Origin: Candidatus Latescibacterota bacterium
GTDB taxonomy: Bacteria; Latescibacterota; UBA2968; GCA-2709665
Direction: 5' to 3'
NCBI GenBank assembly: GCA_965222075.1
Contig: OZ244937.1
Coordinates: 1,536,001-1,600,000 of the forward strand
DNA: 64,000 nucleotides
Shown here: positions 1 through 64,000 of the stretch, piece by piece
Numbering within the stretch: position 1 is the first letter of the stretch
How the letters are laid out: every line of letters begins with the position of its first letter
Notes under the pieces: generated by a model
Database searches by the model: none
What the model saw: only the letters and a program-made list of their open reading frames with translations
What the model was told of the DNA's origin: nothing
Program-made: the position numbers and the translations under genes

Positions 1-469
1 CCTCCGCGGCCTGCCTCGCCCCGCCCTGCTCGAAGTATCCGTGTTCCGGATCGTTGAGCCCGTACTCCACCATCACCGGTTGCGACATCCACCAGCCGTG
101 GCACAGACCGTCGCACAGCGGCTTCCAGGACGGGCCGTAGGGCGCATACGCCCGCCTGGCGGCCTTCACCCACTGCTCCGGCCCCGGCAGATCCGGAAAA
201 TACATCCGGAAATACGCCGCCGCGTACGTCAGCGCCAGAGCCGGGATCAGCTCGTGGTTCTGCCGGGGAATGTGCATGCTCACCACGCGGGGGCAGTGCC
301 ACACATGATGCCAGCCCTCCGCGCTCTCCGCCCACCCGTAAATGAACCGGGTAATCGCAAGCCGCTCCGCCTCACTGAACAGATTCATAGGCTCAACCAG
401 CCGCCAGGGCTGCAGCCGGTTCAAGCTGTTGGGAATCGTTTCGGAACGCGCTCCGATGCCGCCGTACAT
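1..469 (-). CDS. N-terminally truncated paralog of the heparinase-like/beta-propeller family; runs off the window edge
   Basis: Manual translation from the ATG at 469 (MYGGIGARSE...EAERLAITRFIYGWAESAEG...IPRQNHELIPALALTYAAAYF) matches the central RQNH region of 471-3761 and 47091-50786. Confidence 0.6.
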   Translation of the reverse strand, partial: MYGGIGARSETIPNSLNRLQPWRLVEPMNLFSEAERLAITRFIYGWAESAEGWHHVWHCPRVVSMHIPRQNHELIPALALTYAAAYFRMYFPDLPGPEQWVKAARRAYAPYGPSWKPLCDGLCHGWWMSQPVMVEYGLNDPEHGYFEQGGARQAAE

Positions 470-470
470 C

Positions 471-3400
471 CTATACAAAGCATTCCACCACCCCGTCCCG
501 CCGGCCCACCACCAGTCCACCCTCGGACCACGCCGCCGCTGCCGTCGCCTCCACCCGCTCACCGCCCGACGACCGGATCTCTCCCCCTGCTCCCAGAGCC
601 ACCACCCTCCCATCCCCAAGCGCCACCAGACACCCTCCAGAATCGTCCGGAGACAATCCCACCACAGGCTCCACCAGAAACCGGCTCCACAAACGCCTGC
701 CATCCGACTCGAAACACTGCACATACCCATTCGACGCGCCCGCATACACCCGTCCGCCGGACGCCTCAACCGACAGCACCGCACCCCCAAAATCCGCATC
801 CCACAACACCTCGCCATCCCCACCATACACAATCAACTGCCGGTGGTTCGTATCCACACCACTGAGCACCTCTTCCCATCCATCCCCATCCACATCCCCC
901 ACACAAAGACACTTCGACCACGACGGAATCGACCAGCTCATAATATCCGGTCGCGACAACGTCTGCACACACGTCCCGTCCGACCCATACACCCGAACAC
1001 AACCGTGAATCGAAGGGTCCGCCAGACCCGCCAGCACACGCGCCCCCTCCTTTAGTCGCGCCACCTCCAAACACGTCGGCGGACCCCACTGGCAGGCCGA
1101 ACGCCAGATCAGCTCGCCCCCCTCGCCAAACACATAAACGTGACGGTCCGCACATCCCGCCAGAATCTCCTCCTTCCCATCCCCATCAATATCTCCCGCC
1201 GCCAGACTCAGCACCTGACAGTTCAGCCACGTCCAGTAATCCCAGTTCATCGGCTGCCACTCCAACTGATGGGACCACACCTCCTTGCCCGACCCATCCA
1301 GCCGATGTACCACCTCAGCCTCTCCACCGGCAACCACCCCTCCGTCCGCCAGAGCCAGGACCGTCCGGATCGCTCCGGAAGCCCGATAGGTCCACCGTAT
1401 CTTGCCCTCTCGATCAAATGCCGTGATCCCTCCCCGGTCATCGCCTGCGCAGCATCCCCCTTCCCACACATCCATCGCCGTGACGGCTGACCCGCACGAA
1501 CTGCGCCACACAGGCTTCGCGTCTCCTTGCACAGGTGCAAACGGCCCTGCGTCTGACGCGTCCAATGCGCTGCCTGCGGTGGGAAGGATCGCTGCATCCC
1601 CCTGTACCTCAACCGCGCCACCGCCCTCCGCAAACGAGATCACCACCTCTGTCCCTTCACCTTCAACCCGGTAGCCCGATGCTTCCGGAACCAGCGCATA
1701 CTCCCGGGGATGCTCCCGATCGTCACTCCAGAACAGGGTGGCAAATCTCACCCCCTCACCCACATCGAGCCGAACCAGAGAACGCTGGACCCACCGCAAC
1801 CCCTCCTTTGCCAAAGCAGAAGCCACCGGAATCAACGCTTGAGATCCGCTTCCCACATGCTGCATCGTCAACCGCGCATCCCCCTGAACCGAACGCAGCA
1901 CCCCATCCGACAGCGCCACCTCGCCAAGCACGTGCCAGCGACCCTCAACCAGAAACTCCCCTTCCACCTGCGCCCAAATCTCGTCAACCACCAGGAACCA
2001 CCCCGCCTTGCCGTGCACAACATGACGATACCAGTCGCCCTGGCCCGGATACCCCATCGACGTGCCCGCCACCGAAAGGCGCTCTCCTTCCTGGAGATAC
2101 CGCAGCGACGCATACCTGGACTCACAGCCCGGACCGGCCCCATCCACCGCGATGTTCACCCCGTTGTGATCCCGCACCGACGCGGGTCCCACACGCCCCC
2201 CGAACCAGTTCTGTCCCCGGCCGGTATACCGCACAATACAGTTGCCGTCCTGATAGGAATGGGACCCGCCCGAAATCCCGCACAGCAGCAGATAGTCGTC
2301 TTCATCCGTCCAGCCCGAACGGAAAAACACCTTATCGAACGCCTGCTCAAACAGCACGTCGCGCAGGTACACGCCCTCGGGCGCGAAACCGCTAAACCCC
2401 TCAAGCGAATCGTAGAACAGTCGCGAGAGCGGAGCCACGCCCACTCGTCCCAGCCTCTCCGGCGCCACGGCCGCACGTCCCGTCACCCACGTCCGGAACG
2501 GCTCCACCTGATGCCGCACCGCCTGCCCGGCCAGGGCGTCTTCATCCGATACCCCGCAAAGCTGGAGGTACTCGTCGTTCCCCGTCACCGCCGCAGCCAT
2601 CAACAAATACTGCTGCGGCCCTCCTTCCAGGTTGCTGTGCGCAATCAGCGCCCGGTCCACTCCCTCCAGGTAAGGCTTGCTGGAGAAATAGTCCATCTTC
2701 CCCGAAGCCAGCGCATAATCCGCCGTATTGAACAGCGAAAACGCCCACTGGTGTCCCCACGAGTCACACACGGGCTTGTTCGACGTCATCTGGGGCGCGA
2801 AAAACACGTCGGCCAGCTTCATCCACCCCAGCCCCTCGGCAAGCCCATGTACCTGGTGGAAATACCGCCCTCCGTAAAAGAGATCCAGTCCCGACATCGT
2901 CTGGTGATTCTGCCGCACCTGGTCTACACCCACGTAATTTAGAAAACCGGGGTTGCCCGCGCCCTCCGTGGACCGGTAAAGCCCCAGGAAGGCCTCCAGC
3001 GTCTCCTCCCGCTGTTCTTTCGAAAGCCCCGGATGATTTTCCAGAATGGTGAACGGCAGCAGCATTGTCCTCAAAAAACCGTGGATCTGCGGCGGGTCCG
3101 GCAGGTGTCGCTCAAACCACCGCGTGCGGGCGAAATGGCAGACCTGTCGGCAGAACATCGCCATCAGCTCCTCCATACCGGTCTGCACCCCCAGCATCCC
3201 AATCTCGGAGATCGCCCACATATAGGTCCAGTCTCCCGGCCCGCTTGTAAACTCCCGTTCCAGCGCCTCATCGCCTTTGTTCAGCCGCTCTTGCGCCGGC
3301 TTCAGAGACAGGTCCGCCCACTTCCCCAGCTTCACCCGATACTGAAACGGAAGCACGGCTCCCTCCGCCTCGATCGTACGGGACAGCGCCTCCGCCGCCT

Positions 3401-3761
3401 CAGACACATCCTCCGCCCGGCTCACGCCCACCACAACCACGTGCCCCACGCCGTCTAAGGAATGAGGCGCCGTCCGGATCGCCCACCCTCCCGGACCCGG
3501 CCACACCCGGTCGGTCAGATCGTAGGCCCGGAAATAGAGCGTTCTCAAAAACGCGCTGTCCATCATATTCCCCAGCGCAATCACATGGCGTCCATCCGCG
3601 TCAAGCCTCTCGTCCGGCAAAATCTCTACCCTGTGCGAAAGCACCCCTTCCAGGGCGGATTGCAGGCGATGCGCTGCTGCCTGATAAGGCTCGGCCTCAG
3701 GCGCCGAAATACAGACGCCCGAAGTTAGATCCGTTTTGTGAATCGGTTTGGAGAACATCAT
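471..3761 (-). CDS. Heparinase II/III-like lyase with C-terminal PQQ/FG-GAP beta-propeller (1096 aa)
   Basis: Long ORF with RQNHQ, FDKVFFRSGW, GGSHSYQDGN motifs and C-terminal GDIDGDGKEEI repeats. Confidence 0.75.
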   Translation of the reverse strand: MMFSKPIHKTDLTSGVCISAPEAEPYQAAAHRLQSALEGVLSHRVEILPDERLDADGRHVIALGNMMDSAFLRTLYFRAYDLTDRVWPGPGGWAIRTAPHSLDGVGHVVVVGVSRAEDVSEAAEALSRTIEAEGAVLPFQYRVKLGKWADLSLKPAQERLNKGDEALEREFTSGPGDWTYMWAISEIGMLGVQTGMEELMAMFCRQVCHFARTRWFERHLPDPPQIHGFLRTMLLPFTILENHPGLSKEQREETLEAFLGLYRSTEGAGNPGFLNYVGVDQVRQNHQTMSGLDLFYGGRYFHQVHGLAEGLGWMKLADVFFAPQMTSNKPVCDSWGHQWAFSLFNTADYALASGKMDYFSSKPYLEGVDRALIAHSNLEGGPQQYLLMAAAVTGNDEYLQLCGVSDEDALAGQAVRHQVEPFRTWVTGRAAVAPERLGRVGVAPLSRLFYDSLEGFSGFAPEGVYLRDVLFEQAFDKVFFRSGWTDEDDYLLLCGISGGSHSYQDGNCIVRYTGRGQNWFGGRVGPASVRDHNGVNIAVDGAGPGCESRYASLRYLQEGERLSVAGTSMGYPGQGDWYRHVVHGKAGWFLVVDEIWAQVEGEFLVEGRWHVLGEVALSDGVLRSVQGDARLTMQHVGSGSQALIPVASALAKEGLRWVQRSLVRLDVGEGVRFATLFWSDDREHPREYALVPEASGYRVEGEGTEVVISFAEGGGAVEVQGDAAILPTAGSALDASDAGPFAPVQGDAKPVWRSSCGSAVTAMDVWEGGCCAGDDRGGITAFDREGKIRWTYRASGAIRTVLALADGGVVAGGEAEVVHRLDGSGKEVWSHQLEWQPMNWDYWTWLNCQVLSLAAGDIDGDGKEEILAGCADRHVYVFGEGGELIWRSACQWGPPTCLEVARLKEGARVLAGLADPSIHGCVRVYGSDGTCVQTLSRPDIMSWSIPSWSKCLCVGDVDGDGWEEVLSGVDTNHRQLIVYGGDGEVLWDADFGGAVLSVEASGGRVYAGASNGYVQCFESDGRRLWSRFLVEPVVGLSPDDSGGCLVALGDGRVVALGAGGEIRSSGGERVEATAAAAWSEGGLVVGRRDGVVECFV

Positions 3762-3883
3762 ATCACAATCCTTTCTACGGGCCTCAAGCCCTCCGAACAG
3801 ACCCCATCCTCATTGCCCGGAACAGGCCTGCCGTTTCATTTTTCTCCCTTTGAGGGCACCCCCCCGAAGCGCCTTGAAGACGC

Positions 3884-6800
3884 CTACCGGTACAGTTCAA
3901 ACGTACCATCCTTCCGTCCCACGAGCAGCCCCCCTTCCGGCGACGCCCACGCCGCTGCGGTCGCTTCCGATGTCCCTGCGTCTGTCGTCTTGATCTTTCC
4001 CGAGCCGTCCAGACTGACGACCGTTCCACCTCGCAAAGCCACCAGACACCCTTGATGTACATCCGGGGCCAAGCCGACCACCGGCTCGGCCAGAAACCGG
4101 CGCCACAGTCGGTTGCCCCCTGTGCCAAAACACTGCACAAATCCGTTCGATGCACCGGCATACACCCGTCCCTCAAAGGCCTCAACCGCCAGCACCGCGC
4201 CTCCCAGGTCCGCATCCCAGATCACCCCGCCATCCCGCCGGTACAGGATCAACTGACGGTGGTTGGTATCCACTCCGCTGATCACCTCTTCCCGGCCGTC
4301 CCCGTCCACATCCGCTGCCCGCAGACATCTGGACCAGGAGGGAATGGACCAGCTCACGATATCCGGACGCGAAAGGGTCTGCACAAGCGTCCCGTCCCTC
4401 CCGTAAACCAGGGTGTGTGCGTGGATGGCGGGGTCTGCCAGCCCGGCGAGCGTCTGCTGCTCCGGTCCCTCCATCAACCGCGCCGTGACCAGACACACCG
4501 GCGGCCCCCATTGACAGGCCGACCGCCACAGCAGGTTGCCCCCATCGTCGAACGCATAAACGTGACGGTCTGCGCACCCCGCCAGAATCTCCTCCCGGCC
4601 ATCCCCGTTGATATCACCGGTCGCCAGGCTCAGAACCACGCAGTTCTTCTGCGTCCAGCTATCCCAGTTCATCCGCTGCCACTCAATCCGATAGGACCAG
4701 ACCGCGTCTCCGGAAGCATCCAGCCGGTACACGGTTTCCCGGTCACCTCCCACCGCCACGCCCCCATCTTCCAGGACCGCAAGCGCCCGGACGCCGCCTC
4801 CTACCTCTCGCTTCCAGAGCACATCACCTTCCGGACTGAACGACGTAACCCCGCCGCCAACATCGCCCGCAACCCCCCACTCCTCCCCGATGTCAAGCGC
4901 CGTCACATGTTCTGCACACGTCGCACGCCATACCGGCCTCGCTTCACCGCCCGCGATTCGGAAGGGCGCCGCATCGGACGCATCGGTGTTGCGGCCGGCG
5001 GCCTGTCTGCCTGCTTGCGCGCTGCGCGCAGGCAAGTGTGCGTGAGACAGCACGCACAGGCAGGTCGGCAGCGTCGCTCCGGCCGCCGTGACCTCCGGCG
5101 TCTCACCCCTCTCCGTGAATACAACCCTTACGGGTTCCCCTTCCCCTTCGATCCGAAAACCCGTATCCTCCTCAAGCAGACTGTAATCCCGGCCACCGTC
5201 AACCCGATCCGTCCAGAAGAGCGTCCCAAACCGGGTCCCCGTGCCAGGCTCAAGCTGCGCCACGGACCGCTGGACCCACCGCGAGTAGTCCTCCACACAC
5301 GCATCATCCGACGCAACCAGTTCATGCTGCCCACTCCCCACGTGCCGCATCCTCAACTGCGCCTCACCCTGAACCGAACACAACAGACCCTCGGCAAGCG
5401 TCACCTCCCCAAGCAGATGCCAGCGACACTCAACCAGAAACTCCCCTGTCACGTGTGGCCAGACCTCGTCGACGACCAGAAACCACCCTTCGCGGCTGTA
5501 CACGATATGCCGATACCAGTCCCCCTGCTCCGGATAGGTCATCGATGTCCCCGCTACGGACAGCGTCTCTCCTTCCTGAAGATACCGCAGGGCCGCATAC
5601 CTGGACTCGCAGCCCGGCCCGGAGCCGTCTACCGCAAGACTCACCCCCGTGTAACCCCGAACCGATGCGGGAGCGTTACCCCCGGAGCCTTTGAACCAGG
5701 ACGCTCCCCGGCTCGTGTATCGCACAATACAGTTGCCATCCTGATAGGAGTGCGAACCTCCCGAGATCCCGTCCAGCAGCAGATAATCGTCTTCTTCCGT
5801 CCATCCGGACCGGAAAAACACCTTGTCAAACGTCTGGTCGTAGGGCAAATTGCGCAAATACACGCCATTCTCGGGCGCAAACGTGGTATAGCTCTCAATC
5901 GAATCGTAAAACAATCGGGACAGGGGGGCCGCGCCCACCCGACCCAGCCTTTCCGGCACCACCGCCTGCCTTCCCGTCACCCACGTCCGCAGGGGCTCTT
6001 CAAACACCCTCACCGCCCGTTCTACCACCGCGTCCTCATCGGACGTTTCACACAGCTGCAGGTACTCATCGTTCCCCGTCACTGCTGCAGCCATCCGGCA
6101 ATACTGTTCCGGTGCGCCTTCCAGGCTGCTATGCGCAATAAGCGCCCGGTCCACACCCTCCAGGTAGGGCCGGCTTGAAAAGTAGCCCATCTTCCCCGAG
6201 GCCAGCGCATAGTCTGCCGTGTTGAAAAGCGAGGCGGCCCACTGATGCCCCCAGGAGTCGCACACGGGCTTGTTCGAAGCCATCTGGGGCGCAAAGAACA
6301 CCTCGGCCAACTTCATCCATGCCAGCCCCTCCGCAAGTCCGTGCACCTGGTGGAAATACCGTCCCCCGTAAAAGAGGTCCAGCGCGGATCGGGTCTGATG
6401 ATTCTGGCGAACCTGGTCAACACCCACCTGGGCCAGCAGTCCCCTGTTTCCCGCCCCCTCCGCGGATCTGAAGAGACCCAGCAACGCGTCCAGCGTCTCC
6501 TCCCGCTGTGCGTTTGGGAGACCGGGATGGTTTTCCAGAATCGAAAATGGCAGCAACAGAATCCGGATGAACCCGTGGATCAATGTCGGGTCCGTCAGCT
6601 CCCGCTCAAACCAGCGGGTGCGGGCAAAGTGACAGACCTGCTGGCAGAACATCCCCATCAACCCCTCCATCCCGGTCTGCACCGCCAGCATCCCGATATC
6701 GGCCACAACCATCATATAGGTCCAGTCTCCCGATCCCCCACCAATAGATTCTTGCTCCAGATCCCGATCTCTCCTGGCCAGCATCTCGCGCGCCGGCGTC

Positions 6801-7258
6801 AGATACAGATCCGACCATCTCCCCAGCTGCACCCGATACTGAAAGGGCAACACAGGCCCACTTGCCTCGATCACCCCCCCCAGCGCCTCCGCCGCCCCGG
6901 ACACATCCTCCGCCTGGCTCACACCCACCACAACCACGTGTCCCACGCCGTCTAAGGAATGAGGCGCCGTCCGGATCGCCCACCCTCCGGGACCCGGCCA
7001 CACCCGGTCGGCCAGATCGTAGGCCCGGAAATAGAGTGTCCGCAAAAACGCACTGTCCATCATATTCCCCAGCGCAATCACATGGCGTCCATCCGCGTCA
7101 AGCCTCTCGTCCGGCAGAACCTCTACACGCCCTGAGAGCGTATCCTCCAGAGCCGCCTTCAGGCGCCCGGCTGCTTCCTGATAAGGACCTGTCGCAGGTG
7201 CGGAAATACAGACCCCTTCCGCCAGATCCGTCTCGTGAACCGCAGGTGAAAACACCAT
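3884..7258 (-). CDS. Tandem paralog of 471-3761 (1124 aa) carrying a 63-bp in-frame palindromic insertion
   Basis: Colinear with the neighbouring protein over its full length; extra CLCVLSHAHLPARSAQAGRQA between LPT and AG. Confidence 0.8.
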   Translation of the reverse strand: MVFSPAVHETDLAEGVCISAPATGPYQEAAGRLKAALEDTLSGRVEVLPDERLDADGRHVIALGNMMDSAFLRTLYFRAYDLADRVWPGPGGWAIRTAPHSLDGVGHVVVVGVSQAEDVSGAAEALGGVIEASGPVLPFQYRVQLGRWSDLYLTPAREMLARRDRDLEQESIGGGSGDWTYMMVVADIGMLAVQTGMEGLMGMFCQQVCHFARTRWFERELTDPTLIHGFIRILLLPFSILENHPGLPNAQREETLDALLGLFRSAEGAGNRGLLAQVGVDQVRQNHQTRSALDLFYGGRYFHQVHGLAEGLAWMKLAEVFFAPQMASNKPVCDSWGHQWAASLFNTADYALASGKMGYFSSRPYLEGVDRALIAHSSLEGAPEQYCRMAAAVTGNDEYLQLCETSDEDAVVERAVRVFEEPLRTWVTGRQAVVPERLGRVGAAPLSRLFYDSIESYTTFAPENGVYLRNLPYDQTFDKVFFRSGWTEEDDYLLLDGISGGSHSYQDGNCIVRYTSRGASWFKGSGGNAPASVRGYTGVSLAVDGSGPGCESRYAALRYLQEGETLSVAGTSMTYPEQGDWYRHIVYSREGWFLVVDEVWPHVTGEFLVECRWHLLGEVTLAEGLLCSVQGEAQLRMRHVGSGQHELVASDDACVEDYSRWVQRSVAQLEPGTGTRFGTLFWTDRVDGGRDYSLLEEDTGFRIEGEGEPVRVVFTERGETPEVTAAGATLPTCLCVLSHAHLPARSAQAGRQAAGRNTDASDAAPFRIAGGEARPVWRATCAEHVTALDIGEEWGVAGDVGGGVTSFSPEGDVLWKREVGGGVRALAVLEDGGVAVGGDRETVYRLDASGDAVWSYRIEWQRMNWDSWTQKNCVVLSLATGDINGDGREEILAGCADRHVYAFDDGGNLLWRSACQWGPPVCLVTARLMEGPEQQTLAGLADPAIHAHTLVYGRDGTLVQTLSRPDIVSWSIPSWSRCLRAADVDGDGREEVISGVDTNHRQLILYRRDGGVIWDADLGGAVLAVEAFEGRVYAGASNGFVQCFGTGGNRLWRRFLAEPVVGLAPDVHQGCLVALRGGTVVSLDGSGKIKTTDAGTSEATAAAWASPEGGLLVGRKDGTFELYR
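5002..5064. repeat. Nested CCTG...CAGG palindromic element (36-bp outer + 27-bp unit A at 5010-5036), in frame
   Basis: cctgtctg[cctgcttgcgcgctgcgcgcaggcaag]tgtgcgtgagacagcacgcacaggcagg; absent from paralog 471-3761. Confidence 0.92.
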
Positions 7259-7261
7259 CGT

Positions 7262-7378
7262 TCAGCCCCTTTCGTATGACTCGCTAACCTCGTAGCGCAC
7301 AACAATCAGACGCCCGGGACCGTGCACGCCAGGCGTCAACGTAAATTCAATATCGGCCGTTTTGCCCGGACCACTGAT
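7262..7378 (-). pseudogene. lutC: Duplicated 3' end of lutC
   Basis: 7285-7378 matches 17909-18002 with 5 mismatches in 94 bp; translates ISGPGKTADIEFTLTPGVHGPGRLIVVRYEVSESYERG*. Confidence 0.85.
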
Positions 7379-7839
7379 CATGATAAACCGGAGAGGAGAT
7401 GACCACTGTCGGTCGGCGTTTGATGCCCCTCACGCCAGGGGAGTCAAGCACCACCATGTCGCCCAGATTAAACAAGATTCTCCCCCTATGGGTAGAGTGC
7501 CGCCGCGTACTGTAAGGCGAGATCCTCGATCTCCTTTGTTGGTTGCAATTGCCTTTAGTCGCTTAGCCGCTCCGTTGGCTAAAGTCCAGTTGGAAGGAGC
7601 GCTCAAATTGGTCTTGACAATGGGGGCCACTTTAGCAAACATTGCTTTGGCAAAACCCCAATGCAGACCTTCCTCGACTCAAAGCACTTGAGTCAGGAGA
7701 AAATGTTGGATAACTTACAGCACAAACGTCAGCCCTTGGCTGCTGTCGGATAACTCGCCACTGTCAGATCAAGTTTTAGCGAGTACACTTCACAAAGAGC
7801 GCCGATAAATCTGACCGAATTGATGTCGAGAGAAGAAAT

Positions 7840-9672
7840 ATGTCCAGCCTCTGGAGATCCGTAAAGCAAGTCTTAGAGTATTATCCAAGATGTATAAAGC
7901 TGACTTGGCAGGCGAACCACCGTTATGCACTCTTAGCATTTATCTTTAGCATCTTCAGTTCTGTTGTACCAGCCGCTCAAGTGTGGATCTCCAAAATTGT
8001 CATTGATACGGTGGTTCAATTCCTTAGCAACACCACGGCAGATATCACAGTAGACTGGTTCAAGCTTCTGTCACCGATTGGAGGCGTCTTAGTCATCTGG
8101 ATGATCGGTGGTATCTGCCAATCTGTGTCAAACACTCTAAACGAACAAATCGGGTTCTACACACGAAATTACTCTCAATACCTGATTTTAAGCAAGGCTT
8201 CTCGATTGGATCTAGCCTTCTTCGAAACACCCAAGTTCTTCGATGAAATGGAAAAGGCCAGGAGTGAGGGATATCGGGCCAACAATCTTGCTGTTCTTTC
8301 CGTGAGAATCATTTCGTCAGCTGTTTCAGTGATATTAATGATTGTCCTTCTTCTCGAAGTTCATTGGGCAACAGCCATCATTCTTCTGGTCACTACCACG
8401 CCTCAAGTGATTGTTGGTGGTTATTACGCGGGAAAGCGTTTCGGTCTTGTAGGTGCTGTGACCAGAGAACGACGGGTGGCGGATTATTTGTCGAGGCTCC
8501 TGGGATCCCGAGATGCCGTAAAGGAAATCCGCCTTTTCGGCCTTCACAGTGAGTTCCTGAGGCGGTTCAATGACTATTGGAGAAAGTTCTCAAAACAGAC
8601 GATCCATCTTCGCTTCGCCCAAGAGCGATCAGCTTTCCTTTTCGGCCTTCTTTCAATGGTAGGTACAGCCTCGATCTGGGCATACGCTGTAATCCGAGCT
8701 GTAGGTGGACATATAACGGTTGGCGACGTTGCACTCGCCTTTCAGGCGGCGGAGCGTGGCAGGTCAGGACTCGATACCCTTTTCCGGAATCTGGGTCAAT
8801 TCTACGAACATACTATCTTTGCGGGGAATCTCTTGCGGTTCCTCGACCTTGACCCTCGTGCCATTCAAGGATCTCTCGCACCGCCACCCGAATCTCCCCG
8901 GCCAATGCCCAAGAAGCTTATCGAAGGAATAGAATTTCGAAATGTGTCATTCCGCTATCCACACTCCGAGCGTGTCGTGCTCAAGAACCTGTCTTTTACC
9001 ATCAGAGCTGGCGAGTCTGTAGCCATTGTTGGGGAAAACGGTGCAGGAAAGACAACGCTCGTAAAACTCCTGGCCCGTTTCTACGATCCTACAGAAGGAA
9101 CCATCTACCTGGATGGCTGTGATCTACGCGAGTATGACTCAGAAGAACTGCGGCGTCATATCGGTATCATCTTCCAGGATTTTGTCCACTACGACTTTTC
9201 TGTCCGTGAAAACATCGGCTTCGGCCAGGTAGAGTTCATCGAAGACCAGAAGCGGATCGCTCGTGCAGCCGACAAGGGAGGTGCAGCCGAACTCGTGCAT
9301 TCTCTTCCTAACGGTTTTGATACCATACTTGGCAGGACATTCGACAAAGGAGTCGACCTTTCGGGCGGAGAGTGGCAAAAGATAGCGCTTAGCAGGGCCT
9401 TTATGCGAGAAGCACAGATATTGATTCTAGATGAACCAACTGCTGCTTTAGATGCGTTAGCTGAATATGAGATTTATGAACGTTTTGCAGATCTGACTGC
9501 CGGTAAGACGACAATATTTATCTCACACAGATTCTCAACAGTTAAAGTAGCCCATCATATTTTGGTTTTACAGGAGGGACGGTTAATCGAAAAAGGTACT
9601 CATGATGAATTAATGCTTTTCGATGGACAATATAAAAAAATGTTCAACGCTCAAGCTGAAAGATATAAGTGA
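7840..9672 (+). CDS. ABC exporter, fused permease/ATPase (610 aa), low GC
   Basis: N-terminal TM helices, GENGAGKT, LSGGEWQK, LILDEPTAALD, ISHR motifs. Confidence 0.92.
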   Translation: MSSLWRSVKQVLEYYPRCIKLTWQANHRYALLAFIFSIFSSVVPAAQVWISKIVIDTVVQFLSNTTADITVDWFKLLSPIGGVLVIWMIGGICQSVSNTLNEQIGFYTRNYSQYLILSKASRLDLAFFETPKFFDEMEKARSEGYRANNLAVLSVRIISSAVSVILMIVLLLEVHWATAIILLVTTTPQVIVGGYYAGKRFGLVGAVTRERRVADYLSRLLGSRDAVKEIRLFGLHSEFLRRFNDYWRKFSKQTIHLRFAQERSAFLFGLLSMVGTASIWAYAVIRAVGGHITVGDVALAFQAAERGRSGLDTLFRNLGQFYEHTIFAGNLLRFLDLDPRAIQGSLAPPPESPRPMPKKLIEGIEFRNVSFRYPHSERVVLKNLSFTIRAGESVAIVGENGAGKTTLVKLLARFYDPTEGTIYLDGCDLREYDSEELRRHIGIIFQDFVHYDFSVRENIGFGQVEFIEDQKRIARAADKGGAAELVHSLPNGFDTILGRTFDKGVDLSGGEWQKIALSRAFMREAQILILDEPTAALDALAEYEIYERFADLTAGKTTIFISHRFSTVKVAHHILVLQEGRLIEKGTHDELMLFDGQYKKMFNAQAERYK

Positions 9673-9804
9673 GGTTAGACCTCAATGGTTAAAGAAATCT
9701 ACAGTTCAGTTAATCATCCCTTTGTAGAACGACTAAAGTTTGGACAGGAATCGGCCTATCCAGCCGCGTGCCGCCGCACAACACGTTGTAAGCAATGTTA
9801 AGCA

Positions 9805-9858
9805 CCTGTCTGCCTGCTTGCGCGCTGCGCGCAGGCAAGCGTGCAACGCACAGGCAGG
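9805..9858. repeat. Nested palindromic element (27-bp unit B containing 27-bp unit A), in frame in the transposase remnant
   Basis: cctgtctg[A]cgtgcaacgcacaggcagg = 54 bp, adding ACLCVARLPARSAQAGRQ. Confidence 0.92.
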
Positions 9859-9982
9859 CGTGATCCGACTCATGATAGGACAGATGCACCTTCAACAAGG
9901 ATACCAACGCGTCGATGGTCTTGGCCGGACCCAACTTGGTGACCAGTCGATGCTCCGCCCCCATGCCTCCATAGCTCATCGT

Positions 9983-10027
9983 GCCTGCCGGCAAGGCAGG
10001 GGCAGGACGCAGGCAGGCGCAGGCAGG
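9983..10027. repeat. Degenerate cluster of the same CCTG/CAGG element family
   Basis: cctgccggcaaggcagg ggcaggacgcaggcagg cgcaggcagg: stacked CAGGCAGG ends. Confidence 0.6.
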
Positions 10028-10397
10028 TTGGAGTAGCGAATTCCGTCAGAATCCTGCTATCTCCAACAACGGTAAGCCTTTCCGGTCTTTTAGAACAGAG
10101 AAATCTCATCAATCACGCTTGTTTATGGGCTAGTGCAACTCGGCGAAAATAAACTACCAGTTTGGCCGCAAGTCATTCACCCGGAATTAAGCGATTTCGG
10201 TTCCGGATAACTGATGGGAAACTTCCGCCGAGCACCACTAGTTGATGTCTCCAGCGTTGGTGTGCCGGGTACACCCTCCGCTCCAATCTGATAAAAGGCT
10301 CCTTTATCCGCTTCCTCTTCGGTAGGCCGTTCCCAATAGCCGGCTTGAGATCCGGATAACTGATGGGTTTAAGCATCACATGATGTCAAGCGCTATC

Positions 10398-10413
10398 CCA
10401 ACACGTACAGCTC
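10398..10413 (+). repeat. 16-bp direct repeat, left boundary of the PHP-ATPase islet
   Basis: ccaacacgtacagctc, identical at 13778-13793. Confidence 0.8.
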
Positions 10414-10555
10414 ATACGCGCCCAGCGTGCTGGCCGAAATGGGCCTGTGGAGTTTCGGCCTGCCCTTTGCCGCGGCCCTGCCCGACGGCGACGCTCGAGC
10501 TCCAAGGTCGTTTCCTCACCGAGCCGGATGCGCCGTGCCAACTCATCGTACTCCA

Positions 10556-13282
10556 TCATGGTTCCGATCTCTGCGGGGGCATAATCCGCTGGTAGCGACT
10601 CTCGAATGCCTCACGGCCGCCCTCCATCACGCGACAGATTTCTTCTCGAACCTTCTGTTCCTGAAGGCTGCCCTGACAGGCGATGCGACTTTGGCCCCCG
10701 GCCGACTCAAGCGAGAACACGAGTTCGGCGTCGCCGTGGACGACGATATTGGGATTGTGGGTGACGACGATCACCTGGCGATTGAGCTTCGTTTCCCGCA
10801 GCCGGTGGACCAACAGTTGGTAGATGAGGGTATTGTCCAGATCGTCTTCGGGCTGGTCCAGGATGATCGGCTCGGAACCATAACCCAGAACGAAGGCCAG
10901 GAGCGCGGCGGTTTGCTGCCCCGGCGATCCCTGGGTGAGAGGCCTCCAGTCACTGGCTGAACGCTCTTTGAAACTCACTTCAACATCGTCTTCCGGGAGG
11001 TACAGAGCGAGACGATCGATCCTCTCTGGCGGGACTTTTTTCAGGGCTGTCTCGAAGCGTTGGTCTTTCGTCGGCCAGGAATCCAGCTCTTCCGAAAGAA
11101 GCTGGCGCATCTCTGCAACCACACCATCAAGCTCCTCCCAGCTCCATGACCGATCCTGTTTGGGCTGAATCCTCCGGGCGAGCGCCTGACGGTCGCCTTC
11201 AAAGCGCTCGATGCCGAGAATCCCGATCAAGTCTTTCGCGAGATTCTTGCAGTTCGCGTATTCATCTATTTCAACGCGGATGCTCTCGCCCGATGTCCCC
11301 TTCGAGAAGCTTTTGCGCCTGTCGCTCAGCTCACGGCGTCGCTTGCGGTATTCGGCAAGAATCGCGACGGCCTTGTCCTCCAGTTTCTCCGCTCGCTCTC
11401 TTTCTTTCTCCAGGGCCTCAATTTCTTGCCCGAGCGTGTCCGCCTGTTCCAGCAGATCGCCGTACTCGTTTGGATCGGAAATGCCTTCTTCGGCGAGTTG
11501 GGCGGATGCTTCTTCAAATTCGCGCTTGCTGGCGTCCACTACTGCATGCCATTGGTCGGCATCCGCGCTCGCCTCTATTCCTCCGATATCTCGCCGCGCT
11601 CGCTCGACACTCTCGCGCACGCCTTGCTCAAGGTGTTCCACAGTCAGCCTCAGTGCTTTGTGCGCACGCCTGAGACTCGCCTGGGCCGGATCGTCCTCGA
11701 CCTCAGCCCCGAGGTCGAGATCGGCGACCGAAAGCTTTTCCGCGCTGCGTCCCACCGACTCCACCGCTTGCGACGCCGCCTTTAGAATCGCTCGCCAGGT
11801 ATCGTCCTGCTGACGCCGCTTCCGGTACTTGTTCAGCACCTGCGCTTGTCCGCCTCCTTCGAGAACCTCCAGCTTGCGTCGAACGTCCGCGAGCAACGCT
11901 TTGCGGGCCGGCAACTCGCTTGCCTGAGTAGACGCCGCACGAGACTGGGCGCGCAAAGACAGGTAGCGGTCCCCCATTTGCTCGATAACGCGATTTTGCT
12001 CCGTACCGCGGACAGTTTGGCTATCGTCGATGACGGTGAGCAGAGCGTTCGGATCCTGGGCGAGCGCAAAGAGCTGTTTCTGGCTGTAGATGCGCACCGG
12101 GAAACGCTCGCGGATATTGCCCTCCTGGAGAATCCGTTGCTCTCCATCCAGGCGAGCGATCGGGAGCGCCTCTCCGTCCTGACTCCAGGAGAGAACGAAG
12201 CGCTCGCCGTCCTTGCGGTACACCACTTCGATGCACGTCTCATTCGTCAGCAGTCCTTCCTCCTGGGGCGATGTGGGAACACGCATGCGGCGGTCGAACA
12301 AACTTCGCAACGAGCCTTCTTCGCTGCGGTCGCTGCCGTCGAGTTCCGCTTCCCGGCGGAGCGTCTTACGGCAGAAGTCAATGAGCGTGGATTTGCCGGT
12401 GCCGCGTCCGCCGATGATCGCATTCAGCCACGGGTTGAACGAAACCGTGGTTGGCGACGGCCGACCGATGAATTTGCCCTTGTGAACGGTAATGCTCTCA
12501 ATAGCCAGGGCGGCGTGGGCATTCGGATTGCCTGGCTCTTCCCGGGCAGCCGGCTTGAGGGAAGCCGCGCCATCCAGCAGCGCCAGGCGCAGACCCTCCA
12601 GGTTCGGGCGCGTCATCTTCACCCAGGTGAAGCGCCGGCCCAACTCGTCGGAGTTGTGACCGTCGGAGGCGTGCACCTGCGAGATTCTACGCCTGATCTC
12701 GCCCTTGCTTCCATCAAGCCAGCTTTCGTCGATGCTCCTGTCCGGATCAACCTCGACCGCGGCCAGGTTCCGGTGTCGCAGCACTGCAAGCCGCTGTTGG
12801 CCGCCGTACTGGAGCAGTCCATCGGGTGCGTTGACGTGGGCACCAACGATCAGGGCATTGTCCTCGCACGCGTCTAGAATCTGCTCGATGCCTAACGGGG
12901 AACGAGCAGTCTCGCCACCCCGTTTATCTACGGGAATCTCCACGCTGGAGAGAAGATCGTCGATGTGTTGCTGCGTGCAATCCGGGTCCATCAGCAAGAG
13001 CAGGTGGATGCCGTCACTGGCGGTGATCTCTACCCCGGGGAAGAGACCCGGGGCGTCCTCCACGCCTTTGGCGGCCCGCTGCAGCTCGGAGATGCCCGCG
13101 GCCGTGTTGTGATCGGTGACCGCAGCGGCATTGAGGCCCGCCGTGCGAACCGTCCTCACCCATTGGGTCCAATCGGGGTTCGCCCGATCGTCCTCGGTCC
13201 CAAAATCATGCGACGCCGGGGAATGCGTATGAAGATCAACGCGCCACCAGCGCGCGCCGGGCCAATTCCACGATATGCTCAT
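10556..13282 (-). CDS. PHP phosphoesterase + SMC/ABC-type ATPase fusion (Ppl/TrlF-like), candidate anti-phage protein, about 908 aa
   Basis: DLHTHS, TDHN, GVEI and SDGH PHP motifs; GGRGTGKS Walker A; coiled coil; SPGQ, ILDQPEDDLD, VTHN. ATG at 13282 follows an AGGAGGT RBS. Confidence 0.85.
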   Translation of the reverse strand: MSISWNWPGARWWRVDLHTHSPASHDFGTEDDRANPDWTQWVRTVRTAGLNAAAVTDHNTAAGISELQRAAKGVEDAPGLFPGVEITASDGIHLLLLMDPDCTQQHIDDLLSSVEIPVDKRGGETARSPLGIEQILDACEDNALIVGAHVNAPDGLLQYGGQQRLAVLRHRNLAAVEVDPDRSIDESWLDGSKGEIRRRISQVHASDGHNSDELGRRFTWVKMTRPNLEGLRLALLDGAASLKPAAREEPGNPNAHAALAIESITVHKGKFIGRPSPTTVSFNPWLNAIIGGRGTGKSTLIDFCRKTLRREAELDGSDRSEEGSLRSLFDRRMRVPTSPQEEGLLTNETCIEVVYRKDGERFVLSWSQDGEALPIARLDGEQRILQEGNIRERFPVRIYSQKQLFALAQDPNALLTVIDDSQTVRGTEQNRVIEQMGDRYLSLRAQSRAASTQASELPARKALLADVRRKLEVLEGGGQAQVLNKYRKRRQQDDTWRAILKAASQAVESVGRSAEKLSVADLDLGAEVEDDPAQASLRRAHKALRLTVEHLEQGVRESVERARRDIGGIEASADADQWHAVVDASKREFEEASAQLAEEGISDPNEYGDLLEQADTLGQEIEALEKERERAEKLEDKAVAILAEYRKRRRELSDRRKSFSKGTSGESIRVEIDEYANCKNLAKDLIGILGIERFEGDRQALARRIQPKQDRSWSWEELDGVVAEMRQLLSEELDSWPTKDQRFETALKKVPPERIDRLALYLPEDDVEVSFKERSASDWRPLTQGSPGQQTAALLAFVLGYGSEPIILDQPEDDLDNTLIYQLLVHRLRETKLNRQVIVVTHNPNIVVHGDAELVFSLESAGGQSRIACQGSLQEQKVREEICRVMEGGREAFESRYQRIMPPQRSEP

Positions 13283-13531
13283 GTTGTACCTCCTATATCT
13301 CCATCGCCGAACAGCCCACCATTCGTCAGCCACCCGGGCAAGAATCACCCCCAAGGGTGCATCCAGGTGGACAGCGCTTGCCTCAATCCTGTTGTGTCGC
13401 TCGCGTCCAACAAACTTATACAGCGTTTGTACGCCGCTCAAACTCGGCCGCTACCGAGTTGTAAACCCCTCGTGCCTGCGACACCGCCCGTTCGGCGTCG
13501 GCCGCTGTGGAACCACATTGGCAATCTTGGG

Positions 13532-13760
13532 CTAACTACCAAACAGTTTTTGACGAACTTCATCTTGAGGCAGTCCAAAATGTTCAGCGACATCGGACAC
13601 TATCGAACTTAGTGTGCCTACATTTACTTGACGATGACACGGGATAGTCACGTTATGCTTCGTCCCTTGAATGGCGGTGGTTAGCGTCATGGTGACTGCC
13701 ACGCTGCCGAATGAGCTGGTTCCGGGACAGTCTCATACCGCGATCACCTCATCCTTTTCG
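13532..13760 (-). pseudogene. Decayed HicA-like toxin with the last codons of its upstream antitoxin
   Basis: MRLSRNQLIRQRGSH/(frameshift)MTLTTAIQGTKHNVTIPCHRQVNVGTLSSIVSDVAEHFGLPQDEVRQKLFGS*; preceded by KDEVIAV* with an ATGA overlap. Confidence 0.7.
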
Positions 13761-13777
13761 TTGGGGTGTCGTGGATT

Positions 13778-13793
13778 CCAACACGTACAGCTC
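13778..13793 (+). repeat. 16-bp direct repeat, right boundary of the PHP-ATPase islet
   Basis: Identical to 10398-10413. Confidence 0.8.
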
Positions 13794-13795
13794 CG

Positions 13796-14578
13796 CTACG
13801 TCCAGGCCTCGCACCCGTCAAAGGGCATGTGCTCACCTTCCACATATCGCGGCCGGGGCACGTACCTGTTCCCCAATTCGGGCACCACTTCGCCCCGGCA
13901 CATGATGCAAGGGCTGCGATCGACCGTAACCCTGGTGCTGGTTGGAATATAGCGCAGGGTGAGCCCCACCCGCCACTGGTTCGACGTATTGGTGTTGGAG
14001 CCGTGGACGATATTGGGGTGATGGATGGAAATATCCCCTGCCCTGAGTTCCACGTCCACGGCGTCGGCCTCGTCGATTTGATCGGGACGCATCCCCACGC
14101 CGAGCACGTACCTGTCGGGATCCAGATCCACCATCTCCGAGCGCTTCAACAGTCGCCGGGTATGCGTCCCCGGCAAGACGCGCATGCAACCGTTCTCCAC
14201 GGTGGAGTCCGTGCCCGCGACCCACAACGTCGTGACCTCCATAGGCTCCAGGGGCCAGTACGAGCCATCCTGATGCCACTGCACGGCCTGCCCGGTGCCG
14301 GGTTTTTTTGCGATATAATGCGCCGCGAACATGGCCACGTTGGGCCCGATGAACTGCGCCGCGATATCAACCAGCCGGTCGTCACAGACCAGGCGGTGCA
14401 TAAACGGATCGTCCACAAGAAGCCCGTGGTGCAATCGCTCGGGCCGTGTTCCCGGATGCTTTTTGACCAGCCAGTGTACGTGCTCGACCGTTTCGGCCGC
14501 CAGCCCCGCGTCAATGGCCCTGCGGGCAATGCAAATGCCTTTCTTGTCGTATTCCTGCCGCAGTAGTGTCGTTTCCAT
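13796..14578 (-). CDS. Phytanoyl-CoA dioxygenase (PhyH) family 2OG-Fe(II) oxygenase
   Basis: WHQD, ENGCMRVLPGTH, HGS and R motifs. Confidence 0.9.
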   Translation of the reverse strand: METTLLRQEYDKKGICIARRAIDAGLAAETVEHVHWLVKKHPGTRPERLHHGLLVDDPFMHRLVCDDRLVDIAAQFIGPNVAMFAAHYIAKKPGTGQAVQWHQDGSYWPLEPMEVTTLWVAGTDSTVENGCMRVLPGTHTRRLLKRSEMVDLDPDRYVLGVGMRPDQIDEADAVDVELRAGDISIHHPNIVHGSNTNTSNQWRVGLTLRYIPTSTRVTVDRSPCIMCRGEVVPELGNRYVPRPRYVEGEHMPFDGCEAWT

Positions 14579-14657
14579 CCGCTCTCTCCAGCTGCGATTT
14601 CATCTTCCCGAAATTTGGGACGCGCAAGAGCGTTCAGGCGCCCTGGTCTGCGTTTCG

Positions 14658-14733
14658 CCTGCCTGTGCCGCTTGCCTGCGCGCAGCGCGCAAGCAGGCAG
14701 ACAGGCAAGCAGGTGCCCGTCACGGCAGACAGG
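14658..14733. repeat. Intergenic, multiply nested palindromic element (76 bp, not a multiple of 3)
   Basis: cctgcctgtgccg[unit A rc, 14671-14697]cagacaggcaagcagg tgcccgtcacggcagacagg. Confidence 0.88.
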
Positions 14734-14736
14734 CCT

Positions 14737-14781
14737 CCCCCGCCTTCGGGGCGGGGCGGGCGAGACGCCCGCGCTCCCAGG
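14737..14781. repeat. GC-rich hairpins, REP-like
   Basis: ccccgcc-ttcgg-ggcgggg and gcgggcg-aga-cgcccgc-gctcccagg. Confidence 0.5.
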
Positions 14782-14884
14782 GGGGGTCAAGGTCGCTACG
14801 CAGACGATTTTCCTTGACTTTTAACCTGGTAGAAAGATATTATGGTGCAATTTTGAGCAACAGGGACCTTTTTTTCAAGAAAGG

Positions 14885-15706
14885 TTGAAACCTGTGTCTT
14901 ACCAACAGCTGATAGCCGAATTAAACGCGCTCGTCCACAATTTAACCCAGCATCTGATAGCGGTCGCGCCCCGGCTGGCGGGCGCTGTGGCCCTGGTGGT
15001 GCTGGGCCTGGTGCTGGCCTATTTGGTCCGTGCTCTGAACCGCCGGCTGATCGCCGGACTGGGCCGCCTCATCCCCAGCCTGCGGCTGCACCGCGGGCGC
15101 TGGGCGGACTTTCAGCACACGGCCGGCCGGGCCGTCGGCCGCGTGCTCTTCTGGATGGTTCTGCTCTTTTTTCTCGCTGCGGCCATCGAAACCCTGGGCA
15201 TGCCCGTGGTCTCGGTGTGGCTCAACGGCATCGTCCTCTACTTGCCCCGACTCCTCGCAGCTGTCCTGATCCTGTTCGCCGGCCTGTTGGGCGCCCATTT
15301 TCTCAAGGACCTTATCGCCTCGACGGGGATCACTTACGCGGCCGCCCTGGGACGTTTGGGGCAGATGGCAGTCCTGATAGTGACCGCTCTCATCGCCGTG
15401 GACCAGGCGGGGTTGAGCGTCGACATTCTGACCAGTGTGCTCCTCCTCTTCCTCGGCAGCTGCCTGCTGGGCAGCGCCCTGACCTTTGCCCTCGGCGCCC
15501 GGACGACCGTGTCCAATATCCTGGCCTCCTACTACCTGCAGAAGACCTACAGAGTAGGCCACCGGGTTCGCGTCGGGGATTTCCGGGGCGAGATCGTCCA
15601 GATAACCGCCACCGCGGTGGTACTGGAGGCCGAGGAGGGTCGGGTCTTGGTGCCGGCGTCGGTCTTTGGCGAACAGACGTCGATTCTGCTGGTAGAGAGG
15701 AAGTGA
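14885..15706 (+). CDS. Small-conductance mechanosensitive channel (MscS-like)
   Basis: Multiple TM helices followed by YRVGHRVRVGDFRGEIVQI. Confidence 0.85.
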   Translation: MKPVSYQQLIAELNALVHNLTQHLIAVAPRLAGAVALVVLGLVLAYLVRALNRRLIAGLGRLIPSLRLHRGRWADFQHTAGRAVGRVLFWMVLLFFLAAAIETLGMPVVSVWLNGIVLYLPRLLAAVLILFAGLLGAHFLKDLIASTGITYAAALGRLGQMAVLIVTALIAVDQAGLSVDILTSVLLLFLGSCLLGSALTFALGARTTVSNILASYYLQKTYRVGHRVRVGDFRGEIVQITATAVVLEAEEGRVLVPASVFGEQTSILLVERK

Positions 15707-15710
15707 ACCG

Positions 15711-16553
15711 ATGGACAATGCCTCGAACCTGATCCAGTGCTTCATCCGCAGCCACGCCTCCGAGGCAGCCCGCGTACTGGAAAACTGTTCAACAGACGAA
15801 CTGGTCCCCTTCTTCGCCCGCACCCCGCCCGAGCTGGCTGCCGCCCTTTTCAACACGATGGAGACGAGTACCTCGGTGGCCTGCCTGGAGCGCATGGCGG
15901 CAGCCCAGGCCGCCGCGGCCCTGGCCCAGGTGCCGTTGGAGCGGGCCGCCATGCTCGTGCGCCGTCTGCAGCCGGAGGCACGGGAGGCCGTCCTGCCCCT
16001 GTTGCCGCCCGACTTCAACAAGCATCTCGAACTCCTGCTGCGCTACCCAGAGGAAACCGCCGGGGCGTTGATGGAGCCCCGGGTCTTCACACTCCCGCCC
16101 GAAATATCGGTCAAAGAGGCGCTCGCCCGTGTGCAGGCCAATCCGGACTACGCTTTGTACTACCTGTATGTGGTGGAGCGGGACCAGACCCTGGCCGGCG
16201 TCCTCAACCTGCGGGAGTTGCTGGCCGGGGGGGAAGGGGCCTCTGTGGCCGCGCTCATGCACCGGGACGTGGTGTGCCTGCGGATGGGCGATTCGCTGGC
16301 TTCGGTGCTGGCCCATCCCGCCTGGCTGGAATTCCATACGCTGCCCGTGCTCGACGAACAGGCTCTGTTTGCCGGGGCTTTGCGCCACAGAACCCTGCGT
16401 CAACTGGCCAGCCGAGCGGACCTCATGGCCCATCCCGGCCAGGCCGGGACGGCCCTGGGAGAACTCTATCGCATTGGCCTGTCGGCGCTGGTCAAAAGCA
16501 CCCTTGGGGTGGACCGCCTCCCATCGCCGATTGCCGATCATGCTGATCAATAG
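15711..16553 (+). CDS. MgtE intracellular/CBS-domain protein without a membrane domain
   Basis: LRYPEETAGALM and CBS pair. Confidence 0.8.
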   Translation: MDNASNLIQCFIRSHASEAARVLENCSTDELVPFFARTPPELAAALFNTMETSTSVACLERMAAAQAAAALAQVPLERAAMLVRRLQPEAREAVLPLLPPDFNKHLELLLRYPEETAGALMEPRVFTLPPEISVKEALARVQANPDYALYYLYVVERDQTLAGVLNLRELLAGGEGASVAALMHRDVVCLRMGDSLASVLAHPAWLEFHTLPVLDEQALFAGALRHRTLRQLASRADLMAHPGQAGTALGELYRIGLSALVKSTLGVDRLPSPIADHADQ

Positions 16554-16594
16554 GCCACCCCCCGGAGCGCATCCAAAAGAATAAGGAGTGAGGA

Positions 16595-17911
16595 ATGGCA
16601 GATAACGCCAGGGCCTCGCAAGCCCTCATCCACGCCTTTTTTCGCCTCCACCCCGGCGAGGCCGCCCGTGCGCTGGCCTCCTCGTCCATCCCCGAGGCCC
16701 TGCGTCTGCTGGAGGCCGGGGACGACTCCACGGCGGCTCAGGTCTTCAAGCGTCTGGACCCGGATCGGGCCGTCCAGCTCGTCGAGGCCATGGACGCGGC
16801 GTTGTTCCGGCGGCTCTGGACGGCGATGGACTATGGCATTGCAGCGACGCTCCTGGCCCGGCTGACCCCGGAGAGCCGGTCTGCTCGCCTGGCCGCCCTG
16901 CCCCGGGAGTTGGCCGCTGAAATGGAGGAACTGATGCGCTATCCGGCCGGATCGGCCGGCCTGCTCATGGACAGGTCGGTGACCGTCTTCGGCGCCGACG
17001 AGACCGCGGAAGAGGCCCTCGCCCGCATCCGCTCCTTTCCCAAGCGGCGCATCCACGACCTGTGCGTGGTCGACTCCGACGGGCGGCTGACTGCCGTGCT
17101 GCCGCTCCAGGAAGTGGCCGTGGCCCAGCCCGGGGAGCGGCTGGGCCGGCTGGCACAGGGGCCGCCGGTCTGCGTGCAGGACATGTCCTCGCGCGAGGAG
17201 GTGGTGGAACTGCTGGAAACCCACAAATTGGCCTCCCTGCCCGTGGTCAGTTTCGAGGGCCGGCTCACAGGGATCATCCGGCACAATACTCTGGTGGAGG
17301 CCGCCCAGCACGAGGCCAGCGGGAACCTGCAGACCATGGTCGGGGCGGGCCGGGAGGAGCATGCCTTGTCGGGCCCCTCGCTGGCCGTGCGCAAACGGCT
17401 GCCCTGGCTGCAGGTCAATCTGGCCACGGCCCTTCTGGCCGCTTCGGTGGTGGCCCTGTTCGAGGATACCATAGCCCGGTTCACCATCCTGGCCGTCTTT
17501 CTGCCGGTGGTGGCCGGCCAGGCGGGCAATACCGGGGCCCAGGCTATGGCCGTAGCCATGCGTGGGCTGGCCCTGCGCGAGTTCAGGCCGCGCAGTTGGT
17601 TCCGCGTGGCCCGCAAGGAACTGCTGGCCGGGCTGATCAACGGGCTAGCCATAGCCCTGACCACCTCCCTGATGGTCTACTTCTGGTCCGGAACGATAGG
17701 GCTGCCCCTCGTGCTGGGTGTGGCCATCGTCTTTTCGATGGCCATGGCCGGTCTGGCCGGGACGCTCATCCCCATCGTTCTCACGGTCCTGGGCAAGGAT
17801 CCGGCCCAGTCGGCTTCCATTGTTCTGACCACAGTGACCGACGTAGTGGGGTTCCTCAGTTTTCTGGGGCTGGCCACCCTGATGGCCGGCGCTTTCGGTC
17901 TGGCTCTTTAA
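16595..17911 (+). CDS. mgtE: Magnesium transporter MgtE
   Basis: YPAGSAGLLM, CBS pair, KRLPWL, GNTGAQ, DPA...TTVTD. Confidence 0.9.
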   Translation: MADNARASQALIHAFFRLHPGEAARALASSSIPEALRLLEAGDDSTAAQVFKRLDPDRAVQLVEAMDAALFRRLWTAMDYGIAATLLARLTPESRSARLAALPRELAAEMEELMRYPAGSAGLLMDRSVTVFGADETAEEALARIRSFPKRRIHDLCVVDSDGRLTAVLPLQEVAVAQPGERLGRLAQGPPVCVQDMSSREEVVELLETHKLASLPVVSFEGRLTGIIRHNTLVEAAQHEASGNLQTMVGAGREEHALSGPSLAVRKRLPWLQVNLATALLAASVVALFEDTIARFTILAVFLPVVAGQAGNTGAQAMAVAMRGLALREFRPRSWFRVARKELLAGLINGLAIALTTSLMVYFWSGTIGLPLVLGVAIVFSMAMAGLAGTLIPIVLTVLGKDPAQSASIVLTTVTDVVGFLSFLGLATLMAGAFGLAL

Positions 17912-18530
17912 CCTCGTAGAGCACAACAATCAGACGCCCGGGACCGTGCACGCCAAGCGTCAACGTAAATTCAATATCGGCTGTTTTGCTCGGACCGCTG
18001 ATAAGGACCACATTGGCGGGCATGTCGCCGGCACGCCCGGACACCCAGGTAAAAAGATCCGGCGTGAGACACGAAACGGCAACCATCGCCACATGCACCG
18101 GCGGCAGCAGCGTCGCCAGACGGGACTTTTCAGAACCACTGTGGACGATAATACTGCCCGTCTCCGCCAGCCCCGCCTCAGCTCCGCTCAACCCCACATC
18201 CGCCCGCGCACAAAACTCACGTAAATCTCCCGCCGTCTGCCCCACCACATGCCATTCGCAGTCCGGCCACCGCTGTTTCAAATCCACCAGCGGAGGTTCA
18301 TTATTGGCCACCACTGCCTGCGCCCCCACTTCACGCAATATCCCATCTACCTCTCTCCATGCCAACTCCAAACTCGATGTCCGGCGCACCTCTCCCTTAG
18401 CCGCCCGCAACGACGCCGTAAAACGAGCCGCCAGGTCCGAAAACTTCCGCTCTGACCGCCACGCAGGAGGCGGATTCTCCTCACGCGCTTTGGAACGCAG
18501 GCGATTCAGGATCTCCTCACGCGCGCTCAT
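17856..18530 (-). CDS. lutC: Lactate utilization protein C (LUD domain)
   Basis: AETGS, LLPPVHVA, ISGPSKTADIE, GVHGP; the C-terminal tail overlaps mgtE. Confidence 0.88.
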   Translation of the reverse strand: MSAREEILNRLRSKAREENPPPAWRSERKFSDLAARFTASLRAAKGEVRRTSSLELAWREVDGILREVGAQAVVANNEPPLVDLKQRWPDCEWHVVGQTAGDLREFCARADVGLSGAEAGLAETGSIIVHSGSEKSRLATLLPPVHVAMVAVSCLTPDLFTWVSGRAGDMPANVVLISGPSKTADIEFTLTLGVHGPGRLIVVLYEVKEPDRKRRPSGWPAPEN

Positions 18531-19936
18531 TGCTTATCCTCCAACTCGCCCGACGCCCACATCTCACGAAAAGAGCGCCCGGACAAACCGGGCAGCTGGC
18601 GCTCCAGGGCCGGATTGAGAAAGCCGGGGAGGTTGAGCCTTCCCTCGCGGACAAACGGCCGCTGCACCAGCCGTACCGCACCGGCCACAAAGCGCATCAA
18701 CTTCTCACGCCCCAGCACAAACGCCACCGCCTCTTCCGCCTTTCGCTCCCGCCAGGGCAGCACCCGATCCGCCACCTCATCCGCGCGTAACTCCAGCAGC
18801 ATACGCGGCAAATCGATCCTTGCGGGGCAAACATCCTTGCACGCGCCGCACAGCGAACTGGCATGCGGCAGCGCGGCATAATCTTCCAGCCCGAACAACA
18901 GGGGCGTCACCACCGCTCCGATGGGACCGCTATAAGGACTGCCATACGAATGCCCCCCCGCCTCGCGGTACACCGGACACACATTGAGACAGGCCCCGCA
19001 GCGGATACACTGCAAAACCTCTTCATACTTCGTACCCACCAGGTCGCTGCGGCCGTTATCCAGCAAAACAATATGTACCGCTTCGGGACCATCGGCATCC
19101 CCGGCGCGGGCAGGGCCTGTGATGATGCTGGTGTAAATCGAAAGGGGTTGTCCCGCAGAACTCCGCGCCAGAAGCGAAAGCCACACGGCCGCGTCGTCCC
19201 AGGTAGGCGCGACCTTTTCGATGCCGATGACGGCGACGTGGATAGGCGGCGCGGAAGTGACCAGGCGGCCGTTGCCCTCATTCGTCACCAGCACAACGCT
19301 GCCCGTTTCGGCAACGGCAATATTGCCGCCGGAAATCCCCATCCCGGCCTCTAAAAAACAGGTGCGCAAGATGCGCCGCGCCTCGGCGGTGAGAGCGGGA
19401 ATATCATCTGCCAACGGCCGTCCCGCTTCCCGGCTCACAAGCGCCGCCACATCCTGCCGCGTCTTGTGAATCGCAGGCGCGATGATATGGAAAGGCGGCT
19501 CCTGAGCCAGCTGGATCAGCCACTCTCCCAGATCCGTCTCTACCGCTTCCACGCCCGCAGCCTCAAGCGCCCGGCCCAGGTGGATCTCCTCCGTCGCCAT
19601 CGACTTGCTCTTCGTGGCCAGCTTTACCCCGTGCCGACGGGCGATCTCCACCACGATTTCACACGCCTCCGCCCCATTTCCGGCCCAGTGCACCTGGGCG
19701 CCTGCTGCCGTGGCATTCTGTTCAAACGTCTCCAGGTGCCGGGCCAGTTGGCCCAGGGTAGCCGAGCGGATCGCCTTGAAATGGTCGCGCAGGCTTTCGG
19801 CGTTCGGAAATTCGGCCAGGGCACGACAGCGCGCCTCCCAGAAGTTGGTCGTCCCCTTATCCACCGCCTCCTGCAGCTGCCCATCCCCAATCGCAGCGGC
19901 TGCCCGTCGGCGAAACTCGGCAAAGGTTGTCGTCAT
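18527..19936 (-). CDS. lutB: Lactate utilization protein B (Fe-S)
   Basis: KSKSM, ETDLGE, VTNEGN, CIRCGACLNVCP, SLCGACKDVCP. Confidence 0.92.
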   Translation of the reverse strand: MTTTFAEFRRRAAAAIGDGQLQEAVDKGTTNFWEARCRALAEFPNAESLRDHFKAIRSATLGQLARHLETFEQNATAAGAQVHWAGNGAEACEIVVEIARRHGVKLATKSKSMATEEIHLGRALEAAGVEAVETDLGEWLIQLAQEPPFHIIAPAIHKTRQDVAALVSREAGRPLADDIPALTAEARRILRTCFLEAGMGISGGNIAVAETGSVVLVTNEGNGRLVTSAPPIHVAVIGIEKVAPTWDDAAVWLSLLARSSAGQPLSIYTSIITGPARAGDADGPEAVHIVLLDNGRSDLVGTKYEEVLQCIRCGACLNVCPVYREAGGHSYGSPYSGPIGAVVTPLLFGLEDYAALPHASSLCGACKDVCPARIDLPRMLLELRADEVADRVLPWRERKAEEAVAFVLGREKLMRFVAGAVRLVQRPFVREGRLNLPGFLNPALERQLPGLSGRSFREMWASGELEDKQ

Positions 19937-20661
19937 CGCGTCAGTTCCTCCAGCAGCGTGGCAAAGTGTTCCACGCGCAGCGAACTCCCCTGCGCCAATC
20001 CCCGCATCTGCACAAGACAACCAGGGTCAACCGTAACCAGCATATCGGCCCCCGTATCCGCTGCCTGGCGCACCTTCTCGGCCGTCATCGCGTTGGAAAC
20101 CTCCGGCATACGCATCGAAAACAGTCCGCCAAAACCGCAGCACCGGTCCGATTCCGTCATTTCAAAAACCCTGCACCCGGCCTTTTCCAGCAACCGGCGC
20201 GGCTCCTCTCGCAGATTGAGCGTGCGGCATATATGGCAGGAATCGTGGTAGGTAACGCCGGGCGCGGCAGCAACGGCTGTTGGCTCCCATTGGGCCTGGT
20301 GCGTCAGAAATTGGCTCAACTCATAGGTTTTGGCGGCCAGCCTTTGAGCGCGGCGGTGCCACTCCGGCCATGCCTCAAGCAGGTGGGGATACTCCGCCCG
20401 GGCCATCACCGTGCAGGAACCGCCTGGCAGAACCACCGCCTCATAGTCCTCAAAGATCTCCACCGTTCGTTTGGCCAAATCGATTGCCTCCTGTCGAAAG
20501 CCGCTATTGAAAAAGGGCTGTCCACAGCACGTCTGCGCCTCCGGAAAATCCACCGTATATCCGGCCCGTCGCAACAACTGCACCGCTGCGATCCCGACTT
20601 CCGGCAAGATTTGATCGACCACACAGGTAACACACAGGGCCACCCGTTTCGATTGCGTCAT
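19933..20661 (-). CDS. lutA: Lactate utilization protein A (two CCG domains)
   Basis: QTCCGQP, YHDSCH, CCGFGG. Confidence 0.92.
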   Translation of the reverse strand: MTQSKRVALCVTCVVDQILPEVGIAAVQLLRRAGYTVDFPEAQTCCGQPFFNSGFRQEAIDLAKRTVEIFEDYEAVVLPGGSCTVMARAEYPHLLEAWPEWHRRAQRLAAKTYELSQFLTHQAQWEPTAVAAAPGVTYHDSCHICRTLNLREEPRRLLEKAGCRVFEMTESDRCCGFGGLFSMRMPEVSNAMTAEKVRQAADTGADMLVTVDPGCLVQMRGLAQGSSLRVEHFATLLEELTR

Positions 20662-21629
20662 CGTGTAGAACCTTCACCTCCAACGCGCGGAGGCAGCGTC
20701 AGTCTCCAGGCATCGTTCACAACAGGCCACGTATTGCCGGCCACCACCCACAGGCTGTTGTCGTACACATAACAGGTCGGCTCGTGCCGGTCCGCGAACC
20801 TGGTTTCGGAGACGAATTCCTGCCAGGTCACGCCATCCACCGAATGCCAGACATCGCCGAAATTCTTGTGATTCGCATTGTCGTACCCCCCGATAATCCA
20901 CATCTTTTCATCGTACACTTTGGAAATGAACCACATCCTGGGCGCCCACGGCGCATGCTCCAGAACGCGTGTCCAGCTTGCCCCGTCCTCTGAACACCAG
21001 ACATCGTTGAACGTCGTATATTCCGGGTACCCATTTTCAGGAGGCGTATTGACCTCGGACACGCGCCCGCCCATCAGCCACAGCTTGTCCGCAAAAACCA
21101 CAACCGCCGACGCCGCCCGATCTCCAAACGGCGCGTCGTCCGTCGCCAGCATCCAGTTCACACCGTCGCCCGAATGCCACACATCCCTGCCGCTGCCCAG
21201 TTGCCACATCCTGCCCTTGTGAACAACCAGCTCTCCATACCCCCGGGACCCGAAAGGTGTGGACTCTGCCGCCCGGGTCCAGTTCACACCGTCGGTCGAA
21301 TACCAGGCGCTGCCTTTAATCGCCCACATTTTCCCGTCGTAGGCCACCATCTCACTGTACCCGTCATAGGGCGTATCCGGGTTGATCAGCGTCCACGTTA
21401 CCCCATCGGTGGACGACCAGAGGTCTCTTGTGAGCACCCCGTCGTGGTAGTATCCATTGCTCAACCACATCCTGCCATCGTAAACCACATCCTCCGCCGT
21501 ATCCCGGGGGCTGAAAGCAGCCTCGTCCGTCACCTTTACCCAGGAACCCTGCTGATGCACAGCGCCTGAACCTCCTCCGGATGGATGGTGCCGGACCCCA
21601 AATCCGCCTGAGATCTTGTGTAATCCCAT
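20658..21629 (-). CDS. Kelch-like/BNR-type beta-propeller protein
   Basis: Repeated kmW-mGG...DVW-S-DG-xW units; overlaps the lutA start. Confidence 0.75.
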   Translation of the reverse strand: MGLHKISGGFGVRHHPSGGGSGAVHQQGSWVKVTDEAAFSPRDTAEDVVYDGRMWLSNGYYHDGVLTRDLWSSTDGVTWTLINPDTPYDGYSEMVAYDGKMWAIKGSAWYSTDGVNWTRAAESTPFGSRGYGELVVHKGRMWQLGSGRDVWHSGDGVNWMLATDDAPFGDRAASAVVVFADKLWLMGGRVSEVNTPPENGYPEYTTFNDVWCSEDGASWTRVLEHAPWAPRMWFISKVYDEKMWIIGGYDNANHKNFGDVWHSVDGVTWQEFVSETRFADRHEPTCYVYDNSLWVVAGNTWPVVNDAWRLTLPPRVGGEGSTR

Positions 21630-21714
21630 TCGAACCTCCGTTCTCGCTCTGCGGTTTCCGGATCGAACAGCTGCGGCTCATAAGTGTGCCGGGCACACCC
21701 TCCGCGCCAACCCA

Positions 21715-21743
21715 ACTATGTTTAAAATCCTGTATGATGTCAA
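21715..21743 (-). promoter_or_regulatory. Putative sigma70 promoter for the kelch-lutABC operon
   Basis: TTGACA-17 nt-CATAGT on the minus strand; palindrome gtgtgcc-g-ggcacac just downstream at 21684-21698. Confidence 0.5.
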
Positions 21744-21906
21744 GCGCTATCCCAACACGTACGGACCGTTCCGCAGATTCCGTTAAGAGGGAGGTCGGTG
21801 TACGAAAAAGCGAACCTGCTGATCCGTCGTAGAACTTTTTAGCTCCTTCCGTCGTCTCACGAACACAAGCCTCCAGGAACCCATGATTTTTTCCACCGGA
21901 GGATAG

Positions 21907-22497
21907 ATGACGGATGCCGAGCTGATCAGGCGTTTCCGCGACGGCGAGTCGCATGCCTTCAATGGGCTGGTAGGGCGCTGGCACAGGCGCCTTTACAACT
22001 TCATCCTGCGCCATGTGGGAGACCGCGAGGAAGCGCAGGATCTGTGCCAGCAGGCCTTCATCAGGGCCTACCGCAACATCCGCCGGCTGCGGGACCCCGA
22101 GAAGTTCTCCTCCTGGCTCTACCAGATTGCGGTCAATACCTGTCGGGACGAGTTGAGGAGGCGACAGCGTCACCCCACGGTCTCTCTGGAAAGCCTGGAG
22201 CAAGGGACCAATGGGCAGCCGTACGGGGGCCTGAAGTCTTCGGTAAGAGCAGATGTCCGGGCCCACGAGCGCGACCTGCGCGATCTGCTCAACCGGGCGT
22301 TGCAATCCATTCCGGAGGAACAACGGGTTGTGGTCGTCATGAAAGAATACCAGCACTTGAAGTTCACCGAAATCGCCGCCGCCCTGGAGTTGTCGGTCAA
22401 CACGGTTAAATCCCGGCTGTATTATGGCCTGAACAACCTCAGGAAGCTACTGGATCAGTGGAATATCACCCAGGAGACGATCGATGATGAAGTGTGA
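21907..22497 (+). CDS. ECF RNA polymerase sigma factor
   Basis: Region 2 AQDLCQQAF...FSSWLYQIAVN; region 4 EIAAALELSVNTVKSRL. Confidence 0.95.
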   Translation: MTDAELIRRFRDGESHAFNGLVGRWHRRLYNFILRHVGDREEAQDLCQQAFIRAYRNIRRLRDPEKFSSWLYQIAVNTCRDELRRRQRHPTVSLESLEQGTNGQPYGGLKSSVRADVRAHERDLRDLLNRALQSIPEEQRVVVVMKEYQHLKFTEIAAALELSVNTVKSRLYYGLNNLRKLLDQWNITQETIDDEV

Positions 22498-23197
22498 GCT
22501 GCCCAGAGAGAAGCTTGTTGGCTACCTCTACGACGAGGTGGATGCGGAAGGAAGGGCCGGTATCGAGGCCCACATCAAGACCTGTCCTTCCTGTACGCAA
22601 GCGCTGGAGAAACTGGGGCGGACCACGAACCTGATGCGTGCCTGGGCGGATGAAGATCCGCCTGCGAGCCTGGTCTTCGCTCCGGAAAAACTCCCCTGGT
22701 GGAAAGCCCTCTTTCCCGACTGGCTGTCCACGGGGAACCGGCGCTGGTTGGCGCCGGGCCTGTCTTTGGGACTGGCCGGGGTCATCCTGATCCTGGCCCT
22801 GTTGAACTTCGAGGCGGAGTACGACGGGCAGGGAGGTTTCCACCTGAAGCTGAGGCTGCCTGTGAAGGCAGAGCCCGACCCGGCCGCAGCGGTTCTCGAG
22901 GCGCCGCTCACGCGGGCGGAGTTGATCCAGGTGCAACAACAGTCCCTGGTCCTGATCCAGGAGTTGATCCGCGAGGGACACGACCAGCAACGCGTGGAAC
23001 TCGGTCTGATCCTGGACCGGTTCGCCCGGGATCTGGAGGCCCAGCGCCGCCGGGATTTGCAGCTGGTAGGCCAGGGCTTGCAGGAAATCGACGGGGCGAC
23101 GGAGAGCCGCTTCATGCAGACGGAAGGCCTTTTGCGCCACTTGCTGGCGGTCTCATACGCGCAGGCGGATCCGTACACACGTTCCACCACTGAATGA
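22484..23197 (+). CDS. Zinc-finger (HxxxCxxC) membrane anti-sigma factor
   Basis: HIKTCPSC followed by a TM helix; coupled to the sigma gene. Confidence 0.88.
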   Translation: MMKCELPREKLVGYLYDEVDAEGRAGIEAHIKTCPSCTQALEKLGRTTNLMRAWADEDPPASLVFAPEKLPWWKALFPDWLSTGNRRWLAPGLSLGLAGVILILALLNFEAEYDGQGGFHLKLRLPVKAEPDPAAAVLEAPLTRAELIQVQQQSLVLIQELIREGHDQQRVELGLILDRFARDLEAQRRRDLQLVGQGLQEIDGATESRFMQTEGLLRHLLAVSYAQADPYTRSTTE

Positions 23198-23217
23198 TCT
23201 GCACAGGGAGATAGAAA

Positions 23218-24430
23218 ATGAAAGCCTGTCATCTTATCGCCTTCATCACGGCCTGCTGCCTTTCTCTTCCGGCTTCCGCCGGCGAAGTCGAGATCGACCG
23301 GGAGCGCATGCAGCAGGATCTGAACATCATGGAAGGCATCCTGCAAAACCTGCACGCCCAGAACACCCCCTTCATAACCGGTATCCATCGAGAACCGCAC
23401 GTGCGGGGATTGTACTTTGAAAACTACGGGGTAATCTTTCTGATAGAAGAACGCCGTCCAGCAGGAATCAGATTCACCCTCACCCTGGGATCTTTTGAGT
23501 CGGCCGCAGAGGCGTCCAAGAAGCATGAGGGAGGCGATGTCGTAAAGGACATCAGGGCGCAACGGGAGAAAAGACGCGTTGCCTTCCAGGATCGGCTCGG
23601 CGAATTTTTGGGCACGTACGCGGATGCGATCCGCCAGTTGAAAGACGAAGACCGCATCACGATCCTGGTCCATTACCAACCTCTTTCTCCTATCTCCAAA
23701 GAAGCTTTAGACCATATACCGGAACTCCAGGCAGTCGCTAAACAGCTGGATAGTCTCAAATCTCCCCGAAAGGGGCGGAAGATCCAAAAAAAACACCTCT
23801 ACCGCGTGTTGTCGGAACCGGTTTACTCAGAGGTTACGGCAAAAAAGCGCGATATCGTAGCCTACCGCCGCGAGCGCATCAGCGAGGCGGAGTTTCGCAA
23901 GCGGATCGTCTCTCGCGAGCACAAGCCGGATGCTTCCACGATAAAAAAGATCGGTGTCCTGGCCACCATCCTGGACAAGGCCCTGAAGCGGCCCGACCAT
24001 CTGGCCCGGGATTTCAACAAGACCCTGGGCATATACCAGGAAGGGTTGGGGGCCCTCTTCTTCGTGAACGCGGGAAGCGGGTACCGTACGGACCATCCTG
24101 TGTTCAAAAACAAAACAAAAGAGCTCAGGTTGCCGATCCATCGTCGTAGACAGGGGCAAGGAAGAAAGTCAAATCCAGGATCGGTTCAAGGAAGACCTGG
24201 TCAATGTGGTGGGAGATTACGGCTATTCCCTGCGCACCCTCAAACCCCAGGAATACATCGTGGTCGAAGTTCGCTTTCCGGAAGCGTTGTGGAGCGGCTG
24301 GTCGGACCCGCCCTGGTCGGACCCGCGGGGGCTTGTGCTGAAGGTGCGGAAGAAGGATGTGGATGCCTATACCCGGGAGGACCTCGACCTGGCAGCGTTT
24401 CGCCAGAAAGTGGATATCCAGGAATTTTAA
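23218..24430 (+). CDS. Secreted hypothetical protein with an internal duplication, frameshifted near 24100-24150
   Basis: Signal peptide; the downstream frame QDRFKEDLVNVVGDYGYSLRTLK parallels the upstream FQDRLGEFLGTYADAIRQLK. Confidence 0.6.
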
Positions 24431-25038
24431 GCCCCTCACGCATCTCGCCTCCCCCGCCTTCGGGTCGCCTTTTCAGCGTGTCCGGTTCCCCGGACCAAAT
24501 CTCCGTCAACCAAACCCTATTGGGAGCCCAAACGAAGTTCCGGCAAACGATCATAAGGTAGCTTGCCCGACCCTGGCGTGCGTAAATTGCCTTGACAGAG
24601 ACTCCAAAAGGGGCTTTATTAAACCTAAACTTGGGGAACCTTCGCCTACCTGTTAGCGTCGGACGGGTAGGACCAGAAGAATTCGCCGTTTCTGCGCGTG
24701 GAGACAAGCATATCTGTGTTCGGAACGGACGTTCCTTGCAAAGGTCACGATCGGGTTTACTCGGGGAGTTCGACTATTTGGTGTCTTGTCCCCTCAGGAG
24801 TTCACCAGAGTGCACTCGTCGAATTTACGGTGCAAGGATGGGCCGAGGGCCGGAATTCTCCTGCGGCTACTGCGAGCAAGATTGAGCGCCCGCCTCGCCT
24901 TTATCAGTCGGCTATATATTTGTACAGAACAGCAATCTTGACTTGGAGCAAATCAGTGACATCTTCAACTGAATCGCCCAGTGATCCTTGTAGCGCTAAC
25001 CGCCAACCATCGCACGATCTTCATCTCGTTCAGATACA

Positions 25039-25793
25039 ATGAAGAGATACCCCAAGGCACCAGTATCCGAGGTTATCTTTGGCGTGACCTTTTCAGAGAA
25101 ACGCCTATCAATAAGGGACCTGTTTGACGGCCAGCAGGCCCTATCGGACAAATACCCGCGAGTGGAGATCCGTCCCCCCTTGTCGACGAATGGATGTCAG
25201 GATTCCAGATCACCCAGGACCTGAATCCTGACAGGACGGGGGCTGTCCTTATTCGTCTGCGCAGCGACGACGACAATTGGATGTGCCAAATACAAGCGAA
25301 TAAAGTCTACCTCAACTGGATTCGCCCAGACCATGAACCAGTCGGCAACTATCCTGGTTACACCGCCGTTTATCGTAAATTCGGTGACTTACTTAATGCC
25401 CTGAGCCTTGGTTTCTCAGAATTCACCTCGGATTCAGTCAAATACTACGACCTCACCTATCACGATCGTCTCGAGTGGCAGGAGTACATTGACAGCCTGA
25501 GTGATGCCTACAAGATCATGCGGTTCAGGCCTCCGGAGATCGAGACTCCGGAGGGGCTCAACAACTCATTCTCACGTTATACCTACAGCTATGATTCCCT
25601 GGGCGGATATGGCATTTTTGCCGTGAACACGGCCACTGCCGCCACGGGAAAACAGGTTCTGCAGCTCGAGAGCACCCTTCGTGGTATCACCCCACATCAG
25701 TCGAGTGACGCCTGGTTCAACGCGGCACACATGGTCCAGTACGATCATTTCAGCAGAATTTTCACACCGGAGATTCTTGAACAATGGGCCTAG
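25039..25793 (+). CDS. TIGR04255-like protein (putative SecB-like chaperone), frameshifted near 25180
   Basis: YPKAPVSEVIFGVTF joins WMCQIQANKVYLNW, YPGY, LTYHDRL after a 1-base shift at the C/T run. Confidence 0.65.
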
Positions 25794-26380
25794 ACATAGT
25801 CCAAGTCCCCTACGTGAAAGAGTCGCCATCAGTGTTCAACGATGACAAGGTGGGAGCATTTAATACACCGGAGGCGACTCCTGTTTCGGGTTTCGTGGAG
25901 GAGGTCCGCACCCCCGACACCTCGGATATTTCCTCTTTCGGCGCTGTTAATTATCTTAGTCGTGGCCGGTCAGACGACTGGAAGGAAACCGGACTTCAGA
26001 GTTTCGCCTCTCTCGTGTCCAACAGATTCAGCTATCTCGGGGGGTTGCGGAATCTCGAACGAGATTGGGTTTCCGGAGGTGCCGTCAAGCCATCATCCTC
26101 GGCGATTAGCCTCTCCCAAGAATTGCTTCTCTACATCAGAAAGAAGGTGTCTAGCGAAGAATTCAAACTCATTCCGAGGATAGTTATGGGCCCTATCCCA
26201 AGCGGAGGAATAATCGTTGAACTTCATGCGGATGACGATAATGCAATTAACGTGACTATAACGAACGATGATCGCGTGTACCTGGAGGTTCTATCCGGCG
26301 GCTGCTATTTCGAAGTCAACATATCGGGAAACGAGTTGATCGGCATGGTAACCTCTCAATATGCCTCCATCTCCCGGTAG
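25784..26380 (+). CDS. Hypothetical protein, candidate antitoxin
   Basis: Overlaps both neighbours; low-complexity N-terminus and a LERDW..GA...P.PSGGI.VE domain. Confidence 0.55.
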   Translation: MGLDIVQVPYVKESPSVFNDDKVGAFNTPEATPVSGFVEEVRTPDTSDISSFGAVNYLSRGRSDDWKETGLQSFASLVSNRFSYLGGLRNLERDWVSGGAVKPSSSAISLSQELLLYIRKKVSSEEFKLIPRIVMGPIPSGGIIVELHADDDNAINVTITNDDRVYLEVLSGGCYFEVNISGNELIGMVTSQYASISR

Positions 26381-26768
26381 TGTGATTCCGAACGGAGAGG
26401 TGTTATACAGGTGGTGTCGCAGCGATGCCTTTCCGAAAAACCAGGTGGAGATACCCGCCTCGCTGTTTAGTGATATCGAGCTCTCCTGTGACTGGGCGAG
26501 ATTCCGTCCAGATCCTTCGACATCCTTCCACATGGTGGAAGGAAAGACACGAGTGATTGAAATTTCGGTTTGTGACGAGATCAAGAATCCTCGCAATCCC
26601 AAACGAGAGGGCGAGATAGTTGAGGCCTGGAAGCAGCAAGTCATATACGATCCGATTGAGGATCCTGTTCATGGCCCAAACGATGCCCATTCCCTGATAA
26701 AGGGACGCAAGAAAATGGCAGTCCGCGACGCTATCGTCGCGAATTCCAACTGGTGGGATATCGAATAG
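26361..26768 (+). CDS. Small ART/RES-like putative toxin
   Basis: LYR...F...LSCDW...YDP...NDAHSLI pattern resembling NAD-dependent toxin folds. Confidence 0.5.
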   Translation: MPPSPGSVIPNGEVLYRWCRSDAFPKNQVEIPASLFSDIELSCDWARFRPDPSTSFHMVEGKTRVIEISVCDEIKNPRNPKREGEIVEAWKQQVIYDPIEDPVHGPNDAHSLIKGRKKMAVRDAIVANSNWWDIE

Positions 26769-26984
26769 GAGGCCTTGGCCCCTAACGGTCCTCCAAAGGC
26801 CGCTAATCCCGCGACCTCAAGCATCAGCCTACCTGCAGCAGCTCCAGCCAGTTGCGGGAGCTCGATCGGTTATGCCGCCAGGTGACCTTTCCGAAAGCAG
26901 AGACATCGTCGTATTTCTACCGCAGTTTCGAGTTCATACAAGCACTCCTGTCGCCATTTCATCTCGCCGGTTTTTCTTCCGAAC

Positions 26985-27991
26985 CTACCGCGTCTCCGCC
27001 AGTGAGACAGTCCTTTGTTCCCGCGCTGAGATGGAGACAGCCTCGGCAATCTCGACATCCAGCAGCGCATCCCCGGGGGAATTCCGGGCCTCACCGCGGT
27101 CCTCTATCGCATCCAGAAAGGCCTCTGCCTGCCGGACAAAAGGGGACGGCTCGTTCTCAAAAGCGCGAACCCCGGACCCACCCTCGTGGAAAACGGTAAT
27201 GGAGACGGTGCCGGGCGCAGCCTCCGCATTGGGCACAACCCCTCCCTCCGTGCAGACGAACCGGGTCTGGGCGTCACCCATCCCCTCCGGACCGACATAG
27301 CTTGCCGTTGCCGAAGCGAACGCGCCGTTATCAAACCGATCAGGGCCGCGCAGGTCTCCTCCATTACGTGACCGGGATCCGTATTTCGCTTCCGATTGGC
27401 CATTGCGGACACAGCCGTGGGCCTGCCCAGAATCCAGCGGACAGCATTCAGGTAGCAGTAGCTCAGGTGGGTCAGCGGCATCCCCCCGCTGGCCTCCTGG
27501 TCATAATACCAGGCACAGGGATCCGGGTTCCACAGCGCCATGCTCACGGCCATCACCGGCTCTCCCAGAACGCGGTCCCTCACCAGCCGGTGGATCTCCG
27601 CCCAGGCCGGATCGTACCGGCGCTGGTACCCGGCCTCCACAACCCGCCCGTATCGCCCCGCCAGTTCCACAATCCGGCGTCCATTCTCCACACTGGACGC
27701 CAGACTGCCTCCGATCAGAAGGTCGAACCCGGTTTCCAGGGCCCACAGTGCAATCTCGTCCTGCACCCTGTGAGGGGTCTCGATCAGGACCGCATCCGGC
27801 CCCGCCTCGGCCAGACGGCGGAAGTCATCGCAGGAGACATCACACCCCAGCTCCGCCGCACAGCATCGGGCGCTCTCCACATGCCGGGCGGCCACAGCGC
27901 AGATCTCCGCCCGGCCGGTATCCAGAAACGCCCTGCCCCGAACCCGGGCCATATTTCCCGCCCCGGCAATTGCGATTCGCTTTTTCGGCAT
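26985..27991 (-). CDS. Gfo/Idh/MocA oxidoreductase, frameshifted near 27333
   Basis: IAIAGAGNMA Rossmann motif; one extra T restores GFDNGAFASATASY and joins ORF 26985-27281. Confidence 0.8.
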
Positions 27992-28132
27992 GCGATACCC
28001 CCTTGAACAATGCCCCCGCGTATCTTATCTCGTCCTATCTCGGAATACCCACATAAGCCCCGGCAAACCCCAGGCCCCCCAGCAGTGCCAGATTCCAGAA
28101 AAGTGCACCCTTTGACTACGGTGAGATTTTGT

Positions 28133-28161
28133 TTGACATCCGGTCAATCCAAGTGCATAAT
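28133..28161 (+). promoter_or_regulatory. Sigma70 promoter with an overlapping TTGAC-N5-GTCAA palindrome
   Basis: TTGACA-17 nt-CATAAT upstream of the cytochrome gene. Confidence 0.6.
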
Positions 28162-28204
28162 TTTGCGTCTGCCTGTCCATCTGTCAGACGAATGTGAGAA
28201 GGCC

Positions 28205-29449
28205 ATGACAAGATACTTCTCCAGGCTTACCGTGCTCACCCTTCTGTTGCTCCTGCTACCCGCAGCTGCCCGACCCGACGGCGGGGACGCAATAGGCAAA
28301 GCTCGGCCATCGGCCTACATTGGCGCTCAGGCCTGCGGGGAGTGTCACCGGGACAGATTTGAAGCGTTTCGCCAGACAGCGCACCACCTCACCTCCCGCC
28401 TGCCCGATCCCGAGGCAATCCTGGGCAGCTTCTCTCCCGAACACGCCATCCTCCGAACCCGGAAGGCCAACCTCCGGTTCGAGATAACCGCCGGAGACGA
28501 TGGGTTCTTTCAGACGGCCATTATCGGGAAAGGGGAGGGCACCTACCGACGGACCGAGCGCATCGACATCGTGACCGGCTCCGGAAAAATCGGTCAGACC
28601 TACCTCTTCTGGCAGGGCAACCGCCTCTACCAGTTGCCCATCTCCTACTTCGCCCAGCAGCGAAGGTGGGTCAACAGCCCGGGCTATCCCGACGGCGAGG
28701 TGAACTTCTCCCGTCCGGTTGTCCCCCGCTGCCTGGAGTGCCACGCCACCTATTTTGAATCCGCATCCTATTCGAGCAACACCTACAACAGGGATCACTT
28801 TGTCCTTGGCATCTCCTGCGAGCGGTGCCACGGTCCTGGCGCAGACCACGCAGCCTATCAACGCGCCCATCCCAATACAAACGATATGCCTTACATCTTG
28901 CACCCCGGCAGGCTCGAACCGCAGCGATTGATCGATCTCTGTGCCCAGTGCCATTCCGGCGTAGGCATCCCGCGCCAGCAGCCTTTTTCCTTCCGCCCCG
29001 GCGCACCCCTGAACGAATACCTCGAACTCGACGCCCCCGAAGAACAGAACAAAATCGGCGTTCACAGCACCAACCAGCTCCCCCGGCTCACCAAATCCAG
29101 GTGCTTCCAGCTAAGCCAAACCATGACCTGTATCAGTTGCCACAACCCACATGCCTCAGAGCGGGGAAACCTCTCCTTGTTCTCCAAACGGTGCGTCGCC
29201 TGTCACAGCACCCACACCTGCGGCATGGCCGCTGAACTTGGGGATGCGATCCGGACCAACTGTATTGACTGCCACATGCCCCGGAAACAGGATCTGGGCA
29301 CCGAAATCGAAACCGCCGAAGCATTTCAGTTCCCTACCATGCGGGACCACTTCATCACCATCTATCCGGAAATCAGCCGACGCTTGACCGCACAGTTTCT
29401 ACAGACGGAAAACCCACCCCACCCTCAACCTCATCACGGGAGACCCTGA
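28205..29449 (+). CDS. Secreted multiheme cytochrome c (7 CxxCH motifs)
   Basis: Signal peptide; CGECH, CLECH, CERCH, CAQCH, CISCH, CVACH, CIDCH. Confidence 0.88.
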   Translation: MTRYFSRLTVLTLLLLLLPAAARPDGGDAIGKARPSAYIGAQACGECHRDRFEAFRQTAHHLTSRLPDPEAILGSFSPEHAILRTRKANLRFEITAGDDGFFQTAIIGKGEGTYRRTERIDIVTGSGKIGQTYLFWQGNRLYQLPISYFAQQRRWVNSPGYPDGEVNFSRPVVPRCLECHATYFESASYSSNTYNRDHFVLGISCERCHGPGADHAAYQRAHPNTNDMPYILHPGRLEPQRLIDLCAQCHSGVGIPRQQPFSFRPGAPLNEYLELDAPEEQNKIGVHSTNQLPRLTKSRCFQLSQTMTCISCHNPHASERGNLSLFSKRCVACHSTHTCGMAAELGDAIRTNCIDCHMPRKQDLGTEIETAEAFQFPTMRDHFITIYPEISRRLTAQFLQTENPPHPQPHHGRP

Positions 29450-29450
29450 T

Positions 29451-31265
29451 ATGCCCCAATACAGAACGTTCACCCTATCGGACAGAGGCCAGCCCCGAAC
29501 CGCCATTATCCTGCCCGAAGGCGCCGGAGAAATCCTTCGGGATGCGGCCGCCGATCTGCAATCCGTCCTTGAAAAAATCACCGGCATGGCCCCCCCGATG
29601 GGCGTGGACAGCGGAAAGCCCGCGCCCCGGGGGCGGACGGCGGTCCACGTGGGAGAAACCGCATACGCCCGGTCTCTGGCCCTGAACGCCGGAGATGCAG
29701 GCGTGGAGGGATACCGCATCGTCACCTCCGGCAGGGACCTCTTCATCCTGGGCGGAAGCGACAGCGGCACGTCCTACGGCGTCTACGGCCTGCTGGAAGA
29801 CCACCTCGGCGCCCGCTGGTTTATGCCCGGGGAACTCTTTGAAGACATCCCGATGCAGACCACCCTGAAAATCACGCCGGTTGACGAAACAAAAACCCCC
29901 CACTTCCTCCACCGCGTCTTCAGCGGCATCGCCGGACTGGAGGGCCATCGCTGGGAGCACCGCAACCGCGTCTCCCGCCGCCGGGCTGAACTGCCCTACG
30001 CCGGCTTCCACCACGCCCTCTACAGAGTCTTCCCCGTTGCCCAATACGGCAAAACGCACCCCGAATACTATGCCTTCATCAACGGCGAGCGCCTCATCCC
30101 CGGAAGTGACACCGTCAGCAACGGCCTGTTCGGTCAACCCTGCACCAGCAACCCCGAAGTCGTGGACATCACCATCCAGGCCACGCGCGCCTACTTCGAC
30201 GAGCACCCGGAGGCCCACTGCTTCTCTCTGGGCATGAACGACAATGGAAACTTTTGCCTGTGCGACAACTGCCGTGCGCTCGACATCCCCGGTCTGGAAT
30301 TCCGGGGGCGTCCGATCTACTCCGACCGGTGGTTTACGTACTTCAACGCCGTAGCCCGTGCCCTGCAGGAATCCCATCCGGGAAAATTCGTGGGATGCCT
30401 GGCTTACCACAACGTGGAGGAGCCCCCCAAACGCATCGAGCGCTTAGAGCCTAACGCCGCCATCTACCTCACCCAGGACACCGCCCAGCACCTCGACCCT
30501 GAATACCGGGACAAAGACCGGGAATTCATCCTCGCCTGGCTCAAACAGTGCGACCACGTCTGCAAATACGACTACTATGGCCTGGGCTGGGTGCTCCCCC
30601 GTCACTTCCCCCGCCTCCTGGCCGACGACATCAAATTCCAGCACAGCGCGGGCGTCAAAGGCTTCTATGCCGAAGCCTACCCCCACTGGCCCGGCTTCGG
30701 CCCCCAGATCTGGCTGGCCTCCAAACTCTGGTGGAACTCGGACCAGGACACGGAAAAGCTCCTCGACGAATTCTTCCAGCGCCTGTTCCGGGGCGCAGCC
30801 GGCGAGGTCCGGGCCTTCTACGACCGCCTCGAAACCATCTGGCGCCGCCCCCGTCAGGGCCGCTGGTTCCAGGGCCTGCGCGGGCTTCACGACCAGGTCA
30901 CCTGCTACACAATAGACGACGTGGACGACCTCGAAGCCATCCTCGCCCGCGCCTACAAAGCCACGCGGGACCCGCTCGTACGCCTCAGAATCGACTACAT
31001 CCGCCGCTGGTTCTCCTTCCCCGCAACCCTCATCCGGGGCTGGCACGCAGCCGATGAGATCCTGGCCCTGCCCCCCGGACCGGAAGCCCGGCAAAAAGCA
31101 GCGGACCTCCGCAAACTCAGACCCCGCCTCAAAAGGTCCCACCGCCAGGCCATCCTGGAAGACCGCTGCATGCCCAAAGCCGCCTACTTCAGCGACAGCA
31201 GATACCAGACCCGCGTGGCAGACCCCTGGCTCGAAAAGGTCGACCAGGCCCTGGCGCATGGCTAA
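29451..31265 (+). CDS. DUF4838-like glycoside hydrolase-like protein
   Basis: GTSYGVYGLLEDHLGARWF, HPEYYA, QPCTSNPEV, SLGMND, LAY motifs. Confidence 0.75.
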   Translation: MPQYRTFTLSDRGQPRTAIILPEGAGEILRDAAADLQSVLEKITGMAPPMGVDSGKPAPRGRTAVHVGETAYARSLALNAGDAGVEGYRIVTSGRDLFILGGSDSGTSYGVYGLLEDHLGARWFMPGELFEDIPMQTTLKITPVDETKTPHFLHRVFSGIAGLEGHRWEHRNRVSRRRAELPYAGFHHALYRVFPVAQYGKTHPEYYAFINGERLIPGSDTVSNGLFGQPCTSNPEVVDITIQATRAYFDEHPEAHCFSLGMNDNGNFCLCDNCRALDIPGLEFRGRPIYSDRWFTYFNAVARALQESHPGKFVGCLAYHNVEEPPKRIERLEPNAAIYLTQDTAQHLDPEYRDKDREFILAWLKQCDHVCKYDYYGLGWVLPRHFPRLLADDIKFQHSAGVKGFYAEAYPHWPGFGPQIWLASKLWWNSDQDTEKLLDEFFQRLFRGAAGEVRAFYDRLETIWRRPRQGRWFQGLRGLHDQVTCYTIDDVDDLEAILARAYKATRDPLVRLRIDYIRRWFSFPATLIRGWHAADEILALPPGPEARQKAADLRKLRPRLKRSHRQAILEDRCMPKAAYFSDSRYQTRVADPWLEKVDQALAHG

Positions 31266-31283
31266 CCGCCAAACACCTGTTTC

Positions 31284-31330
31284 GGAATGCGGATTGCGGA
31301 TTGAAAGGCCTTTATTCCGCAATTCGCAAT
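31284..31330. repeat. Inverted heptamer repeat between convergent genes; possible terminator
   Basis: ggaatgc ggattgc ggattg ... attccgc aattcgc aat. Confidence 0.55.
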
Positions 31331-31409
31331 GCTTACCCTGCCTTCACCACCACGACCTCCCCCCTCTCCGTCGCTGCGACCACCTCCGTCCGCAGCGCCC
31401 TCACCGCAC

Positions 31410-34400
31410 TTACCACACCGGCCGGAACGCCGTCACCGTCCCCGCCGACGTGGCGCATACCACTCGATCTCCCTCCCCCCCCTCCACCGCCCGAAGGTGT
31501 GTCACCTCTCCCTCGACCTGACACCCCGCGACAAGCTCCCCTTCTCCGTTGTAGACCCGGATCTCTCCCGTATCAAACCCCACCACAACCTTCGGCTTCC
31601 CATCCCCGTCTACCGTCGTCAGCCACGTGATCTTGTCCCCCAGGTCCCGCCGCCAGATCACCGCGCCGTCCCCACCGATGCAGGCGAGCTGCCCCACGTC
31701 GCTACCCACGATCACCTCCGGCCTTCCGTCACCGTTCACGTCCGCAACCGCGATATCTTCCACCTCACCCCCCATATTCACCCGCCAGATCATCCCGCCT
31801 CCCCTGTCCGGCCGGCCGCTGTAAGTGCCCGGCCCGCTGAACAGCTCTCCGCTCCGAACGGCGTTCACCGCCCGCCAGTCGCCATAGATCACCTCCAGCG
31901 CCCCATCGCCGTTCAAATCGGCCGACAGAATCGTCGGCGATACGCAGCCGGTGCTCCGCCGCCAGCGCGCGGTCCCGTCCGGATTCAAACAATTGATCGT
32001 ATAGTATTCGGTACCCACCAGCACCTCATCCTTTCCGTCTCCATCCAGGTCCACGGCCAGACACCCTGTAATACAGTGGTAGTGGGTCTCCGTCTGCCAC
32101 TTCAGCGTCCCGTCCGCCTCGAACACGTGGAACAGCCACCCCTCGGCCCCGGCCAGCACCTGCACCTTTCCGTCCCCATCCAGATCGGCCGACGACACCG
32201 TCATCAGCCGCTGCGGGCGCATGCCGCTTCCCGGCGGAAACGCGTGCTCCCAGCGCGTCTCGCCCCCGGCATCCAGCACGTGCAGCCAGCAATCCCCGGT
32301 GCCAACAATCGCCTCAGAAGCATCGTCTCCATCGATATCCGCCAGGTGTACGGCGCGGACTTCACCCTTTGCCCTGAAAGACCACACCTCACGCCCGTCC
32401 GGCCCGAGCAGGTGCACACCCCCCTCTGACGTGCCCACGAGCGTCCGCCCCGCCCCATCCGATGCCACCGCCGTCACACCTGCCTGCGCAGCGTCCTGCT
32501 CTGCCTGCCCGCGCGCAGCGCGCAGGCGGGCAGGCAGGCCCGCCCCGGCGTCGAACGTCCATTCCGGCTCCAGCCCCTCTCCGGGCGTCGGTTCCTGATC
32601 TTTGGACACACGACCTTCACCGTACGGAGACGTCTTCTCCAATACCCGGTCAAAGACCCCTTCGGCCCCGGGTGAGACCTCCAGACCGTGCCGGCCGGCC
32701 GGAAGCGTGAACCACAGCAGCTTTCCCTCGCCGCCACCTGAAATCCGTTCCCCGTTCAGACTGACCACCTCCGCACGGATGCCCACGCGGGTCTCGCTTC
32801 GCGCCTCGATAACGCCCTCTCCCTTCGCCAGATCCATCTCGACCGAGACCGGCGCCCAGCTCCGGAACAGCGGCCCCTCCCACGACAGCACGGTGCCTTC
32901 CACCAGGGCAAACCCGTTCCTGTCGATCCGGAACAGCTTCCCCTCCACCTCCAGCGCTCCCGACCTGAACGGCCCGACCCCGGCCATCACCCCCTGATCG
33001 GTCTGTTGATCTGCCTGTGCGTGTGAAACGCAGGCTTGCCTGCGCGCAGCGCGCAAGCAGGCAGACAGGTCCCGGACCAGCACCACAGACGGCCCGACCC
33101 GCTCCAGGGCAAAGGCCTGATCCATCCCCGCATTGGACGGGTACAGCAGGTTCACGTACGCCGTCCGATCACCGGCATCCAGCGCAACCCGCTTCTTCTG
33201 GTGCCACATTCGCACCACCCCGTCCGCATGCTCGTAATTCTCCCAATTGGACTTCCAGTCCGGCGCAAAATCCGCCTCCCGATCCGTCAACGTCTTCTCG
33301 GAGCCGTCCGCATTCACAATGTGGAACCGCTCCCCGTCCTGCTCAAGGTGCAGTTCATTCCCGTCCACCTCCACCTGTCCCAGCACCCGCCAGATGCAAT
33401 CCAGCAGGAAATCTCCTTTCTCCCGTCCTTCCACCGTATCAACCACCAGAAAATACCGCCCCTTGCGCCAGAAGATGCTTCGCGCCCAGTCCGTCCCGTT
33501 ATCCCCCGGCGACACCGTCTGGCTGTACCCCCACCCCTCGAAATCCGCGATCGCCCTCAGCGCCACCTGTGTCGGCTTGGTATAACACGTCCCGTCCTTC
33601 ACAATCACCACCGAATTGTGATACCTCGCCAGGCGGCGGATATAATCCAGGTCCGCCAACCAGATCCGGTCGTTCCAGCAGAGGCGGATCACCGAATTGC
33701 CGTCCTCCTGGGAATGCGAAAAACCGGTCGGCCCATCAATCAGCAAATATTCGCTGCCCCTATCGAAGCTACGCCGGAACGCCAGCTTGTCGAACGCCTC
33801 CGACAGCGGCACCTCCGCCTCCAGCACCGGGTCCCCGTGATACTGTTCCGTATTCCGTGCCCGTTCCCTGACCAGCTCGTATGCCGCCCGGTCCAGCATC
33901 GACGCCCGCACACCCAGCAGCTCCGTCGGCTCTACCGGCGCCACATCCTTAAAGAAAAACCCGTCATAGACCTCCCACCCTCCAATCCCCCAGTTCGTCG
34001 CCCGCTGGAACGAGTCCTTCCACTCCCCCCCCTTCTCCATCCACTCATAAAGCCACCGATAGCGCCCGTCGTTGTAGAACCACGCCCCGATGGCGGCTGA
34101 CTGCAACCCACTCGGACGGCTCGACCGGGATGCTCGATAGGCCCCCACGTCGCCGTATGAACAGTCGTCCCCCCGGCTATCGATCGTCAACACCGCACTG
34201 TCCAGCAGGCGCGCCAGATGACCGTTCTCCAAGTAAGAAAGATCTCCGGTCATCATCCCGTACTTGATCAGGTGCCCCGGCGTAATCCAGACGTATCCCG
34301 TACCCGCATTGTCATTCGGCTTGTAGGATCGGGCATGCAGTTCCAGCGTCCGGTGCGCTAACGGCAGCTTCTCGTCAAAATCCGTCAACCCGTAATACTT

Positions 34401-35375
34401 TTTGAAATACCTCGCCCCCGTGAACAGGCTCAACGCCGCAAAGCTCTGGTGGTTCTGGTTCTGCACCACGTCGTCCACGGTTTTGTACCGGAAATGGGGC
34501 AACTCCGACGTCCACCGGATAATATTGTAAATCGCGTTCGTCATCTTCAGCCGGTCCGCATCGCTCAGCACCTCCCCCTCCTCCATCACATCCCACGCCG
34601 TCAGCATCCGGTAAATCCAAAAATAGAGATGCGTTCCCTGAGACAGGCACCAGTCTCCCACCTCGTGCGCCAGGTCAATAAAAAACAGAAACTCCTCCCG
34701 CAACATCCACCCCCACACCTCCTGACCCGACAGATAGTAGAGCATCGCGTGGTCCACCATCCGCCGAAGCGGCCCCTGGCTCCCCGAAAGCGCCACCTGC
34801 TCGTTGACCGTATCGATGGTCTCCCGGGCCTCCGCCTCCGTGGGCGGCGACTCCGGGTTATGACGGGACACCGACCGGTTGATCCGGCCGATGCGCGTCC
34901 CCTCGGCCTCCAGAATCCCCAGGAAACCATCCACCGCCCGGTCTACACCCTCCGGTGTGCTCCCTCCCAGAAGGACCACGTTCCGCCCCTTCCCGAAGGG
35001 ATTGTGAACCGTGCGCACCTCATATCCCTCCCCCCCGGGATAATACTCGTCCGTCCACGCGTAAAAATTCATCCCCAGGTGCCGGACCACTGCGTTGTTG
35101 AACACATTCCCCGCCGCCACAATGTGCGCAGCCTCCCAATCGCTCTCGCCGATCTCCGATGCAGGGCGCACCTCTGCTCCACTGCCCAGAGCCTGTGCAA
35201 TCCCCTGGCCGATTTTCTCTCCGGCCTCACCCTCCGGCGGCACGATCAGCACCTCTTTCGACAGATCCGTCTCCAGGCAGAGATCCTTCAGCTTCGGAAT
35301 CTCCTTATTCCGGATCTCAATATCGTACGACTCCTGCCGCCGTCTCCGGGCGCTGCGGCCTTCTGCTCCAGCCAT
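31410..35375 (-). CDS. Heparinase II/III-like + FG-GAP/PQQ propeller protein (1321 aa) with two 60-bp in-frame insertions
   Basis: NQNHQ, FDKLAFR, SHSQEDGNS motifs and DLDGDG repeats. Confidence 0.78.
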   Translation of the reverse strand: MAGAEGRSARRRRQESYDIEIRNKEIPKLKDLCLETDLSKEVLIVPPEGEAGEKIGQGIAQALGSGAEVRPASEIGESDWEAAHIVAAGNVFNNAVVRHLGMNFYAWTDEYYPGGEGYEVRTVHNPFGKGRNVVLLGGSTPEGVDRAVDGFLGILEAEGTRIGRINRSVSRHNPESPPTEAEARETIDTVNEQVALSGSQGPLRRMVDHAMLYYLSGQEVWGWMLREEFLFFIDLAHEVGDWCLSQGTHLYFWIYRMLTAWDVMEEGEVLSDADRLKMTNAIYNIIRWTSELPHFRYKTVDDVVQNQNHQSFAALSLFTGARYFKKYYGLTDFDEKLPLAHRTLELHARSYKPNDNAGTGYVWITPGHLIKYGMMTGDLSYLENGHLARLLDSAVLTIDSRGDDCSYGDVGAYRASRSSRPSGLQSAAIGAWFYNDGRYRWLYEWMEKGGEWKDSFQRATNWGIGGWEVYDGFFFKDVAPVEPTELLGVRASMLDRAAYELVRERARNTEQYHGDPVLEAEVPLSEAFDKLAFRRSFDRGSEYLLIDGPTGFSHSQEDGNSVIRLCWNDRIWLADLDYIRRLARYHNSVVIVKDGTCYTKPTQVALRAIADFEGWGYSQTVSPGDNGTDWARSIFWRKGRYFLVVDTVEGREKGDFLLDCIWRVLGQVEVDGNELHLEQDGERFHIVNADGSEKTLTDREADFAPDWKSNWENYEHADGVVRMWHQKKRVALDAGDRTAYVNLLYPSNAGMDQAFALERVGPSVVLVRDLSACLRAARRQACVSHAQADQQTDQGVMAGVGPFRSGALEVEGKLFRIDRNGFALVEGTVLSWEGPLFRSWAPVSVEMDLAKGEGVIEARSETRVGIRAEVVSLNGERISGGGEGKLLWFTLPAGRHGLEVSPGAEGVFDRVLEKTSPYGEGRVSKDQEPTPGEGLEPEWTFDAGAGLPARLRAARGQAEQDAAQAGVTAVASDGAGRTLVGTSEGGVHLLGPDGREVWSFRAKGEVRAVHLADIDGDDASEAIVGTGDCWLHVLDAGGETRWEHAFPPGSGMRPQRLMTVSSADLDGDGKVQVLAGAEGWLFHVFEADGTLKWQTETHYHCITGCLAVDLDGDGKDEVLVGTEYYTINCLNPDGTARWRRSTGCVSPTILSADLNGDGALEVIYGDWRAVNAVRSGELFSGPGTYSGRPDRGGGMIWRVNMGGEVEDIAVADVNGDGRPEVIVGSDVGQLACIGGDGAVIWRRDLGDKITWLTTVDGDGKPKVVVGFDTGEIRVYNGEGELVAGCQVEGEVTHLRAVEGGEGDRVVCATSAGTVTAFRPVW
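32479..32538. repeat. Nested palindromic element (33-bp outer + 27-bp A variant at 32504-32530), in frame
   Basis: Adds LPARLRAARGQAEQDAAQAG between FDAGAG and VTAV; the outer unit differs at 2 positions from 63708-63740. Confidence 0.9.
33010..33069. repeat. Nested palindromic element (33-bp outer + unit A at 33035-33061), in frame
   Basis: Adds LSACLRAARRQACVSHAQAD. Confidence 0.9.
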
Positions 35376-35425
35376 TGTTCCCCCTCATGTCAAGGCATTA
35401 TGTGAACTGAAACAATTCGAATGGG

Positions 35426-37831
35426 TCACAGGGCTTCAATTACCGTCCCCGCCGCCACAAAGGTCTCTTTCACCTCTCCTCGAGTGTCAAACGTCGCCGC
35501 GCCAACCTCGCCGTCGGTCCTCAGCCCTGCACCGGACAGGACCCTGCCCGCCGTTGGCTGCAGGAGCACACCCACGCGGCCACCGGCCAGCGGAATCGTG
35601 ACCCCATACCCGCCGTCAATTTCTTCCAATTGTGCTTCGCCGTCCAGCGTTTCGCCGGACCGATGCGGCCTCAGGACCGTCACGAACGTCTGTTGCCGGA
35701 CAGACGACGAGGGTGTTGCCGTCAGATGATACTCGACGAGCTGGATTCGCGGCCGGGGCGGCGGATCGAACCGGTCGGTCTGGCTCAGTTCCAGACCGTC
35801 CGGCCACAAAAATGACACCCGGCAGCTTGCGCCGCCGTTGACCACCCGCACATCCCGCTGGTGCCGGACAGCCATCTCCACAGGTGCGTGCAGCCGCCAC
35901 TCGAATCTCGTGGGTTCGGGCGCGAGCAGCGTATCGAAGATGACAATCGCTTCGGGTTTGACAAACAGAATACGGCGGGTAAATCGGTCCAGTTTCCCCG
36001 CGTAGGCCGGTGCCGCCTCTCCGGCCACATAGTCGAAACCCGCCGACGTGTGGAAATCCAGTATTTCTCCCACCGCCTCCCGGGAGTTCGGTAGCTGCCC
36101 TTCACCATTGACCGTAATGGAGTTCACCGATTTCGTATGATGCATCCACTGTCTGTGATGTGCGCTCCCGTGGACATCGCGGCGCCCCGAGCGAATCAAC
36201 AACCGCTCTCCAAAGGCGTAAAGCAGGAACGAATTCTGGGCCTCGTACCCGTGGCTCTGGGACCCGAACGGACTGCTCTTGAAAATCACCTCCACATTGT
36301 TGTGGGCATCCTCCAGATCGGTATTGAACACGGCCTGGCCTGTACCCTGGAAACAGCGCGATGTGGGCAAATCGACCGGCCGCTTCGCCTCTACCCCGGG
36401 CAGAGCACCCCGAACAAAGCCGATATACCCCGGCTCGGAAGGCGGCGCACCGTGCGACGCTACATACCACTGCCAATAGGGATTCTGTGCGCGGGCGGCG
36501 AAAAGGGCCATCACGCCGCAGTTGTTCCTTGATTCGAGGCGGGCCGTCAGATCCCCGAAGCCGCCGCCCCGCGTGCCCGGGGGCTGGAGGTAGATCGGAT
36601 AGTAGCCAACTTTGGAGAAGTAAGGCTTATCGAAGGCATTGATGCCCATTGCCTGCTGCATCACATCCGACCACCAGGTAAATCGCTGGATGTAACTCCG
36701 CCAGTAGGACATGCCCTGGTGCCAGCCTCCGTCGTCATCGCTCCACACCGGATAGGTGTTGGCGAACACATTCGCGGCGAACCACACCCAGTCCGCGGCC
36801 TCCGGAATCTCGTCCAGAAATGCAACGCCCACCTCCCCCAGAAAATGCCATGACCGGGTATCGTGACTCCCGTACGGATGCCACAGGAACCGGGGGCAGA
36901 GATGCTCGTACATCTCCTTACCCCGAATTCTCATCACCCTGCGGCACTGCTCGCGCTCGGCCTCCGTCAGCAGATCGTTGACAAAGCTGTACGTCCGGGA
37001 GAAATAATACGCGTAGGGCATACCGGCCTCGTCATTGTACCGAAACCCCGTAGCCCCTTTCGGGTCCCACGCAGCACAGGCCATCAGCAGTTCCCGGGCG
37101 AGTTGGCCGTACTCCTCCCGCCCCCCCACAAGCCGGGTGAACGCCAGCGTCGCCGCACCGTTCAGGACAGCGATGGTATACTCCCGATTTGGCCACCAGA
37201 TCTCTCGCCACGCTTCGCTGAGCCGCACCGTACCTTCAGGATAAAGCGGCGGCTCCTCCGTAGGCGGCGGATCTCTGAGCAGCTTCTCCGATGCGGCCAC
37301 CAGATCCTCATACTGAACCGCCAGGTCTGTTTTCGCACGCCGCCGAAGTTCCGGCAGCTGTTCCGGCCGCACAAACAGCCGGGGATGACCCTGCGGAATA
37401 CGCGCCAGCAGGTCGCTGCGCGAAGGCAGCGGAAGCGCGTTTGCACCCTCCGCAACGGTAAACATCCGCCCCTTGCTCCATTCGGACGCTACACCCGCCT
37501 GATTGTAAAAGCGGAATCGCCAGAACCAGCGGCCTGGCGACAGCGTACGGGGTGGACAGTGAACGTTAAACGTCACACCCCTCGCCTCGTACTCCACCTC
37601 TCCAAAGCCGCTATCGCGTGTGCACTGCAGGTCGTAGCTCGCAGCGCCCTCCTGCGGCCGCCACGAAAACCCCGGAGGCGTCACCTGAGACACGCTCCCT
37701 TCCGCTGGACGAAAGCCCCACTCACCCGGCTGCACCGGCGTCTCATCAATTTCGGGCCGCTCCGCTGCCCCCGTCTGTGACGCCACCATCAGCAGCACCA
37801 GCGCTCCGATAACAACCCCAATCGCAGTCAT
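35426..37831 (-). CDS. Secreted DUF4962 + heparinase II/III family lyase
   Basis: Signal peptide after an AGGAG RBS; HPRLF, DDGGWHQG, SHGYEAQNSF, NSITVNG. Confidence 0.82.
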   Translation of the reverse strand: MTAIGVVIGALVLLMVASQTGAAERPEIDETPVQPGEWGFRPAEGSVSQVTPPGFSWRPQEGAASYDLQCTRDSGFGEVEYEARGVTFNVHCPPRTLSPGRWFWRFRFYNQAGVASEWSKGRMFTVAEGANALPLPSRSDLLARIPQGHPRLFVRPEQLPELRRRAKTDLAVQYEDLVAASEKLLRDPPPTEEPPLYPEGTVRLSEAWREIWWPNREYTIAVLNGAATLAFTRLVGGREEYGQLARELLMACAAWDPKGATGFRYNDEAGMPYAYYFSRTYSFVNDLLTEAEREQCRRVMRIRGKEMYEHLCPRFLWHPYGSHDTRSWHFLGEVGVAFLDEIPEAADWVWFAANVFANTYPVWSDDDGGWHQGMSYWRSYIQRFTWWSDVMQQAMGINAFDKPYFSKVGYYPIYLQPPGTRGGGFGDLTARLESRNNCGVMALFAARAQNPYWQWYVASHGAPPSEPGYIGFVRGALPGVEAKRPVDLPTSRCFQGTGQAVFNTDLEDAHNNVEVIFKSSPFGSQSHGYEAQNSFLLYAFGERLLIRSGRRDVHGSAHHRQWMHHTKSVNSITVNGEGQLPNSREAVGEILDFHTSAGFDYVAGEAAPAYAGKLDRFTRRILFVKPEAIVIFDTLLAPEPTRFEWRLHAPVEMAVRHQRDVRVVNGGASCRVSFLWPDGLELSQTDRFDPPPRPRIQLVEYHLTATPSSSVRQQTFVTVLRPHRSGETLDGEAQLEEIDGGYGVTIPLAGGRVGVLLQPTAGRVLSGAGLRTDGEVGAATFDTRGEVKETFVAAGTVIEAL

Positions 37832-37875
37832 CTCGTTGCTCCTTTCGAACGCCCTCGCATCTGCGATCGGCAGTC

Positions 37876-38094
37876 CTACGAAGCCCACTTCATCTGTAAT
37901 TTACGTTTATGAACTGCACAATCCCGAAGGTACAGATTGATCAGGCTCTGGTAGGGAATGCCTGTTTCCTCCGCCATAGACTTGAAATAGGCGACCGTGT
38001 CACGGTCAAGCCGCATCGTGACTGGCTGCTTAAGGTATTTGGTGTAGGGATTCTTACGTCCCTTCATCTTCGAGAATTCATAATGGTCTCTCAT
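37876..38094 (-). CDS. BrnA/CopG-like antitoxin (orphan)
   Basis: MRDHYEFSKM.RKNPY...VTMRLD...YFK...GIPYQSLINLYL. Confidence 0.85.
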   Translation of the reverse strand: MRDHYEFSKMKGRKNPYTKYLKQPVTMRLDRDTVAYFKSMAEETGIPYQSLINLYLRDCAVHKRKLQMKWAS

Positions 38095-39182
38095 GATCTT
38101 CGCCTCCAGTAGTCACGTTCCTCAGTGCTGTAATATCTCGGGTTTGTCACCGTCAAAGAGGTATCCTCCAGCGGCAAAGTGACTTTCGCTCCCCCCTCCT
38201 GGTGAGAAATGTGGAAAGCCAGCGCAACTTCCAGCGCCTTGCGTCCGTCCTGTCCGGTGCAGGAAGGCGCTTTATCCTGCTCGATGCACTCAACCAGCTC
38301 CTCAATCGCCTTTACAACCCCACTTCTCGCTTCGATATTCTGAGGGACCTTTCGCCCGACCAGCGCACTCCCTTCATAGACCCCTTCCTCCACCGTCCAC
38401 AGCTCGTCCACATTGTATCCGACCCGGATCCTCCCCTTCGTACCGACCAGATCGAACTCGAACCCCACCGGACATCCCGTCACCGCATTGACAAAGGCGT
38501 GCATCCCGTTTTGAAACTGAAGGTAGCCGCTGCCTCCCGGGTCCTCATGGCTCTCCCGGCTGCCGTCCAGCTGGCCGAACACCCACGCCACCTCGTCGCC
38601 CGACCAGAACCGCATCAGATCGAACATGTGCGATGCCTCGTGCACCAGTTCGGGTCCCATATTGCCCGCAATGCTGATCAACTCCCCGATCGTGCCCCCT
38701 GCAACCAGCTCTTTCACCCGGACCATCAGGGGATCCCACCGGTTGTGGTAAAGCACCGACAGCGTGGTTCCCGCCTCTCGGCAGGCTTCGATCATGCGGT
38801 CTGCATCCGGCAGGCTGGTTGCCATCGCCTTCTCGCACAGAACCGCTTTCACGCCTGCTTCGGCGGCCGCCACCGTCATCTCGCTGTGCAGGTGCGCGTG
38901 CGTCGCCACACTCACGATATCCAGGTCCTCCACCTCCAGCATGTCGCGGTAATCGGCGTAGAGGCGGTCGACTCCCCAGCGCGCCGAAAAATCCTCCAGC
39001 CTGTCCCCGTTGATATCCGCAGCCGCCACCACCCCGGTCCTGCCCACCTGCCGGTAGGCGCCCGCCAGAACAACGGGCTGGGGCACCCGCCCCGCCTGGT
39101 TGCTCTTCTCCTCATCCATCGTACTCGCCATACGCCCGCAGCCGATGATTCCGACGCGATACATCTTTTTGTCCTCTGCCAA
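38091..39182 (-). CDS. Gfo/Idh/MocA oxidoreductase
   Basis: VGIIGCG, DIVSVAT, LCEKAMA; probable TTG start after AGGAG. Confidence 0.88.
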   Translation of the reverse strand: MAEDKKMYRVGIIGCGRMASTMDEEKSNQAGRVPQPVVLAGAYRQVGRTGVVAAADINGDRLEDFSARWGVDRLYADYRDMLEVEDLDIVSVATHAHLHSEMTVAAAEAGVKAVLCEKAMATSLPDADRMIEACREAGTTLSVLYHNRWDPLMVRVKELVAGGTIGELISIAGNMGPELVHEASHMFDLMRFWSGDEVAWVFGQLDGSRESHEDPGGSGYLQFQNGMHAFVNAVTGCPVGFEFDLVGTKGRIRVGYNVDELWTVEEGVYEGSALVGRKVPQNIEARSGVVKAIEELVECIEQDKAPSCTGQDGRKALEVALAFHISHQEGGAKVTLPLEDTSLTVTNPRYYSTEERDYWRRRS

Positions 39183-39196
39183 CTCCTTCTCCTTTC

Positions 39197-40168
39197 TTAG
39201 ATGACCCGGCACTCCAGGTCTGTCGCCATGGCCGCTGCCGGAGTATGGTGGTGATCCATCGGCGGGGTAATCAGATAGTGGGCATAAAGAATACAGGGCT
39301 GCCTCCCGAACGGAAAAATCGCCCGGAATCGCCCATCCGGTTCGACTTCGTAGCGAACGGCCCCTGTCTCAGACCAGGCCCCTGCGGCCGCCACATCCAC
39401 AGTCGACGTATTGTCTGTCACCACAGCCCAGCTTGTGGCCTCACCATCGGCCCGCTCCCGCGCCCCGAACGCAGTGGAAACAGGTGCTTCCGGAAGGTAG
39501 AAATCACTCTCTGCGATAACCGAGGCGATCTGCGATACGTCTCCCGACACGACCTCGTGTTCGGCGCGGAACCAGGACACCCCCGAGAAAAAGGTCATCC
39601 GGACGACAAACCCGTACCCGCCGGCGTAGGCCCCTTCCACGCGCAGCCGGGCCGAACGAGGGCCGCGCGTCTCAGCTTCGATCCGGACCTCCCCCTCCGT
39701 GACCAGCGTCCGACCGTCCTTCAGGACGAGCGCCATCCCGCGCGCTCCCGTCCGCAAAAACTGCCTGGCGTCAAAAATAACCTGGTCCACAAGGTTGAAC
39801 CCACGCCGCCGAATCCGGTAGATCACCGGCCCCTGCTGCACCTCAACCGGATCTTCCTCCGCCCGGACCTGGATGGGGTTGTGCTGCGCCACAGAGGGCG
39901 CTGCGCCCTCCCCGTACTCAAACTTAAAAACCCCTTCCCCATTCGCCTGCACGCGCGCCGGAAAACCAACGTCCGCCACCCGGATGCTGCCATCCTCCCA
40001 CACCTGCACAACGTCCACCTGAACCGGTCTTTCCTCACCTTCCGGATCGAACAGACGAGCCGGATCTTCCACGCGGAACGTCCCGGAGTCGAACGCGATG
40101 GTCACCGTTGTGGGGAAAGCCCCCCTGCGGTACCCATCTCCCTCCACAACCCGGATCTCTCGATGCAT
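39197..40168 (-). CDS. Hypothetical beta-rich protein, possibly an N-terminal-type domain of a rhamnogalacturonan lyase-like protein
   Basis: 323-aa ORF in the operon; PVQVDV..WEDGSIR and ETRGP motifs. Confidence 0.55.
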   Translation of the reverse strand: MHREIRVVEGDGYRRGAFPTTVTIAFDSGTFRVEDPARLFDPEGEERPVQVDVVQVWEDGSIRVADVGFPARVQANGEGVFKFEYGEGAAPSVAQHNPIQVRAEEDPVEVQQGPVIYRIRRRGFNLVDQVIFDARQFLRTGARGMALVLKDGRTLVTEGEVRIEAETRGPRSARLRVEGAYAGGYGFVVRMTFFSGVSWFRAEHEVVSGDVSQIASVIAESDFYLPEAPVSTAFGARERADGEATSWAVVTDNTSTVDVAAAGAWSETGAVRYEVEPDGRFRAIFPFGRQPCILYAHYLITPPMDHHHTPAAAMATDLECRVI

Positions 40169-40189
40169 CGACCTCTCCCTCCTTCATCT

Positions 40190-41194
40190 TCAGCCTGTCC
40201 CCTGCACCCCAATCCAATTTCCCCCGGCGCTGGACGCAACAACGGCGTCCAGGATCCGGAGCACGCGCAGGCCGTCCGAGACCGGTATAGGCGAAGGGGT
40301 GCCCGAGGTGGCCGCCTCTACAAATGCGACCATCTCCCGATAGCACATCTCTGCGAGACTGTCGCCGGGGATGCGCAGAACCGTGGGATGCGCATATTCG
40401 GGGATAACCCGGCTCTGCACGGTTACGACATCGCCGTACCAGTCTCCCCTCACGCGTCCCCTGGTTCCGAACACGTCCACGAAATCGTAGCCGACCCCTG
40501 AAGCCTGAGACACCGTGAACGTGGCCACAGCCCCCTGTTTCAGGCTCACCGTGTAGGCCGACGTCTCATCCGTCCCTCCGGCGTTCCACCGGACAGATGC
40601 GGAAACCGCTTCGGCATCGTCCCCCGTCATCCAGAGCACCTGGTCGGTCAGGTGAGACCCCAGAAAGAGGAGTTGGCCTCCCCCTTCCGCGTGGGGTCCC
40701 GCGAGCCATCCCCCCAGGGGGCCGCCCCCCTTACCGGCCACCACAAAGCTGATGTCTCCCACCGCCCCCCGGTCCAGCAGAGACTTGATAAACATCCGGC
40801 TGAGGGAGTAGCGCATACAGTAGCCGACCATCGCCACAACACCCTGCTGCCGGGCGGCCTCCACCACCTCGGCGCCCTCCGCCGCATTGAGGCCCATCGG
40901 CTTTTCGATAAACACGTGTTTGCCCGCGCCGATGGCGGACAGCGTCACCGGCTTGAGGTAGCGGTGTGGGACAGACACGATGATCGCGTCCACCCCCCCT
41001 CCGGCAAGAAGCTCTTCAGCGCCGCCGTAAACCTTCTCCACCTGAAACTCGTCGGCGACCTGTCGCGCCCTATCTGCATCAACATCCGCACAAGATACCA
41101 GACGCGCAGATGCGATGCGGGCAACGGCCGGGGCGAGATTTCTGCGAGTCTGTCCTCCGCACCCAACAAGCCCCACACTCAGAATCCTGGACAT
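40190..41194 (-). CDS. Gfo/Idh/MocA oxidoreductase
   Basis: VGLVGCG, GKHVFIEKP, GGQLLFLGSH. Confidence 0.9.
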   Translation of the reverse strand: MSRILSVGLVGCGGQTRRNLAPAVARIASARLVSCADVDADRARQVADEFQVEKVYGGAEELLAGGGVDAIIVSVPHRYLKPVTLSAIGAGKHVFIEKPMGLNAAEGAEVVEAARQQGVVAMVGYCMRYSLSRMFIKSLLDRGAVGDISFVVAGKGGGPLGGWLAGPHAEGGGQLLFLGSHLTDQVLWMTGDDAEAVSASVRWNAGGTDETSAYTVSLKQGAVATFTVSQASGVGYDFVDVFGTRGRVRGDWYGDVVTVQSRVIPEYAHPTVLRIPGDSLAEMCYREMVAFVEAATSGTPSPIPVSDGLRVLRILDAVVASSAGGNWIGVQGTG

Positions 41195-41550
41195 AAGAAC
41201 CTCCTGAAATGATACGGGCGGACCACATACATCTTACGCATCAATCGTCCACTTTACCAGTCCCACATCCCGGGGGCCGTATTGTCCGGGTTCATAGCCC
41301 TCTCCCCCTCTTGTTGGCGATTATTAGCATCCGTCATGCCGTAGGTCGGTCAATATTGAGCCGTCCGGGAGCAGAAGAGACGAAGTCGTGTGGCTACCCG
41401 CCTGCCAGGTAAAACCCGCCCGATGAGAAGCTGTAAGAGTTTGCCGCCATTATCTTGAAAAATATCGTTAATCGACGCCATGGTATCAACTTCTGAATTT
41501 CTCTATCCGGGTGTTGCCGCATCATATTCACCTCAGGTAGGGGAGTAAGC

Positions 41551-41685
41551 ATGCAGAAAAAAAAGGCGTGTGTCCCAACTTATTTTACTGAACTGGGGGC
41601 TGCATATTGTGGAGATTCACGGGAGCTCCTGTCAGAGCTTCCTGATAACAGCGTAAATCTTGTTGTGACCAGTCCTCCTTTTGCG
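41551..41685 (+). pseudogene. N-terminal fragment of an N4/N6 DNA methyltransferase
   Basis: YFTELGAAYCGDSRELLSELPDNSVNLVVTSPPFA, then homology is lost. Confidence 0.7.
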
Positions 41686-41979
41686 TGCACGGTAATACTC
41701 GGGATCGCTCCAGGTGGCGCTTCTCCGTCGTCGATTGAACAATACCATCGCATAGTGGATAAAAGGACTGCCCGCATAATCGCAACTCAGCAACATCAGC
41801 ACCCGATCCTTCTCCGGCATATACACGACATGGGGTATAGCCACGACCCGGTTCCAGCTTTCGGTCAATATTTGCAATTGCGCGGGCAATTCTATCCGGG
41901 CCGCGTCCTTATTGAGTCGAACCACCCTGTGTGCTTTCCATCTTGAGAGGATACTACCTTGTACTGATGGCATGTCCAT
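41686..41979 (-). pseudogene. N-terminal fragment of a sialidase/BNR-like protein
   Basis: IPHVVYMPEKDRVLMLLSCD followed by a broken S-D-G-TWS Asp-box-like segment. Confidence 0.4.
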
Positions 41980-42091
41980 GTCGCACCCTTTTTTCTGTCA
42001 AATTTTCAGTGTCGTTCTCCGGGTTGCCTTCTTCACACTTATCCCTTTTACAGAAATATACGGACTTAATCCTTTTTTGCCTAAGAAAGCC

Positions 42092-42132
42092 TTGACAAAA
42101 CACATTCCATCTGTTATACTAAAATATAACAG
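42092..42132 (+). promoter_or_regulatory. Near-consensus sigma70 promoter with an overlapping GntR-type operator
   Basis: TTGACA-17 nt-TATACT with extended TG; perfect CTGTTATA-N6-TATAACAG at 42111-42132. Confidence 0.85.
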
Positions 42133-42149
42133 TTAGCCCGGGAGGAATC

Positions 42150-43088
42150 ATGCGTTTTTCGGTTGATCCGGATTCCAGAACATCCATCTACCTTCAGATT
42201 AAAGACCAGATCCGGTATGCCATTTCTGTGGGGGAACTTCGCCCGGGGGATGCTCTGCCATCCATTCGCAAACTGGAAACCGAACTCGGTGTGAACCGGA
42301 ATACCATTCGCCGGGCCTACCTGGAGCTTCAAAACGAAGGGACGCTGACCATCCGGCAGGGAAAAAAGGCCGAGGTTGCCGCAAGTCCCCTTCGCCCCCG
42401 GGGGCGGGCATCCGGGTCACAGGCCGAGGTGTTAGCCCGCAGGATGGTGGAAGAAGCCGAGGCGGAGGGATTTGATGGCGTCTGGTTTATCTCGGTGTTT
42501 GAAAAGGCCGCCGTCGATCACGATAGGCGCTATGCCAAGTGTGCCTTCATCGAATGCAGTCAATACCAGGCGGACGATTTTGCAGGCGCAACCGGTGCGG
42601 TCTGGGGCCGCCACGTGGTTGGGATTGACTTACATCGGCTGCAGGAGAATATGGATTTGCTCCCATCTTCAACGCAATATGTGCTAACCACTCACTGGCA
42701 CCTCGCGGAAGTTCAGCGGCGCCTGAAGCAGCGGGTCAAAGCCATTCAGGACGTGAGCGTCCAACTTTCCCGGGCATTCTACGAAGGCGCCCGCCGGTTG
42801 AGCGGCTTAACCACGGGTCTGATCCTGCGGGACCCCGAGTCCGTACCGGGATACCGGAAGCTGGTCCGGGAACTTGTGGAAGTCAAGGGCGACGTACCAG
42901 TGGCTCTGATGGGCGAACAGGAGGCCCAGACACTCATGGACACCGTTGAAGGGGTAGTCTACACCACACCGTGCAGGGGCTTTGTAGCCGAGCATGCACC
43001 GTCACATCTTGTCACGCAAGAATTGCTGTACGAGCCTGTTTCCGGCGATCTCGTTCGCATCAGGGAAGACTTTTTTCCTGCTGCTTAA
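42150..43088 (+). CDS. GntR family (YtrA-like wHTH) regulator with an extended C-terminal domain
   Basis: IYLQIKDQI...LPSIRKLETELGVNRNTIRRAYLEL. Confidence 0.9.
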   Translation: MRFSVDPDSRTSIYLQIKDQIRYAISVGELRPGDALPSIRKLETELGVNRNTIRRAYLELQNEGTLTIRQGKKAEVAASPLRPRGRASGSQAEVLARRMVEEAEAEGFDGVWFISVFEKAAVDHDRRYAKCAFIECSQYQADDFAGATGAVWGRHVVGIDLHRLQENMDLLPSSTQYVLTTHWHLAEVQRRLKQRVKAIQDVSVQLSRAFYEGARRLSGLTTGLILRDPESVPGYRKLVRELVEVKGDVPVALMGEQEAQTLMDTVEGVVYTTPCRGFVAEHAPSHLVTQELLYEPVSGDLVRIREDFFPAA

Positions 43089-43102
43089 CAAGGAGGGCTG
43101 AG

Positions 43103-43666
43103 ATGGATCTTCATCGCGCAGGATTCGTGTTTGTCATCATTGTTGTATTGGCTCTTTCAGTTCGGGTGGAAGCCCATCCTCATGCAGGTGCAAAGCTAAG
43201 TGTAAAGCAAGCAAAGCAAATGAACCAAAAGCTCGCAGAGCGCCTCAGGATGCTGGCGGTCGTTGATCGCCAGTACGAATTGGGGGAGGAAATCGAGCTT
43301 GTCTTTGCAAAGAACGAGGCAGCTCGACTAAGGTGTGTTGGTAATCCTTACGGTTTGCAAGAAATCCTCATAGGCTGGATTTCCGGTGATTTCTTCGGCA
43401 TGTCCGGCGACCTTGTCGACATGCGTTTTGTCTCTGATCAAGGAAAAATTGGGGGTGGGGGTTCTTTTTTCCCGAAGACCAAGGGCTGCCTTCGGCAATA
43501 CCGTTCCACGCCTTGCCTGGTGGTCGCCAGATATGACCTCGTGGACGGTAAACTTAACATGCGTTTCCGTGTGCAGACTGATCCGGCCGAGAACCGGCGC
43601 GCTTACGAAGAATATTTGAAAATCGACGGAATAGCCCTGCAACAAGGGGGAATTGGAAAGTGTTGA
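43103..43666 (+). CDS. Secreted hypothetical protein; probably the N-terminus of the S41 peptidase split by a frameshift
   Basis: AGGAGG RBS and signal peptide; one extra G in the run near 43645 fuses it to 43660-44946. Confidence 0.55.
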   Translation: MDLHRAGFVFVIIVVLALSVRVEAHPHAGAKLSVKQAKQMNQKLAERLRMLAVVDRQYELGEEIELVFAKNEAARLRCVGNPYGLQEILIGWISGDFFGMSGDLVDMRFVSDQGKIGGGGSFFPKTKGCLRQYRSTPCLVVARYDLVDGKLNMRFRVQTDPAENRRAYEEYLKIDGIALQQGGIGKC

Positions 43667-44946
43667 CCGGTACGGATCGGATACCGGTGCCGAAACTTTC
43701 TGCCAACGAGCGAGTGGCAGCATTTGCCCGCCTCTGGAGTGAAGTAAAATACAACTTTGCGTTTTTTGACCAGGTTCCCAAGCTCGACTGGGACCGTGTA
43801 CTGGAAGAATATCTTCCGAAAGTGGTGGAAGAACAGTCACTTGATGAGTACTACCGATTGTTGCAGCGCTGTATCGCCCGGCTTCAAGATGGTCATACAG
43901 GTGTTTGGTGGGGCTTCCGAGAAACAGTGACGGGCGGTCCCCCCCTGCTCATACGATCAGTCGAAGGTAAAGCTATTGTTGCTGGTCTCGGCACATCCAG
44001 GGAGATCAAAGCGTCAGAATTGAAACCGGGAGACGAGATCACACATGTTGATGGCCTTTCGGTGCAGGAGATACTGGAGCAGGAAGTTTATCCCTATATC
44101 TTTGCATCGACACCGCAGGGGCGGGATCTTAAGGCCTATGGGAAACTCCTTGAGGGACCCAAAGACAGTCCGGTCAATATTCGCATTCGGAGTCTCAATG
44201 GTGCCACACGGGATTTGACCCTGACCCGACATTCCAAATGGAAAGAAAAGCCGTGGACCCAGCTTCCGAGCTTTGAATTCAAGGAATTGTCGCATGGGAC
44301 CGTCTATGTGGCAATTCGCACCTTTGATTCGGGGGATGTTGTTCAACAGTTCGATAAAATCTTTGAGAAGGTCCGTAAGGCCAGGGGACTCATCATCGAC
44401 GTAAGGGAGAATGGGGGCGGCAGTACAGACAATGCGCATGGCATCATCAGCTATCTGACCGATAGACCTCTAAAAGGATCTCACTGGAGAACACGGCAGT
44501 ATATGCCCTCCTTTCGAGCGTGGAATCAGGAAGAGAAATGGCACGAAGGAGCGCACGACCCTGTCCAGCCAAGAGGAGAGAATCCTTTTCTCGGTCCACT
44601 TGTGGTGTTGATCGGCCCGGGGACAGTTAGTGCGGCGGAAGACTTTTTGATCCCGTTGCATCACAGTGGCCGGACGACACTGGTTGGAGAGAGAACGGCA
44701 GGAACCACAGGTCAGCCCCTTCTCGTCTCCCTCCCGGCTGGGAAGGCCAGGATTTGTACTAAACGAGATACCTATCCTGACGGGAGAGAATTTGTCGGAA
44801 TCGGCGTCATCCCGGATGTGGAGGTGCATCCGACCCGGGAGGACATTGCCAGCGGCCGCGACGCGGTCCTGGAAAAGGGACTGGAATTACTCAGAACCAG
44901 CTCTGCTCCGTGGTCGGCGCCTGAAGAAAGCGATAATCGGTTCTGA
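43660..44946 (+). CDS. S41 family peptidase with PDZ-like domain
   Basis: LIIDVRENGGG, TVSAAEDF, LVGERTAG, GIGVIPD. Confidence 0.9.
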   Translation: MLTGTDRIPVPKLSANERVAAFARLWSEVKYNFAFFDQVPKLDWDRVLEEYLPKVVEEQSLDEYYRLLQRCIARLQDGHTGVWWGFRETVTGGPPLLIRSVEGKAIVAGLGTSREIKASELKPGDEITHVDGLSVQEILEQEVYPYIFASTPQGRDLKAYGKLLEGPKDSPVNIRIRSLNGATRDLTLTRHSKWKEKPWTQLPSFEFKELSHGTVYVAIRTFDSGDVVQQFDKIFEKVRKARGLIIDVRENGGGSTDNAHGIISYLTDRPLKGSHWRTRQYMPSFRAWNQEEKWHEGAHDPVQPRGENPFLGPLVVLIGPGTVSAAEDFLIPLHHSGRTTLVGERTAGTTGQPLLVSLPAGKARICTKRDTYPDGREFVGIGVIPDVEVHPTREDIASGRDAVLEKGLELLRTSSAPWSAPEESDNRF

Positions 44947-44956
44947 TGTCAATTAA

Positions 44957-46801
44957 CTACCGATATCGATCGGCTTGTGTGTCAAACATCCTTTTGTATT
45001 GTCCTTCCGAAGTCATCAATTCATCATGGGTACCTTCTTCAATCAATTGACCATCTTGCAACACTAAAATATGCTGTGCCATCCGAACAGTAGAAAATCT
45101 ATGCGAGATAAATATGGTTGTTTTTTCTTTTGTTAAATCTGCAAATCGCTTGAAAATCTCATATTCAGCTAAGGCATCTAATGCAGCTGTGGGCTCATCC
45201 AGGATCAGAATCTGTGCTCGCTCTCGCATAAATGCTCTACTTAATGCCAACTTCTGCCATTCTCCACCAGATAAATCTACACCCTCATCAAATGTCCGTC
45301 CTAAAACTGTGTCGAACCCTTTAGAAAGCTTATCAATAACTGGCGTGGCTCCTCCTTTCTCTGCAGCTCGTGAAATACACTCCAGGTCATCAAGAGACTC
45401 AACCTGCCCAAAGCCGATATTTTCCCGCAGAGAAAGATCATAACGAACAAAGTCCTGGAAGATAACTCCCATTTGGCCGCGTAAGTCGTCTACCTCATAC
45501 TCTTTTAGATCCTTATCATCCAAAAGAATGGTTCCTTCTGTCGGGTCATAAAAACGAACCAGTAGTTTCACCAGAGTTGTTTTTCCTGCTCCATTTTCAC
45601 CCACAACGGCTACCGCCTCTCCTGGCCGTATAATGAAAGAGAGATTCTTGAGCACTAACCTTTCAGACCCAGGATAGCGAAACGATACATTTCGAAATTC
45701 TATGCCTTCTTTTGTTGGTCTTGGCACGATTAAAGGCTGACCACCCATCTGTTTTTTTCTCGATAAGGCTCCTTCTACGGAATCTGGCACGAGATCCAGG
45801 AAACCAAAAAAATTTCCAGCAAAAAGGCTGTGTTCATAGAATAACCCTATTGTCCGAAACAGTTGACTTAGCCTATTTCTGCTCTGTTCAGCTGCTTGGA
45901 ACGCTAAAGCTACATCTCCTATCGTGATTTGTGATATAACCGCCTGAATGACGGCATAACCCCAGATCGCTGCTGTGCCAGACATCGATATAAATCCAAG
46001 AAGCAGCCCCGATCGCTCTTGAGAAAACCGAAGCCCTTTGATCTCACTAAAATATTTTAGCCAAAAGTTATGAAATCGCTCCAGCAGCGGCTCATGCAAT
46101 CCGAATAACCGGATTTCTTTTACTGCATTACGCGATCCTAAAAGATCTGAGAGGTACATAGCCATTCGTCGAGCAGGCGTATGGGTTCCTACTAATTTAA
46201 ATCTGCGACCCGCATAATAACCTCCTACAAGAACCTGGGGTACTGTTGTAAGAAGGAGGACAACTACTGTAATAGGATGTATTCTAAAAAGTAGCCATAG
46301 CATCATCCCTAAAGACAGAAAACCTCCGAAGACATCCAGCCAGAGAACCGCAAGATTATGGATTCGGTAGCCCTCTCTTCGAGCGTTCTCCATCTGATCG
46401 TAAAATGCGGGTGTTTCGTAAAAAGCTATATCGAGCTGGGCCGCTTTTCTCAGTACCATATATTCACCACAAATTTGTACCTTCTGCCCCAACAGTTGTT
46501 TCATGCCTCCCGAAAAAGACTGACACGCTCCACCCAAGATCCATACCAGGAAGATCGCTCCTACAGGCATAAGAATTGTATACCAATTCAGGGTAACTCC
46601 TTGAGCAGATGCCTGAAGTGCCTCAGTGATTCGATCAATGATAACTTTCGATAGCCACACCTGGACGGGTGGCACTACTGAACTGATTATAGTCAATAGA
46701 ACTGTAAACAGCGTGTACCAGGGTGCGGCTTCCCAAACCAATTTAAGCACACGAGGATAGAGTCCGATTACCTGATAGATTGTCTGCCAAGTTTTTCTCA
46801 T
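44957..46801 (-). CDS. ABC exporter, fused permease/ATPase (614 aa), low GC, paralog of 7840-9672
   Basis: GENGAGKT, LSGGEWQK, LILDEPT. Confidence 0.92.
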   Translation of the reverse strand: MRKTWQTIYQVIGLYPRVLKLVWEAAPWYTLFTVLLTIISSVVPPVQVWLSKVIIDRITEALQASAQGVTLNWYTILMPVGAIFLVWILGGACQSFSGGMKQLLGQKVQICGEYMVLRKAAQLDIAFYETPAFYDQMENARREGYRIHNLAVLWLDVFGGFLSLGMMLWLLFRIHPITVVVLLLTTVPQVLVGGYYAGRRFKLVGTHTPARRMAMYLSDLLGSRNAVKEIRLFGLHEPLLERFHNFWLKYFSEIKGLRFSQERSGLLLGFISMSGTAAIWGYAVIQAVISQITIGDVALAFQAAEQSRNRLSQLFRTIGLFYEHSLFAGNFFGFLDLVPDSVEGALSRKKQMGGQPLIVPRPTKEGIEFRNVSFRYPGSERLVLKNLSFIIRPGEAVAVVGENGAGKTTLVKLLVRFYDPTEGTILLDDKDLKEYEVDDLRGQMGVIFQDFVRYDLSLRENIGFGQVESLDDLECISRAAEKGGATPVIDKLSKGFDTVLGRTFDEGVDLSGGEWQKLALSRAFMRERAQILILDEPTAALDALAEYEIFKRFADLTKEKTTIFISHRFSTVRMAQHILVLQDGQLIEEGTHDELMTSEGQYKRMFDTQADRYR

Positions 46802-46840
46802 TAAAAGTTTACCTTGAGAAGGTACAAATATAGCACACCT

Positions 46841-47065
46841 TCAATACCCCAGCCAGGGCTCGATCCACGGATGGATCCGGTGTCCGGCGCCGGGAAAGAA
46901 AACAACATCGATCACGAACGAAACAATCACCGCCGACGTGTGCCCTACAATCAATCCCAGGAAAAACGGCCTGGCTTTCCGATACAGCATCACGCCTCCA
47001 AGCCGCACAATCAGATACTTGCACAGCCAGGCAACAAAAATGGACAGCACGAAATTGACCAGAAC
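46841..47065 (-). pseudogene. C-terminal remnant of a DUF6785/6784-like membrane protein
   Basis: AWLCKYLIVRLGG..LYRKARPFFLGL.VGH...FFPGAGHRIHPWIE matches the end of 59748-61712. Confidence 0.75.
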
Positions 47066-47090
47066 AAATTATCGTGCTCTCCCTCCACAA

Positions 47091-50000
47091 TTAAAGGCTC
47101 AGTACCGACAACCTCCCATCCGAAGACCCAAGCAGCAGACGGCCTTCGCCGTCGGACGTCAGCGCATGGATTGTTCCCTCCATCCGGTGGACACCGAGCG
47201 TTTTCCCCTCTCCGTCCAGAATCCACACGCTTCCGTCTTCACATCCGGCAACGATCTCCGGCCCCCCATCTCGATTTACATCAACGGCCAGCGCACGGCG
47301 CACAGGCGCTTTCAGATTGCGCCGCCACCGCTCCGTGCCGTCCTCACCGAACAGATAGAGGTAGAAACAATCCGACCCGGCCGCGACTTCAGGCCTGCCG
47401 TCCCCATCCACGTCCGCTGCCACAACCGCGTGTACCTCTTCGCCCACCTCCCGACGCCACAGGGTCTCCAGGCGACTCCCGTCCAGCCTCAGGGCGTAGA
47501 CATTCGACTGGGTCGTACCGCACGCGATCAGGTGGCCTCCATTTTCGTGCGTATACACATCGCATCCCGGAATCATCGACGGCCATCCGTCCAACCCGTC
47601 GCTGGCAATCTCCCGGCCGTCCGCATCCAGCACATAACACGTCCCCCCACAAGAAATTCGGCCCGGCCCGCCGACCACCTCGGGGCGTCCATCGCCGTTC
47701 ACATCCACCAGGCAGAACGGATCGAAAATCCCGTAAATAAAAAAGGTCCAGCGTTCATTGCCATCCGCGTCAAAACAGTGGAGCTGCCGATCCGTAACCG
47801 CCGCCAGTATGTCCGGTTTTCCCACGCCGCGAAGGTCTGCGGCCTTCACCAGTTCTACGGAGGAATTCCGGGTGTACCAGGCCCATCCCCCCTGGAAAAT
47901 CTCAAACCTGTGGGACCATCGCACCTTCCCCCCCTCCTCCAGAAGGTAGAGCCGCCGGTCGTTCGCCCCCACCGCCACCGGGGGGGAATCGTCTCCGACC
48001 TGCCCGGCCACACACACCGACAGCACCGCATCCTCTGCCTGGAACGTCCAGTCAGGTTCTCCTCCCTGGCCCAATACAACCACGCGCCCGTCCTGCGTAC
48101 CCACAACCGCGCCATCCCCTCTGCATGTCACGCACCGCACGCCAGACCCAAACTCGCGCGACCATACCGGACGCAAAGTTGGCACGGATGCCTTCCGCAC
48201 GCCCACCCGGACAGCATCCTGCCAGTCCGGAAGGCCCCAAACACGATCCAGATCCAGCGCACCCTCGCCCACAGGCGCCCTGGGTAGATCGTGCTTCCCG
48301 GCCGAAAACGTCTGCTTCCCACCACACAGCGCCACCTCCACTGATTCCGGCGCCGTCACTGTGCCCGCCTCCGGATCAAACTCGATCGACACCGGCGCAT
48401 CGCTTTCGAAAATGGCCGCCTCCCCGCGCAACAGACTACCGCCGCACAGCGCAAACCACCCGTCTCCAATCGCATATACCTCGGCCTTCCCCAGGAGCGG
48501 TCCGACCGCAAATTCCCCCTCCGCTCCCCCTGTCCCGACCAGCATCCGCCCCTCCGACCCCTCGATCAGCACCGCAGACGCTCCCACACGCCGCATCCGG
48601 ACATCCACCGGCTTTGCCTTATTTGTCGCATAGAACAGATTGATAAACGTATGCCGATCCCCCACCGCCATCTCCCGGTTCGCAGACTGGCGCAGGATGT
48701 TGACGTAATCGTCCGAATAAGGATAGTCCTTCCACCAGTGCCCGAAACTCTCCCAATCGCGCTCCAGCGAAGTCCGATCTCCGCCAACGCCTTCCAGCAC
48801 GAACCGATCCTCCCGCCCGTCTTCCGGATCCCGCTGCACCGCCTCCAGCCGATTCGCCTCCAGCGTCGGGGTCCCCAGCGTACGCCAGCTGCACTGGAGT
48901 GCGAACGCGCCTGCCTGCGTGGCTTCGACCTCATCCACCACCACAAAATATCGACCCTTAAGCCACACCATATTCCGTACCCACCGCGCCCCCCATTCCC
49001 CCTCCATGGACGTCCGGCTCATCCCCACACGGTCCAGGTCTGCCAGCCCCTCCAGCCCGCACAGCGCCGGCACCTCCCACGGCGCTCCGTTCCGAACCGC
49101 CGTTACCCCGGTGTGGTGCTTCAGCGTCGGCCCCTCCGTATACGAGGCATCCACCAGAAAAACCCGGTCGTTCGCCGAGAACTCCACAATCGTGTTCCCG
49201 TCGTCGTGCCCGTGGTTGCCGTAGGAAATCCCGTGCAGCATCAGATACTGATCTTCCCGGTCGAATCCCTCCCGAAAACAGACCGTATCGAACGCCTCCT
49301 CCCGCGGCAGATTCAGCGGCTTCACCTCGCTCTTTCGCGCCTTCGGATCGCTGGCAAAATCGTAAAACCCCTGCGCCACCTCCAGCACCCGCACCCCGGC
49401 CATCTCCGAGGGCGCCTCGGGTTCCAGGCCGTCGCAGAAATATTTCTCGAATCCATGCACCAGCGAAACCCTGTCCGACCGCATGCGAATCAGAAACTCC
49501 GCTCGGCCGTCCCGCAGGACGTGGCCCGCCTTCACCAGGAAACTCGCCGGCGGCGGTACCTGCGATCCGCCCGAATCGCCGAATGCCGGCATGGCCCCGC
49601 GATTGTTGCAGTACAACACCGCCTGGTCCAGCGACCGACGGCAGTTCCCATTCTCAATATATGTCCGATCCCCACTCGCCAGCGTATACGTCAGCAGATG
49701 GTCCAGTGTCGTCCACTGGTAGGCATTCGCATCCTCGGTCGGCTTGAACGATTCCGCCTGCCCCTTGAACAGATCCGCAGACGCCGCCTGCCACTCCTCC
49801 GCCTCCGGCATCCCGTAATGCGTGGAAAAGTATCGCCCCGCAAACCACGACGACAGCCCCACCAGCGTCTGGTGGTTCTGACGCACCATCCGGTGCCCCA
49901 CTCCCTGACGGAAAAACCGGTTATACGCGCCTTCTTCCGAATCCATAATCCACAGCAAATACCGCGTGATCCGCAGCCGGTCCTCGTCCGAAAAAACCGG

Positions 50001-50786
50001 ACTCTCCTCGATCAGGTCCCAGATCACCGCCATCCACCACACATTGAAGTGCGCCATCACCCCGTACTCGCCCATCTTCAGGTGTGCGTCCACGGCCTCC
50101 CGAAGCGCCTTTGCATAGACCTCATACCCCGTCCGGTGATACATCAGCCCCAGTCTCCCCGCCTCGGTGACCATCCCGTGGCCCGCCCCCGCTTTGGAGG
50201 CGTGCGGCTGGCTGACCCGTCCGATAAAATCCTCCCGGCGCTCCTCCAGCCACCCCTCCGGCGGATGTTTGAGAGAATCGAAGGCCGGACCGGGCGCAAC
50301 CTCCATCAGCCACCCGAAACTCAGCCGCTCGCCCTCCCTGACCCGTTCCACAAAACGGGATGCCGCACGGTCCAGCCCACCCCCGTCGCTGGCCCCCAGC
50401 AGGATCGCATTCTTCCCGTTGCCCAGCAGATTGTGCAGCGTCCGCAACGTATACCCCCCCTCGCCGGGATAACAGAGATCCTCAACAGCCCACCACTGGT
50501 GATACAGCCACCGGATAAAGGGGTTGTCCGCCATATTCCCCAGAGCCACCACGTGCCGGTCAAGCAGCCCTTCGGCCGTTCCACCCCCGGCGCTGACCAC
50601 CGGCAGACGAACGCCCGTGGCCGCCTGAATACGTTCCGCGATCCGCTCTGCCAGCCGCTCGTGCGCCGGATTGTCCCCGATCACAAGCCTCCCTGCGGGT
50701 TGCCCGTCTGCCACGAGCGCCGTCTCCAGATGCATATCTTTCAATGCATCGATTTTCAGTCCGACTGACCCCTGTTCCGCGTCCAT
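47091..50786 (-). CDS. Heparinase II/III-like + PQQ/FG-GAP propeller protein (1231 aa)
   Basis: VRQNHQ, NHGHDDGN motifs and DVDGDG repeats. Confidence 0.78.
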   Translation of the reverse strand: MDAEQGSVGLKIDALKDMHLETALVADGQPAGRLVIGDNPAHERLAERIAERIQAATGVRLPVVSAGGGTAEGLLDRHVVALGNMADNPFIRWLYHQWWAVEDLCYPGEGGYTLRTLHNLLGNGKNAILLGASDGGGLDRAASRFVERVREGERLSFGWLMEVAPGPAFDSLKHPPEGWLEERREDFIGRVSQPHASKAGAGHGMVTEAGRLGLMYHRTGYEVYAKALREAVDAHLKMGEYGVMAHFNVWWMAVIWDLIEESPVFSDEDRLRITRYLLWIMDSEEGAYNRFFRQGVGHRMVRQNHQTLVGLSSWFAGRYFSTHYGMPEAEEWQAASADLFKGQAESFKPTEDANAYQWTTLDHLLTYTLASGDRTYIENGNCRRSLDQAVLYCNNRGAMPAFGDSGGSQVPPPASFLVKAGHVLRDGRAEFLIRMRSDRVSLVHGFEKYFCDGLEPEAPSEMAGVRVLEVAQGFYDFASDPKARKSEVKPLNLPREEAFDTVCFREGFDREDQYLMLHGISYGNHGHDDGNTIVEFSANDRVFLVDASYTEGPTLKHHTGVTAVRNGAPWEVPALCGLEGLADLDRVGMSRTSMEGEWGARWVRNMVWLKGRYFVVVDEVEATQAGAFALQCSWRTLGTPTLEANRLEAVQRDPEDGREDRFVLEGVGGDRTSLERDWESFGHWWKDYPYSDDYVNILRQSANREMAVGDRHTFINLFYATNKAKPVDVRMRRVGASAVLIEGSEGRMLVGTGGAEGEFAVGPLLGKAEVYAIGDGWFALCGGSLLRGEAAIFESDAPVSIEFDPEAGTVTAPESVEVALCGGKQTFSAGKHDLPRAPVGEGALDLDRVWGLPDWQDAVRVGVRKASVPTLRPVWSREFGSGVRCVTCRGDGAVVGTQDGRVVVLGQGGEPDWTFQAEDAVLSVCVAGQVGDDSPPVAVGANDRRLYLLEEGGKVRWSHRFEIFQGGWAWYTRNSSVELVKAADLRGVGKPDILAAVTDRQLHCFDADGNERWTFFIYGIFDPFCLVDVNGDGRPEVVGGPGRISCGGTCYVLDADGREIASDGLDGWPSMIPGCDVYTHENGGHLIACGTTQSNVYALRLDGSRLETLWRREVGEEVHAVVAADVDGDGRPEVAAGSDCFYLYLFGEDGTERWRRNLKAPVRRALAVDVNRDGGPEIVAGCEDGSVWILDGEGKTLGVHRMEGTIHALTSDGEGRLLLGSSDGRLSVLSL

Positions 50787-50810
50787 ATTTCCTCCTGCCG
50801 AATGTCATGT

Positions 50811-53800
50811 TCACCAGCGGTCCCCCACCCTCCATCCCTTGACCTCCCCCTCATCCGTCGCCAGCACCACATCCCCATCCACACGAACAATACAGGTCGG
50901 CCTTCCCGCAATCCTGCCCGACCGGACCACCTCTCCACCGCCATCCAGAACAACCAGCGTACCGTCTTCGCAGCCTGCCACAACCCGGCAGGCGCCCGCC
51001 GCCTCAACCCATGCCATAACCGCCGGCGGACTCGGCAGCCGTCTCGCCCAGACCTTCTCACACCGGTGATTGAGCGCAAGTACCAGCCCACCCGAAATCG
51101 CCACGAGCAGCTCTTTCTTGCCGTCACCATCCAGGTCGGCGATATCGAAATCCCGCACGTTATCTGCCGGAATGCGCTGCCCCGGGCCCAGGTGAACATT
51201 GTACAGCGCCGTTCCATCGTCCGCCCACACCGTCACCCGGTTCCAGGTTCCGTTGATCTCGCTGACCACTTCCATCTTGCCGTCCCCGTCCAGGTCCTCG
51301 TAAAAAATGTGCTTCCGGCTCATGCACGCCCACCCCCCGATATTCGTGTGGCCGGCAGGCACATCCCGGAAGCTGCGCTGCTTCGGGTCCATCTCCCGGT
51401 TGTTCACCACGGCCATCGCGTGCGAGTCCGTAGGCTGGCGTGCAATCAGAAGATTGACACTCCCCCCGGGTCCGTCGATCAGGGCAAACCGCGAACCCGG
51501 CCCCCAGAACACCGGCAGCCGCTTCACGAGTTCCCCGTTTTCGTCCAGCATCTCCAGCGTGCAGGCGCTGCCCACGAAAGCCTGGCTCTTCCCATCCAGA
51601 AAAACGCCGGAATGGAGCCCATGAATGCCCGCGTGTCCCGGAGCCGACTTGAACCAGTAAGGTTTTGCAGCCCGGAACACCGCAGGGTCTTCCTCGGACA
51701 CGAACACCCATTTGCGGTCCCCGGTATCCACATCGAACGCGATCACCTTCTCGTCCACGCACCCCGCCAGAAGCAAACCGTGCTCCTCCCACCAGTGAAG
51801 CACGCGAACAGGACCATCCGTCTGAAGCGTCCGGAGCTCCTCCCCCTCCTGTGTCAACACGTGTACCGTCTGTGCTTCAGCCGCACAGATCCGCGTGCCC
51901 TCGCCCGAAGAAACGGTGATGAGGTTCACCACCTCACCCCCCACGTTCGACGCAAAAACCGACGTCAGAGACGGCACATCCGGCAGAACCGGTGAACCTG
52001 CGGCGGCAAGCTGCCGTCTTGCTTCCCGGCCCTGGTTCAGAAGGCCCTCAAGCCGCGCCGTCACCTTTTCAAGCGTGCCCGCATCCGGCACAACGCCGGA
52101 CACCCTATGCCGCCCGGCGGCGACCTGAAGTACCGAAAGACCGTCCGCAACCCCCAGACGAATCTCCGTCTCCCCGCCGGCAACCACCTCCAGAACACCG
52201 CTGTGAAAGTCCCAGTCAACCTGCACGGGCGCACTTGCGGAGAGGAGCGAAGCGCCAAGCGCAACCTCTGTCGCGTTCACCCCGTGCAGGTGGTCCCGCG
52301 CCAGCACCACCAGCTCAGCTTGAAGCCCCTCATACGCGCCCACAGCAGCTACGGCCGGCTCCGGCAGCGCCAGGACCGCTGCATTCTCCGCCAGCCGCGC
52401 ACACACCGTCCCCTCTGCTGCAATCAACGAGAAAAATCGTCTCTCGCTCCCCTGCTGCACGGTTCCGCGCCAGGCCATACGCGCCTGGCCATCTCCAACA
52501 GCGGTCTCGACCGGGTCGCACAGGCGGATCTCCCCGGCGCCCGCAACGCGAACCGCGCCCCCGTCCGGCAACGCCTCCCACGCGCCCTTCCCCTGCCACA
52601 GCACCCCAACCTCCATGTCCTCGCTGTCCGCACGAAACGCCAGATCGTCCACAGCCAGGACGTACCGGCCCACGCGCTGAACAAGCGTCCGCCGCCAGGT
52701 GCAAAACGCGGCCCCGGGCACCTCGCCCACGACCACGGCGCTCCCTCCCACCACATCCCGATACCGGAGGGCCGCATCCATCGCCACCTCCGGCTCCACC
52801 ATTCCATCCGCTCTGATCAGCACCTGGTTCAGATAGCCCTCGAGTACTGTCTGGCCATCCAGCCGCAATTCCAGAATGACAAAAGTATGGTAAGGATTGC
52901 GCGAGGCCCCGTTCATTCCTTTAATCAGGATAAAATCACCCGACGCATCGGGCGCACTTCGAAAGCTGCCGAACAGAAACGAGCCTTCCAGTGGCAATCC
53001 GCCGGAGCGACCTCGCCACATCGGCTCGGGAATGGGATGGATGCTCCACGTATCCACCAGATCCGTGGGCAGTTCCGGCTTGAGATCGTCTTCGGGCCAG
53101 AACGACTGCCCAAGCCGGAAGATGTCCAGGTCGATCCCGGTACGGCGCAGGTATTCGCGGTAGCGCCCGTCCTTCATCAGATAGGCGGCCTTGTTCAGAA
53201 ATCCGATCGACGCCGAATTCAGCGCCCAGTCCGGCTCGCGTCCCGAAGCCAGAATCTCCTGCCCGCGAAGCAGCGTGGCCAGCACCCCGTTTTCGATCAG
53301 CTTCCGATCACCCGTAAGCAGCATATAGCTCAAAACAGGGGCCATGCCGGTATTGTACCAGAAAAGATTGTCGTGCTCCCCGTCTACCCAGGCGTGGTGA
53401 TGCAGCGGGGCAAAATGCCATTTGGCCGCTTCCATCGACTGTTCCCAGAGCGGATGGGGATAGCCCTTCTGAAAATAGCGGCCCAAACAATAAAGCGAAA
53501 TCGCCGACCACTGTCCATGCCGGGACCCTATGCTGAGCGGCGGGTCTCCAAATCCCCGCCTTCCCATGCGCACATTCTCCACAACCTGCCGCCGCGCGCC
53601 CTGGTCCTGCGCGTGCGCGAACTGCCCGGCAAAAGCATTCGTCACGCGCAGCCGCTCTTCGTCCGTAAACACCGGGCTTTCTTCAATCAGATCCCAGTAC
53701 AGAATCATCATATGCGCGTTGTAGTGGTAGGGCCCACTCAGCGGCTCGTCCTTGTTCTCGATCTGCTCCCCGTCGATCTCGGTAATCTCCGCCATCGCGC

Positions 53801-54488
53801 GGTCATCCGGAAAAGCCAGGCGCAGGGCCTCCCGCGCATGAAACGGATCTCCGGTCATATAGTACATCGCCATCCGTTTGCTGATACTGTTCCACCCGAA
53901 ATACCCCACCGACCCGTATCCCGCAGAGGCCTCCCATGTCTCAAATTCCCGGATATCCTCCGGAACCTGAACGCCCTTGCCCAGCTGGATCTCCATCAGC
54001 CGACCCACGCAGAGCGTCCCATCGCCGCCCTCTGCCTCCCACACCTCCTCCACGAACACCCCGGCCGCCGAGGCCACGCCCGCCGCGTCGCTGCCCCCCA
54101 CGAAAATCACATTATGCCCGTCCCCGAAAGGCGTGTGCAAAGACCGCACCACAGACCCCCCCGCGCCGGGGTAGCGCAAATCCAGCAGCGTATAGTACCG
54201 GTTGTAAAGCGCCCCGATCGTCCGGTTGGTCGACCGGTTGCCCGGCAGGATCAGATTTCCTCCTATCGGCACCGAGCCTTCTGGAGCATCGTCCGTCGCA
54301 ATCGGCACCCGAACGCCCGAACGCGCTTCAATCGCCACCTGGATCCGGGAAGCCACTGCATCGTAGATGCCGCTGCCAGGGACGATAATCGTGGCATTCG
54401 GCTTCCCCTCTCTCACCAGCTCCGTGTTCAGATGCAGATCCTTGAGTTCCGTGTAGACCGGTAGGATCTGATCTTCATCTGCCGCCAT
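50811..54488 (-). CDS. Divergent paralog of the same lyase-like/propeller family (1225 aa)
   Basis: Shared N-terminal LKDLHL.T.LV..G, YPG.GG, GDGHNVI..GGSD, WDLIEESPVF; C-terminal DLDGDG repeats. Confidence 0.72.
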   Translation of the reverse strand: MAADEDQILPVYTELKDLHLNTELVREGKPNATIIVPGSGIYDAVASRIQVAIEARSGVRVPIATDDAPEGSVPIGGNLILPGNRSTNRTIGALYNRYYTLLDLRYPGAGGSVVRSLHTPFGDGHNVIFVGGSDAAGVASAAGVFVEEVWEAEGGDGTLCVGRLMEIQLGKGVQVPEDIREFETWEASAGYGSVGYFGWNSISKRMAMYYMTGDPFHAREALRLAFPDDRAMAEITEIDGEQIENKDEPLSGPYHYNAHMMILYWDLIEESPVFTDEERLRVTNAFAGQFAHAQDQGARRQVVENVRMGRRGFGDPPLSIGSRHGQWSAISLYCLGRYFQKGYPHPLWEQSMEAAKWHFAPLHHHAWVDGEHDNLFWYNTGMAPVLSYMLLTGDRKLIENGVLATLLRGQEILASGREPDWALNSASIGFLNKAAYLMKDGRYREYLRRTGIDLDIFRLGQSFWPEDDLKPELPTDLVDTWSIHPIPEPMWRGRSGGLPLEGSFLFGSFRSAPDASGDFILIKGMNGASRNPYHTFVILELRLDGQTVLEGYLNQVLIRADGMVEPEVAMDAALRYRDVVGGSAVVVGEVPGAAFCTWRRTLVQRVGRYVLAVDDLAFRADSEDMEVGVLWQGKGAWEALPDGGAVRVAGAGEIRLCDPVETAVGDGQARMAWRGTVQQGSERRFFSLIAAEGTVCARLAENAAVLALPEPAVAAVGAYEGLQAELVVLARDHLHGVNATEVALGASLLSASAPVQVDWDFHSGVLEVVAGGETEIRLGVADGLSVLQVAAGRHRVSGVVPDAGTLEKVTARLEGLLNQGREARRQLAAAGSPVLPDVPSLTSVFASNVGGEVVNLITVSSGEGTRICAAEAQTVHVLTQEGEELRTLQTDGPVRVLHWWEEHGLLLAGCVDEKVIAFDVDTGDRKWVFVSEEDPAVFRAAKPYWFKSAPGHAGIHGLHSGVFLDGKSQAFVGSACTLEMLDENGELVKRLPVFWGPGSRFALIDGPGGSVNLLIARQPTDSHAMAVVNNREMDPKQRSFRDVPAGHTNIGGWACMSRKHIFYEDLDGDGKMEVVSEINGTWNRVTVWADDGTALYNVHLGPGQRIPADNVRDFDIADLDGDGKKELLVAISGGLVLALNHRCEKVWARRLPSPPAVMAWVEAAGACRVVAGCEDGTLVVLDGGGEVVRSGRIAGRPTCIVRVDGDVVLATDEGEVKGWRVGDRW

Positions 54489-54524
54489 CGCGTGCCTCCT
54501 CTCGCCTTTCCGGTTTGCAATTCC

Positions 54525-54923
54525 CTAATACGCGTGCACCGCGTGTCCCTGCCCCGGGAAAAAGATCACATCCAGGACATAGCCCAGGGGTACGGCCAGC
54601 GCATAGCCTACGATCAGCCCGATAAAAAACGGCACCGTCCGGCGGTAGAGCATCATACCTCCGGTCTTGATCACAATCAGCTTGCAGACCCAGGTCACGA
54701 AAATGCTGAACGCCGCATGTCTGGTCAGCGCCAGGTAGGGTACGAACACCCCCATCGGAAAATGTGTCCGGTTCAACCACGATCCCCGGATGATATACAG
54801 GGAGTGAAGGCTCCAGGCATTGTGTACAACAGCAATAACAAGCCCGACGGCCAACGCGCGCAAACTGACCCCCCCCGGTCCCGTCCCCACCGATTCCCCT
54901 CGAACCCGTTCCACAGAGCTCAC
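54525..54923 (-). pseudogene. Internally deleted DUF6785-like gene (N-terminus fused in frame to C-terminus)
   Basis: GVSLRALAVGL (N-terminal) joined to FVTWVCKLIVIKTGG...PFFIGL...FPGQGH (C-terminal); 132 aa versus about 650 aa. Confidence 0.7.
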
Positions 54924-54944
54924 CGGACCGCCTCACAATCGGAT

Positions 54945-55020
54945 ATGAAAAATTGCAAATCGAAAAGCCCTTCGGTAAACCCGATGCCCCAATTTGCAAT
55001 GTGCAACGTGCAATGTGCAA
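54945..55020. repeat. Heptamer tandem/inverted repeats
   Basis: atgaaaa attgcaa atcgaaa ... atttgca atgtgca acgtgca atgtgca. Confidence 0.55.
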
Positions 55021-55027
55021 CAGCTTC

Positions 55028-58000
55028 TTACACCTCCGCCTTCCCCTCCTCCAACGCCAGCATCTCGCCGCCCTGTCGGGTATAGTCCTCCTTCGTCTCC
55101 GGCGGCATCGTCTTCCAGACCAGGAACAGCTTCCGAATATCGTTCAGGAACCCCCGGTTGACCCGTTGCCACGACGTGACATCCCCGCTCAGCCGGCGGA
55201 TCCGAACATCGATCCTGTAGATATCGTGCTCCCCCGTCGACACTGCGTGCATACGCACATCCTGGCTGATTCCCAGATCGTAGGGCGCCAGCCACACCCT
55301 CAGGGCAATTTGGTACTCGACACCCGTCGCCAGTGATTCCGACCGGAAGCGTACATCCTCCGACAGAAACCGCCCGATCGATCCCTCGCCGAACGACTCG
55401 AACGACTTCTCCAGAAACGTATACATCCCCAGCGCCTCCGTGCCGCCCATCGTGAATGGAAAGTCAAACGTCCAGTCGTCCCCATCCGGATCGGGAAACG
55501 CCCACTGCCGGGTCACATCGGGCACAGACAGGTCCTCTGCCTTCTTGGCGGGGTAGAGCGTGGACAGAAACACCGTCAGCATCACCATCATCGTAGAGGA
55601 AACCGCAGACAGCGAGGAATAATTGAGCGACAGTCCCCCAAGGGCTCCCTGTTCGTACAGGACCATCACCACCGTCTGGCCGATCAAATACCCAAACGTC
55701 GCCCCCAGGGTGGCGAAAACCGCCGCCTCCGCCAGGAAGAGCGCCGCAATATGGCTTGGCGCCAGTCCCACGGCCGAATAGATGCCGATCTCCCGGAACC
55801 GTTCATACACGGCGCCCATCATCGTGTTCAGCACAATCAATGCAGCGATGAGCAGCGGGATAAACAGGTTGAACAGTCCCGAAATCGAGGTAGACCCGAT
55901 GGAACTGTAGACCGTGACCTCCTCTCCGATGCCCACGAACATCGTCAGCGAAACCCGGGCCATAAAGTCCTCGATCCGCTGCCGGATGTCCGAAAGAGGA
56001 TTGCCCTGAGCATCTCGAAAACCGGTCACCGCGATCGACCGGAGCGTCCCCCCGGTCTCCATTACAAACGCGTAGGGCAGCAGCATCGTGTTGCTGGCAT
56101 CCAGGTGGACAAACGCCTCGATCGGCTCGGCCGCCACCACCCTGGGGTCCTGGCTCAAACGCCGCCAGTCGCTGGTCCCTGTGGTCTCCATCGTCGTATC
56201 GATCGGGGTCAGCCGTTCGTCGTCCATGTCCTTCATCCGGTCGAACGCCTTCGAATCCAGGATGCCGATCACCTCAATATCGACCCCCATCATGTGCACC
56301 CATGCCCGTCCGGCGTCCACGTCCGCAGCGGAGATCCCGACCAGGTCCGCCAGGTCGCCGGGCAAAATCACCACCTGCCGCTCGCCTTCCCGGAACCATC
56401 TGCCTGCCACCAGCAGCCGGTCGATGCCCATCACCCCCACCTCCTGGGGGGTCACCCCCAGCAGTCCATTGGCAAAACTCCGCTTCCCGTTTCCGATACA
56501 CTCGAAGTCGACATAGGCCCGCTCTCCCCGCTTCTCGGCGATGTAGAACGCCCGGGGCGCCACAAGCGCAAACCCGCTGAAATGGCTCCCCACGTAGTTC
56601 AACACAGAAGGCTGCATCCCCCGCCAGTTCCGGTCCCGGACCATTCCCCCCTGATACGGGGGCCGGTTGTGCCGGGGAAGCGTGTAAAAGCGCAAATACG
56701 TCTGAATCGACGTAAACGAGAGCACCGTAAACGTCAGAAGCGTAAGCGTGACCGCGGTCAGGCCCGTACGCAGCGGCCGCTTCCTCAGATTGGAAATTCC
56801 CAGCGTGAACGCCACGAACGTGGCGGAAAGCCGGCCCACGTCCTCCTGGTATACCCCGGTGGCCGCCCGCTTCATCCGCTTCACCTCATCCGTAAACCTG
56901 GACACCACAATCACGATCGACACCCCGCCCAGGACCAGAATCACAAACGCCAGGAAGATGATATAGGGGGTGTCGGAGAGCTTAAACGCCGGGTGCACCC
57001 AGCGCAGGGCTAAGAACATGGCGATGAAAATGGAGGCGAATCCGATAATCCGCTTCCGAATGTCCGGAAACCCCAAAAACAGCCGCTCGCAAAAGAACGA
57101 AAACGGCAGCAGCAGCATAAAGTAGAAGATAATGCCCCGCACCGTATCGTTGGCCGTCTCCTTCACCTCCGGATAGCCCCTCGCCTCCAGCCCCCACGCC
57201 TCCCTCGCAGCCGCAATAAACCGATCATAGATCCGATTCTCCAGGTGGCGTTTCGCCTCCAGCAGAGACGCCCGTGCCTTCTCGTGCAGACGGAAAAGCC
57301 GCTGATTTTCCACGCCGTAACGGGCCAGCTGCTTCATCCGCACGTCGTCCACGATCCACATATCCTGCGCCGCCCGGTACGAAGGCAGGGTAATCACATT
57401 CCCGTCTGCCACGTAGCCCTCTCCCAGAGATCGTTTCACCGTCTGCCCGTCCACCCGGCTTACCGGATCGGTCAGCAGGTCTCCCGGCGCGTTGATAAGC
57501 AGATACTTGATACCGAACAGTCCGCTGCTCATCAGGATCTTCACCCGTTCTCCGGGCGGGGCAAAGACCACCGCCGCCTGCGTGACCTTTCCCTCCTTCC
57601 GGCCCTGGTTGGCCACGTACCGGAACCCGTACTCCTGAGGCTCGCTGTTGTCTCGCCCCAGCACCTTCATATAGTCCAGCACCGACAGGTATCCCGAATC
57701 CACGATCTCAAACAGGCTCAGCGCCCGGCACCTGAACACCACCCCGATCATCCCGTTCTCCCACCACCCGTATCCCTGCACCAGAGGGAACTTCCCCTTC
57801 TTCCCATCCGGCCCCGCGCCCTCTCTGCCCATGTCCGGGGCCGAGACGACCCGCCCCTCATCGTCGATCTGGTAGGCCAGGATCTGGTTGGAGAACCGGT
57901 TCCTGACAATATCGAACGCAAAGCGCCCGGTCTGCTCAACAGCTTCTTTGGGACCGTAGAGTGGTCCCCTGGACGCGGCACCCTCGTAAATAGGCCCCTT

Positions 58001-59731
58001 TTCGGTCTGGGTCACCATCAGCGTCCGCACCCCGGCCAGGCTCCCCGGCCCCGGCTGTTTGTACGTTACCAGCGCGCCCGGCACCGGCACCCTCGGAATT
58101 GCAAAGTCCACGTCCCGGTCGAACCAGAGGATGCGCCCGGACAAACGGTGCCCGCGGTCCATCAGCCGCAGCTGGTTCTCCCGAAAAAAGGCCGGATCGT
58201 TCCCCGCCTTGATCATCATCGCAGCCACCGAACGCACCTGATCGGTCAGCTGGTCGAACGCCATCCCCTCCGGCAGGTCCAGCGGCGTATCCGCACGCAC
58301 CCTGCCGTCGTAAAGCGTGGCCAGGGTCATCGCCTCCTGGCCCACGAACACCGCCGCCTCGCTGTCGAACCCCAGCGGAACCGGCATAAACGACGTCCAG
58401 GGCCGCTTGGCCGGCGCCACCACATCCACGTAGCGCGCCTCGCCGGGGAACAGCGCCCCCGCGTATTCCCGGAGCCTGTGCGAATAGGGCGTCAACAGAT
58501 TTTTCAGGTACTCGTCCGTCGCCTTCCTGGCATTGTAAAACGTTCCCATCGCAAACCCGCCCACCTGCCGGCTCCGGCTCGACAGGTCCAGCCCCACAAA
58601 CAGGCTGGAATCGATCCGATCTCCGTCCGGAATCCGCTCCCGGAAATAGTCGCTCCGCCGGGAATGCCGGAACAGAAAGTCATTGATACCCGACAATCCC
58701 TCAAAGTGCGCCGACGTGGCCAGAAAGAGGAAGGAATGCTTATAACCGTGACGCTTTAAGGACCGGATCACCTCCAGCAGCGTAGCAATTCCCGAAGCGC
58801 TATCGGCGCCGGGGGCCAGCGCCGGCACCACCGACATCGCGTCGTAATAAGCCTCCACCACAATTACCCGGTCCTTCCACCTCCGGCCCGTCGATCCCGG
58901 AACCGGCGCGTCCGAACCGGGCAGATACCCGTAGACATTCGCCGCCTCCACCGTCTCCCAGTCCATCCGGGCGGTCAAATACACCTGCGTCTCCCCTGAC
59001 GCGACCCGCTTCAGAAGGCGCTCCGCATCCTCCCTGCCGACCCAGAAACGGGGCACGTTCGCCGGCACCTCAAGAAACTTATCCTCCGCCTCCCCACGCG
59101 TCACATTCCCATCGTCGAAGAACAGGATCGCCTTTGCGCCCAGGGCGCGTGCGTTCAGGTAGTTCTGCCCGCACCCAAAATCCATCAACACGACGCTTCC
59201 GTCCACAACCATCCCGTTAAAATCCGAAAACGTCCCTCTCCGCCCGTAGATCAGCGGCCCACCCAGTCCCTCGGCCGGAAGCGTGGACGTGCGCACATCG
59301 TTGGGCCAGAGGCAGTAGATCGGCATCTTTTCGCCTGTCGCCTCCACCTTCAGAACACCGCCCCGGTCGATCGGCACGGTCACATCGAACGTCTCGGTCG
59401 TAATCCACTCCAGCCCCAGCGCCTCGAACCGCGACCGGATGTAGTCCCGGGCTTCCCGGTCCCCGCCGTAGCCCACCACCCGGGACGGCATCCTGGTCAG
59501 CGCCGCCACGTGAGACCGGACCCGGTCCTGGGTAATCGCATCAACCACCCGCCGGACCGCTTTATCCTCGTCGGACAGCCCCCTCTCCGCTTCCTCCCGG
59601 GGCGCTACCTGCCGGATGTCAAGCGTATCCCGCATCACGTCCGACACTTTCTCGGGATCAAACACAACCACCAGCGCGAGAATGCCAAGCGTCAGCAGGA
59701 CCAGGAAAACCCTTTTGATACGATCGAACAT
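55028..59731 (-). CDS. M28-peptidase-like ectodomain fused to a FtsX/MacB-like permease (1567 aa)
   Basis: EAYYD...APGADSASGIA, SAHFEGL; GISNLRKRPLRT, VYERFREIGIYSAVGL. Confidence 0.8.
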   Translation of the reverse strand: MFDRIKRVFLVLLTLGILALVVVFDPEKVSDVMRDTLDIRQVAPREEAERGLSDEDKAVRRVVDAITQDRVRSHVAALTRMPSRVVGYGGDREARDYIRSRFEALGLEWITTETFDVTVPIDRGGVLKVEATGEKMPIYCLWPNDVRTSTLPAEGLGGPLIYGRRGTFSDFNGMVVDGSVVLMDFGCGQNYLNARALGAKAILFFDDGNVTRGEAEDKFLEVPANVPRFWVGREDAERLLKRVASGETQVYLTARMDWETVEAANVYGYLPGSDAPVPGSTGRRWKDRVIVVEAYYDAMSVVPALAPGADSASGIATLLEVIRSLKRHGYKHSFLFLATSAHFEGLSGINDFLFRHSRRSDYFRERIPDGDRIDSSLFVGLDLSSRSRQVGGFAMGTFYNARKATDEYLKNLLTPYSHRLREYAGALFPGEARYVDVVAPAKRPWTSFMPVPLGFDSEAAVFVGQEAMTLATLYDGRVRADTPLDLPEGMAFDQLTDQVRSVAAMMIKAGNDPAFFRENQLRLMDRGHRLSGRILWFDRDVDFAIPRVPVPGALVTYKQPGPGSLAGVRTLMVTQTEKGPIYEGAASRGPLYGPKEAVEQTGRFAFDIVRNRFSNQILAYQIDDEGRVVSAPDMGREGAGPDGKKGKFPLVQGYGWWENGMIGVVFRCRALSLFEIVDSGYLSVLDYMKVLGRDNSEPQEYGFRYVANQGRKEGKVTQAAVVFAPPGERVKILMSSGLFGIKYLLINAPGDLLTDPVSRVDGQTVKRSLGEGYVADGNVITLPSYRAAQDMWIVDDVRMKQLARYGVENQRLFRLHEKARASLLEAKRHLENRIYDRFIAAAREAWGLEARGYPEVKETANDTVRGIIFYFMLLLPFSFFCERLFLGFPDIRKRIIGFASIFIAMFLALRWVHPAFKLSDTPYIIFLAFVILVLGGVSIVIVVSRFTDEVKRMKRAATGVYQEDVGRLSATFVAFTLGISNLRKRPLRTGLTAVTLTLLTFTVLSFTSIQTYLRFYTLPRHNRPPYQGGMVRDRNWRGMQPSVLNYVGSHFSGFALVAPRAFYIAEKRGERAYVDFECIGNGKRSFANGLLGVTPQEVGVMGIDRLLVAGRWFREGERQVVILPGDLADLVGISAADVDAGRAWVHMMGVDIEVIGILDSKAFDRMKDMDDERLTPIDTTMETTGTSDWRRLSQDPRVVAAEPIEAFVHLDASNTMLLPYAFVMETGGTLRSIAVTGFRDAQGNPLSDIRQRIEDFMARVSLTMFVGIGEEVTVYSSIGSTSISGLFNLFIPLLIAALIVLNTMMGAVYERFREIGIYSAVGLAPSHIAALFLAEAAVFATLGATFGYLIGQTVVMVLYEQGALGGLSLNYSSLSAVSSTMMVMLTVFLSTLYPAKKAEDLSVPDVTRQWAFPDPDGDDWTFDFPFTMGGTEALGMYTFLEKSFESFGEGSIGRFLSEDVRFRSESLATGVEYQIALRVWLAPYDLGISQDVRMHAVSTGEHDIYRIDVRIRRLSGDVTSWQRVNRGFLNDIRKLFLVWKTMPPETKEDYTRQGGEMLALEEGKAEV

Positions 59732-59747
59732 CGTTCACCCTCACACC

Positions 59748-61712
59748 CTATTCAATCCACGGATGGATGCTGTGTCCGGCTCCCGGGAACAGGAACATAT
59801 CCACCAGGAACGCCCCGGTAATGCCCAGCACATGCCCAACCAGCAGCCCCAGGAAAAACGGCTGTGCCTTTCGGAACAGCGTAATGCCGCCCACCCGCAG
59901 GATGAGCGACTTGCACGACCAGGCCAAAAATAACGTCAGCGCGAAATTCCGCACCAGGTCCGTCCCCATAATCGTGAATCCCACAGGATGGATGGGCCAC
60001 CACGGGAACCGGTAGCGCAGAAACGTCAGAACCCCCATCACCCCAACCCCGATCCAGAAAAACATGATCCGGTTCCAGTCAACCTCAAACGGCTCCTTGA
60101 TCTTGCTCACCGTATCCGGAAAATTGTGCACGCCCCCGCAGATAAATCCGTGTCCAAAATTTTCGGCCCCCCGGGTGTAGCCCAGGTAGAGCGTCCCCAG
60201 CATCACCACAAACGTCGTCACCAGGAACGACAACCCCACCGCCCAGAACAGACGCCTGCCCCTGTCTCCGATCGGCTCCGACACCTTGGCTACATGCGCC
60301 ATCTGCGACGTCGAACTCGAGTGGATCGGATAGGAAAACAGAAGCGTGGTCAGACTTGAAGGCGACACCTCTTTGGCGCCCAGGAGGTACACCGAAAAAC
60401 TCTGTGCCGTCATCGGACCCTGCACATACAGCAGACCCGACTCCGCAATGATCCGGGCCACACCGATATACAATACAAACAGCATCCCCACCAGCGGAAC
60501 CGCCATCTTCAAATCCATCCCCGCTCGATTCAGCCACACAACCGCAAACACCACGCCCAGCACAATCCCCACAACCGCCGTCCGATACGACAGCATCTCG
60601 TGTGAATCGTCCACCGGATGCTCCGACCGCCACGCCTTCATCACCACATCTTTCAGGTGCCGCCTGGCCATCCACAGCCCGAAAAGCACGAACACGCAGA
60701 ACGCCCCCAACCCCTGCCAGCTCGACGCCGCATCGTAGGACCCGTACCGGTCGCCTCTGCCGCCGATGCTGTAGCCCAGCCGGTTGAAAACCCCGAACTC
60801 CAGCACGAATACCGCGAAGAAGAACCAGACGCTGAACAGCACGTCCAGGTTGGCGAAATAGGAAAACGCAAACGTAAACGGATCGATATAGCTGAACATC
60901 GGCGGCATATCCCGCCCGAAAAACGCGTAGACCCGTCCCCGAACCGGCATCTCGGGAAACGCGGGAGAAATCCAGGGCAGCGCATTCCAGAAAATAAACA
61001 CAAACCCGATGCAGGCCCCAATCCAGAACAGCTTTCCCCGTACGAACTGAGGCCACCATTTGCTCGAATCCGACCCCCTGGCCATCTCCACGATAGGCTC
61101 TATCACAGGATACCGCAGCCGCTCGTGCTCCACCCACTGCTTCCGCAGCACCACCGAAAGCGAAGCCGCTGCAAAAGCCAGCACACAGAACAGCAGCACC
61201 CACCAGAACATCGGCACCACCCACGCTCCCCATGGAATCTCTCCCTGCCCCCCGGCCAGCCCGTTGAACAGCAGCGTCACCGCGCCGTCCACGTCCAGCG
61301 GCGCAATCCAGGAGGGCAGGGAGGGGTGCAGCAACGTGCCCCACTGGTTCTCCGGCGTGGCCAAATAGTAAGGAATGGTAATAAAGGCGAACACATGGGC
61401 GATCGGCGCGCCCCCCACCAGCCCCATCGCAAAAATCGTCAGCATCTCCCGGAGGCTCAACCCGCCCGGGCGTCCGACCCGCTTGAGCACCGGATTCAGC
61501 AGGAACAGGATGATCAGCATTGCCACGAACAGCGCCGGCGAAAGAAAGCCGGCCGTCATCCCGGACGACCGGATCAACCGGCGCGAATAGATCCCCCAGC
61601 CCTGAATGAACAGGGCCACGGCAAGCCCGATGGCGATCGACCGCCCTGTCACCCCCCGTCTCTCCACGCCCACCGCCTCCTCCGGGAGTGAAACCTTCTG
61701 AGGGTGCTGCAT
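59748..61712 (-). CDS. DUF6785/DUF6784-like polytopic membrane protein (putative transporter)
   Basis: Many TM helices; LRKQWVEHERLRYP, WWPIHPVGF, PFFLGL. Confidence 0.75.
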   Translation of the reverse strand: MQHPQKVSLPEEAVGVERRGVTGRSIAIGLAVALFIQGWGIYSRRLIRSSGMTAGFLSPALFVAMLIILFLLNPVLKRVGRPGGLSLREMLTIFAMGLVGGAPIAHVFAFITIPYYLATPENQWGTLLHPSLPSWIAPLDVDGAVTLLFNGLAGGQGEIPWGAWVVPMFWWVLLFCVLAFAAASLSVVLRKQWVEHERLRYPVIEPIVEMARGSDSSKWWPQFVRGKLFWIGACIGFVFIFWNALPWISPAFPEMPVRGRVYAFFGRDMPPMFSYIDPFTFAFSYFANLDVLFSVWFFFAVFVLEFGVFNRLGYSIGGRGDRYGSYDAASSWQGLGAFCVFVLFGLWMARRHLKDVVMKAWRSEHPVDDSHEMLSYRTAVVGIVLGVVFAVVWLNRAGMDLKMAVPLVGMLFVLYIGVARIIAESGLLYVQGPMTAQSFSVYLLGAKEVSPSSLTTLLFSYPIHSSSTSQMAHVAKVSEPIGDRGRRLFWAVGLSFLVTTFVVMLGTLYLGYTRGAENFGHGFICGGVHNFPDTVSKIKEPFEVDWNRIMFFWIGVGVMGVLTFLRYRFPWWPIHPVGFTIMGTDLVRNFALTLFLAWSCKSLILRVGGITLFRKAQPFFLGLLVGHVLGITGAFLVDMFLFPGAGHSIHPWIE

Positions 61713-61738
61713 CTTGCGTTCTCCTTTGCGTTCGTAAC

Positions 61739-61765
61739 CACGAAAGAACACGAAAGAACACGAAA
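61739..61765 (+). repeat. Short tandem repeat (cacgaaagaa)x2.7
   Basis: cacgaaagaa cacgaaagaa cacgaaa, intergenic. Confidence 0.6.
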
Positions 61766-61766
61766 C

Positions 61767-61885
61767 TCACGCTTTCAACGCCTGTGCCTCTCCCGTGCGG
61801 ACCGACTCAAACGCCTTCAGAATAATAATCGTCGCCCGCGTCCCATCCTCTGCCGGGGACGGGGACGGCTTTCCCTCCAGCAAAC
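61767..61885 (-). pseudogene. C-terminal remnant of a Gfo/Idh/MocA oxidoreductase
   Basis: CLLEGKPSPSPAEDGTRATIIILKAFESVRTGEAQ resembles the termini of 38091-39182 and 40190-41194. Confidence 0.5.
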
Positions 61886-61903
61886 AGCGGTCGGAGGATC
61901 TCC

Positions 61904-64000
61904 TCACAGCTTCAACGCTTTGGTTTCGCTTCCGGAGTTGGGAATCGAAATCCGGTCGCCCGGTTTGAAATCCAGAATCTCGAACCGCCTGCCTGCCTGC
62001 TTGCGCCTGTCTGCGTGCGACGCACAGGCAGGCGCTGCGCGCAGGCAAGCCTGCAGCCCCTCCACCGATTCCAGCCGGATCTTCTTAAACGCCAGCAAAT
62101 CGACGATGCGGGACTGAAACGACCCGTCCTCCGTGCGCAGCACCTTCCCCTGGTATTCGCCCTTGTCTCCGCTGTTGTTGAAGCCCCATGCAAACGCAAG
62201 CGGCACGTCGCAGACCAGGACATCCGGGGCCTCAACCGCTTTGACCGTCCCCCTCACCAGCCGGGGATCGCCGTGCTGCAGGACGAGCCGGGCGTTCTGC
62301 CCACCCACGGCGGAGACAACCCGGTAGCCCGAACCGTGAGAATAGGGCGCGTCCGCTTCGGCCGCGTCCACCCGGCACAGCCGCCCGTCCAGGCGCATCC
62401 CGTCGGGCAGATCCCGGTCAATCGCCACGGATTCCGCATCGGCATCCACACCCGCGATCCGGGCCTCAAAACGCGCCTCCGGGAGCGTCGTTTCCGCATC
62501 GCCAAACCGCAAGCGCGTCCCTTCTACCAGGCACAGCTCCACCCGGCCGTTCGCCTCCCGAACGACCCCGAACCGCCCCTCAAGCGCAATCGGAACGCCC
62601 GCTTCGTCCCGGACCTGGACCGATCCGTCACGCGAGAAAAGGACCGTATCGCGTCGGCCGTCGGCCAGGTGTACCCGCACGGCCACGCTCCCGCTGTCCA
62701 CGTCGCGCGCAAGCACGCTTGCCCCCACCACGTTGCGCGCGCCGGAAAACGCCTCCAGCACGCTAACGAACAGGCTCTTCAGATCCTCCCCCTCCCGGCG
62801 GAGTATCACGCGATGAATCTGCTGCGCGCCTCTCAGGTCGGGTCCTTTTGCCGCGATCAGGGTCGCCGCCGGGTCGGCCGGAAACCACACGCCGAAACGG
62901 GTATCCCGCGCATCCCCAAACGTCCAGAGCGCGTATGCGTCCCGATCCAGGCAGGCGGTTTTCACATCGTGGATAAACGCGTACCCGTTCCCGGGCGGTG
63001 AGAGCCATCCGTAGGGCAGCGGACTTCCATCCGGCGCGGCCACGCCCTGGATGCGATCGTTCGGACCGATCCGTTCCCCCCAACTCTTCCCGGGCGCATT
63101 CGCCTCTTCCGAGCCGTCCACCGTCCCCAGCGCAGCCAGCGTCCACACCCCGGGACGGGCGGCAGGAGACACGCCCTCCAGGGAAAACGCCCCCGAATCC
63201 CCCTCCACGAATTTGGGTCCGTTCATCGCATAGTCGTGCATACGCCCGCCGGCCACCGGGAAAATATCCACCGTATAGGACGTCTCCTCGTCCACATCGC
63301 AAAAAATCAGCGCCCGGCGGTACTCGGTCGCCCCCTGGTGGCTCCTGGACAGCGGCGCGGAATACTCCGCGATCTTCACACCCCCCAGATCCTCGAAAGC
63401 AACCAGGTTCGCGCTGGGCACGAACTCGTAGCCCTGAGACGTCGGGATATCCTCGTTTACCGTCACCATCGCGTGGGAGATCGCCCGCATGCCCCACCCC
63501 CGATGCACGTGCGAACCGGCCAGCGCGTAGCCCACGTCTTCGATCACGGTCCGGCCCTTATCGTAGAGAAACAGCGCCAGCTGATCGTCCTGTGCCAGCA
63601 GGTTCGCGCCCCCCCGCACAATCAACGCCCGCGCCCGGTCTCCCGTCCCGCTTCGTAGCACCACCACCCCCTTGTGCCCGGCGAACGAAGAAGTGGATGG
63701 AAACCCGCCTGCCTGCGCAGCGTACTGCGCTGCAGGCAGGCCCCCGGCTTCCCCGGTCGGCCCCGGAACGGTATTGAACAGCGCCCAGGTGCCACGCCGG
63801 ACGTTCTCCGCCTTGCCATCCGACAGATCCAGCATCAGCTGCTCCGCCCGCTGCCGGGTCTTTGCGTCCCCACTTCGGAAATAGAGCCGTTCCAACAGAG
63901 ACCAGTGGCTGGACATCACCTCCCGTTCGGACGGCGGCCAGTAGCCCGGCCGCGCGTTCGTATTTCCGTAAGACGGAATGCGCCCGCACGCCCGGATCAA
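61904..64000 (-). CDS. Heparinase II/III family protein (5' end outside the window) with two in-frame palindromic insertions
   Basis: GVVVLRSG, DQLALFLY, DVGY, SHAMVTVN, YRRAL, HDY motifs. Confidence 0.75.
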   Translation of the reverse strand: MIRACGRIPSYGNTNARPGYWPPSEREVMSSHWSLLERLYFRSGDAKTRQRAEQLMLDLSDGKAENVRRGTWALFNTVPGPTGEAGGLPAAQYAAQAGGFPSTSSFAGHKGVVVLRSGTGDRARALIVRGGANLLAQDDQLALFLYDKGRTVIEDVGYALAGSHVHRGWGMRAISHAMVTVNEDIPTSQGYEFVPSANLVAFEDLGGVKIAEYSAPLSRSHQGATEYRRALIFCDVDEETSYTVDIFPVAGGRMHDYAMNGPKFVEGDSGAFSLEGVSPAARPGVWTLAALGTVDGSEEANAPGKSWGERIGPNDRIQGVAAPDGSPLPYGWLSPPGNGYAFIHDVKTACLDRDAYALWTFGDARDTRFGVWFPADPAATLIAAKGPDLRGAQQIHRVILRREGEDLKSLFVSVLEAFSGARNVVGASVLARDVDSGSVAVRVHLADGRRDTVLFSRDGSVQVRDEAGVPIALEGRFGVVREANGRVELCLVEGTRLRFGDAETTLPEARFEARIAGVDADAESVAIDRDLPDGMRLDGRLCRVDAAEADAPYSHGSGYRVVSAVGGQNARLVLQHGDPRLVRGTVKAVEAPDVLVCDVPLAFAWGFNNSGDKGEYQGKVLRTEDGSFQSRIVDLLAFKKIRLESVEGLQACLRAAPACASHADRRKQAGRRFEILDFKPGDRISIPNSGSETKALKL
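61996..62049. repeat. Reverse-nested element: unit B (62006-62032) inside unit A, 54 bp, in frame
   Basis: cctgcttgcg[cctgtctgcgtgcgacgcacaggcagg]cgctgcgcgcaggcaag; removal leaves EGLQAGRRFEILD. Confidence 0.92.
63708..63740. repeat. Solo 33-bp palindromic element, in frame
   Basis: cctgcctgcgcagcgtactgcgctgcaggcagg encodes LPAAQYAAQAG. Confidence 0.85.

Follow-up and report, generated by a model that had tools for sequence, protein, structure and literature searches.

Palindromic elements of Rickettsia (RPEs), reportedly described by Ogata in 2000, lie in frame in genes that remain functional, and those of the RPE-1 type measure about 100–150 bp. Small dispersed repeats of about 21–27 nt in Nostoc and Anabaena are said, in work by Elhai and co-workers from 2008, to be mobile. 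IS200/IS605 elements and their miniature derivatives (PATEs) carry two different subterminal hairpins and use a fixed target of 4–5 nt, and Y1 enzymes such as that of IS608 leave no target duplication and use a target motif on one side. REPIN/RAYT systems were reportedly treated by Nunvar in 2010. REPINs are inverted REP doublets that are extragenic, flank their RAYT, and are thought to be moved in trans by this single-copy Y1 transposase (Bertels and Rainey, 2011; PMC3116915). The closest described systems are the GTAG- and CGTC-tagged REP superfamilies found in ORFs (Di Nocera, De Gregorio, and Rocco, 2013; PMC3733652); the available text presents them as dispersed, imperfect palindromes of 20–40 nt, with several subfamilies per genome, that occur as single or grouped units in known genes, where they encode approximately 10–30 amino acids. 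The CGTC-REPs are characterized there by a CGTC tag, an 8–9 bp stem starting with A/T pairs, and a CCA tail, and RPE-4 and RPE-6 belong to this type (PMC3733652).

The window examined here, a 64,000-nucleotide stretch of a sponge-type Latescibacterota genome, contains a CCTG(C/T)CTG...CAGG family that an earlier note, made from the sequence alone, had placed at eight loci. These CCTG units are probably DNA hairpins that are mobile but non-autonomous and that form a REP-like family. They conform to the generic definition of a REP (imperfect palindromes of 20–40 nt in many dispersed copies) and, like RPEs, are palindromic repeats lying in frame in genes that remain functional, although they differ from RPE-1 in phylum, sequence, and size (units of 27–36 nt, composites of 54–63 nt). 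The Nostoc and Anabaena repeats are likewise reported to enter other repeats, and sometimes genes, and to have no known enzyme, but they belong to a different phylum and have a different sequence. Like IS200/IS605 elements and PATEs, they have hairpin ends and a short one-sided target motif and show no target duplication at the sites compared, but the entire element here consists of one hairpin, the target is loose, and the ends do not match the resident IS200 tnpA element. RAYT-like genes are present in CCTG-rich genomes, as in REPIN/RAYT systems; unlike REPINs, the CCTG units occur singly or nested, frequently lie in genes, and bracket none of the RAYT-like loci examined. They lack the unpaired GTAG (GYAG/GTRG) tag of GTAG-REPs, both feet being conserved instead, and differ from CGTC-REPs in having the feet CCTGYCTG and CAGRCAGG with neither a CGTC tag nor a CCA tail; they also nest inside each other, whereas the REPs of both superfamilies form spaced dimers in the available text (PMC3733652), and a further difference is that a quarter or more of the CCTG contexts are in ORFs. 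The novelty implied by the earlier note was overstated, since short REPs in ORFs, including two uvrA inserts that parallel two in a UvrA-like gene here, appear in the same source, as do the short, REP-like RPE-4 and RPE-6, against the note's view of RPEs as much longer. Going by that part of the literature, the kind of element is known (intragenic REPs), and this family is new and unusually suited to coding DNA.

The genome-wide pattern search that the note had proposed returned 215 matches in this genome, against 0 for the reversed pattern in each of 41 genomes, which excludes chance. The census comprises 272 minimal units at 257 loci dispersed over the whole chromosome, which collapse by shared flanks into 219 independent flank contexts. 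Unit lengths range from 19 to 55 nt and are mostly 27–36 nt, with peaks at 33 (93 units), 27 (50), 30 (19), 25 (17), and 36 nt (13). The units fold as bulged hairpins in which the conserved CCTGYCTG foot pairs with CAGRCAGG and the top is variable, and nesting is frequent: a unit often lands within another copy of the family or in the loop of a different palindrome.

In the window, the sequence agreed with the earlier description at all eight coordinates, and its analysis returned the claimed unit sizes of 27, 27, 33, and 36 nt and left seven of the eight loci as true members. The 27-nt unit A, given as identical in five copies, is intact in four (at 5010 and 9813 and, in reverse complement, at 14671 and 33035), while the fifth, at 61996–62049, is split by a nested unit B. 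The 63-bp composite at 5002–5064 is a 36-nt T-type unit interrupted after 8 nt by a nested unit A (−22.8 kcal/mol; z −2.8 versus shuffles), and its host is P0001 (3884–7258, minus strand, 1124 aa), which belongs to the heparinase-like/FG-GAP beta-propeller paralogue cluster of the window and itself matched propeller domains only; the insert lies at residues 732–753, just ahead of the propeller. A 54-bp composite at 9805–9858, in which unit A is nested in the 27-nt unit B after CCTGTCTG, is carried by ORF 9710–9994 (minus strand). This ORF is a truncated, N-terminal remnant of an IS-type transposase and no working gene. Partial, degenerate right feet (GCAGGCAGGCGCAGGCAGG) at 9983–10027 were rejected as a unit (z −0.85; 45 of 200 shuffles fold equally well) and represent an incomplete remnant. 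The intergenic copy at 14658–14733 has the 76-bp sequence described earlier, and proves to be a composite of three units, including a reversed unit A, in the divergent promoter region between a PhyH gene and the gene at 14885. Close to it, at 14756–14780 on the plus strand, is another kind of REP (GCGGGCGAGACGCCCGCGCTCCCAG), namely that flanking type-1 RAYT genes in relatives; its loop is a repeated target of CCTG units elsewhere in the genome. P0002 (31410–35375, minus strand, 1321 aa) has a C-terminal FG-GAP/PQQ beta-propeller and, N-terminal to it, two 60-bp composites: a 33-nt unit with a 27-nt unit A variant nested after its first 8 nt (32479–32538) and a 33-nt unit with unit A nested (33010–33069). 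The heparinase II/III-like P0003 (61904–64000, minus strand) runs past the window and has 1082 aa in the genome; it holds the 54-bp unit A at 61996–62049, with the 27-nt unit B at 62006–62032 inside it, and a single 33-nt unit at 63708–63740 that is read as 11 aa (−14.4 kcal/mol; z −3.2 and −3.8 on its two strands). Units A and B are free of stops in every frame, as had been stated, and the same applies to five of the eight loci, with one stop each in 5002–5064, 14658–14733, and 33010–33069.

All six coding insertions described earlier as in frame (63, 54, 60, 60, 54, and 33 bp) are real. The 63 bp at 5002–5064 correspond to 21 aa and to a gap of exactly 21 aa in all four orthologues of the 3884–7258 gene; the 20 + 20 aa of 32479–32538 and 33010–33069 are missing in nine of nine orthologues of 31410–35375; the 33 and 54 bp of 63708–63740 and 61996–62049 (11 + 18 aa) are missing in four of four orthologues of the 61904–64000 gene; and exactly the 18 aa of 9805–9858 are missing in the sole genome paralogue (3456963–3457130). 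Exact empty sites were found in orthologues or a paralogue at all eight insertion sites tested, bearing out the proposal of mobile, non-autonomous, peptide-adding elements whose insertions are lineage-specific. They show small hairpins lengthening large enzymes, regulators, and a UvrA-like repair protein by segments of 9–21 residues. The description as recent also held: a same-genus genome with 95% DNA identity lacks both inserts in the UvrA-like gene, placing peptide gain by hairpins within one genus-level time span. In a run from another host (X10), one contig spanning 33006–34600 has 27 letters fewer, a hint of a 27-nt presence/absence difference.

Insertion is precise, with no target duplication and no target bases lost. 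In DNA-level comparisons (slash, insertion point), ACCGA/TACACA gains exactly the 36-nt unit and GAGGGA/CGCC gains 60 nt made up of a 27-mer with a 33-mer nested in it; neither these two sites nor the 32479 site, read from window DNA, showed a target-site duplication. Of 236 flanks, 214 have R at position −1 and 203 have Y at position +1, with G at +4 in 82 of 106 oriented T-type units and C at −4 in 48 of 82 oriented C-type units, giving the oriented consensus C-N-S-R/unit/Y, a loose 4-nt motif on one side only. We propose that insertion, usually at an R/Y step beside this one-sided C-N-S-R motif, strikes genes and spacers alike and that selection then purges disruptive copies; in ORFs, only multiple-of-3, stop-free inserts persist. 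Surviving genic inserts add 9–21 residues rich in A, R, Q, G, L, P, and C, and usually sit in linkers or at protein ends.

That the peptides are ancestral and were lost in relatives, or that the hairpins are assembly or adapter artefacts, has practically no probability, found no support, and is refuted by the empty sites and independent assemblies: more than 200 unrelated places share this DNA, which lies on either strand and is read in three frames; the inserts, whose conservation in orthologues the earlier note had raised as a possibility, are missing from every orthologue tested, in several clades; short-read contigs from other hosts run into units at the same places; and MAGs from other groups carry the family. 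Ordinary MITEs of a DDE transposon, with the middle deleted, would account for the inverted termini in a genome with several IS families, but this origin is highly improbable and was discarded given the precise insertion without duplication, the absence from this genome of any long or full-length element with CCTG termini, and unit lengths of 19–36 nt, which are under MITE size. Single-strand "peel and paste", as carried out by Y1/HUH enzymes, is in keeping with the one-sided polarity, the missing duplication, and the hairpin nature of the substrate, and we tentatively infer, at well short of even probability, that an enzyme of the IS200/IS605–RAYT kind moves the units in trans. The enzyme is not encoded in the window, as had been supposed: a Pfam scan of 14 window proteins gave no match to a transposase family, and whole-genome Y1_Tnp and RAYT searches gave no match inside it. 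Movement by some other route, such as an uncharacterized nuclease or recombinase, a phage-borne enzyme, or host replication and repair copying hairpins into single-stranded gaps, is less likely than not, although several observations favour it or count against the Y1 reading. No cognate enzyme was found, and none of 15 RAYT-like loci examined has CCTG units on both gene sides, with a single unit beside each of L031 and L035. Each RAYT type has a cognate REP other than the CCTG units: in relatives, the type-1 RAYT, whose slot is empty in this genome, is flanked by its own REP (CGAGGGCAGGATGCCCTCG..TCCCAG), and the sole RAYT-like gene here, a type-2 gene of 255 aa with HUH (NHVHIV) and YxxxNP motifs that scores 55.6 bits against a cut-off of 80 bits, has a low-copy GTAG-type REP of its own on its flanks; thus, mobilization in trans by a Y1/HUH enzyme can only be deduced. 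In addition, the hairpins of the one intact IS200 tnpA (CCCCTTCC and CCCCGCCC) are unrelated to CCTG units, genome G024 has 79 matches yet a RAYT match of only 30.8 bits and a broken IS200, G004, G005, and G007 have good RAYTs but 0–2 units, and exact units (identical 27- and 33-mers), which also occur in other genera and another family, are found on 6 viral contigs of IMG/VR. In the available text the CGTC-type REPs likewise lack a dedicated transposase, so that the CCTG orphans share with them the question of a cognate enzyme (PMC3733652). The non-Y1 route is opposed by the absent duplication and one-sided motif, which are Y1 outcomes, and by the other candidates: IS110-type transposases do not track the family (at E ≤ 1e-8, none in this genome, G002, G018, G020, or G024, and 56 in G034, which has 0 units), and ISLre2 and DUF772 transposase genes, rejected as sources, are themselves insertion victims. 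Within the family-level group, a RAYT-like gene, counted as such if it exceeded the NCBIfam cut-off or was a full-length orthologue of type 2, is present in 9 of 9 genomes with at least 50 matches versus 4 of 13 others, an association that the test overstates because related genomes are not independent.

The idea that units are codon-sized stands as a strong tendency (158 of 219 contexts are multiples of 3) and fails as a rule, since there are also units of 25, 19, and 31 nt, found almost exclusively outside ORFs. With contexts counted as ORF-spanned when, once the unit is excised, the frame is open for at least 100 codons on each side, the genic enrichment foreseen earlier is present genome-wide, as a frame filter: 45 of 158 multiple-of-3 contexts are ORF-spanned versus 5 of 61 others (p 0.001). 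In total, 50 of 219 contexts (about a quarter) are ORF-spanned versus 1120 of 2000 random genome positions (56%), so that units are depleted from genes yet far from excluded, and unlike generic REPs they are not predominantly extragenic; of the 257 loci, 102 fall within called genes, including 64 within high-confidence ones. The bias in length, which is not reported for REPs in the available part of PMC3733652, and the lack of stops could reflect a few founder subfamilies (27 and 33 nt) plus survivorship in genes, without adaptation, a reading with a little less than an even chance. It gains from the 143 of 272 units that are 27 or 33 nt long, from the single 33-mer that dominates G003, from the existence of 25-, 19-, 28-, and 31-nt units, and from shuffles in which G+C-rich palindromic make-up already yields 83.5 of 111 stop-free units. 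It fits less well with 80 of 111 distinct simple units being multiples of 3 (binomial p 1e-16), as are 30 of the 54 seen only outside genes (p 0.0008) and 113 of 169 contexts outside open frames, or with 99 of 111 units being stop-free in all six frames versus a maximum of 92 in 300 palindrome-preserving shuffles; the 28-mer expansion in G009 is only apparent, since 20 of 20 sampled copies share one flank context and are passengers in one larger repeat. The length and stop biases outside genes suggest that the element lineage is under selection for compatibility with coding DNA, a testable idea on the co-existence of selfish DNA and proteins. More doubtful is the full reading of a lineage adapted to life in coding sequence through steps-of-3 lengths and six-frame stop avoidance, with genes (86% of the genome) as its habitat, acting as an in-frame peptide-insertion mutagen and moved by a non-cognate of the described REPs; such units may survive preferentially in a cysteine-free reading phase, and the orphan family possibly uses a new hairpin-integration route.

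The family is patchy, being abundant in 12 of 22 family-level relatives and in one genome of a sister family. Pattern matches, which in relatives are due in part to passengers carried within larger repeats, number 61–193 in eight other same-family genomes, 14–79 in five further genomes, and ≤6 in the rest. Being patchy over about 170 genomes of a single phylum, the distribution offers a comparative handle for finding the enzyme. In practical terms, short-read assemblies break at these units, and MAG annotation can mistake them for protein repeats. A weak, lagging-strand-type orientation bias was also observed (67 of 112; p 0.047).

The CCTG family consists of REP-like hairpin units with CCTG(C/T)CTG as their left end and CAG(G/A)CAGG as their right end. 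The sequence was re-read at all coordinates of the eight window loci described in the earlier note and agrees with that description. The units resolved in the window are two of 27 nt, namely unit A (with feet CCTGCTTG/CAGGCAAG) and unit B, along with 33-nt units and one 36-nt unit, and the longer loci are nested composites of CCTG units: unit B with unit A inserted after CCTGTCTG (9805–9858), unit A with unit B inserted inside it (61996–62049), a 36-mer carrying unit A (5002–5064), and two 33-mers, each with an A-type unit inside (32479–32538 and 33010–33069). One proposed member, 9983–10027, drops out of the family, being a mere run of partial right feet that folds no better than shuffles. 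Folded as single-stranded DNA, a unit forms a foot of 7–9 bp and, beyond a 2-nt bulge, a short upper stem with a loop of 3–5 nt; the 33-mer reaches −14.4 kcal/mol (z −3.2 on one strand and −3.8 on the other). An Rfam scan of the whole window matched no family.

The source of the window is a single 5.36-Mb contig (59.3% G+C), in which the window occupies bases 1,536,001–1,600,000 and lies about 160–220 kb from the terminus as defined by skew; the closest public relatives are MAGs labelled Candidatus Latescibacterota, with a few labelled Gemmatimonadota. A genome-wide search for CCTGYCTG...CAGRCAGG, the check that had been proposed, returned 272 minimal units with length peaks at 33 nt (93), 27 nt (50), 30 nt (19), 25 nt (17), 36 nt (13) and 19 nt (8), and the reversed pattern gave 0 matches in each of 41 genomes. 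These units merge into 257 loci and then into 219 independent flank contexts, the remaining 38 loci being passengers within larger repeats. The genome also holds a CRISPR-like repeat of about 37 nt (about 90 copies) and, distinct from it, a repeat family of about 50 copies (with GGCCTCATTGAAGC, GCGATCTAATGACCGCGGAAA and CGCCCTTCTTTTTCGGCC) in which a 33-nt CCTG unit often occupies one constant position.

That the units are insertions is borne out at every testable site, each of which has an exact empty counterpart in orthologues or a paralogue. The inserted residues are absent from 4/4 orthologues of the 3884–7258 protein (21 aa), 9/9 of the 31410–35375 protein (20 aa + 20 aa), 4/4 of the 61904–64000 protein (11 aa + 18 aa) and the one paralogue of the transposase remnant at 9710–9994 (18 aa). 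Outside the window, a 1922-aa UvrA-like protein carries 12 aa and 20 aa that are absent in 5/5 orthologues, among them that of a same-genus genome with 95% DNA identity. There, ACCGA is joined directly to TACACA where the genome under study (G000) has a 36-nt unit, and GAGGGA to CGCC where it has a 27-mer with a nested 33-mer, so that at the DNA level zero bases were duplicated and zero lost at both sites. Because 251 kb of orthologous loci from relatives, unit-rich ones included, contained no unit, the G000 insertions are lineage-specific. The same-genus orthologue of the UvrA-like gene (L068, G001:C206) has one in-frame TGA, and several paralogues in relatives have single stops too.

The target is only loosely specified. 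Across 236 distinct loci, the flanking base is a purine at −1 in 214 and a pyrimidine at +1 in 203, the two being complementary in 133, and when asymmetry is used to orient the units, just one side shows a loose 4-nt motif (G at +4 in 82/106 T-type units; C at −4 in 48/82 C-type units, for which the orientation convention is opposite). A repeated landing site is the 3-nt loop of another REP (GAGGGCR-AGA-YGCCCTC..TCCCAG): 10 of 20 pattern matches hold a CCTG-type insert, which overlaps reduce to about 7 distinct loci on our reading of the list. This loop REP (GMGGGCR-loop-YGCCCKC..TCCCAG) occurs at window 14756–14780 and about 15 other genome loci, with a CCTG unit in the loop of about half of the G000 copies; REPs of its type flank the type-1 RAYT gene in relatives, and it persists in G000 without that RAYT.

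The description of the units as codon-sized holds as a strong tendency to multiples of 3 but not as a mechanical rule, since units of 25, 19, 28 and 31 nt occur. Multiples of 3 make up 80/111 distinct simple units (p 1e-16), 30/54 distinct units found solely outside genes (p 0.0008) and 113/169 contexts outside open frames. The units are also short of stop codons: 99/111 are stop-free in all six frames, against 83.5 ± 3.8 (maximum 92 in 300) for shuffles with feet and palindrome preserved. In the relative G009, a 28–29-nt class accounts for 35/190 matches, which might be taken as a counter-example; however, 20/20 sampled 28-mers share one flank context, and we conclude that a larger repeat spread them as its passengers. 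All 20 (L195–L214) lie in one larger palindromic repeat of the form ..AAGGGCCGGACG[unit]CAGCCCGGATGG.., a second-order mobile element that carries a CCTG unit. So few of the sampled G009 units are spanned by ORFs (2/20 28-mers, 1/20 33-mers) that this genome provides no second test of a frame filter.

By our own crude gene finder, which called 86% of the genome coding and missed atypical genes, the 257 loci divide into 102 within genes and 147 between them, plus 8 at gene edges. High-confidence genes hold 64 loci, 17 of them in the first decile of the protein and 12 in the last, and 57/64 are multiples of 3 by pattern bounds; we read the other seven as artefacts of where the boundaries of nested or partial units were drawn, the 60-bp insert of the UvrA-like gene being the one case checked at the DNA level. 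A measure free of the gene finder asks whether, after excision of the unit, the frame stays open for at least 100 codons in each direction; 45/158 multiple-of-3 contexts pass it, against 5/61 others (Fisher p 0.001). Since 1120/2000 random genome positions pass the same measure, units are depleted about two-fold from coding DNA, and frame-shifting units far more so.

Among the hosts are the window's heparinase-like/FG-GAP paralogues, a protein kinase, the UvrA-like protein, IS transposases and two NtrC-type activators, whose inserts lie between the AAA lid and the HTH domain. By domain coordinates six inserts fall in linkers. In high-confidence genes the x-LPA...QAG-x phase is used 31 times, whereas the two phases with cysteine are used 14 and 12 times (chi-square p 0.003), a preference that could reflect either selection on the peptide or an R|Y target at codon positions 2|3. 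The window clusters at least 7 large paralogues (471–7258, 31410–37888, 47091–54488 and 61904–64000) built of heparinase-like and FG-GAP/PQQ propeller parts, and genomes of the family have as many as about 25 matches each. An ISLre2/UPF0236-type transposase gene is present in two copies, at genome 2831408–2832925 (L073) and 3463714–3465240 (L074), which bear 2 and 4 hairpin units, respectively; at least the L074 copy is probably dead, because a frame-breaking 25-mer lies inside it.

Among 168 genomes of the phylum, 13 have at least 14 matches, 12 of them among the 22 genomes of the G000 family and one (79 matches) in a sister family. Counts in the family are 215 (G000), 193, 190, 133, 113, 90, 81, 61, 21, 19, 18 and 14, raw counts in relatives exceeding independent events, as the G009 passengers illustrate. 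All other genomes have 0–6 matches (0 and 1 in complete sister-genus genomes); a distant family member, G047, has 6, three of which are 27-mers identical to those of G000, and identical 27- and 33-mers are common to several genera. IMG/VR yielded 7 exact units among 132 pattern matches, most of the other matches being unrelated palindromes; the six viral-labelled contigs with G000-identical units (L112, L121, L126, L134, L135 and L162) might be phage or prophage sequences from related hosts, and a route of spread. Twelve sequencing runs (four coded host organisms, four studies) contained half or more of the words sampled from window 28000–36000. The Logan contigs of these runs break at units (one, for example, extends from 32509, within a unit, to 33035, where unit A begins or ends), and the inserts in host genes lie outside the coverage of the RNA contigs. 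One contig of run X10 spans 33006–34600 with 27 letters fewer, the length of unit A, which hints at a presence/absence difference.

The kind of element is already known, as intragenic REPs are described in the available part of a survey by Di Nocera et al. (2013; PMC3733652). That part presents REPs of 20–40 nt in two superfamilies tagged GTAG or CGTC, the CGTC type without a dedicated transposase, and places REPs wholly inside ORFs in several species, chiefly Opitutus terrae and Rickettsia conorii; the inserts encode 20–30 aa, and uvrA genes are hit twice. Compared with the REPs set out there, the CCTG family lacks the tag, has two conserved feet, nests unit within unit and has a larger share in ORFs; its multiple-of-3 and stop-free biases were not found reported in that portion. 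The reading of the earlier note, mobile frame-preserving hairpins, is supported overall but overstated their novelty. The available text of a study of sponge Latescibacterota (PMC12993501) mentions palindromic repeats for CRISPR only, and no description of the CCTG family was found in a search of the main texts of openly accessible papers. A plausible and testable case can be made that the family is adapted to coding sequence.

Precise, duplication-free, one-sided insertion of hairpins is the behaviour of Y1/HUH enzymes, as known from work on IS608 (cited in PMC3116915). Because the CCTG insertions are of this type, we take a Y1 enzyme that acts in trans to be the likeliest mover, albeit tentatively, with a mover of another kind close behind; no cognate enzyme was found. 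The orientation bias between replichores has the expected sense and is too weak to use (67/112; p 0.047). IS200-type Y1 transposases were rejected: their counts do not track the units, and the one intact tnpA of G000 (a further copy is broken) has hairpins unrelated to CCTG units. A RAYT-like element of G001 and G003, with CCTGTCTG/CAGACAGG in its end hairpins, is absent from G000 and has the motif in the stem-loop, not the foot. As for movers of another kind, IS110/DEDD transposases are lacking in G000 at E<=1e-8 and numerous in unit-free genomes, and IS110-type enzymes do not track the unit family. Where units cluster, the transposase genes of ISLre2 (UPF0236) and DUF772 type are insertion targets rather than sources, and among 5 candidate pairs for a long autonomous element with CCTG termini in G000 none has complementary ends.

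A good RAYT of either type is present in 9/9 family genomes with at least 50 matches vs 4/13 others, an association among relatives that are not independent and to which the sister-family genome G024 is an exception. None of the RAYT loci examined has CCTG units on both sides. G000 has one divergent RAYT-like gene (type 2; 255 aa, HUH and Tyr motifs, 55.6 bits vs a cut-off of 80) in a cassette bounded by 100-bp direct repeats with their own GTAG-tagged REP, and its only orthologues are in G009, G012, G019 and, with a stop codon, G017. The other type (98–105 bits) adjoins a PhyH gene in G002, G009, G018, G020 and G021 and is flanked by yet another REP; its slot is empty in G000.

The G000 cassette (G000:C1:3241540–3243000; L037 1100–2400) also holds two small toxin-antitoxin-like ORFs between the repeats, each repeat of about 100 bp carrying the GTAG-tagged REP CACAAACTGACAGTTTGTG+CTAC, and a similar REP-like stretch lies in frame within the RAYT gene, between the HUH and Tyr motifs. 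At the place of the relatives' RAYT gene, G000 has window 7800–13700, which has no G020 counterpart and is mostly uncalled by a codon model trained on G000 genes; it contains an ABC transporter-like gene (by motifs), an IS-type transposase remnant and a 961-aa AAA_21/SMC-like ATPase. In G020 (L036, G020:C1:1911000–1915000), and also in G002, G021 and G003, a complete RAYT-like domain, HUH and Tyr motifs included, forms an in-frame fusion within an open frame of about 1200–1440 aa, whose N-terminus in G020 presumably resembles a DUF1156-type DNA methylase.

Follow-up and report, generated by a model that had tools for sequence, protein, structure and literature searches.

Small CCTG-footed hairpins in a Latescibacterota genome: probable REP-like mobile elements that nest within one another

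REPs are hairpins of 20–40 nt, composed of a basal stem, a bulge of 1–3 nt and a second stem, and their partners are RAYT proteins, which are Y1 enzymes of the HUH class (PMC3733652, PMC6006769). In the portions of these sources consulted here, REPs are described as mostly intergenic, with some copies within ORFs and some families located in small palindromes (PMC3733652, PMC6006769), and as species-specific (PMC6006769). The class 3 TnpA-Y1 genes, present in Planctomycetes, Acidobacteria and Proteobacteria, adjoin hairpins with a 5' CnGA foot, about 600 copies of which occur in Solibacter usitatus (PMC6006769, same portions). The Rickettsia palindromic elements are mentioned alongside REPs (PMC3733652, in the sections consulted), and the GC42 clusters of yeast mitochondria are small, GC-rich hairpins with changes concentrated in the loop, the units of which merge and shuffle (PMC4478555, in the part available).

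The stretch analysed here (the window, 64,000 nt) comes from the genome of a Candidatus Latescibacterota bacterium (G000, 5.36 Mb) and contains several copies of two 27-nt units, A and B, many of them inserted into other hairpins. Very probably, these and related hairpins are mobile REP-like elements obeying a target rule, (not A)R|YSKG. On balance, A and B themselves are best explained as belonging to a superfamily of REP-like miniature mobile elements that are non-autonomous.

Anatomy, abundance and distribution of the hairpins

In this genome, the hairpin superfamily that includes A and B is represented by 300 units, parsed from 286 candidate regions, 40 of which gave none; these counts are lower bounds because the parser overlooks variants, such as a variant of A with CGGGCAGG. 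Of the 246 regions that yielded units, 204 contain a single one, and the multi-unit regions are mostly nests. The most common lengths are 33 nt (103 units) and 27 nt (87 units), followed by 30 nt (23), 25 nt (19) and 36 nt (16), and 239 of the 300 lengths are divisible by three. Together, the elements account for 0.17% of the genome. Each unit is a hairpin of 25–36 nt in which an invariant 8-bp foot (CCTGYYTG...CAGGCARG) is followed by a bulge of 2 nt and an inner stem-loop; the unit starts with CCTG (or the variants CCCG and CTTG) and finishes with CAGG or CAAG. The foot of the C-type units is symmetric, and their orientation is a convention. For the 44 distinct 33-mers, a model with a foot of 8, a bulge of 2, a stem of 6 and a loop of 3 was fitted by 577 of 616 pair cells, versus 26–41% when the partner column was slid. 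Compensatory pairs are found in the inner stem (pair 12–24 is CG in 30 of the 33-mers, AT in 8 and GC in 2); the sequence of this stem is variable, its pairing is kept, and this covariation points to a folded strand.

The distribution of the hairpins extends well beyond this genome. Stretches from many phyla, at least 118 of them, contain exact copies of B, as do 17 stretches of viral contigs, and the sharing of exact elements also reaches at least one archaeal bin. Among 53 genomes of the same order, counts of the foot pattern ranged from 0 (17 genomes) to 333, with a reversed-pattern control giving 0 in all 53, and the dominant master copies differ from one genome to another. Spread within the order is, thus, burst-like and patchy.

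Many copies lie within genes. Predicted genes, called with a crude ORF scorer, contain 99 of 260 top-level inserts, 84 of the 99 being multiples of three, and 16 of 17 inserts of the 25-nt class are intergenic. A stop triplet is absent from both strands in 122 of 151 distinct units, versus 55% of interior-shuffled controls. With lengths that are mostly multiples of three and few stops, genic copies therefore survive as 9–21 extra residues.

Insertions in the window, their target and their nesting

All the coordinates and structures named by the first-pass annotation of this DNA, which was made from the letters alone, are present in the sequence. Five inserts in the window (63, 60, 60, 54 and 33 nt) were verified as precise and free of target duplication, by comparison with a paralog in one case and with nine orthologs each in the others, two of which were also compared with a genome of the same genus (G001). 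Four of these inserts lie in two genes and one in a member of a paralog pair, and all are multiples of three. The 63-nt composite at 5002..5064 (+), within a gene for a protein of 1124 aa (3884–7258, −), consists of a 36-nt T-type host hairpin (5002–5009 and 5037–5064) with unit A (5010–5036, +) after host base 8; the tandem paralog (471–3761) is missing exactly 21 aa at this site, and its empty site, cgg|tggg, has no duplication. The two 60-nt composites are in frame within a 1321-aa gene (31410–35375, −), and both inserts are missing from nine sister-genus orthologs and from G001. In the first (32479..32538, −), a 33-nt C-type host carries a variant of A (CCCGCCTGCGCGCTGCGCGCGGGCAGG, beginning with CCCGCCTG and ending with CGGGCAGG; 32504–32530, −) after host base 8, directly 3' of CCTGCCTG, and the empty site is gcggg|tgtg, again with no duplication. 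In the second (33010..33069, −), a degenerate T-type host, in which the final base is A rather than G, carries unit A (33035–33061, −) after host base 8, and the empty site in G001 is ggga|ccgg.

The remaining two verified inserts are in frame in a gene on the reverse strand that extends from 61904 to the end of the window (61904–64000+, −). The 54-nt composite at 61996..62049 (+) has the reverse order, as the first-pass annotation had stated: here, B (62006–62032, loop GA) interrupts its host, A, after base 10. The insert is exactly 54 nt long and is missing from nine orthologs, and its insertion point is ambiguous by 4 nt, CAGG flanking one junction on both sides. Its unit A sits 3' of CCTGCCTG (61988..61995, +), an octamer that had been taken for ordinary coding sequence and does indeed consist of native codons of the gene, outside any element; the nine orthologs have gctgcccg-like sequence in this place. 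Minus the 54 nt, the gene reads L-Q-A-G-R-R-F, and the orthologs read L-R-(P/A/E)-G-(S/L)-R-F, one of them starting L-L-P. The solo 33-nt C-type hairpin at 63708..63740 (+) is an un-nested relative of the shell at 32479–32538, from which, as originally noted, it differs by two bases (positions 17 and 22 of 33); it is missing from nine orthologs, and its predicted fold has an energy of −14.4 kcal/mol (z = −3.2).

Two further composites complete the set. The 54-nt composite at 9805..9858 (+), outside predicted genes, has B (27 nt, loop AA) as its host and unit A (9813–9839, +) after host base 8, and its single strand is predicted to fold into a forked double hairpin (−18.4 kcal/mol). In the 76-nt composite at 14658..14733 (−), unit A (14671–14697, −) lies in a host of the 33-nt type and follows the octamers cctgcttg and cctgtctg, arranged in tandem; two layers are without their right halves, and this composite may be a nest that later underwent a deletion between direct repeats. 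The copies of A at 5010–5036, 9813–9839, 14671–14697 and 33035–33061 each lie directly 3' of CCTGTCTG.

The target was characterized from 223 de-duplicated, oriented, top-level insertion sites. At these sites, A is present at position −2 in 7, a purine at −1 in 188, a pyrimidine at +1 in 200, T at +2 in 7 and G at +4 in 155; the full motif, (not A)R|YSKG, is found at 80 of the 223, versus 1.9% of genome positions. The −2/−1/+1 rule is also true of 117 copies of B from other phyla. The right flank, YSKG, is a preference rather than a fixed word, and TCGG directly follows 22 of 110 T-type elements. The CCTGT strand of 78 of 129 T-type units is on the leading strand, a weak bias (p = 0.02, uncorrected).

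Nested units make up 40 of the 300, against the 0.17% of the genome that the elements occupy. The guest lies after host base 8, i.e. at the foot/bulge junction, in 17 of these nests and after base 10 in 3; the nested site is directly 5' of CG, in host orientation, in 33, and guest and host have the same orientation in 29. The hosts with a base-8 guest have at least eight different sequences, and several independent events must therefore have occurred. Both orders of nesting were counted among the 40 (14 A-type units in T-type hosts and 6 T-type units in A-type hosts), and all the parts of the composites were also found solo, which bears out the original proposal that separate units inserted sequentially; one region, at 319697–319807, has four layers. 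A second motif match in B, after base 4 (CCTG|TCTG), is used in none of the 40 nests, and sequence alone, therefore, does not fix the site. Copies of B in other phyla lie in loops of hairpins of at least 5 bp in 22 of 116 cases, versus 4.7% of control sites, with a slight enrichment in G000 alone (16 of 243 top-level sites, versus 4.2%). Several guests are found within stems, not loops, as for a copy of A after base 20 of a 33-nt host.

Candidate enzymes and rival explanations

No cognate transposase for the CCTG-foot hairpins was found in G000. The locus of its sole intact IS200-type tnpA gene (2071940–2072314) is adjoined by other hairpins and contains no CCTG-foot hairpin; two more Y1 genes are remnants, one of which has been hit by nested hairpins. 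A RAYT-like gene (3242104–3242871) carries its own small repeat, with no CCTG hairpin across its 3.2-kb locus and the nearest units more than 25 kb off. RAYT genes above the curated cut-off are present in six hairpin-rich relatives; in the five of these scanned for inverted repeats, the RAYT loci are flanked by a different hairpin, of the GCGAGGGCATCCCTGCCCTCGC type, and a CCTG unit was present in just 1 of the 12 RAYT loci above the cut-off. G000 yielded no recognisable class 3-like TnpA-Y1 gene. Hairpins are carried most densely by DDE transposase genes; the hot-spot genes include one DDE_Tnp_1, one DDE_Tnp_1_3 below the Pfam cut-off, one gene without a Pfam match and one encoding an outer-membrane protein. 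This mixture of different families, or none, fits neutral sinks.

The first-pass annotation proposed that unit A always lands 3' of CCTGYCTG, a single fixed target that would be selected through its homology to, or through guide pairing with, the terminal arm of the element itself. The octamer does precede all 6 copies of A in the window and 11 of the 19 canonical copies parsed genome-wide, far above chance, because the 1267 occurrences of CCTGTCTG and CCTGCCTG on both strands of the genome would give an expectation of about 0.002 of 19; moreover, a native foot-like octamer was hit at 61988–61995, and foot-like left flanks (a match to at least 6 of the 8 positions of the octamer) are about five-fold enriched, at 16 of the 223 top-level sites versus 1.35% of control sites. 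However, the word "always" fails outside the window: the octamer is missing before the other 8 genomic copies, which are solo or at other host positions, and precedes only 8 of 55 exact copies with readable flanks on metagenome contigs, being absent from 47. Four copies of A interrupt the inner hairpin of a host of 33 nt (gggca|A|cggcac), a foot-like left flank is lacking at 207 of the 223 superfamily sites, the flanks carry most of their information on the 3' side of the insert, and the CCTG|TCTG match in B is passed over. Taken strictly, this proposal is rather improbable and, as a rule without exceptions, already contradicted; target choice is non-random, as had been suggested, but A also occurs at unrelated sites, and the junction with the octamer more plausibly marks the most suitable position within a hairpin, with the motif matched at the foot/bulge junction. 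The recurrent junction could also reflect copying rather than target choice, if A had entered B once or a few times and the 54-nt composite had then spread. Identical composites of A in B (loop AA) are present in three unrelated contexts, the outer ends of the composite stay intact, and 7 of 8 metagenome copies of A in a host share a loop-AC host and similar outer flanks. Against this, among the base-8 hosts are three loop forms of B (AA, TC and GA), a different 27-mer and hairpins of 30, 33, 36 and 42 nt, A itself hosts T-type guests after base 8, and the variant of A occupies the same place in C-type hosts; many independent events would therefore be needed, and spread of the composite seems unlikely as the general explanation.

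It is very improbable that the units are minimal MITEs, in which a pair of abutting terminal inverted repeats would be mobilised by a DDE transposase that a parent IS encodes: the 8-bp foot has the form of a terminal inverted repeat and DDE transposase genes are the densest carriers, but target duplication was seen at none of the five verified sites, no one family is shared by the hot-spot genes, inner-stem covariation points to a folded strand, and no parent element and no recurrent long element bounded by half hairpins was found (6 orphan pairs per strand, all with different spacings). A recombinase reading folded single strands or short crossover sites, such as an integron-integrase-like tyrosine enzyme or an IS607-like serine enzyme, would account for the lack of target duplication. 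The attC sites of integrons are bulged hairpins with extrahelical bases, which the units resemble, and have RYYYAAC/GTTRRRY core boxes, which the foot lacks. Positions −1 and +1 are often complementary (A..T in 62 and G..C in 63 of the 223 sites), as would fit a central dinucleotide shared with a CAGG|CCTG circle junction, but A..C (24) and G..T (20) flanks would be mismatched crossover sites, and no integron integrase above the cut-off was found in G000, the best TIGR02249 hit scoring 93 bits versus a cut-off of 265; a recombinase of this kind is, thus, quite improbable. Spread via an RNA copy and reverse transcription, or writing of the hairpins by a host replication or repair route, is extremely improbable. 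The great breadth of the host range would be in keeping with an activity that hosts have in common, no DNA transposase is linked to the hairpins, and RNA has been proposed to mediate the spread of the GC42 clusters, which are similar elements in yeast mitochondria (PMC4478555, in the part available), but this analysis yielded no evidence in support of such a route: an Rfam search of the hairpins gave no family match, and G.T and A.C mismatches are about equally frequent in the oriented 33-mer alignment, so that neither strand is favoured, whereas spread through RNA would require one to be.

The preferred reading remains that of mobile REP-like hairpins, which would insert whole and precisely, without target duplication, at (not A)R|YSKG sites, other hairpins probably being preferred landing places. 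A would often follow CCTGYCTG because a sister element offers, where its foot meets its bulge (CTG|CG), a site that fits the target motif, and a composite, with its outer ends intact, would presumably be mobile again as one unit. A folded single strand may be cut out and pasted by a trans-acting, structure-reading enzyme of the HUH/Y1 kind, which would recognise the foot and cut beside a tetranucleotide resembling the element's own end. An HUH-type enzyme acting on single-stranded DNA is tentatively considered the most plausible mechanism, given the absence of duplication, the conservation of hairpin structure, the end-like tetranucleotide and the insertion into hairpins, viewed in light of the published IS200/IS605 and REP rules (PMC6006769, in the portions consulted).

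Significance and comparison with known systems

Single bulged hairpins of 27 nt could rank among the smallest mobile elements, with a cross-phylum, archaeal and viral distribution and no linked transposase, and it is conceivable, though doubtful, that they reveal an undescribed and widespread hairpin-moving activity. If so, this activity could belong to a family of enzymes not yet recognised or to a replication/repair route that is common, and would pick unpaired junctions of other hairpins beside a CCTG-like word; insertion sequences and phages would carry the hairpins between hosts as passengers. If the hairpins are indeed mobile elements, they would mark the lower limit of size for mobile DNA and have an unusually wide host range. 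The family may serve as a natural data set, with hundreds of dated insertions and empty sites in relatives, for target picking by a structure-reading enzyme, for the tolerance of proteins to random inserts of 9–21 residues and for the use of mobile elements as each other's landing pads. Practical effects would include broken assemblies, inflated repeat depth and spurious-looking peptides in the annotated proteins of uncultured bacteria.

The CCTG hairpins resemble REPs and REPINs, as described in the portions of the literature consulted, in their size, bulged two-stem form, high copy number and presence as several families per genome, and also in lying mostly between genes, with some copies within ORFs and insertions inside small palindromes. 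They differ in carrying neither of the REP tags given there (GTAG/GTGG or CGTC), and neither CCTG nor CAGG appears as a string in PMC3733652. No RAYT gene is flanked by CCTG hairpins, the inverted doublets of REPINs contrast with the mostly single units seen here, and the length classes of CCTG hairpins are multiples of three. In the same portions, REPs are species-specific, mostly vertically inherited partners of a single-copy transposase, whereas B, a 27-mer with no adjacent partner gene, is identical in many phyla and patchy within the order.

IS608-type elements have a strong replication-strand bias, and IS200/IS605 elements have two subterminal hairpins; the CCTG elements are a single hairpin of 25–36 nt in total, with no transposase gene inside and a weak strand bias. 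Rickettsia palindromic elements, like the hairpins described here, are palindromic repeats in frame in protein-coding genes and are translated. They are several times longer than the CCTG hairpins and are confined to Rickettsia, and we know of no nesting or cross-phylum identity among them. The IS608-type likeness lies in the absence of target duplication, the recognition of a hairpin and a preference for insertion beside a short end-like word, according to the rules in the consulted portions of PMC6006769. The GC42 clusters are likewise small, GC-rich hairpins with loop-concentrated changes and units that merge and shuffle, but, in the part of the source available, they are organellar, have a putative AG target duplication and differ in sequence (PMC4478555). 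The likeness to the class 3 TnpA-Y1 hairpins, compared by their description in the portions consulted, is that T-type units, when read on the opposite strand, have CCGA (22 of 110) or CAGA (12 of 110) immediately before them, both CnGA words that abut the foot of the hairpin, and that the matches to B include record titles from Planctomycetes, Acidobacteria and Proteobacteria. Unlike the CnGA foot described there, the tetranucleotide beside the CCTG hairpins is pre-existing target sequence, because it is present at empty sites.

Copies of units A and B and their empty sites

The source genome is a single contig of 5.36 Mb (59% G+C), of which the window covers positions 1536001-1600000. The features of the 27-nt hairpins A and B that the first-pass annotation listed in the window were all found in the sequence, coordinate by coordinate. 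Four copies of unit A (CCTGCTTGCGCGCTGCGCGCAGGCAAG, 27 nt), at 5010-5036 (+), 9813-9839 (+), 14671-14697 (-) and 33035-33061 (-), stand immediately 3' of CCTGTCTG. A variant (CCCGCCTG...CGGGCAGG) at 32504-32530 (-) stands 3' of CCTGCCTG, as does the copy at 61996-62049, which unit B (CCTGTCTGCGTGCGACGCACAGGCAGG) interrupts after base 10. Between the 33-mer standing alone at 63708-63740 and the reassembled shell of the composite (outer host hairpin plus inserted guest) at 32479-32538, only positions 17 and 22 differ. The octamer CCTGYCTG at 61988-61995 had been taken for ordinary coding sequence, and the orthologs bear this out: the insert-free source-genome sequence reads LQAGRRF, against LR(P/A/E)G(S/L)RF in the orthologs (one starts LLP), and two of the eight bases differ from the gctgcccg-like ortholog sequence.

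The 63-nt composite at 5002-5064 corresponds to a 21-residue gap in a tandem paralog (70% identical), with the empty site cgg/tggg (the slash marks the insertion point). The two paralogs, at 471-3761 and 3884-7258 (-), encode beta-propeller/FG-GAP proteins of 1096 and 1124 aa that are 70% identical, and the window holds several further genes of this kind. The 60-nt composites at 32479-32538 and 33010-33069 are missing from nine sister-genus orthologs and from a same-genus genome (DNA 85-94% identical there), the empty sites of which are tcggg/tgtg-like and ggga/ccgg; the 54-nt insert at 61996-62049 and the 33-nt insert at 63708-63740 are likewise missing from nine orthologs. No target duplication was found at the window insertion sites compared (5002, 32479, 33010, 61996 and 63708); at 61996, CAGG flanks both sides of one junction, leaving the cut point ambiguous by four bases. 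Comparison of these sequences indicates that the hairpins are insertions, precise and made without target duplication.

In run X7, one Logan contig passes from 9804 directly to 9859 and so leaves out exactly the 54-nt composite at 9805-9858, but its shorter side is 29 letters long and the flank occurs in many copies in those runs, and it was not counted as an empty allele; self-BLAST of the flanks of 9805-9858 revealed no second copy with an empty site. Summed depth over the contigs of four public runs reached 1804-8175 in bin 14675-15341, which contains the repeat gggcgagacgcccgcgctcccagg, and 196-688 in bin 9339-10005, as against about 10-150 elsewhere; the sequence in these two bins is thus highly repeated in those samples.

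Structure of the hairpins, target choice and nesting

Repeated removal of the innermost hairpin from 286 candidate regions of the source genome yielded 300 units, with none in 40 regions, one in 204 and two to five in 42. These units have 151 distinct sequences and their lengths peak at 33 nt (103 units), 27 nt (87), 30 nt (23), 25 nt (19) and 36 nt (16), with 239 of the 300 divisible by three. They share an 8-bp foot (5' CCTGYYTG, 3' CAGGCARG), inward of which lie a 2-nt bulge (CG, or CA on the other side) and an inner stem-loop. Among 44 distinct 33-mers, one structure accounts for 577 of 616 pair cells, versus 26-41% after a one- or two-column shift of the 3' partner; the foot is invariant and the inner stem varies through compensatory pairs. 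In B, the stems are constant and two loop bases vary (11 loop variants in 123 copies from other genomes). The A-in-B composite, folded as single-stranded DNA, forms a fork made up of the foot of the host, the guest hairpin and the inner hairpin of the host. No Rfam family reached its gathering score across the window, and none appeared at E up to 1 in one hairpin-rich 6-kb locus.

A crude ORF scorer, self-trained, called 3608 genes covering 84% of the genome, and of 260 top-level inserts, 99 fall within these genes; the elements are therefore depleted in coding sequence, but far from excluded. Multiples of three make up 84/99 genic inserts and 116/161 of those outside genes, so that in-frame length is a property of the family and not the outcome of a filter alone. 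Of 17 inserts in the 25-nt class, 16 are intergenic. Stop triplets are absent on both strands from 122 of the 151 distinct units, versus 55% of interior-shuffled controls. Hairpin density is highest in transposase-like genes and in an outer-membrane protein linker, which are read as tolerant sinks; one of three transposase-like carrier ORFs matches DDE_Tnp_1, another matches DDE_Tnp_1_3 below the Pfam cut-off only and the third has no Pfam match. Hot spots of 6-11 units per 5 kb, at 318-320 kb, 496-499 kb, 3039-3043 kb and 4022-4024 kb of the source contig (loci L011-L014), lie mostly in transposase-like genes, and the hairpins there encode strings such as LPARSAQAG and LPVRCTQTG in the products.

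According to the first-pass annotation, A always inserts 3' of CCTGYCTG, the target being set by homology to the end of the element itself. This is true of the window, but not of the genome as a whole, where the octamer precedes 11 of 19 canonical A copies; of the other eight, four lie in a 33-nt host, following its base 20, one in another 33-mer and three at octamer-unrelated sites (one after cagtctg). It is also not true of metagenome contigs, in which 8 of 55 exact A copies with flanks follow the octamer, 11 occur in a recurring ggagccga/A/agg context and many are at other positions of reverse-oriented hosts.

A broader rule emerges from 223 de-duplicated, oriented, top-level units of the source genome. 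On the 5' side, the -1 base is a purine in 188 and the -2 base is A in only 7; on the 3' side, +1 is a pyrimidine in 200, +2 is other than T in 216, +3 is G or T in 167 and +4 is G in 155. All positions of the motif (not A)R/YSKG agree at 80 of the 223 sites, versus 1.9% of genome positions, and the -1 and +1 bases tend to be complementary (A..T 62, G..C 63). At -2, -1 and +1, the same rule holds for B in other phyla (117 de-duplicated copies: -2 not A in 112, -1 purine in 100, +1 C in 95). T-type units, which start CCTGT, are most often followed directly by TCGG (22/110), TCTG (12) or TGGG (8), words that resemble CCTG, the tetranucleotide with which the element itself begins, and that on the opposite strand are CnGA-type words at the hairpin foot. 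Foot-like left flanks (at least 6/8 matches) are enriched five-fold, yet account for only 16 of the 223 sites. As judged from these flanks, the CCTGYCTG junction is a hot spot inside a broader target rule, a preference rather than a law.

Although the elements occupy just 0.17% of the genome, 40 of the 300 units are nested in another unit. Seventeen of these 40 guests follow host base 8, at the foot/bulge junction, and three follow host base 10, the others being in or beside the inner hairpin; a tally by hand placed 33/40 directly 5' of CG in host orientation. The CTG/CGTG junction of B matches the general motif perfectly, whereas a second perfect match, following base 4 of B, is used in none of the 40 nests, so position in the fold must matter besides sequence. 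Base-8 guests were found in B (with any of three loops), in hosts 30, 33, 36 or 42 nt long, in a further 27-mer and in A; these are several independent events rather than repeated copying of one composite. By hairpin class, T-type hosts hold 14 A-type, 4 C-type and 3 T-type guests, C-type hosts hold 8 C-type, 4 T-type and 1 A-type guest, and A-type hosts hold 6 T-type guests; in one region, four layers are stacked. Loops of other hairpins are also entered: B lies in the loop of an unrelated hairpin of at least 5 bp in 22 of 116 cases from other phyla, versus 4.7% of control sites in the same loci, and top-level sites of the source genome show a slight enrichment (16/243 versus 4.2%).

Spread across genomes and candidate movers

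Matches to the foot pattern range from 0 (17 genomes) to 333 in 53 genomes of the order, a reversed-pattern control giving none, and the dominant master copies differ from genome to genome. Exact B is present in 10 of 30 relatives (1-4 copies each) and, beyond the order, in at least 118 stretches of a species-representative genome collection, where about 0.001 matches to its 25 fixed bases would be expected by chance. These stretches span 31 to 72% G+C, with unrelated flanks. Among the matches listed (80 titles), the hosts bear at least 17 bacterial phylum-level names, plus one Methanosarcinales bin; a single odd host carries little weight, as bins may be contaminated. Viral contigs of IMG/VR contain B in 17 stretches and A in none. 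The 54-nt composite had no match in plasmid and phage collections (short query, low-complexity filter on). Clustering of the ORFs over 118 cross-phylum B loci gave no common neighbour, the largest family covering six loci at a median distance of 3.4 kb.

The absence of target duplication, the selection for folding, a flanking tetranucleotide like the element's end and the taste for other hairpins all match the logic described for HUH Y1 enzymes in the account of PMC6006769. Such an enzyme may be the mover, a tentative reading that we place somewhat below an even chance. The first-pass annotation had likewise suggested insertion of the ssDNA/HUH type, or guide-directed insertion. Class 3 Y1 genes, described in the same source from Planctomycetes, Acidobacteria and Proteobacteria with CnGA-foot hairpins alongside (about 600 copies in one genome, that of Solibacter usitatus), offer a possible lead. 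Among the Y1 genes of the source genome, one intact IS200-type tnpA (2071940-2072314) is adjoined by other hairpins, and two are remnants, one of them invaded by a nest. The invaded remnant, of an IS200-type tnpA, lies at 611297-611461 of contig C1 (locus L274, about 1447-1611; N-terminal ...WECKYH / VVWIPKCRR...); a 33-mer in a 25-mer, together 58 nt, divides it in two. Replication-strand bias is weak (78/129).

RAYT genes, of two subtypes assigned from matched model positions only, occur in the ten genomes classed as hairpin-rich within the taxonomic family of the source genome and in none with nine copies or fewer. Against a RAYT as mover, two genomes with 26-28 copies lack one, other hairpins adjoin both subtypes and the relatives are not independent, and the co-occurrence is a lead only. 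A hairpin of another kind adjoins the RAYT genes that score above the curated cut-off in six hairpin-rich relatives. RAYT loci L252-L256 (relatives G032, G002, G009, G018 and G033) carry flanking copies of GCGAGGGCATCC(C)TGCCCTCGC, a strict pattern with only 2 copies in the source genome; the loops of similar repeats (gagggcgaga/.../cgccctcg) often harbour CCTG-foot hairpins. The RAYT-like gene of the source genome, at 3242104-3242871 of C1 (L045, 1294-2061), encodes 255 aa with an HVH motif and an extra internal segment. Its locus is free of CCTG hairpins, and the closest units are over 25 kb distant. A small repeat (GACAGNTTGTRCTAC...), which the genome contains 6 times, occurs three times within the gene and directly behind it, with the perfect hairpin CACAAACTGACAGTTTGTG among these copies. 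In-frame RAYT-like (Y1) domains were also seen inside very long open frames (1203-1441 aa) in G002 (L036, C2:168550-171780), G033, G032 and G003; the N-terminus of the L036 frame may, judging by its sequence, be a DUF1156-type DNA methyltransferase. Two or three of these Y1 domains form a cluster spanning about 16 kb, and the ortholog of the window gene at 31410-35375 lies roughly 20-30 kb from it.

A parent element bounded by half hairpins was not found: halves separated by 200-5000 nt formed 6 pairs on each strand, and no spacing recurred. No integron integrase scored above cut-off in the source genome. Open frames of 148-155 aa at 697214-697438, 416087-416323 and 5301112-5301384 of C1 score 70-93 bits to parts of the integron-integrase model and may be remnants of tyrosine recombinase genes.

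Comparison with known palindromic repeats

Several traits of these elements have precedents. The account in PMC3733652 describes REPs within ORFs, in small palindromes and in several families per genome, together with in-frame Rickettsia palindromic elements, and merging GC hairpins are described from yeast mitochondria (PMC4478555). Pieces of B of 12-13 letters, searched in open-access full text for printed instances, gave only presumed chance matches, such as primers, as judged from titles. The elements are best described, from their sequence features, as REP-like miniature mobile DNA in a variant form. REPs carry GTAG or CGTC and have a RAYT partner, whereas the hairpins described here have a CCTG foot and no flanking RAYT; to these new features are added the in-frame length classes and systematic self-nesting at one junction. 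The chief novelty lies in their distribution: REPs are presented as species-specific in PMC6006769, whereas B is identical, letter for letter, between phyla.
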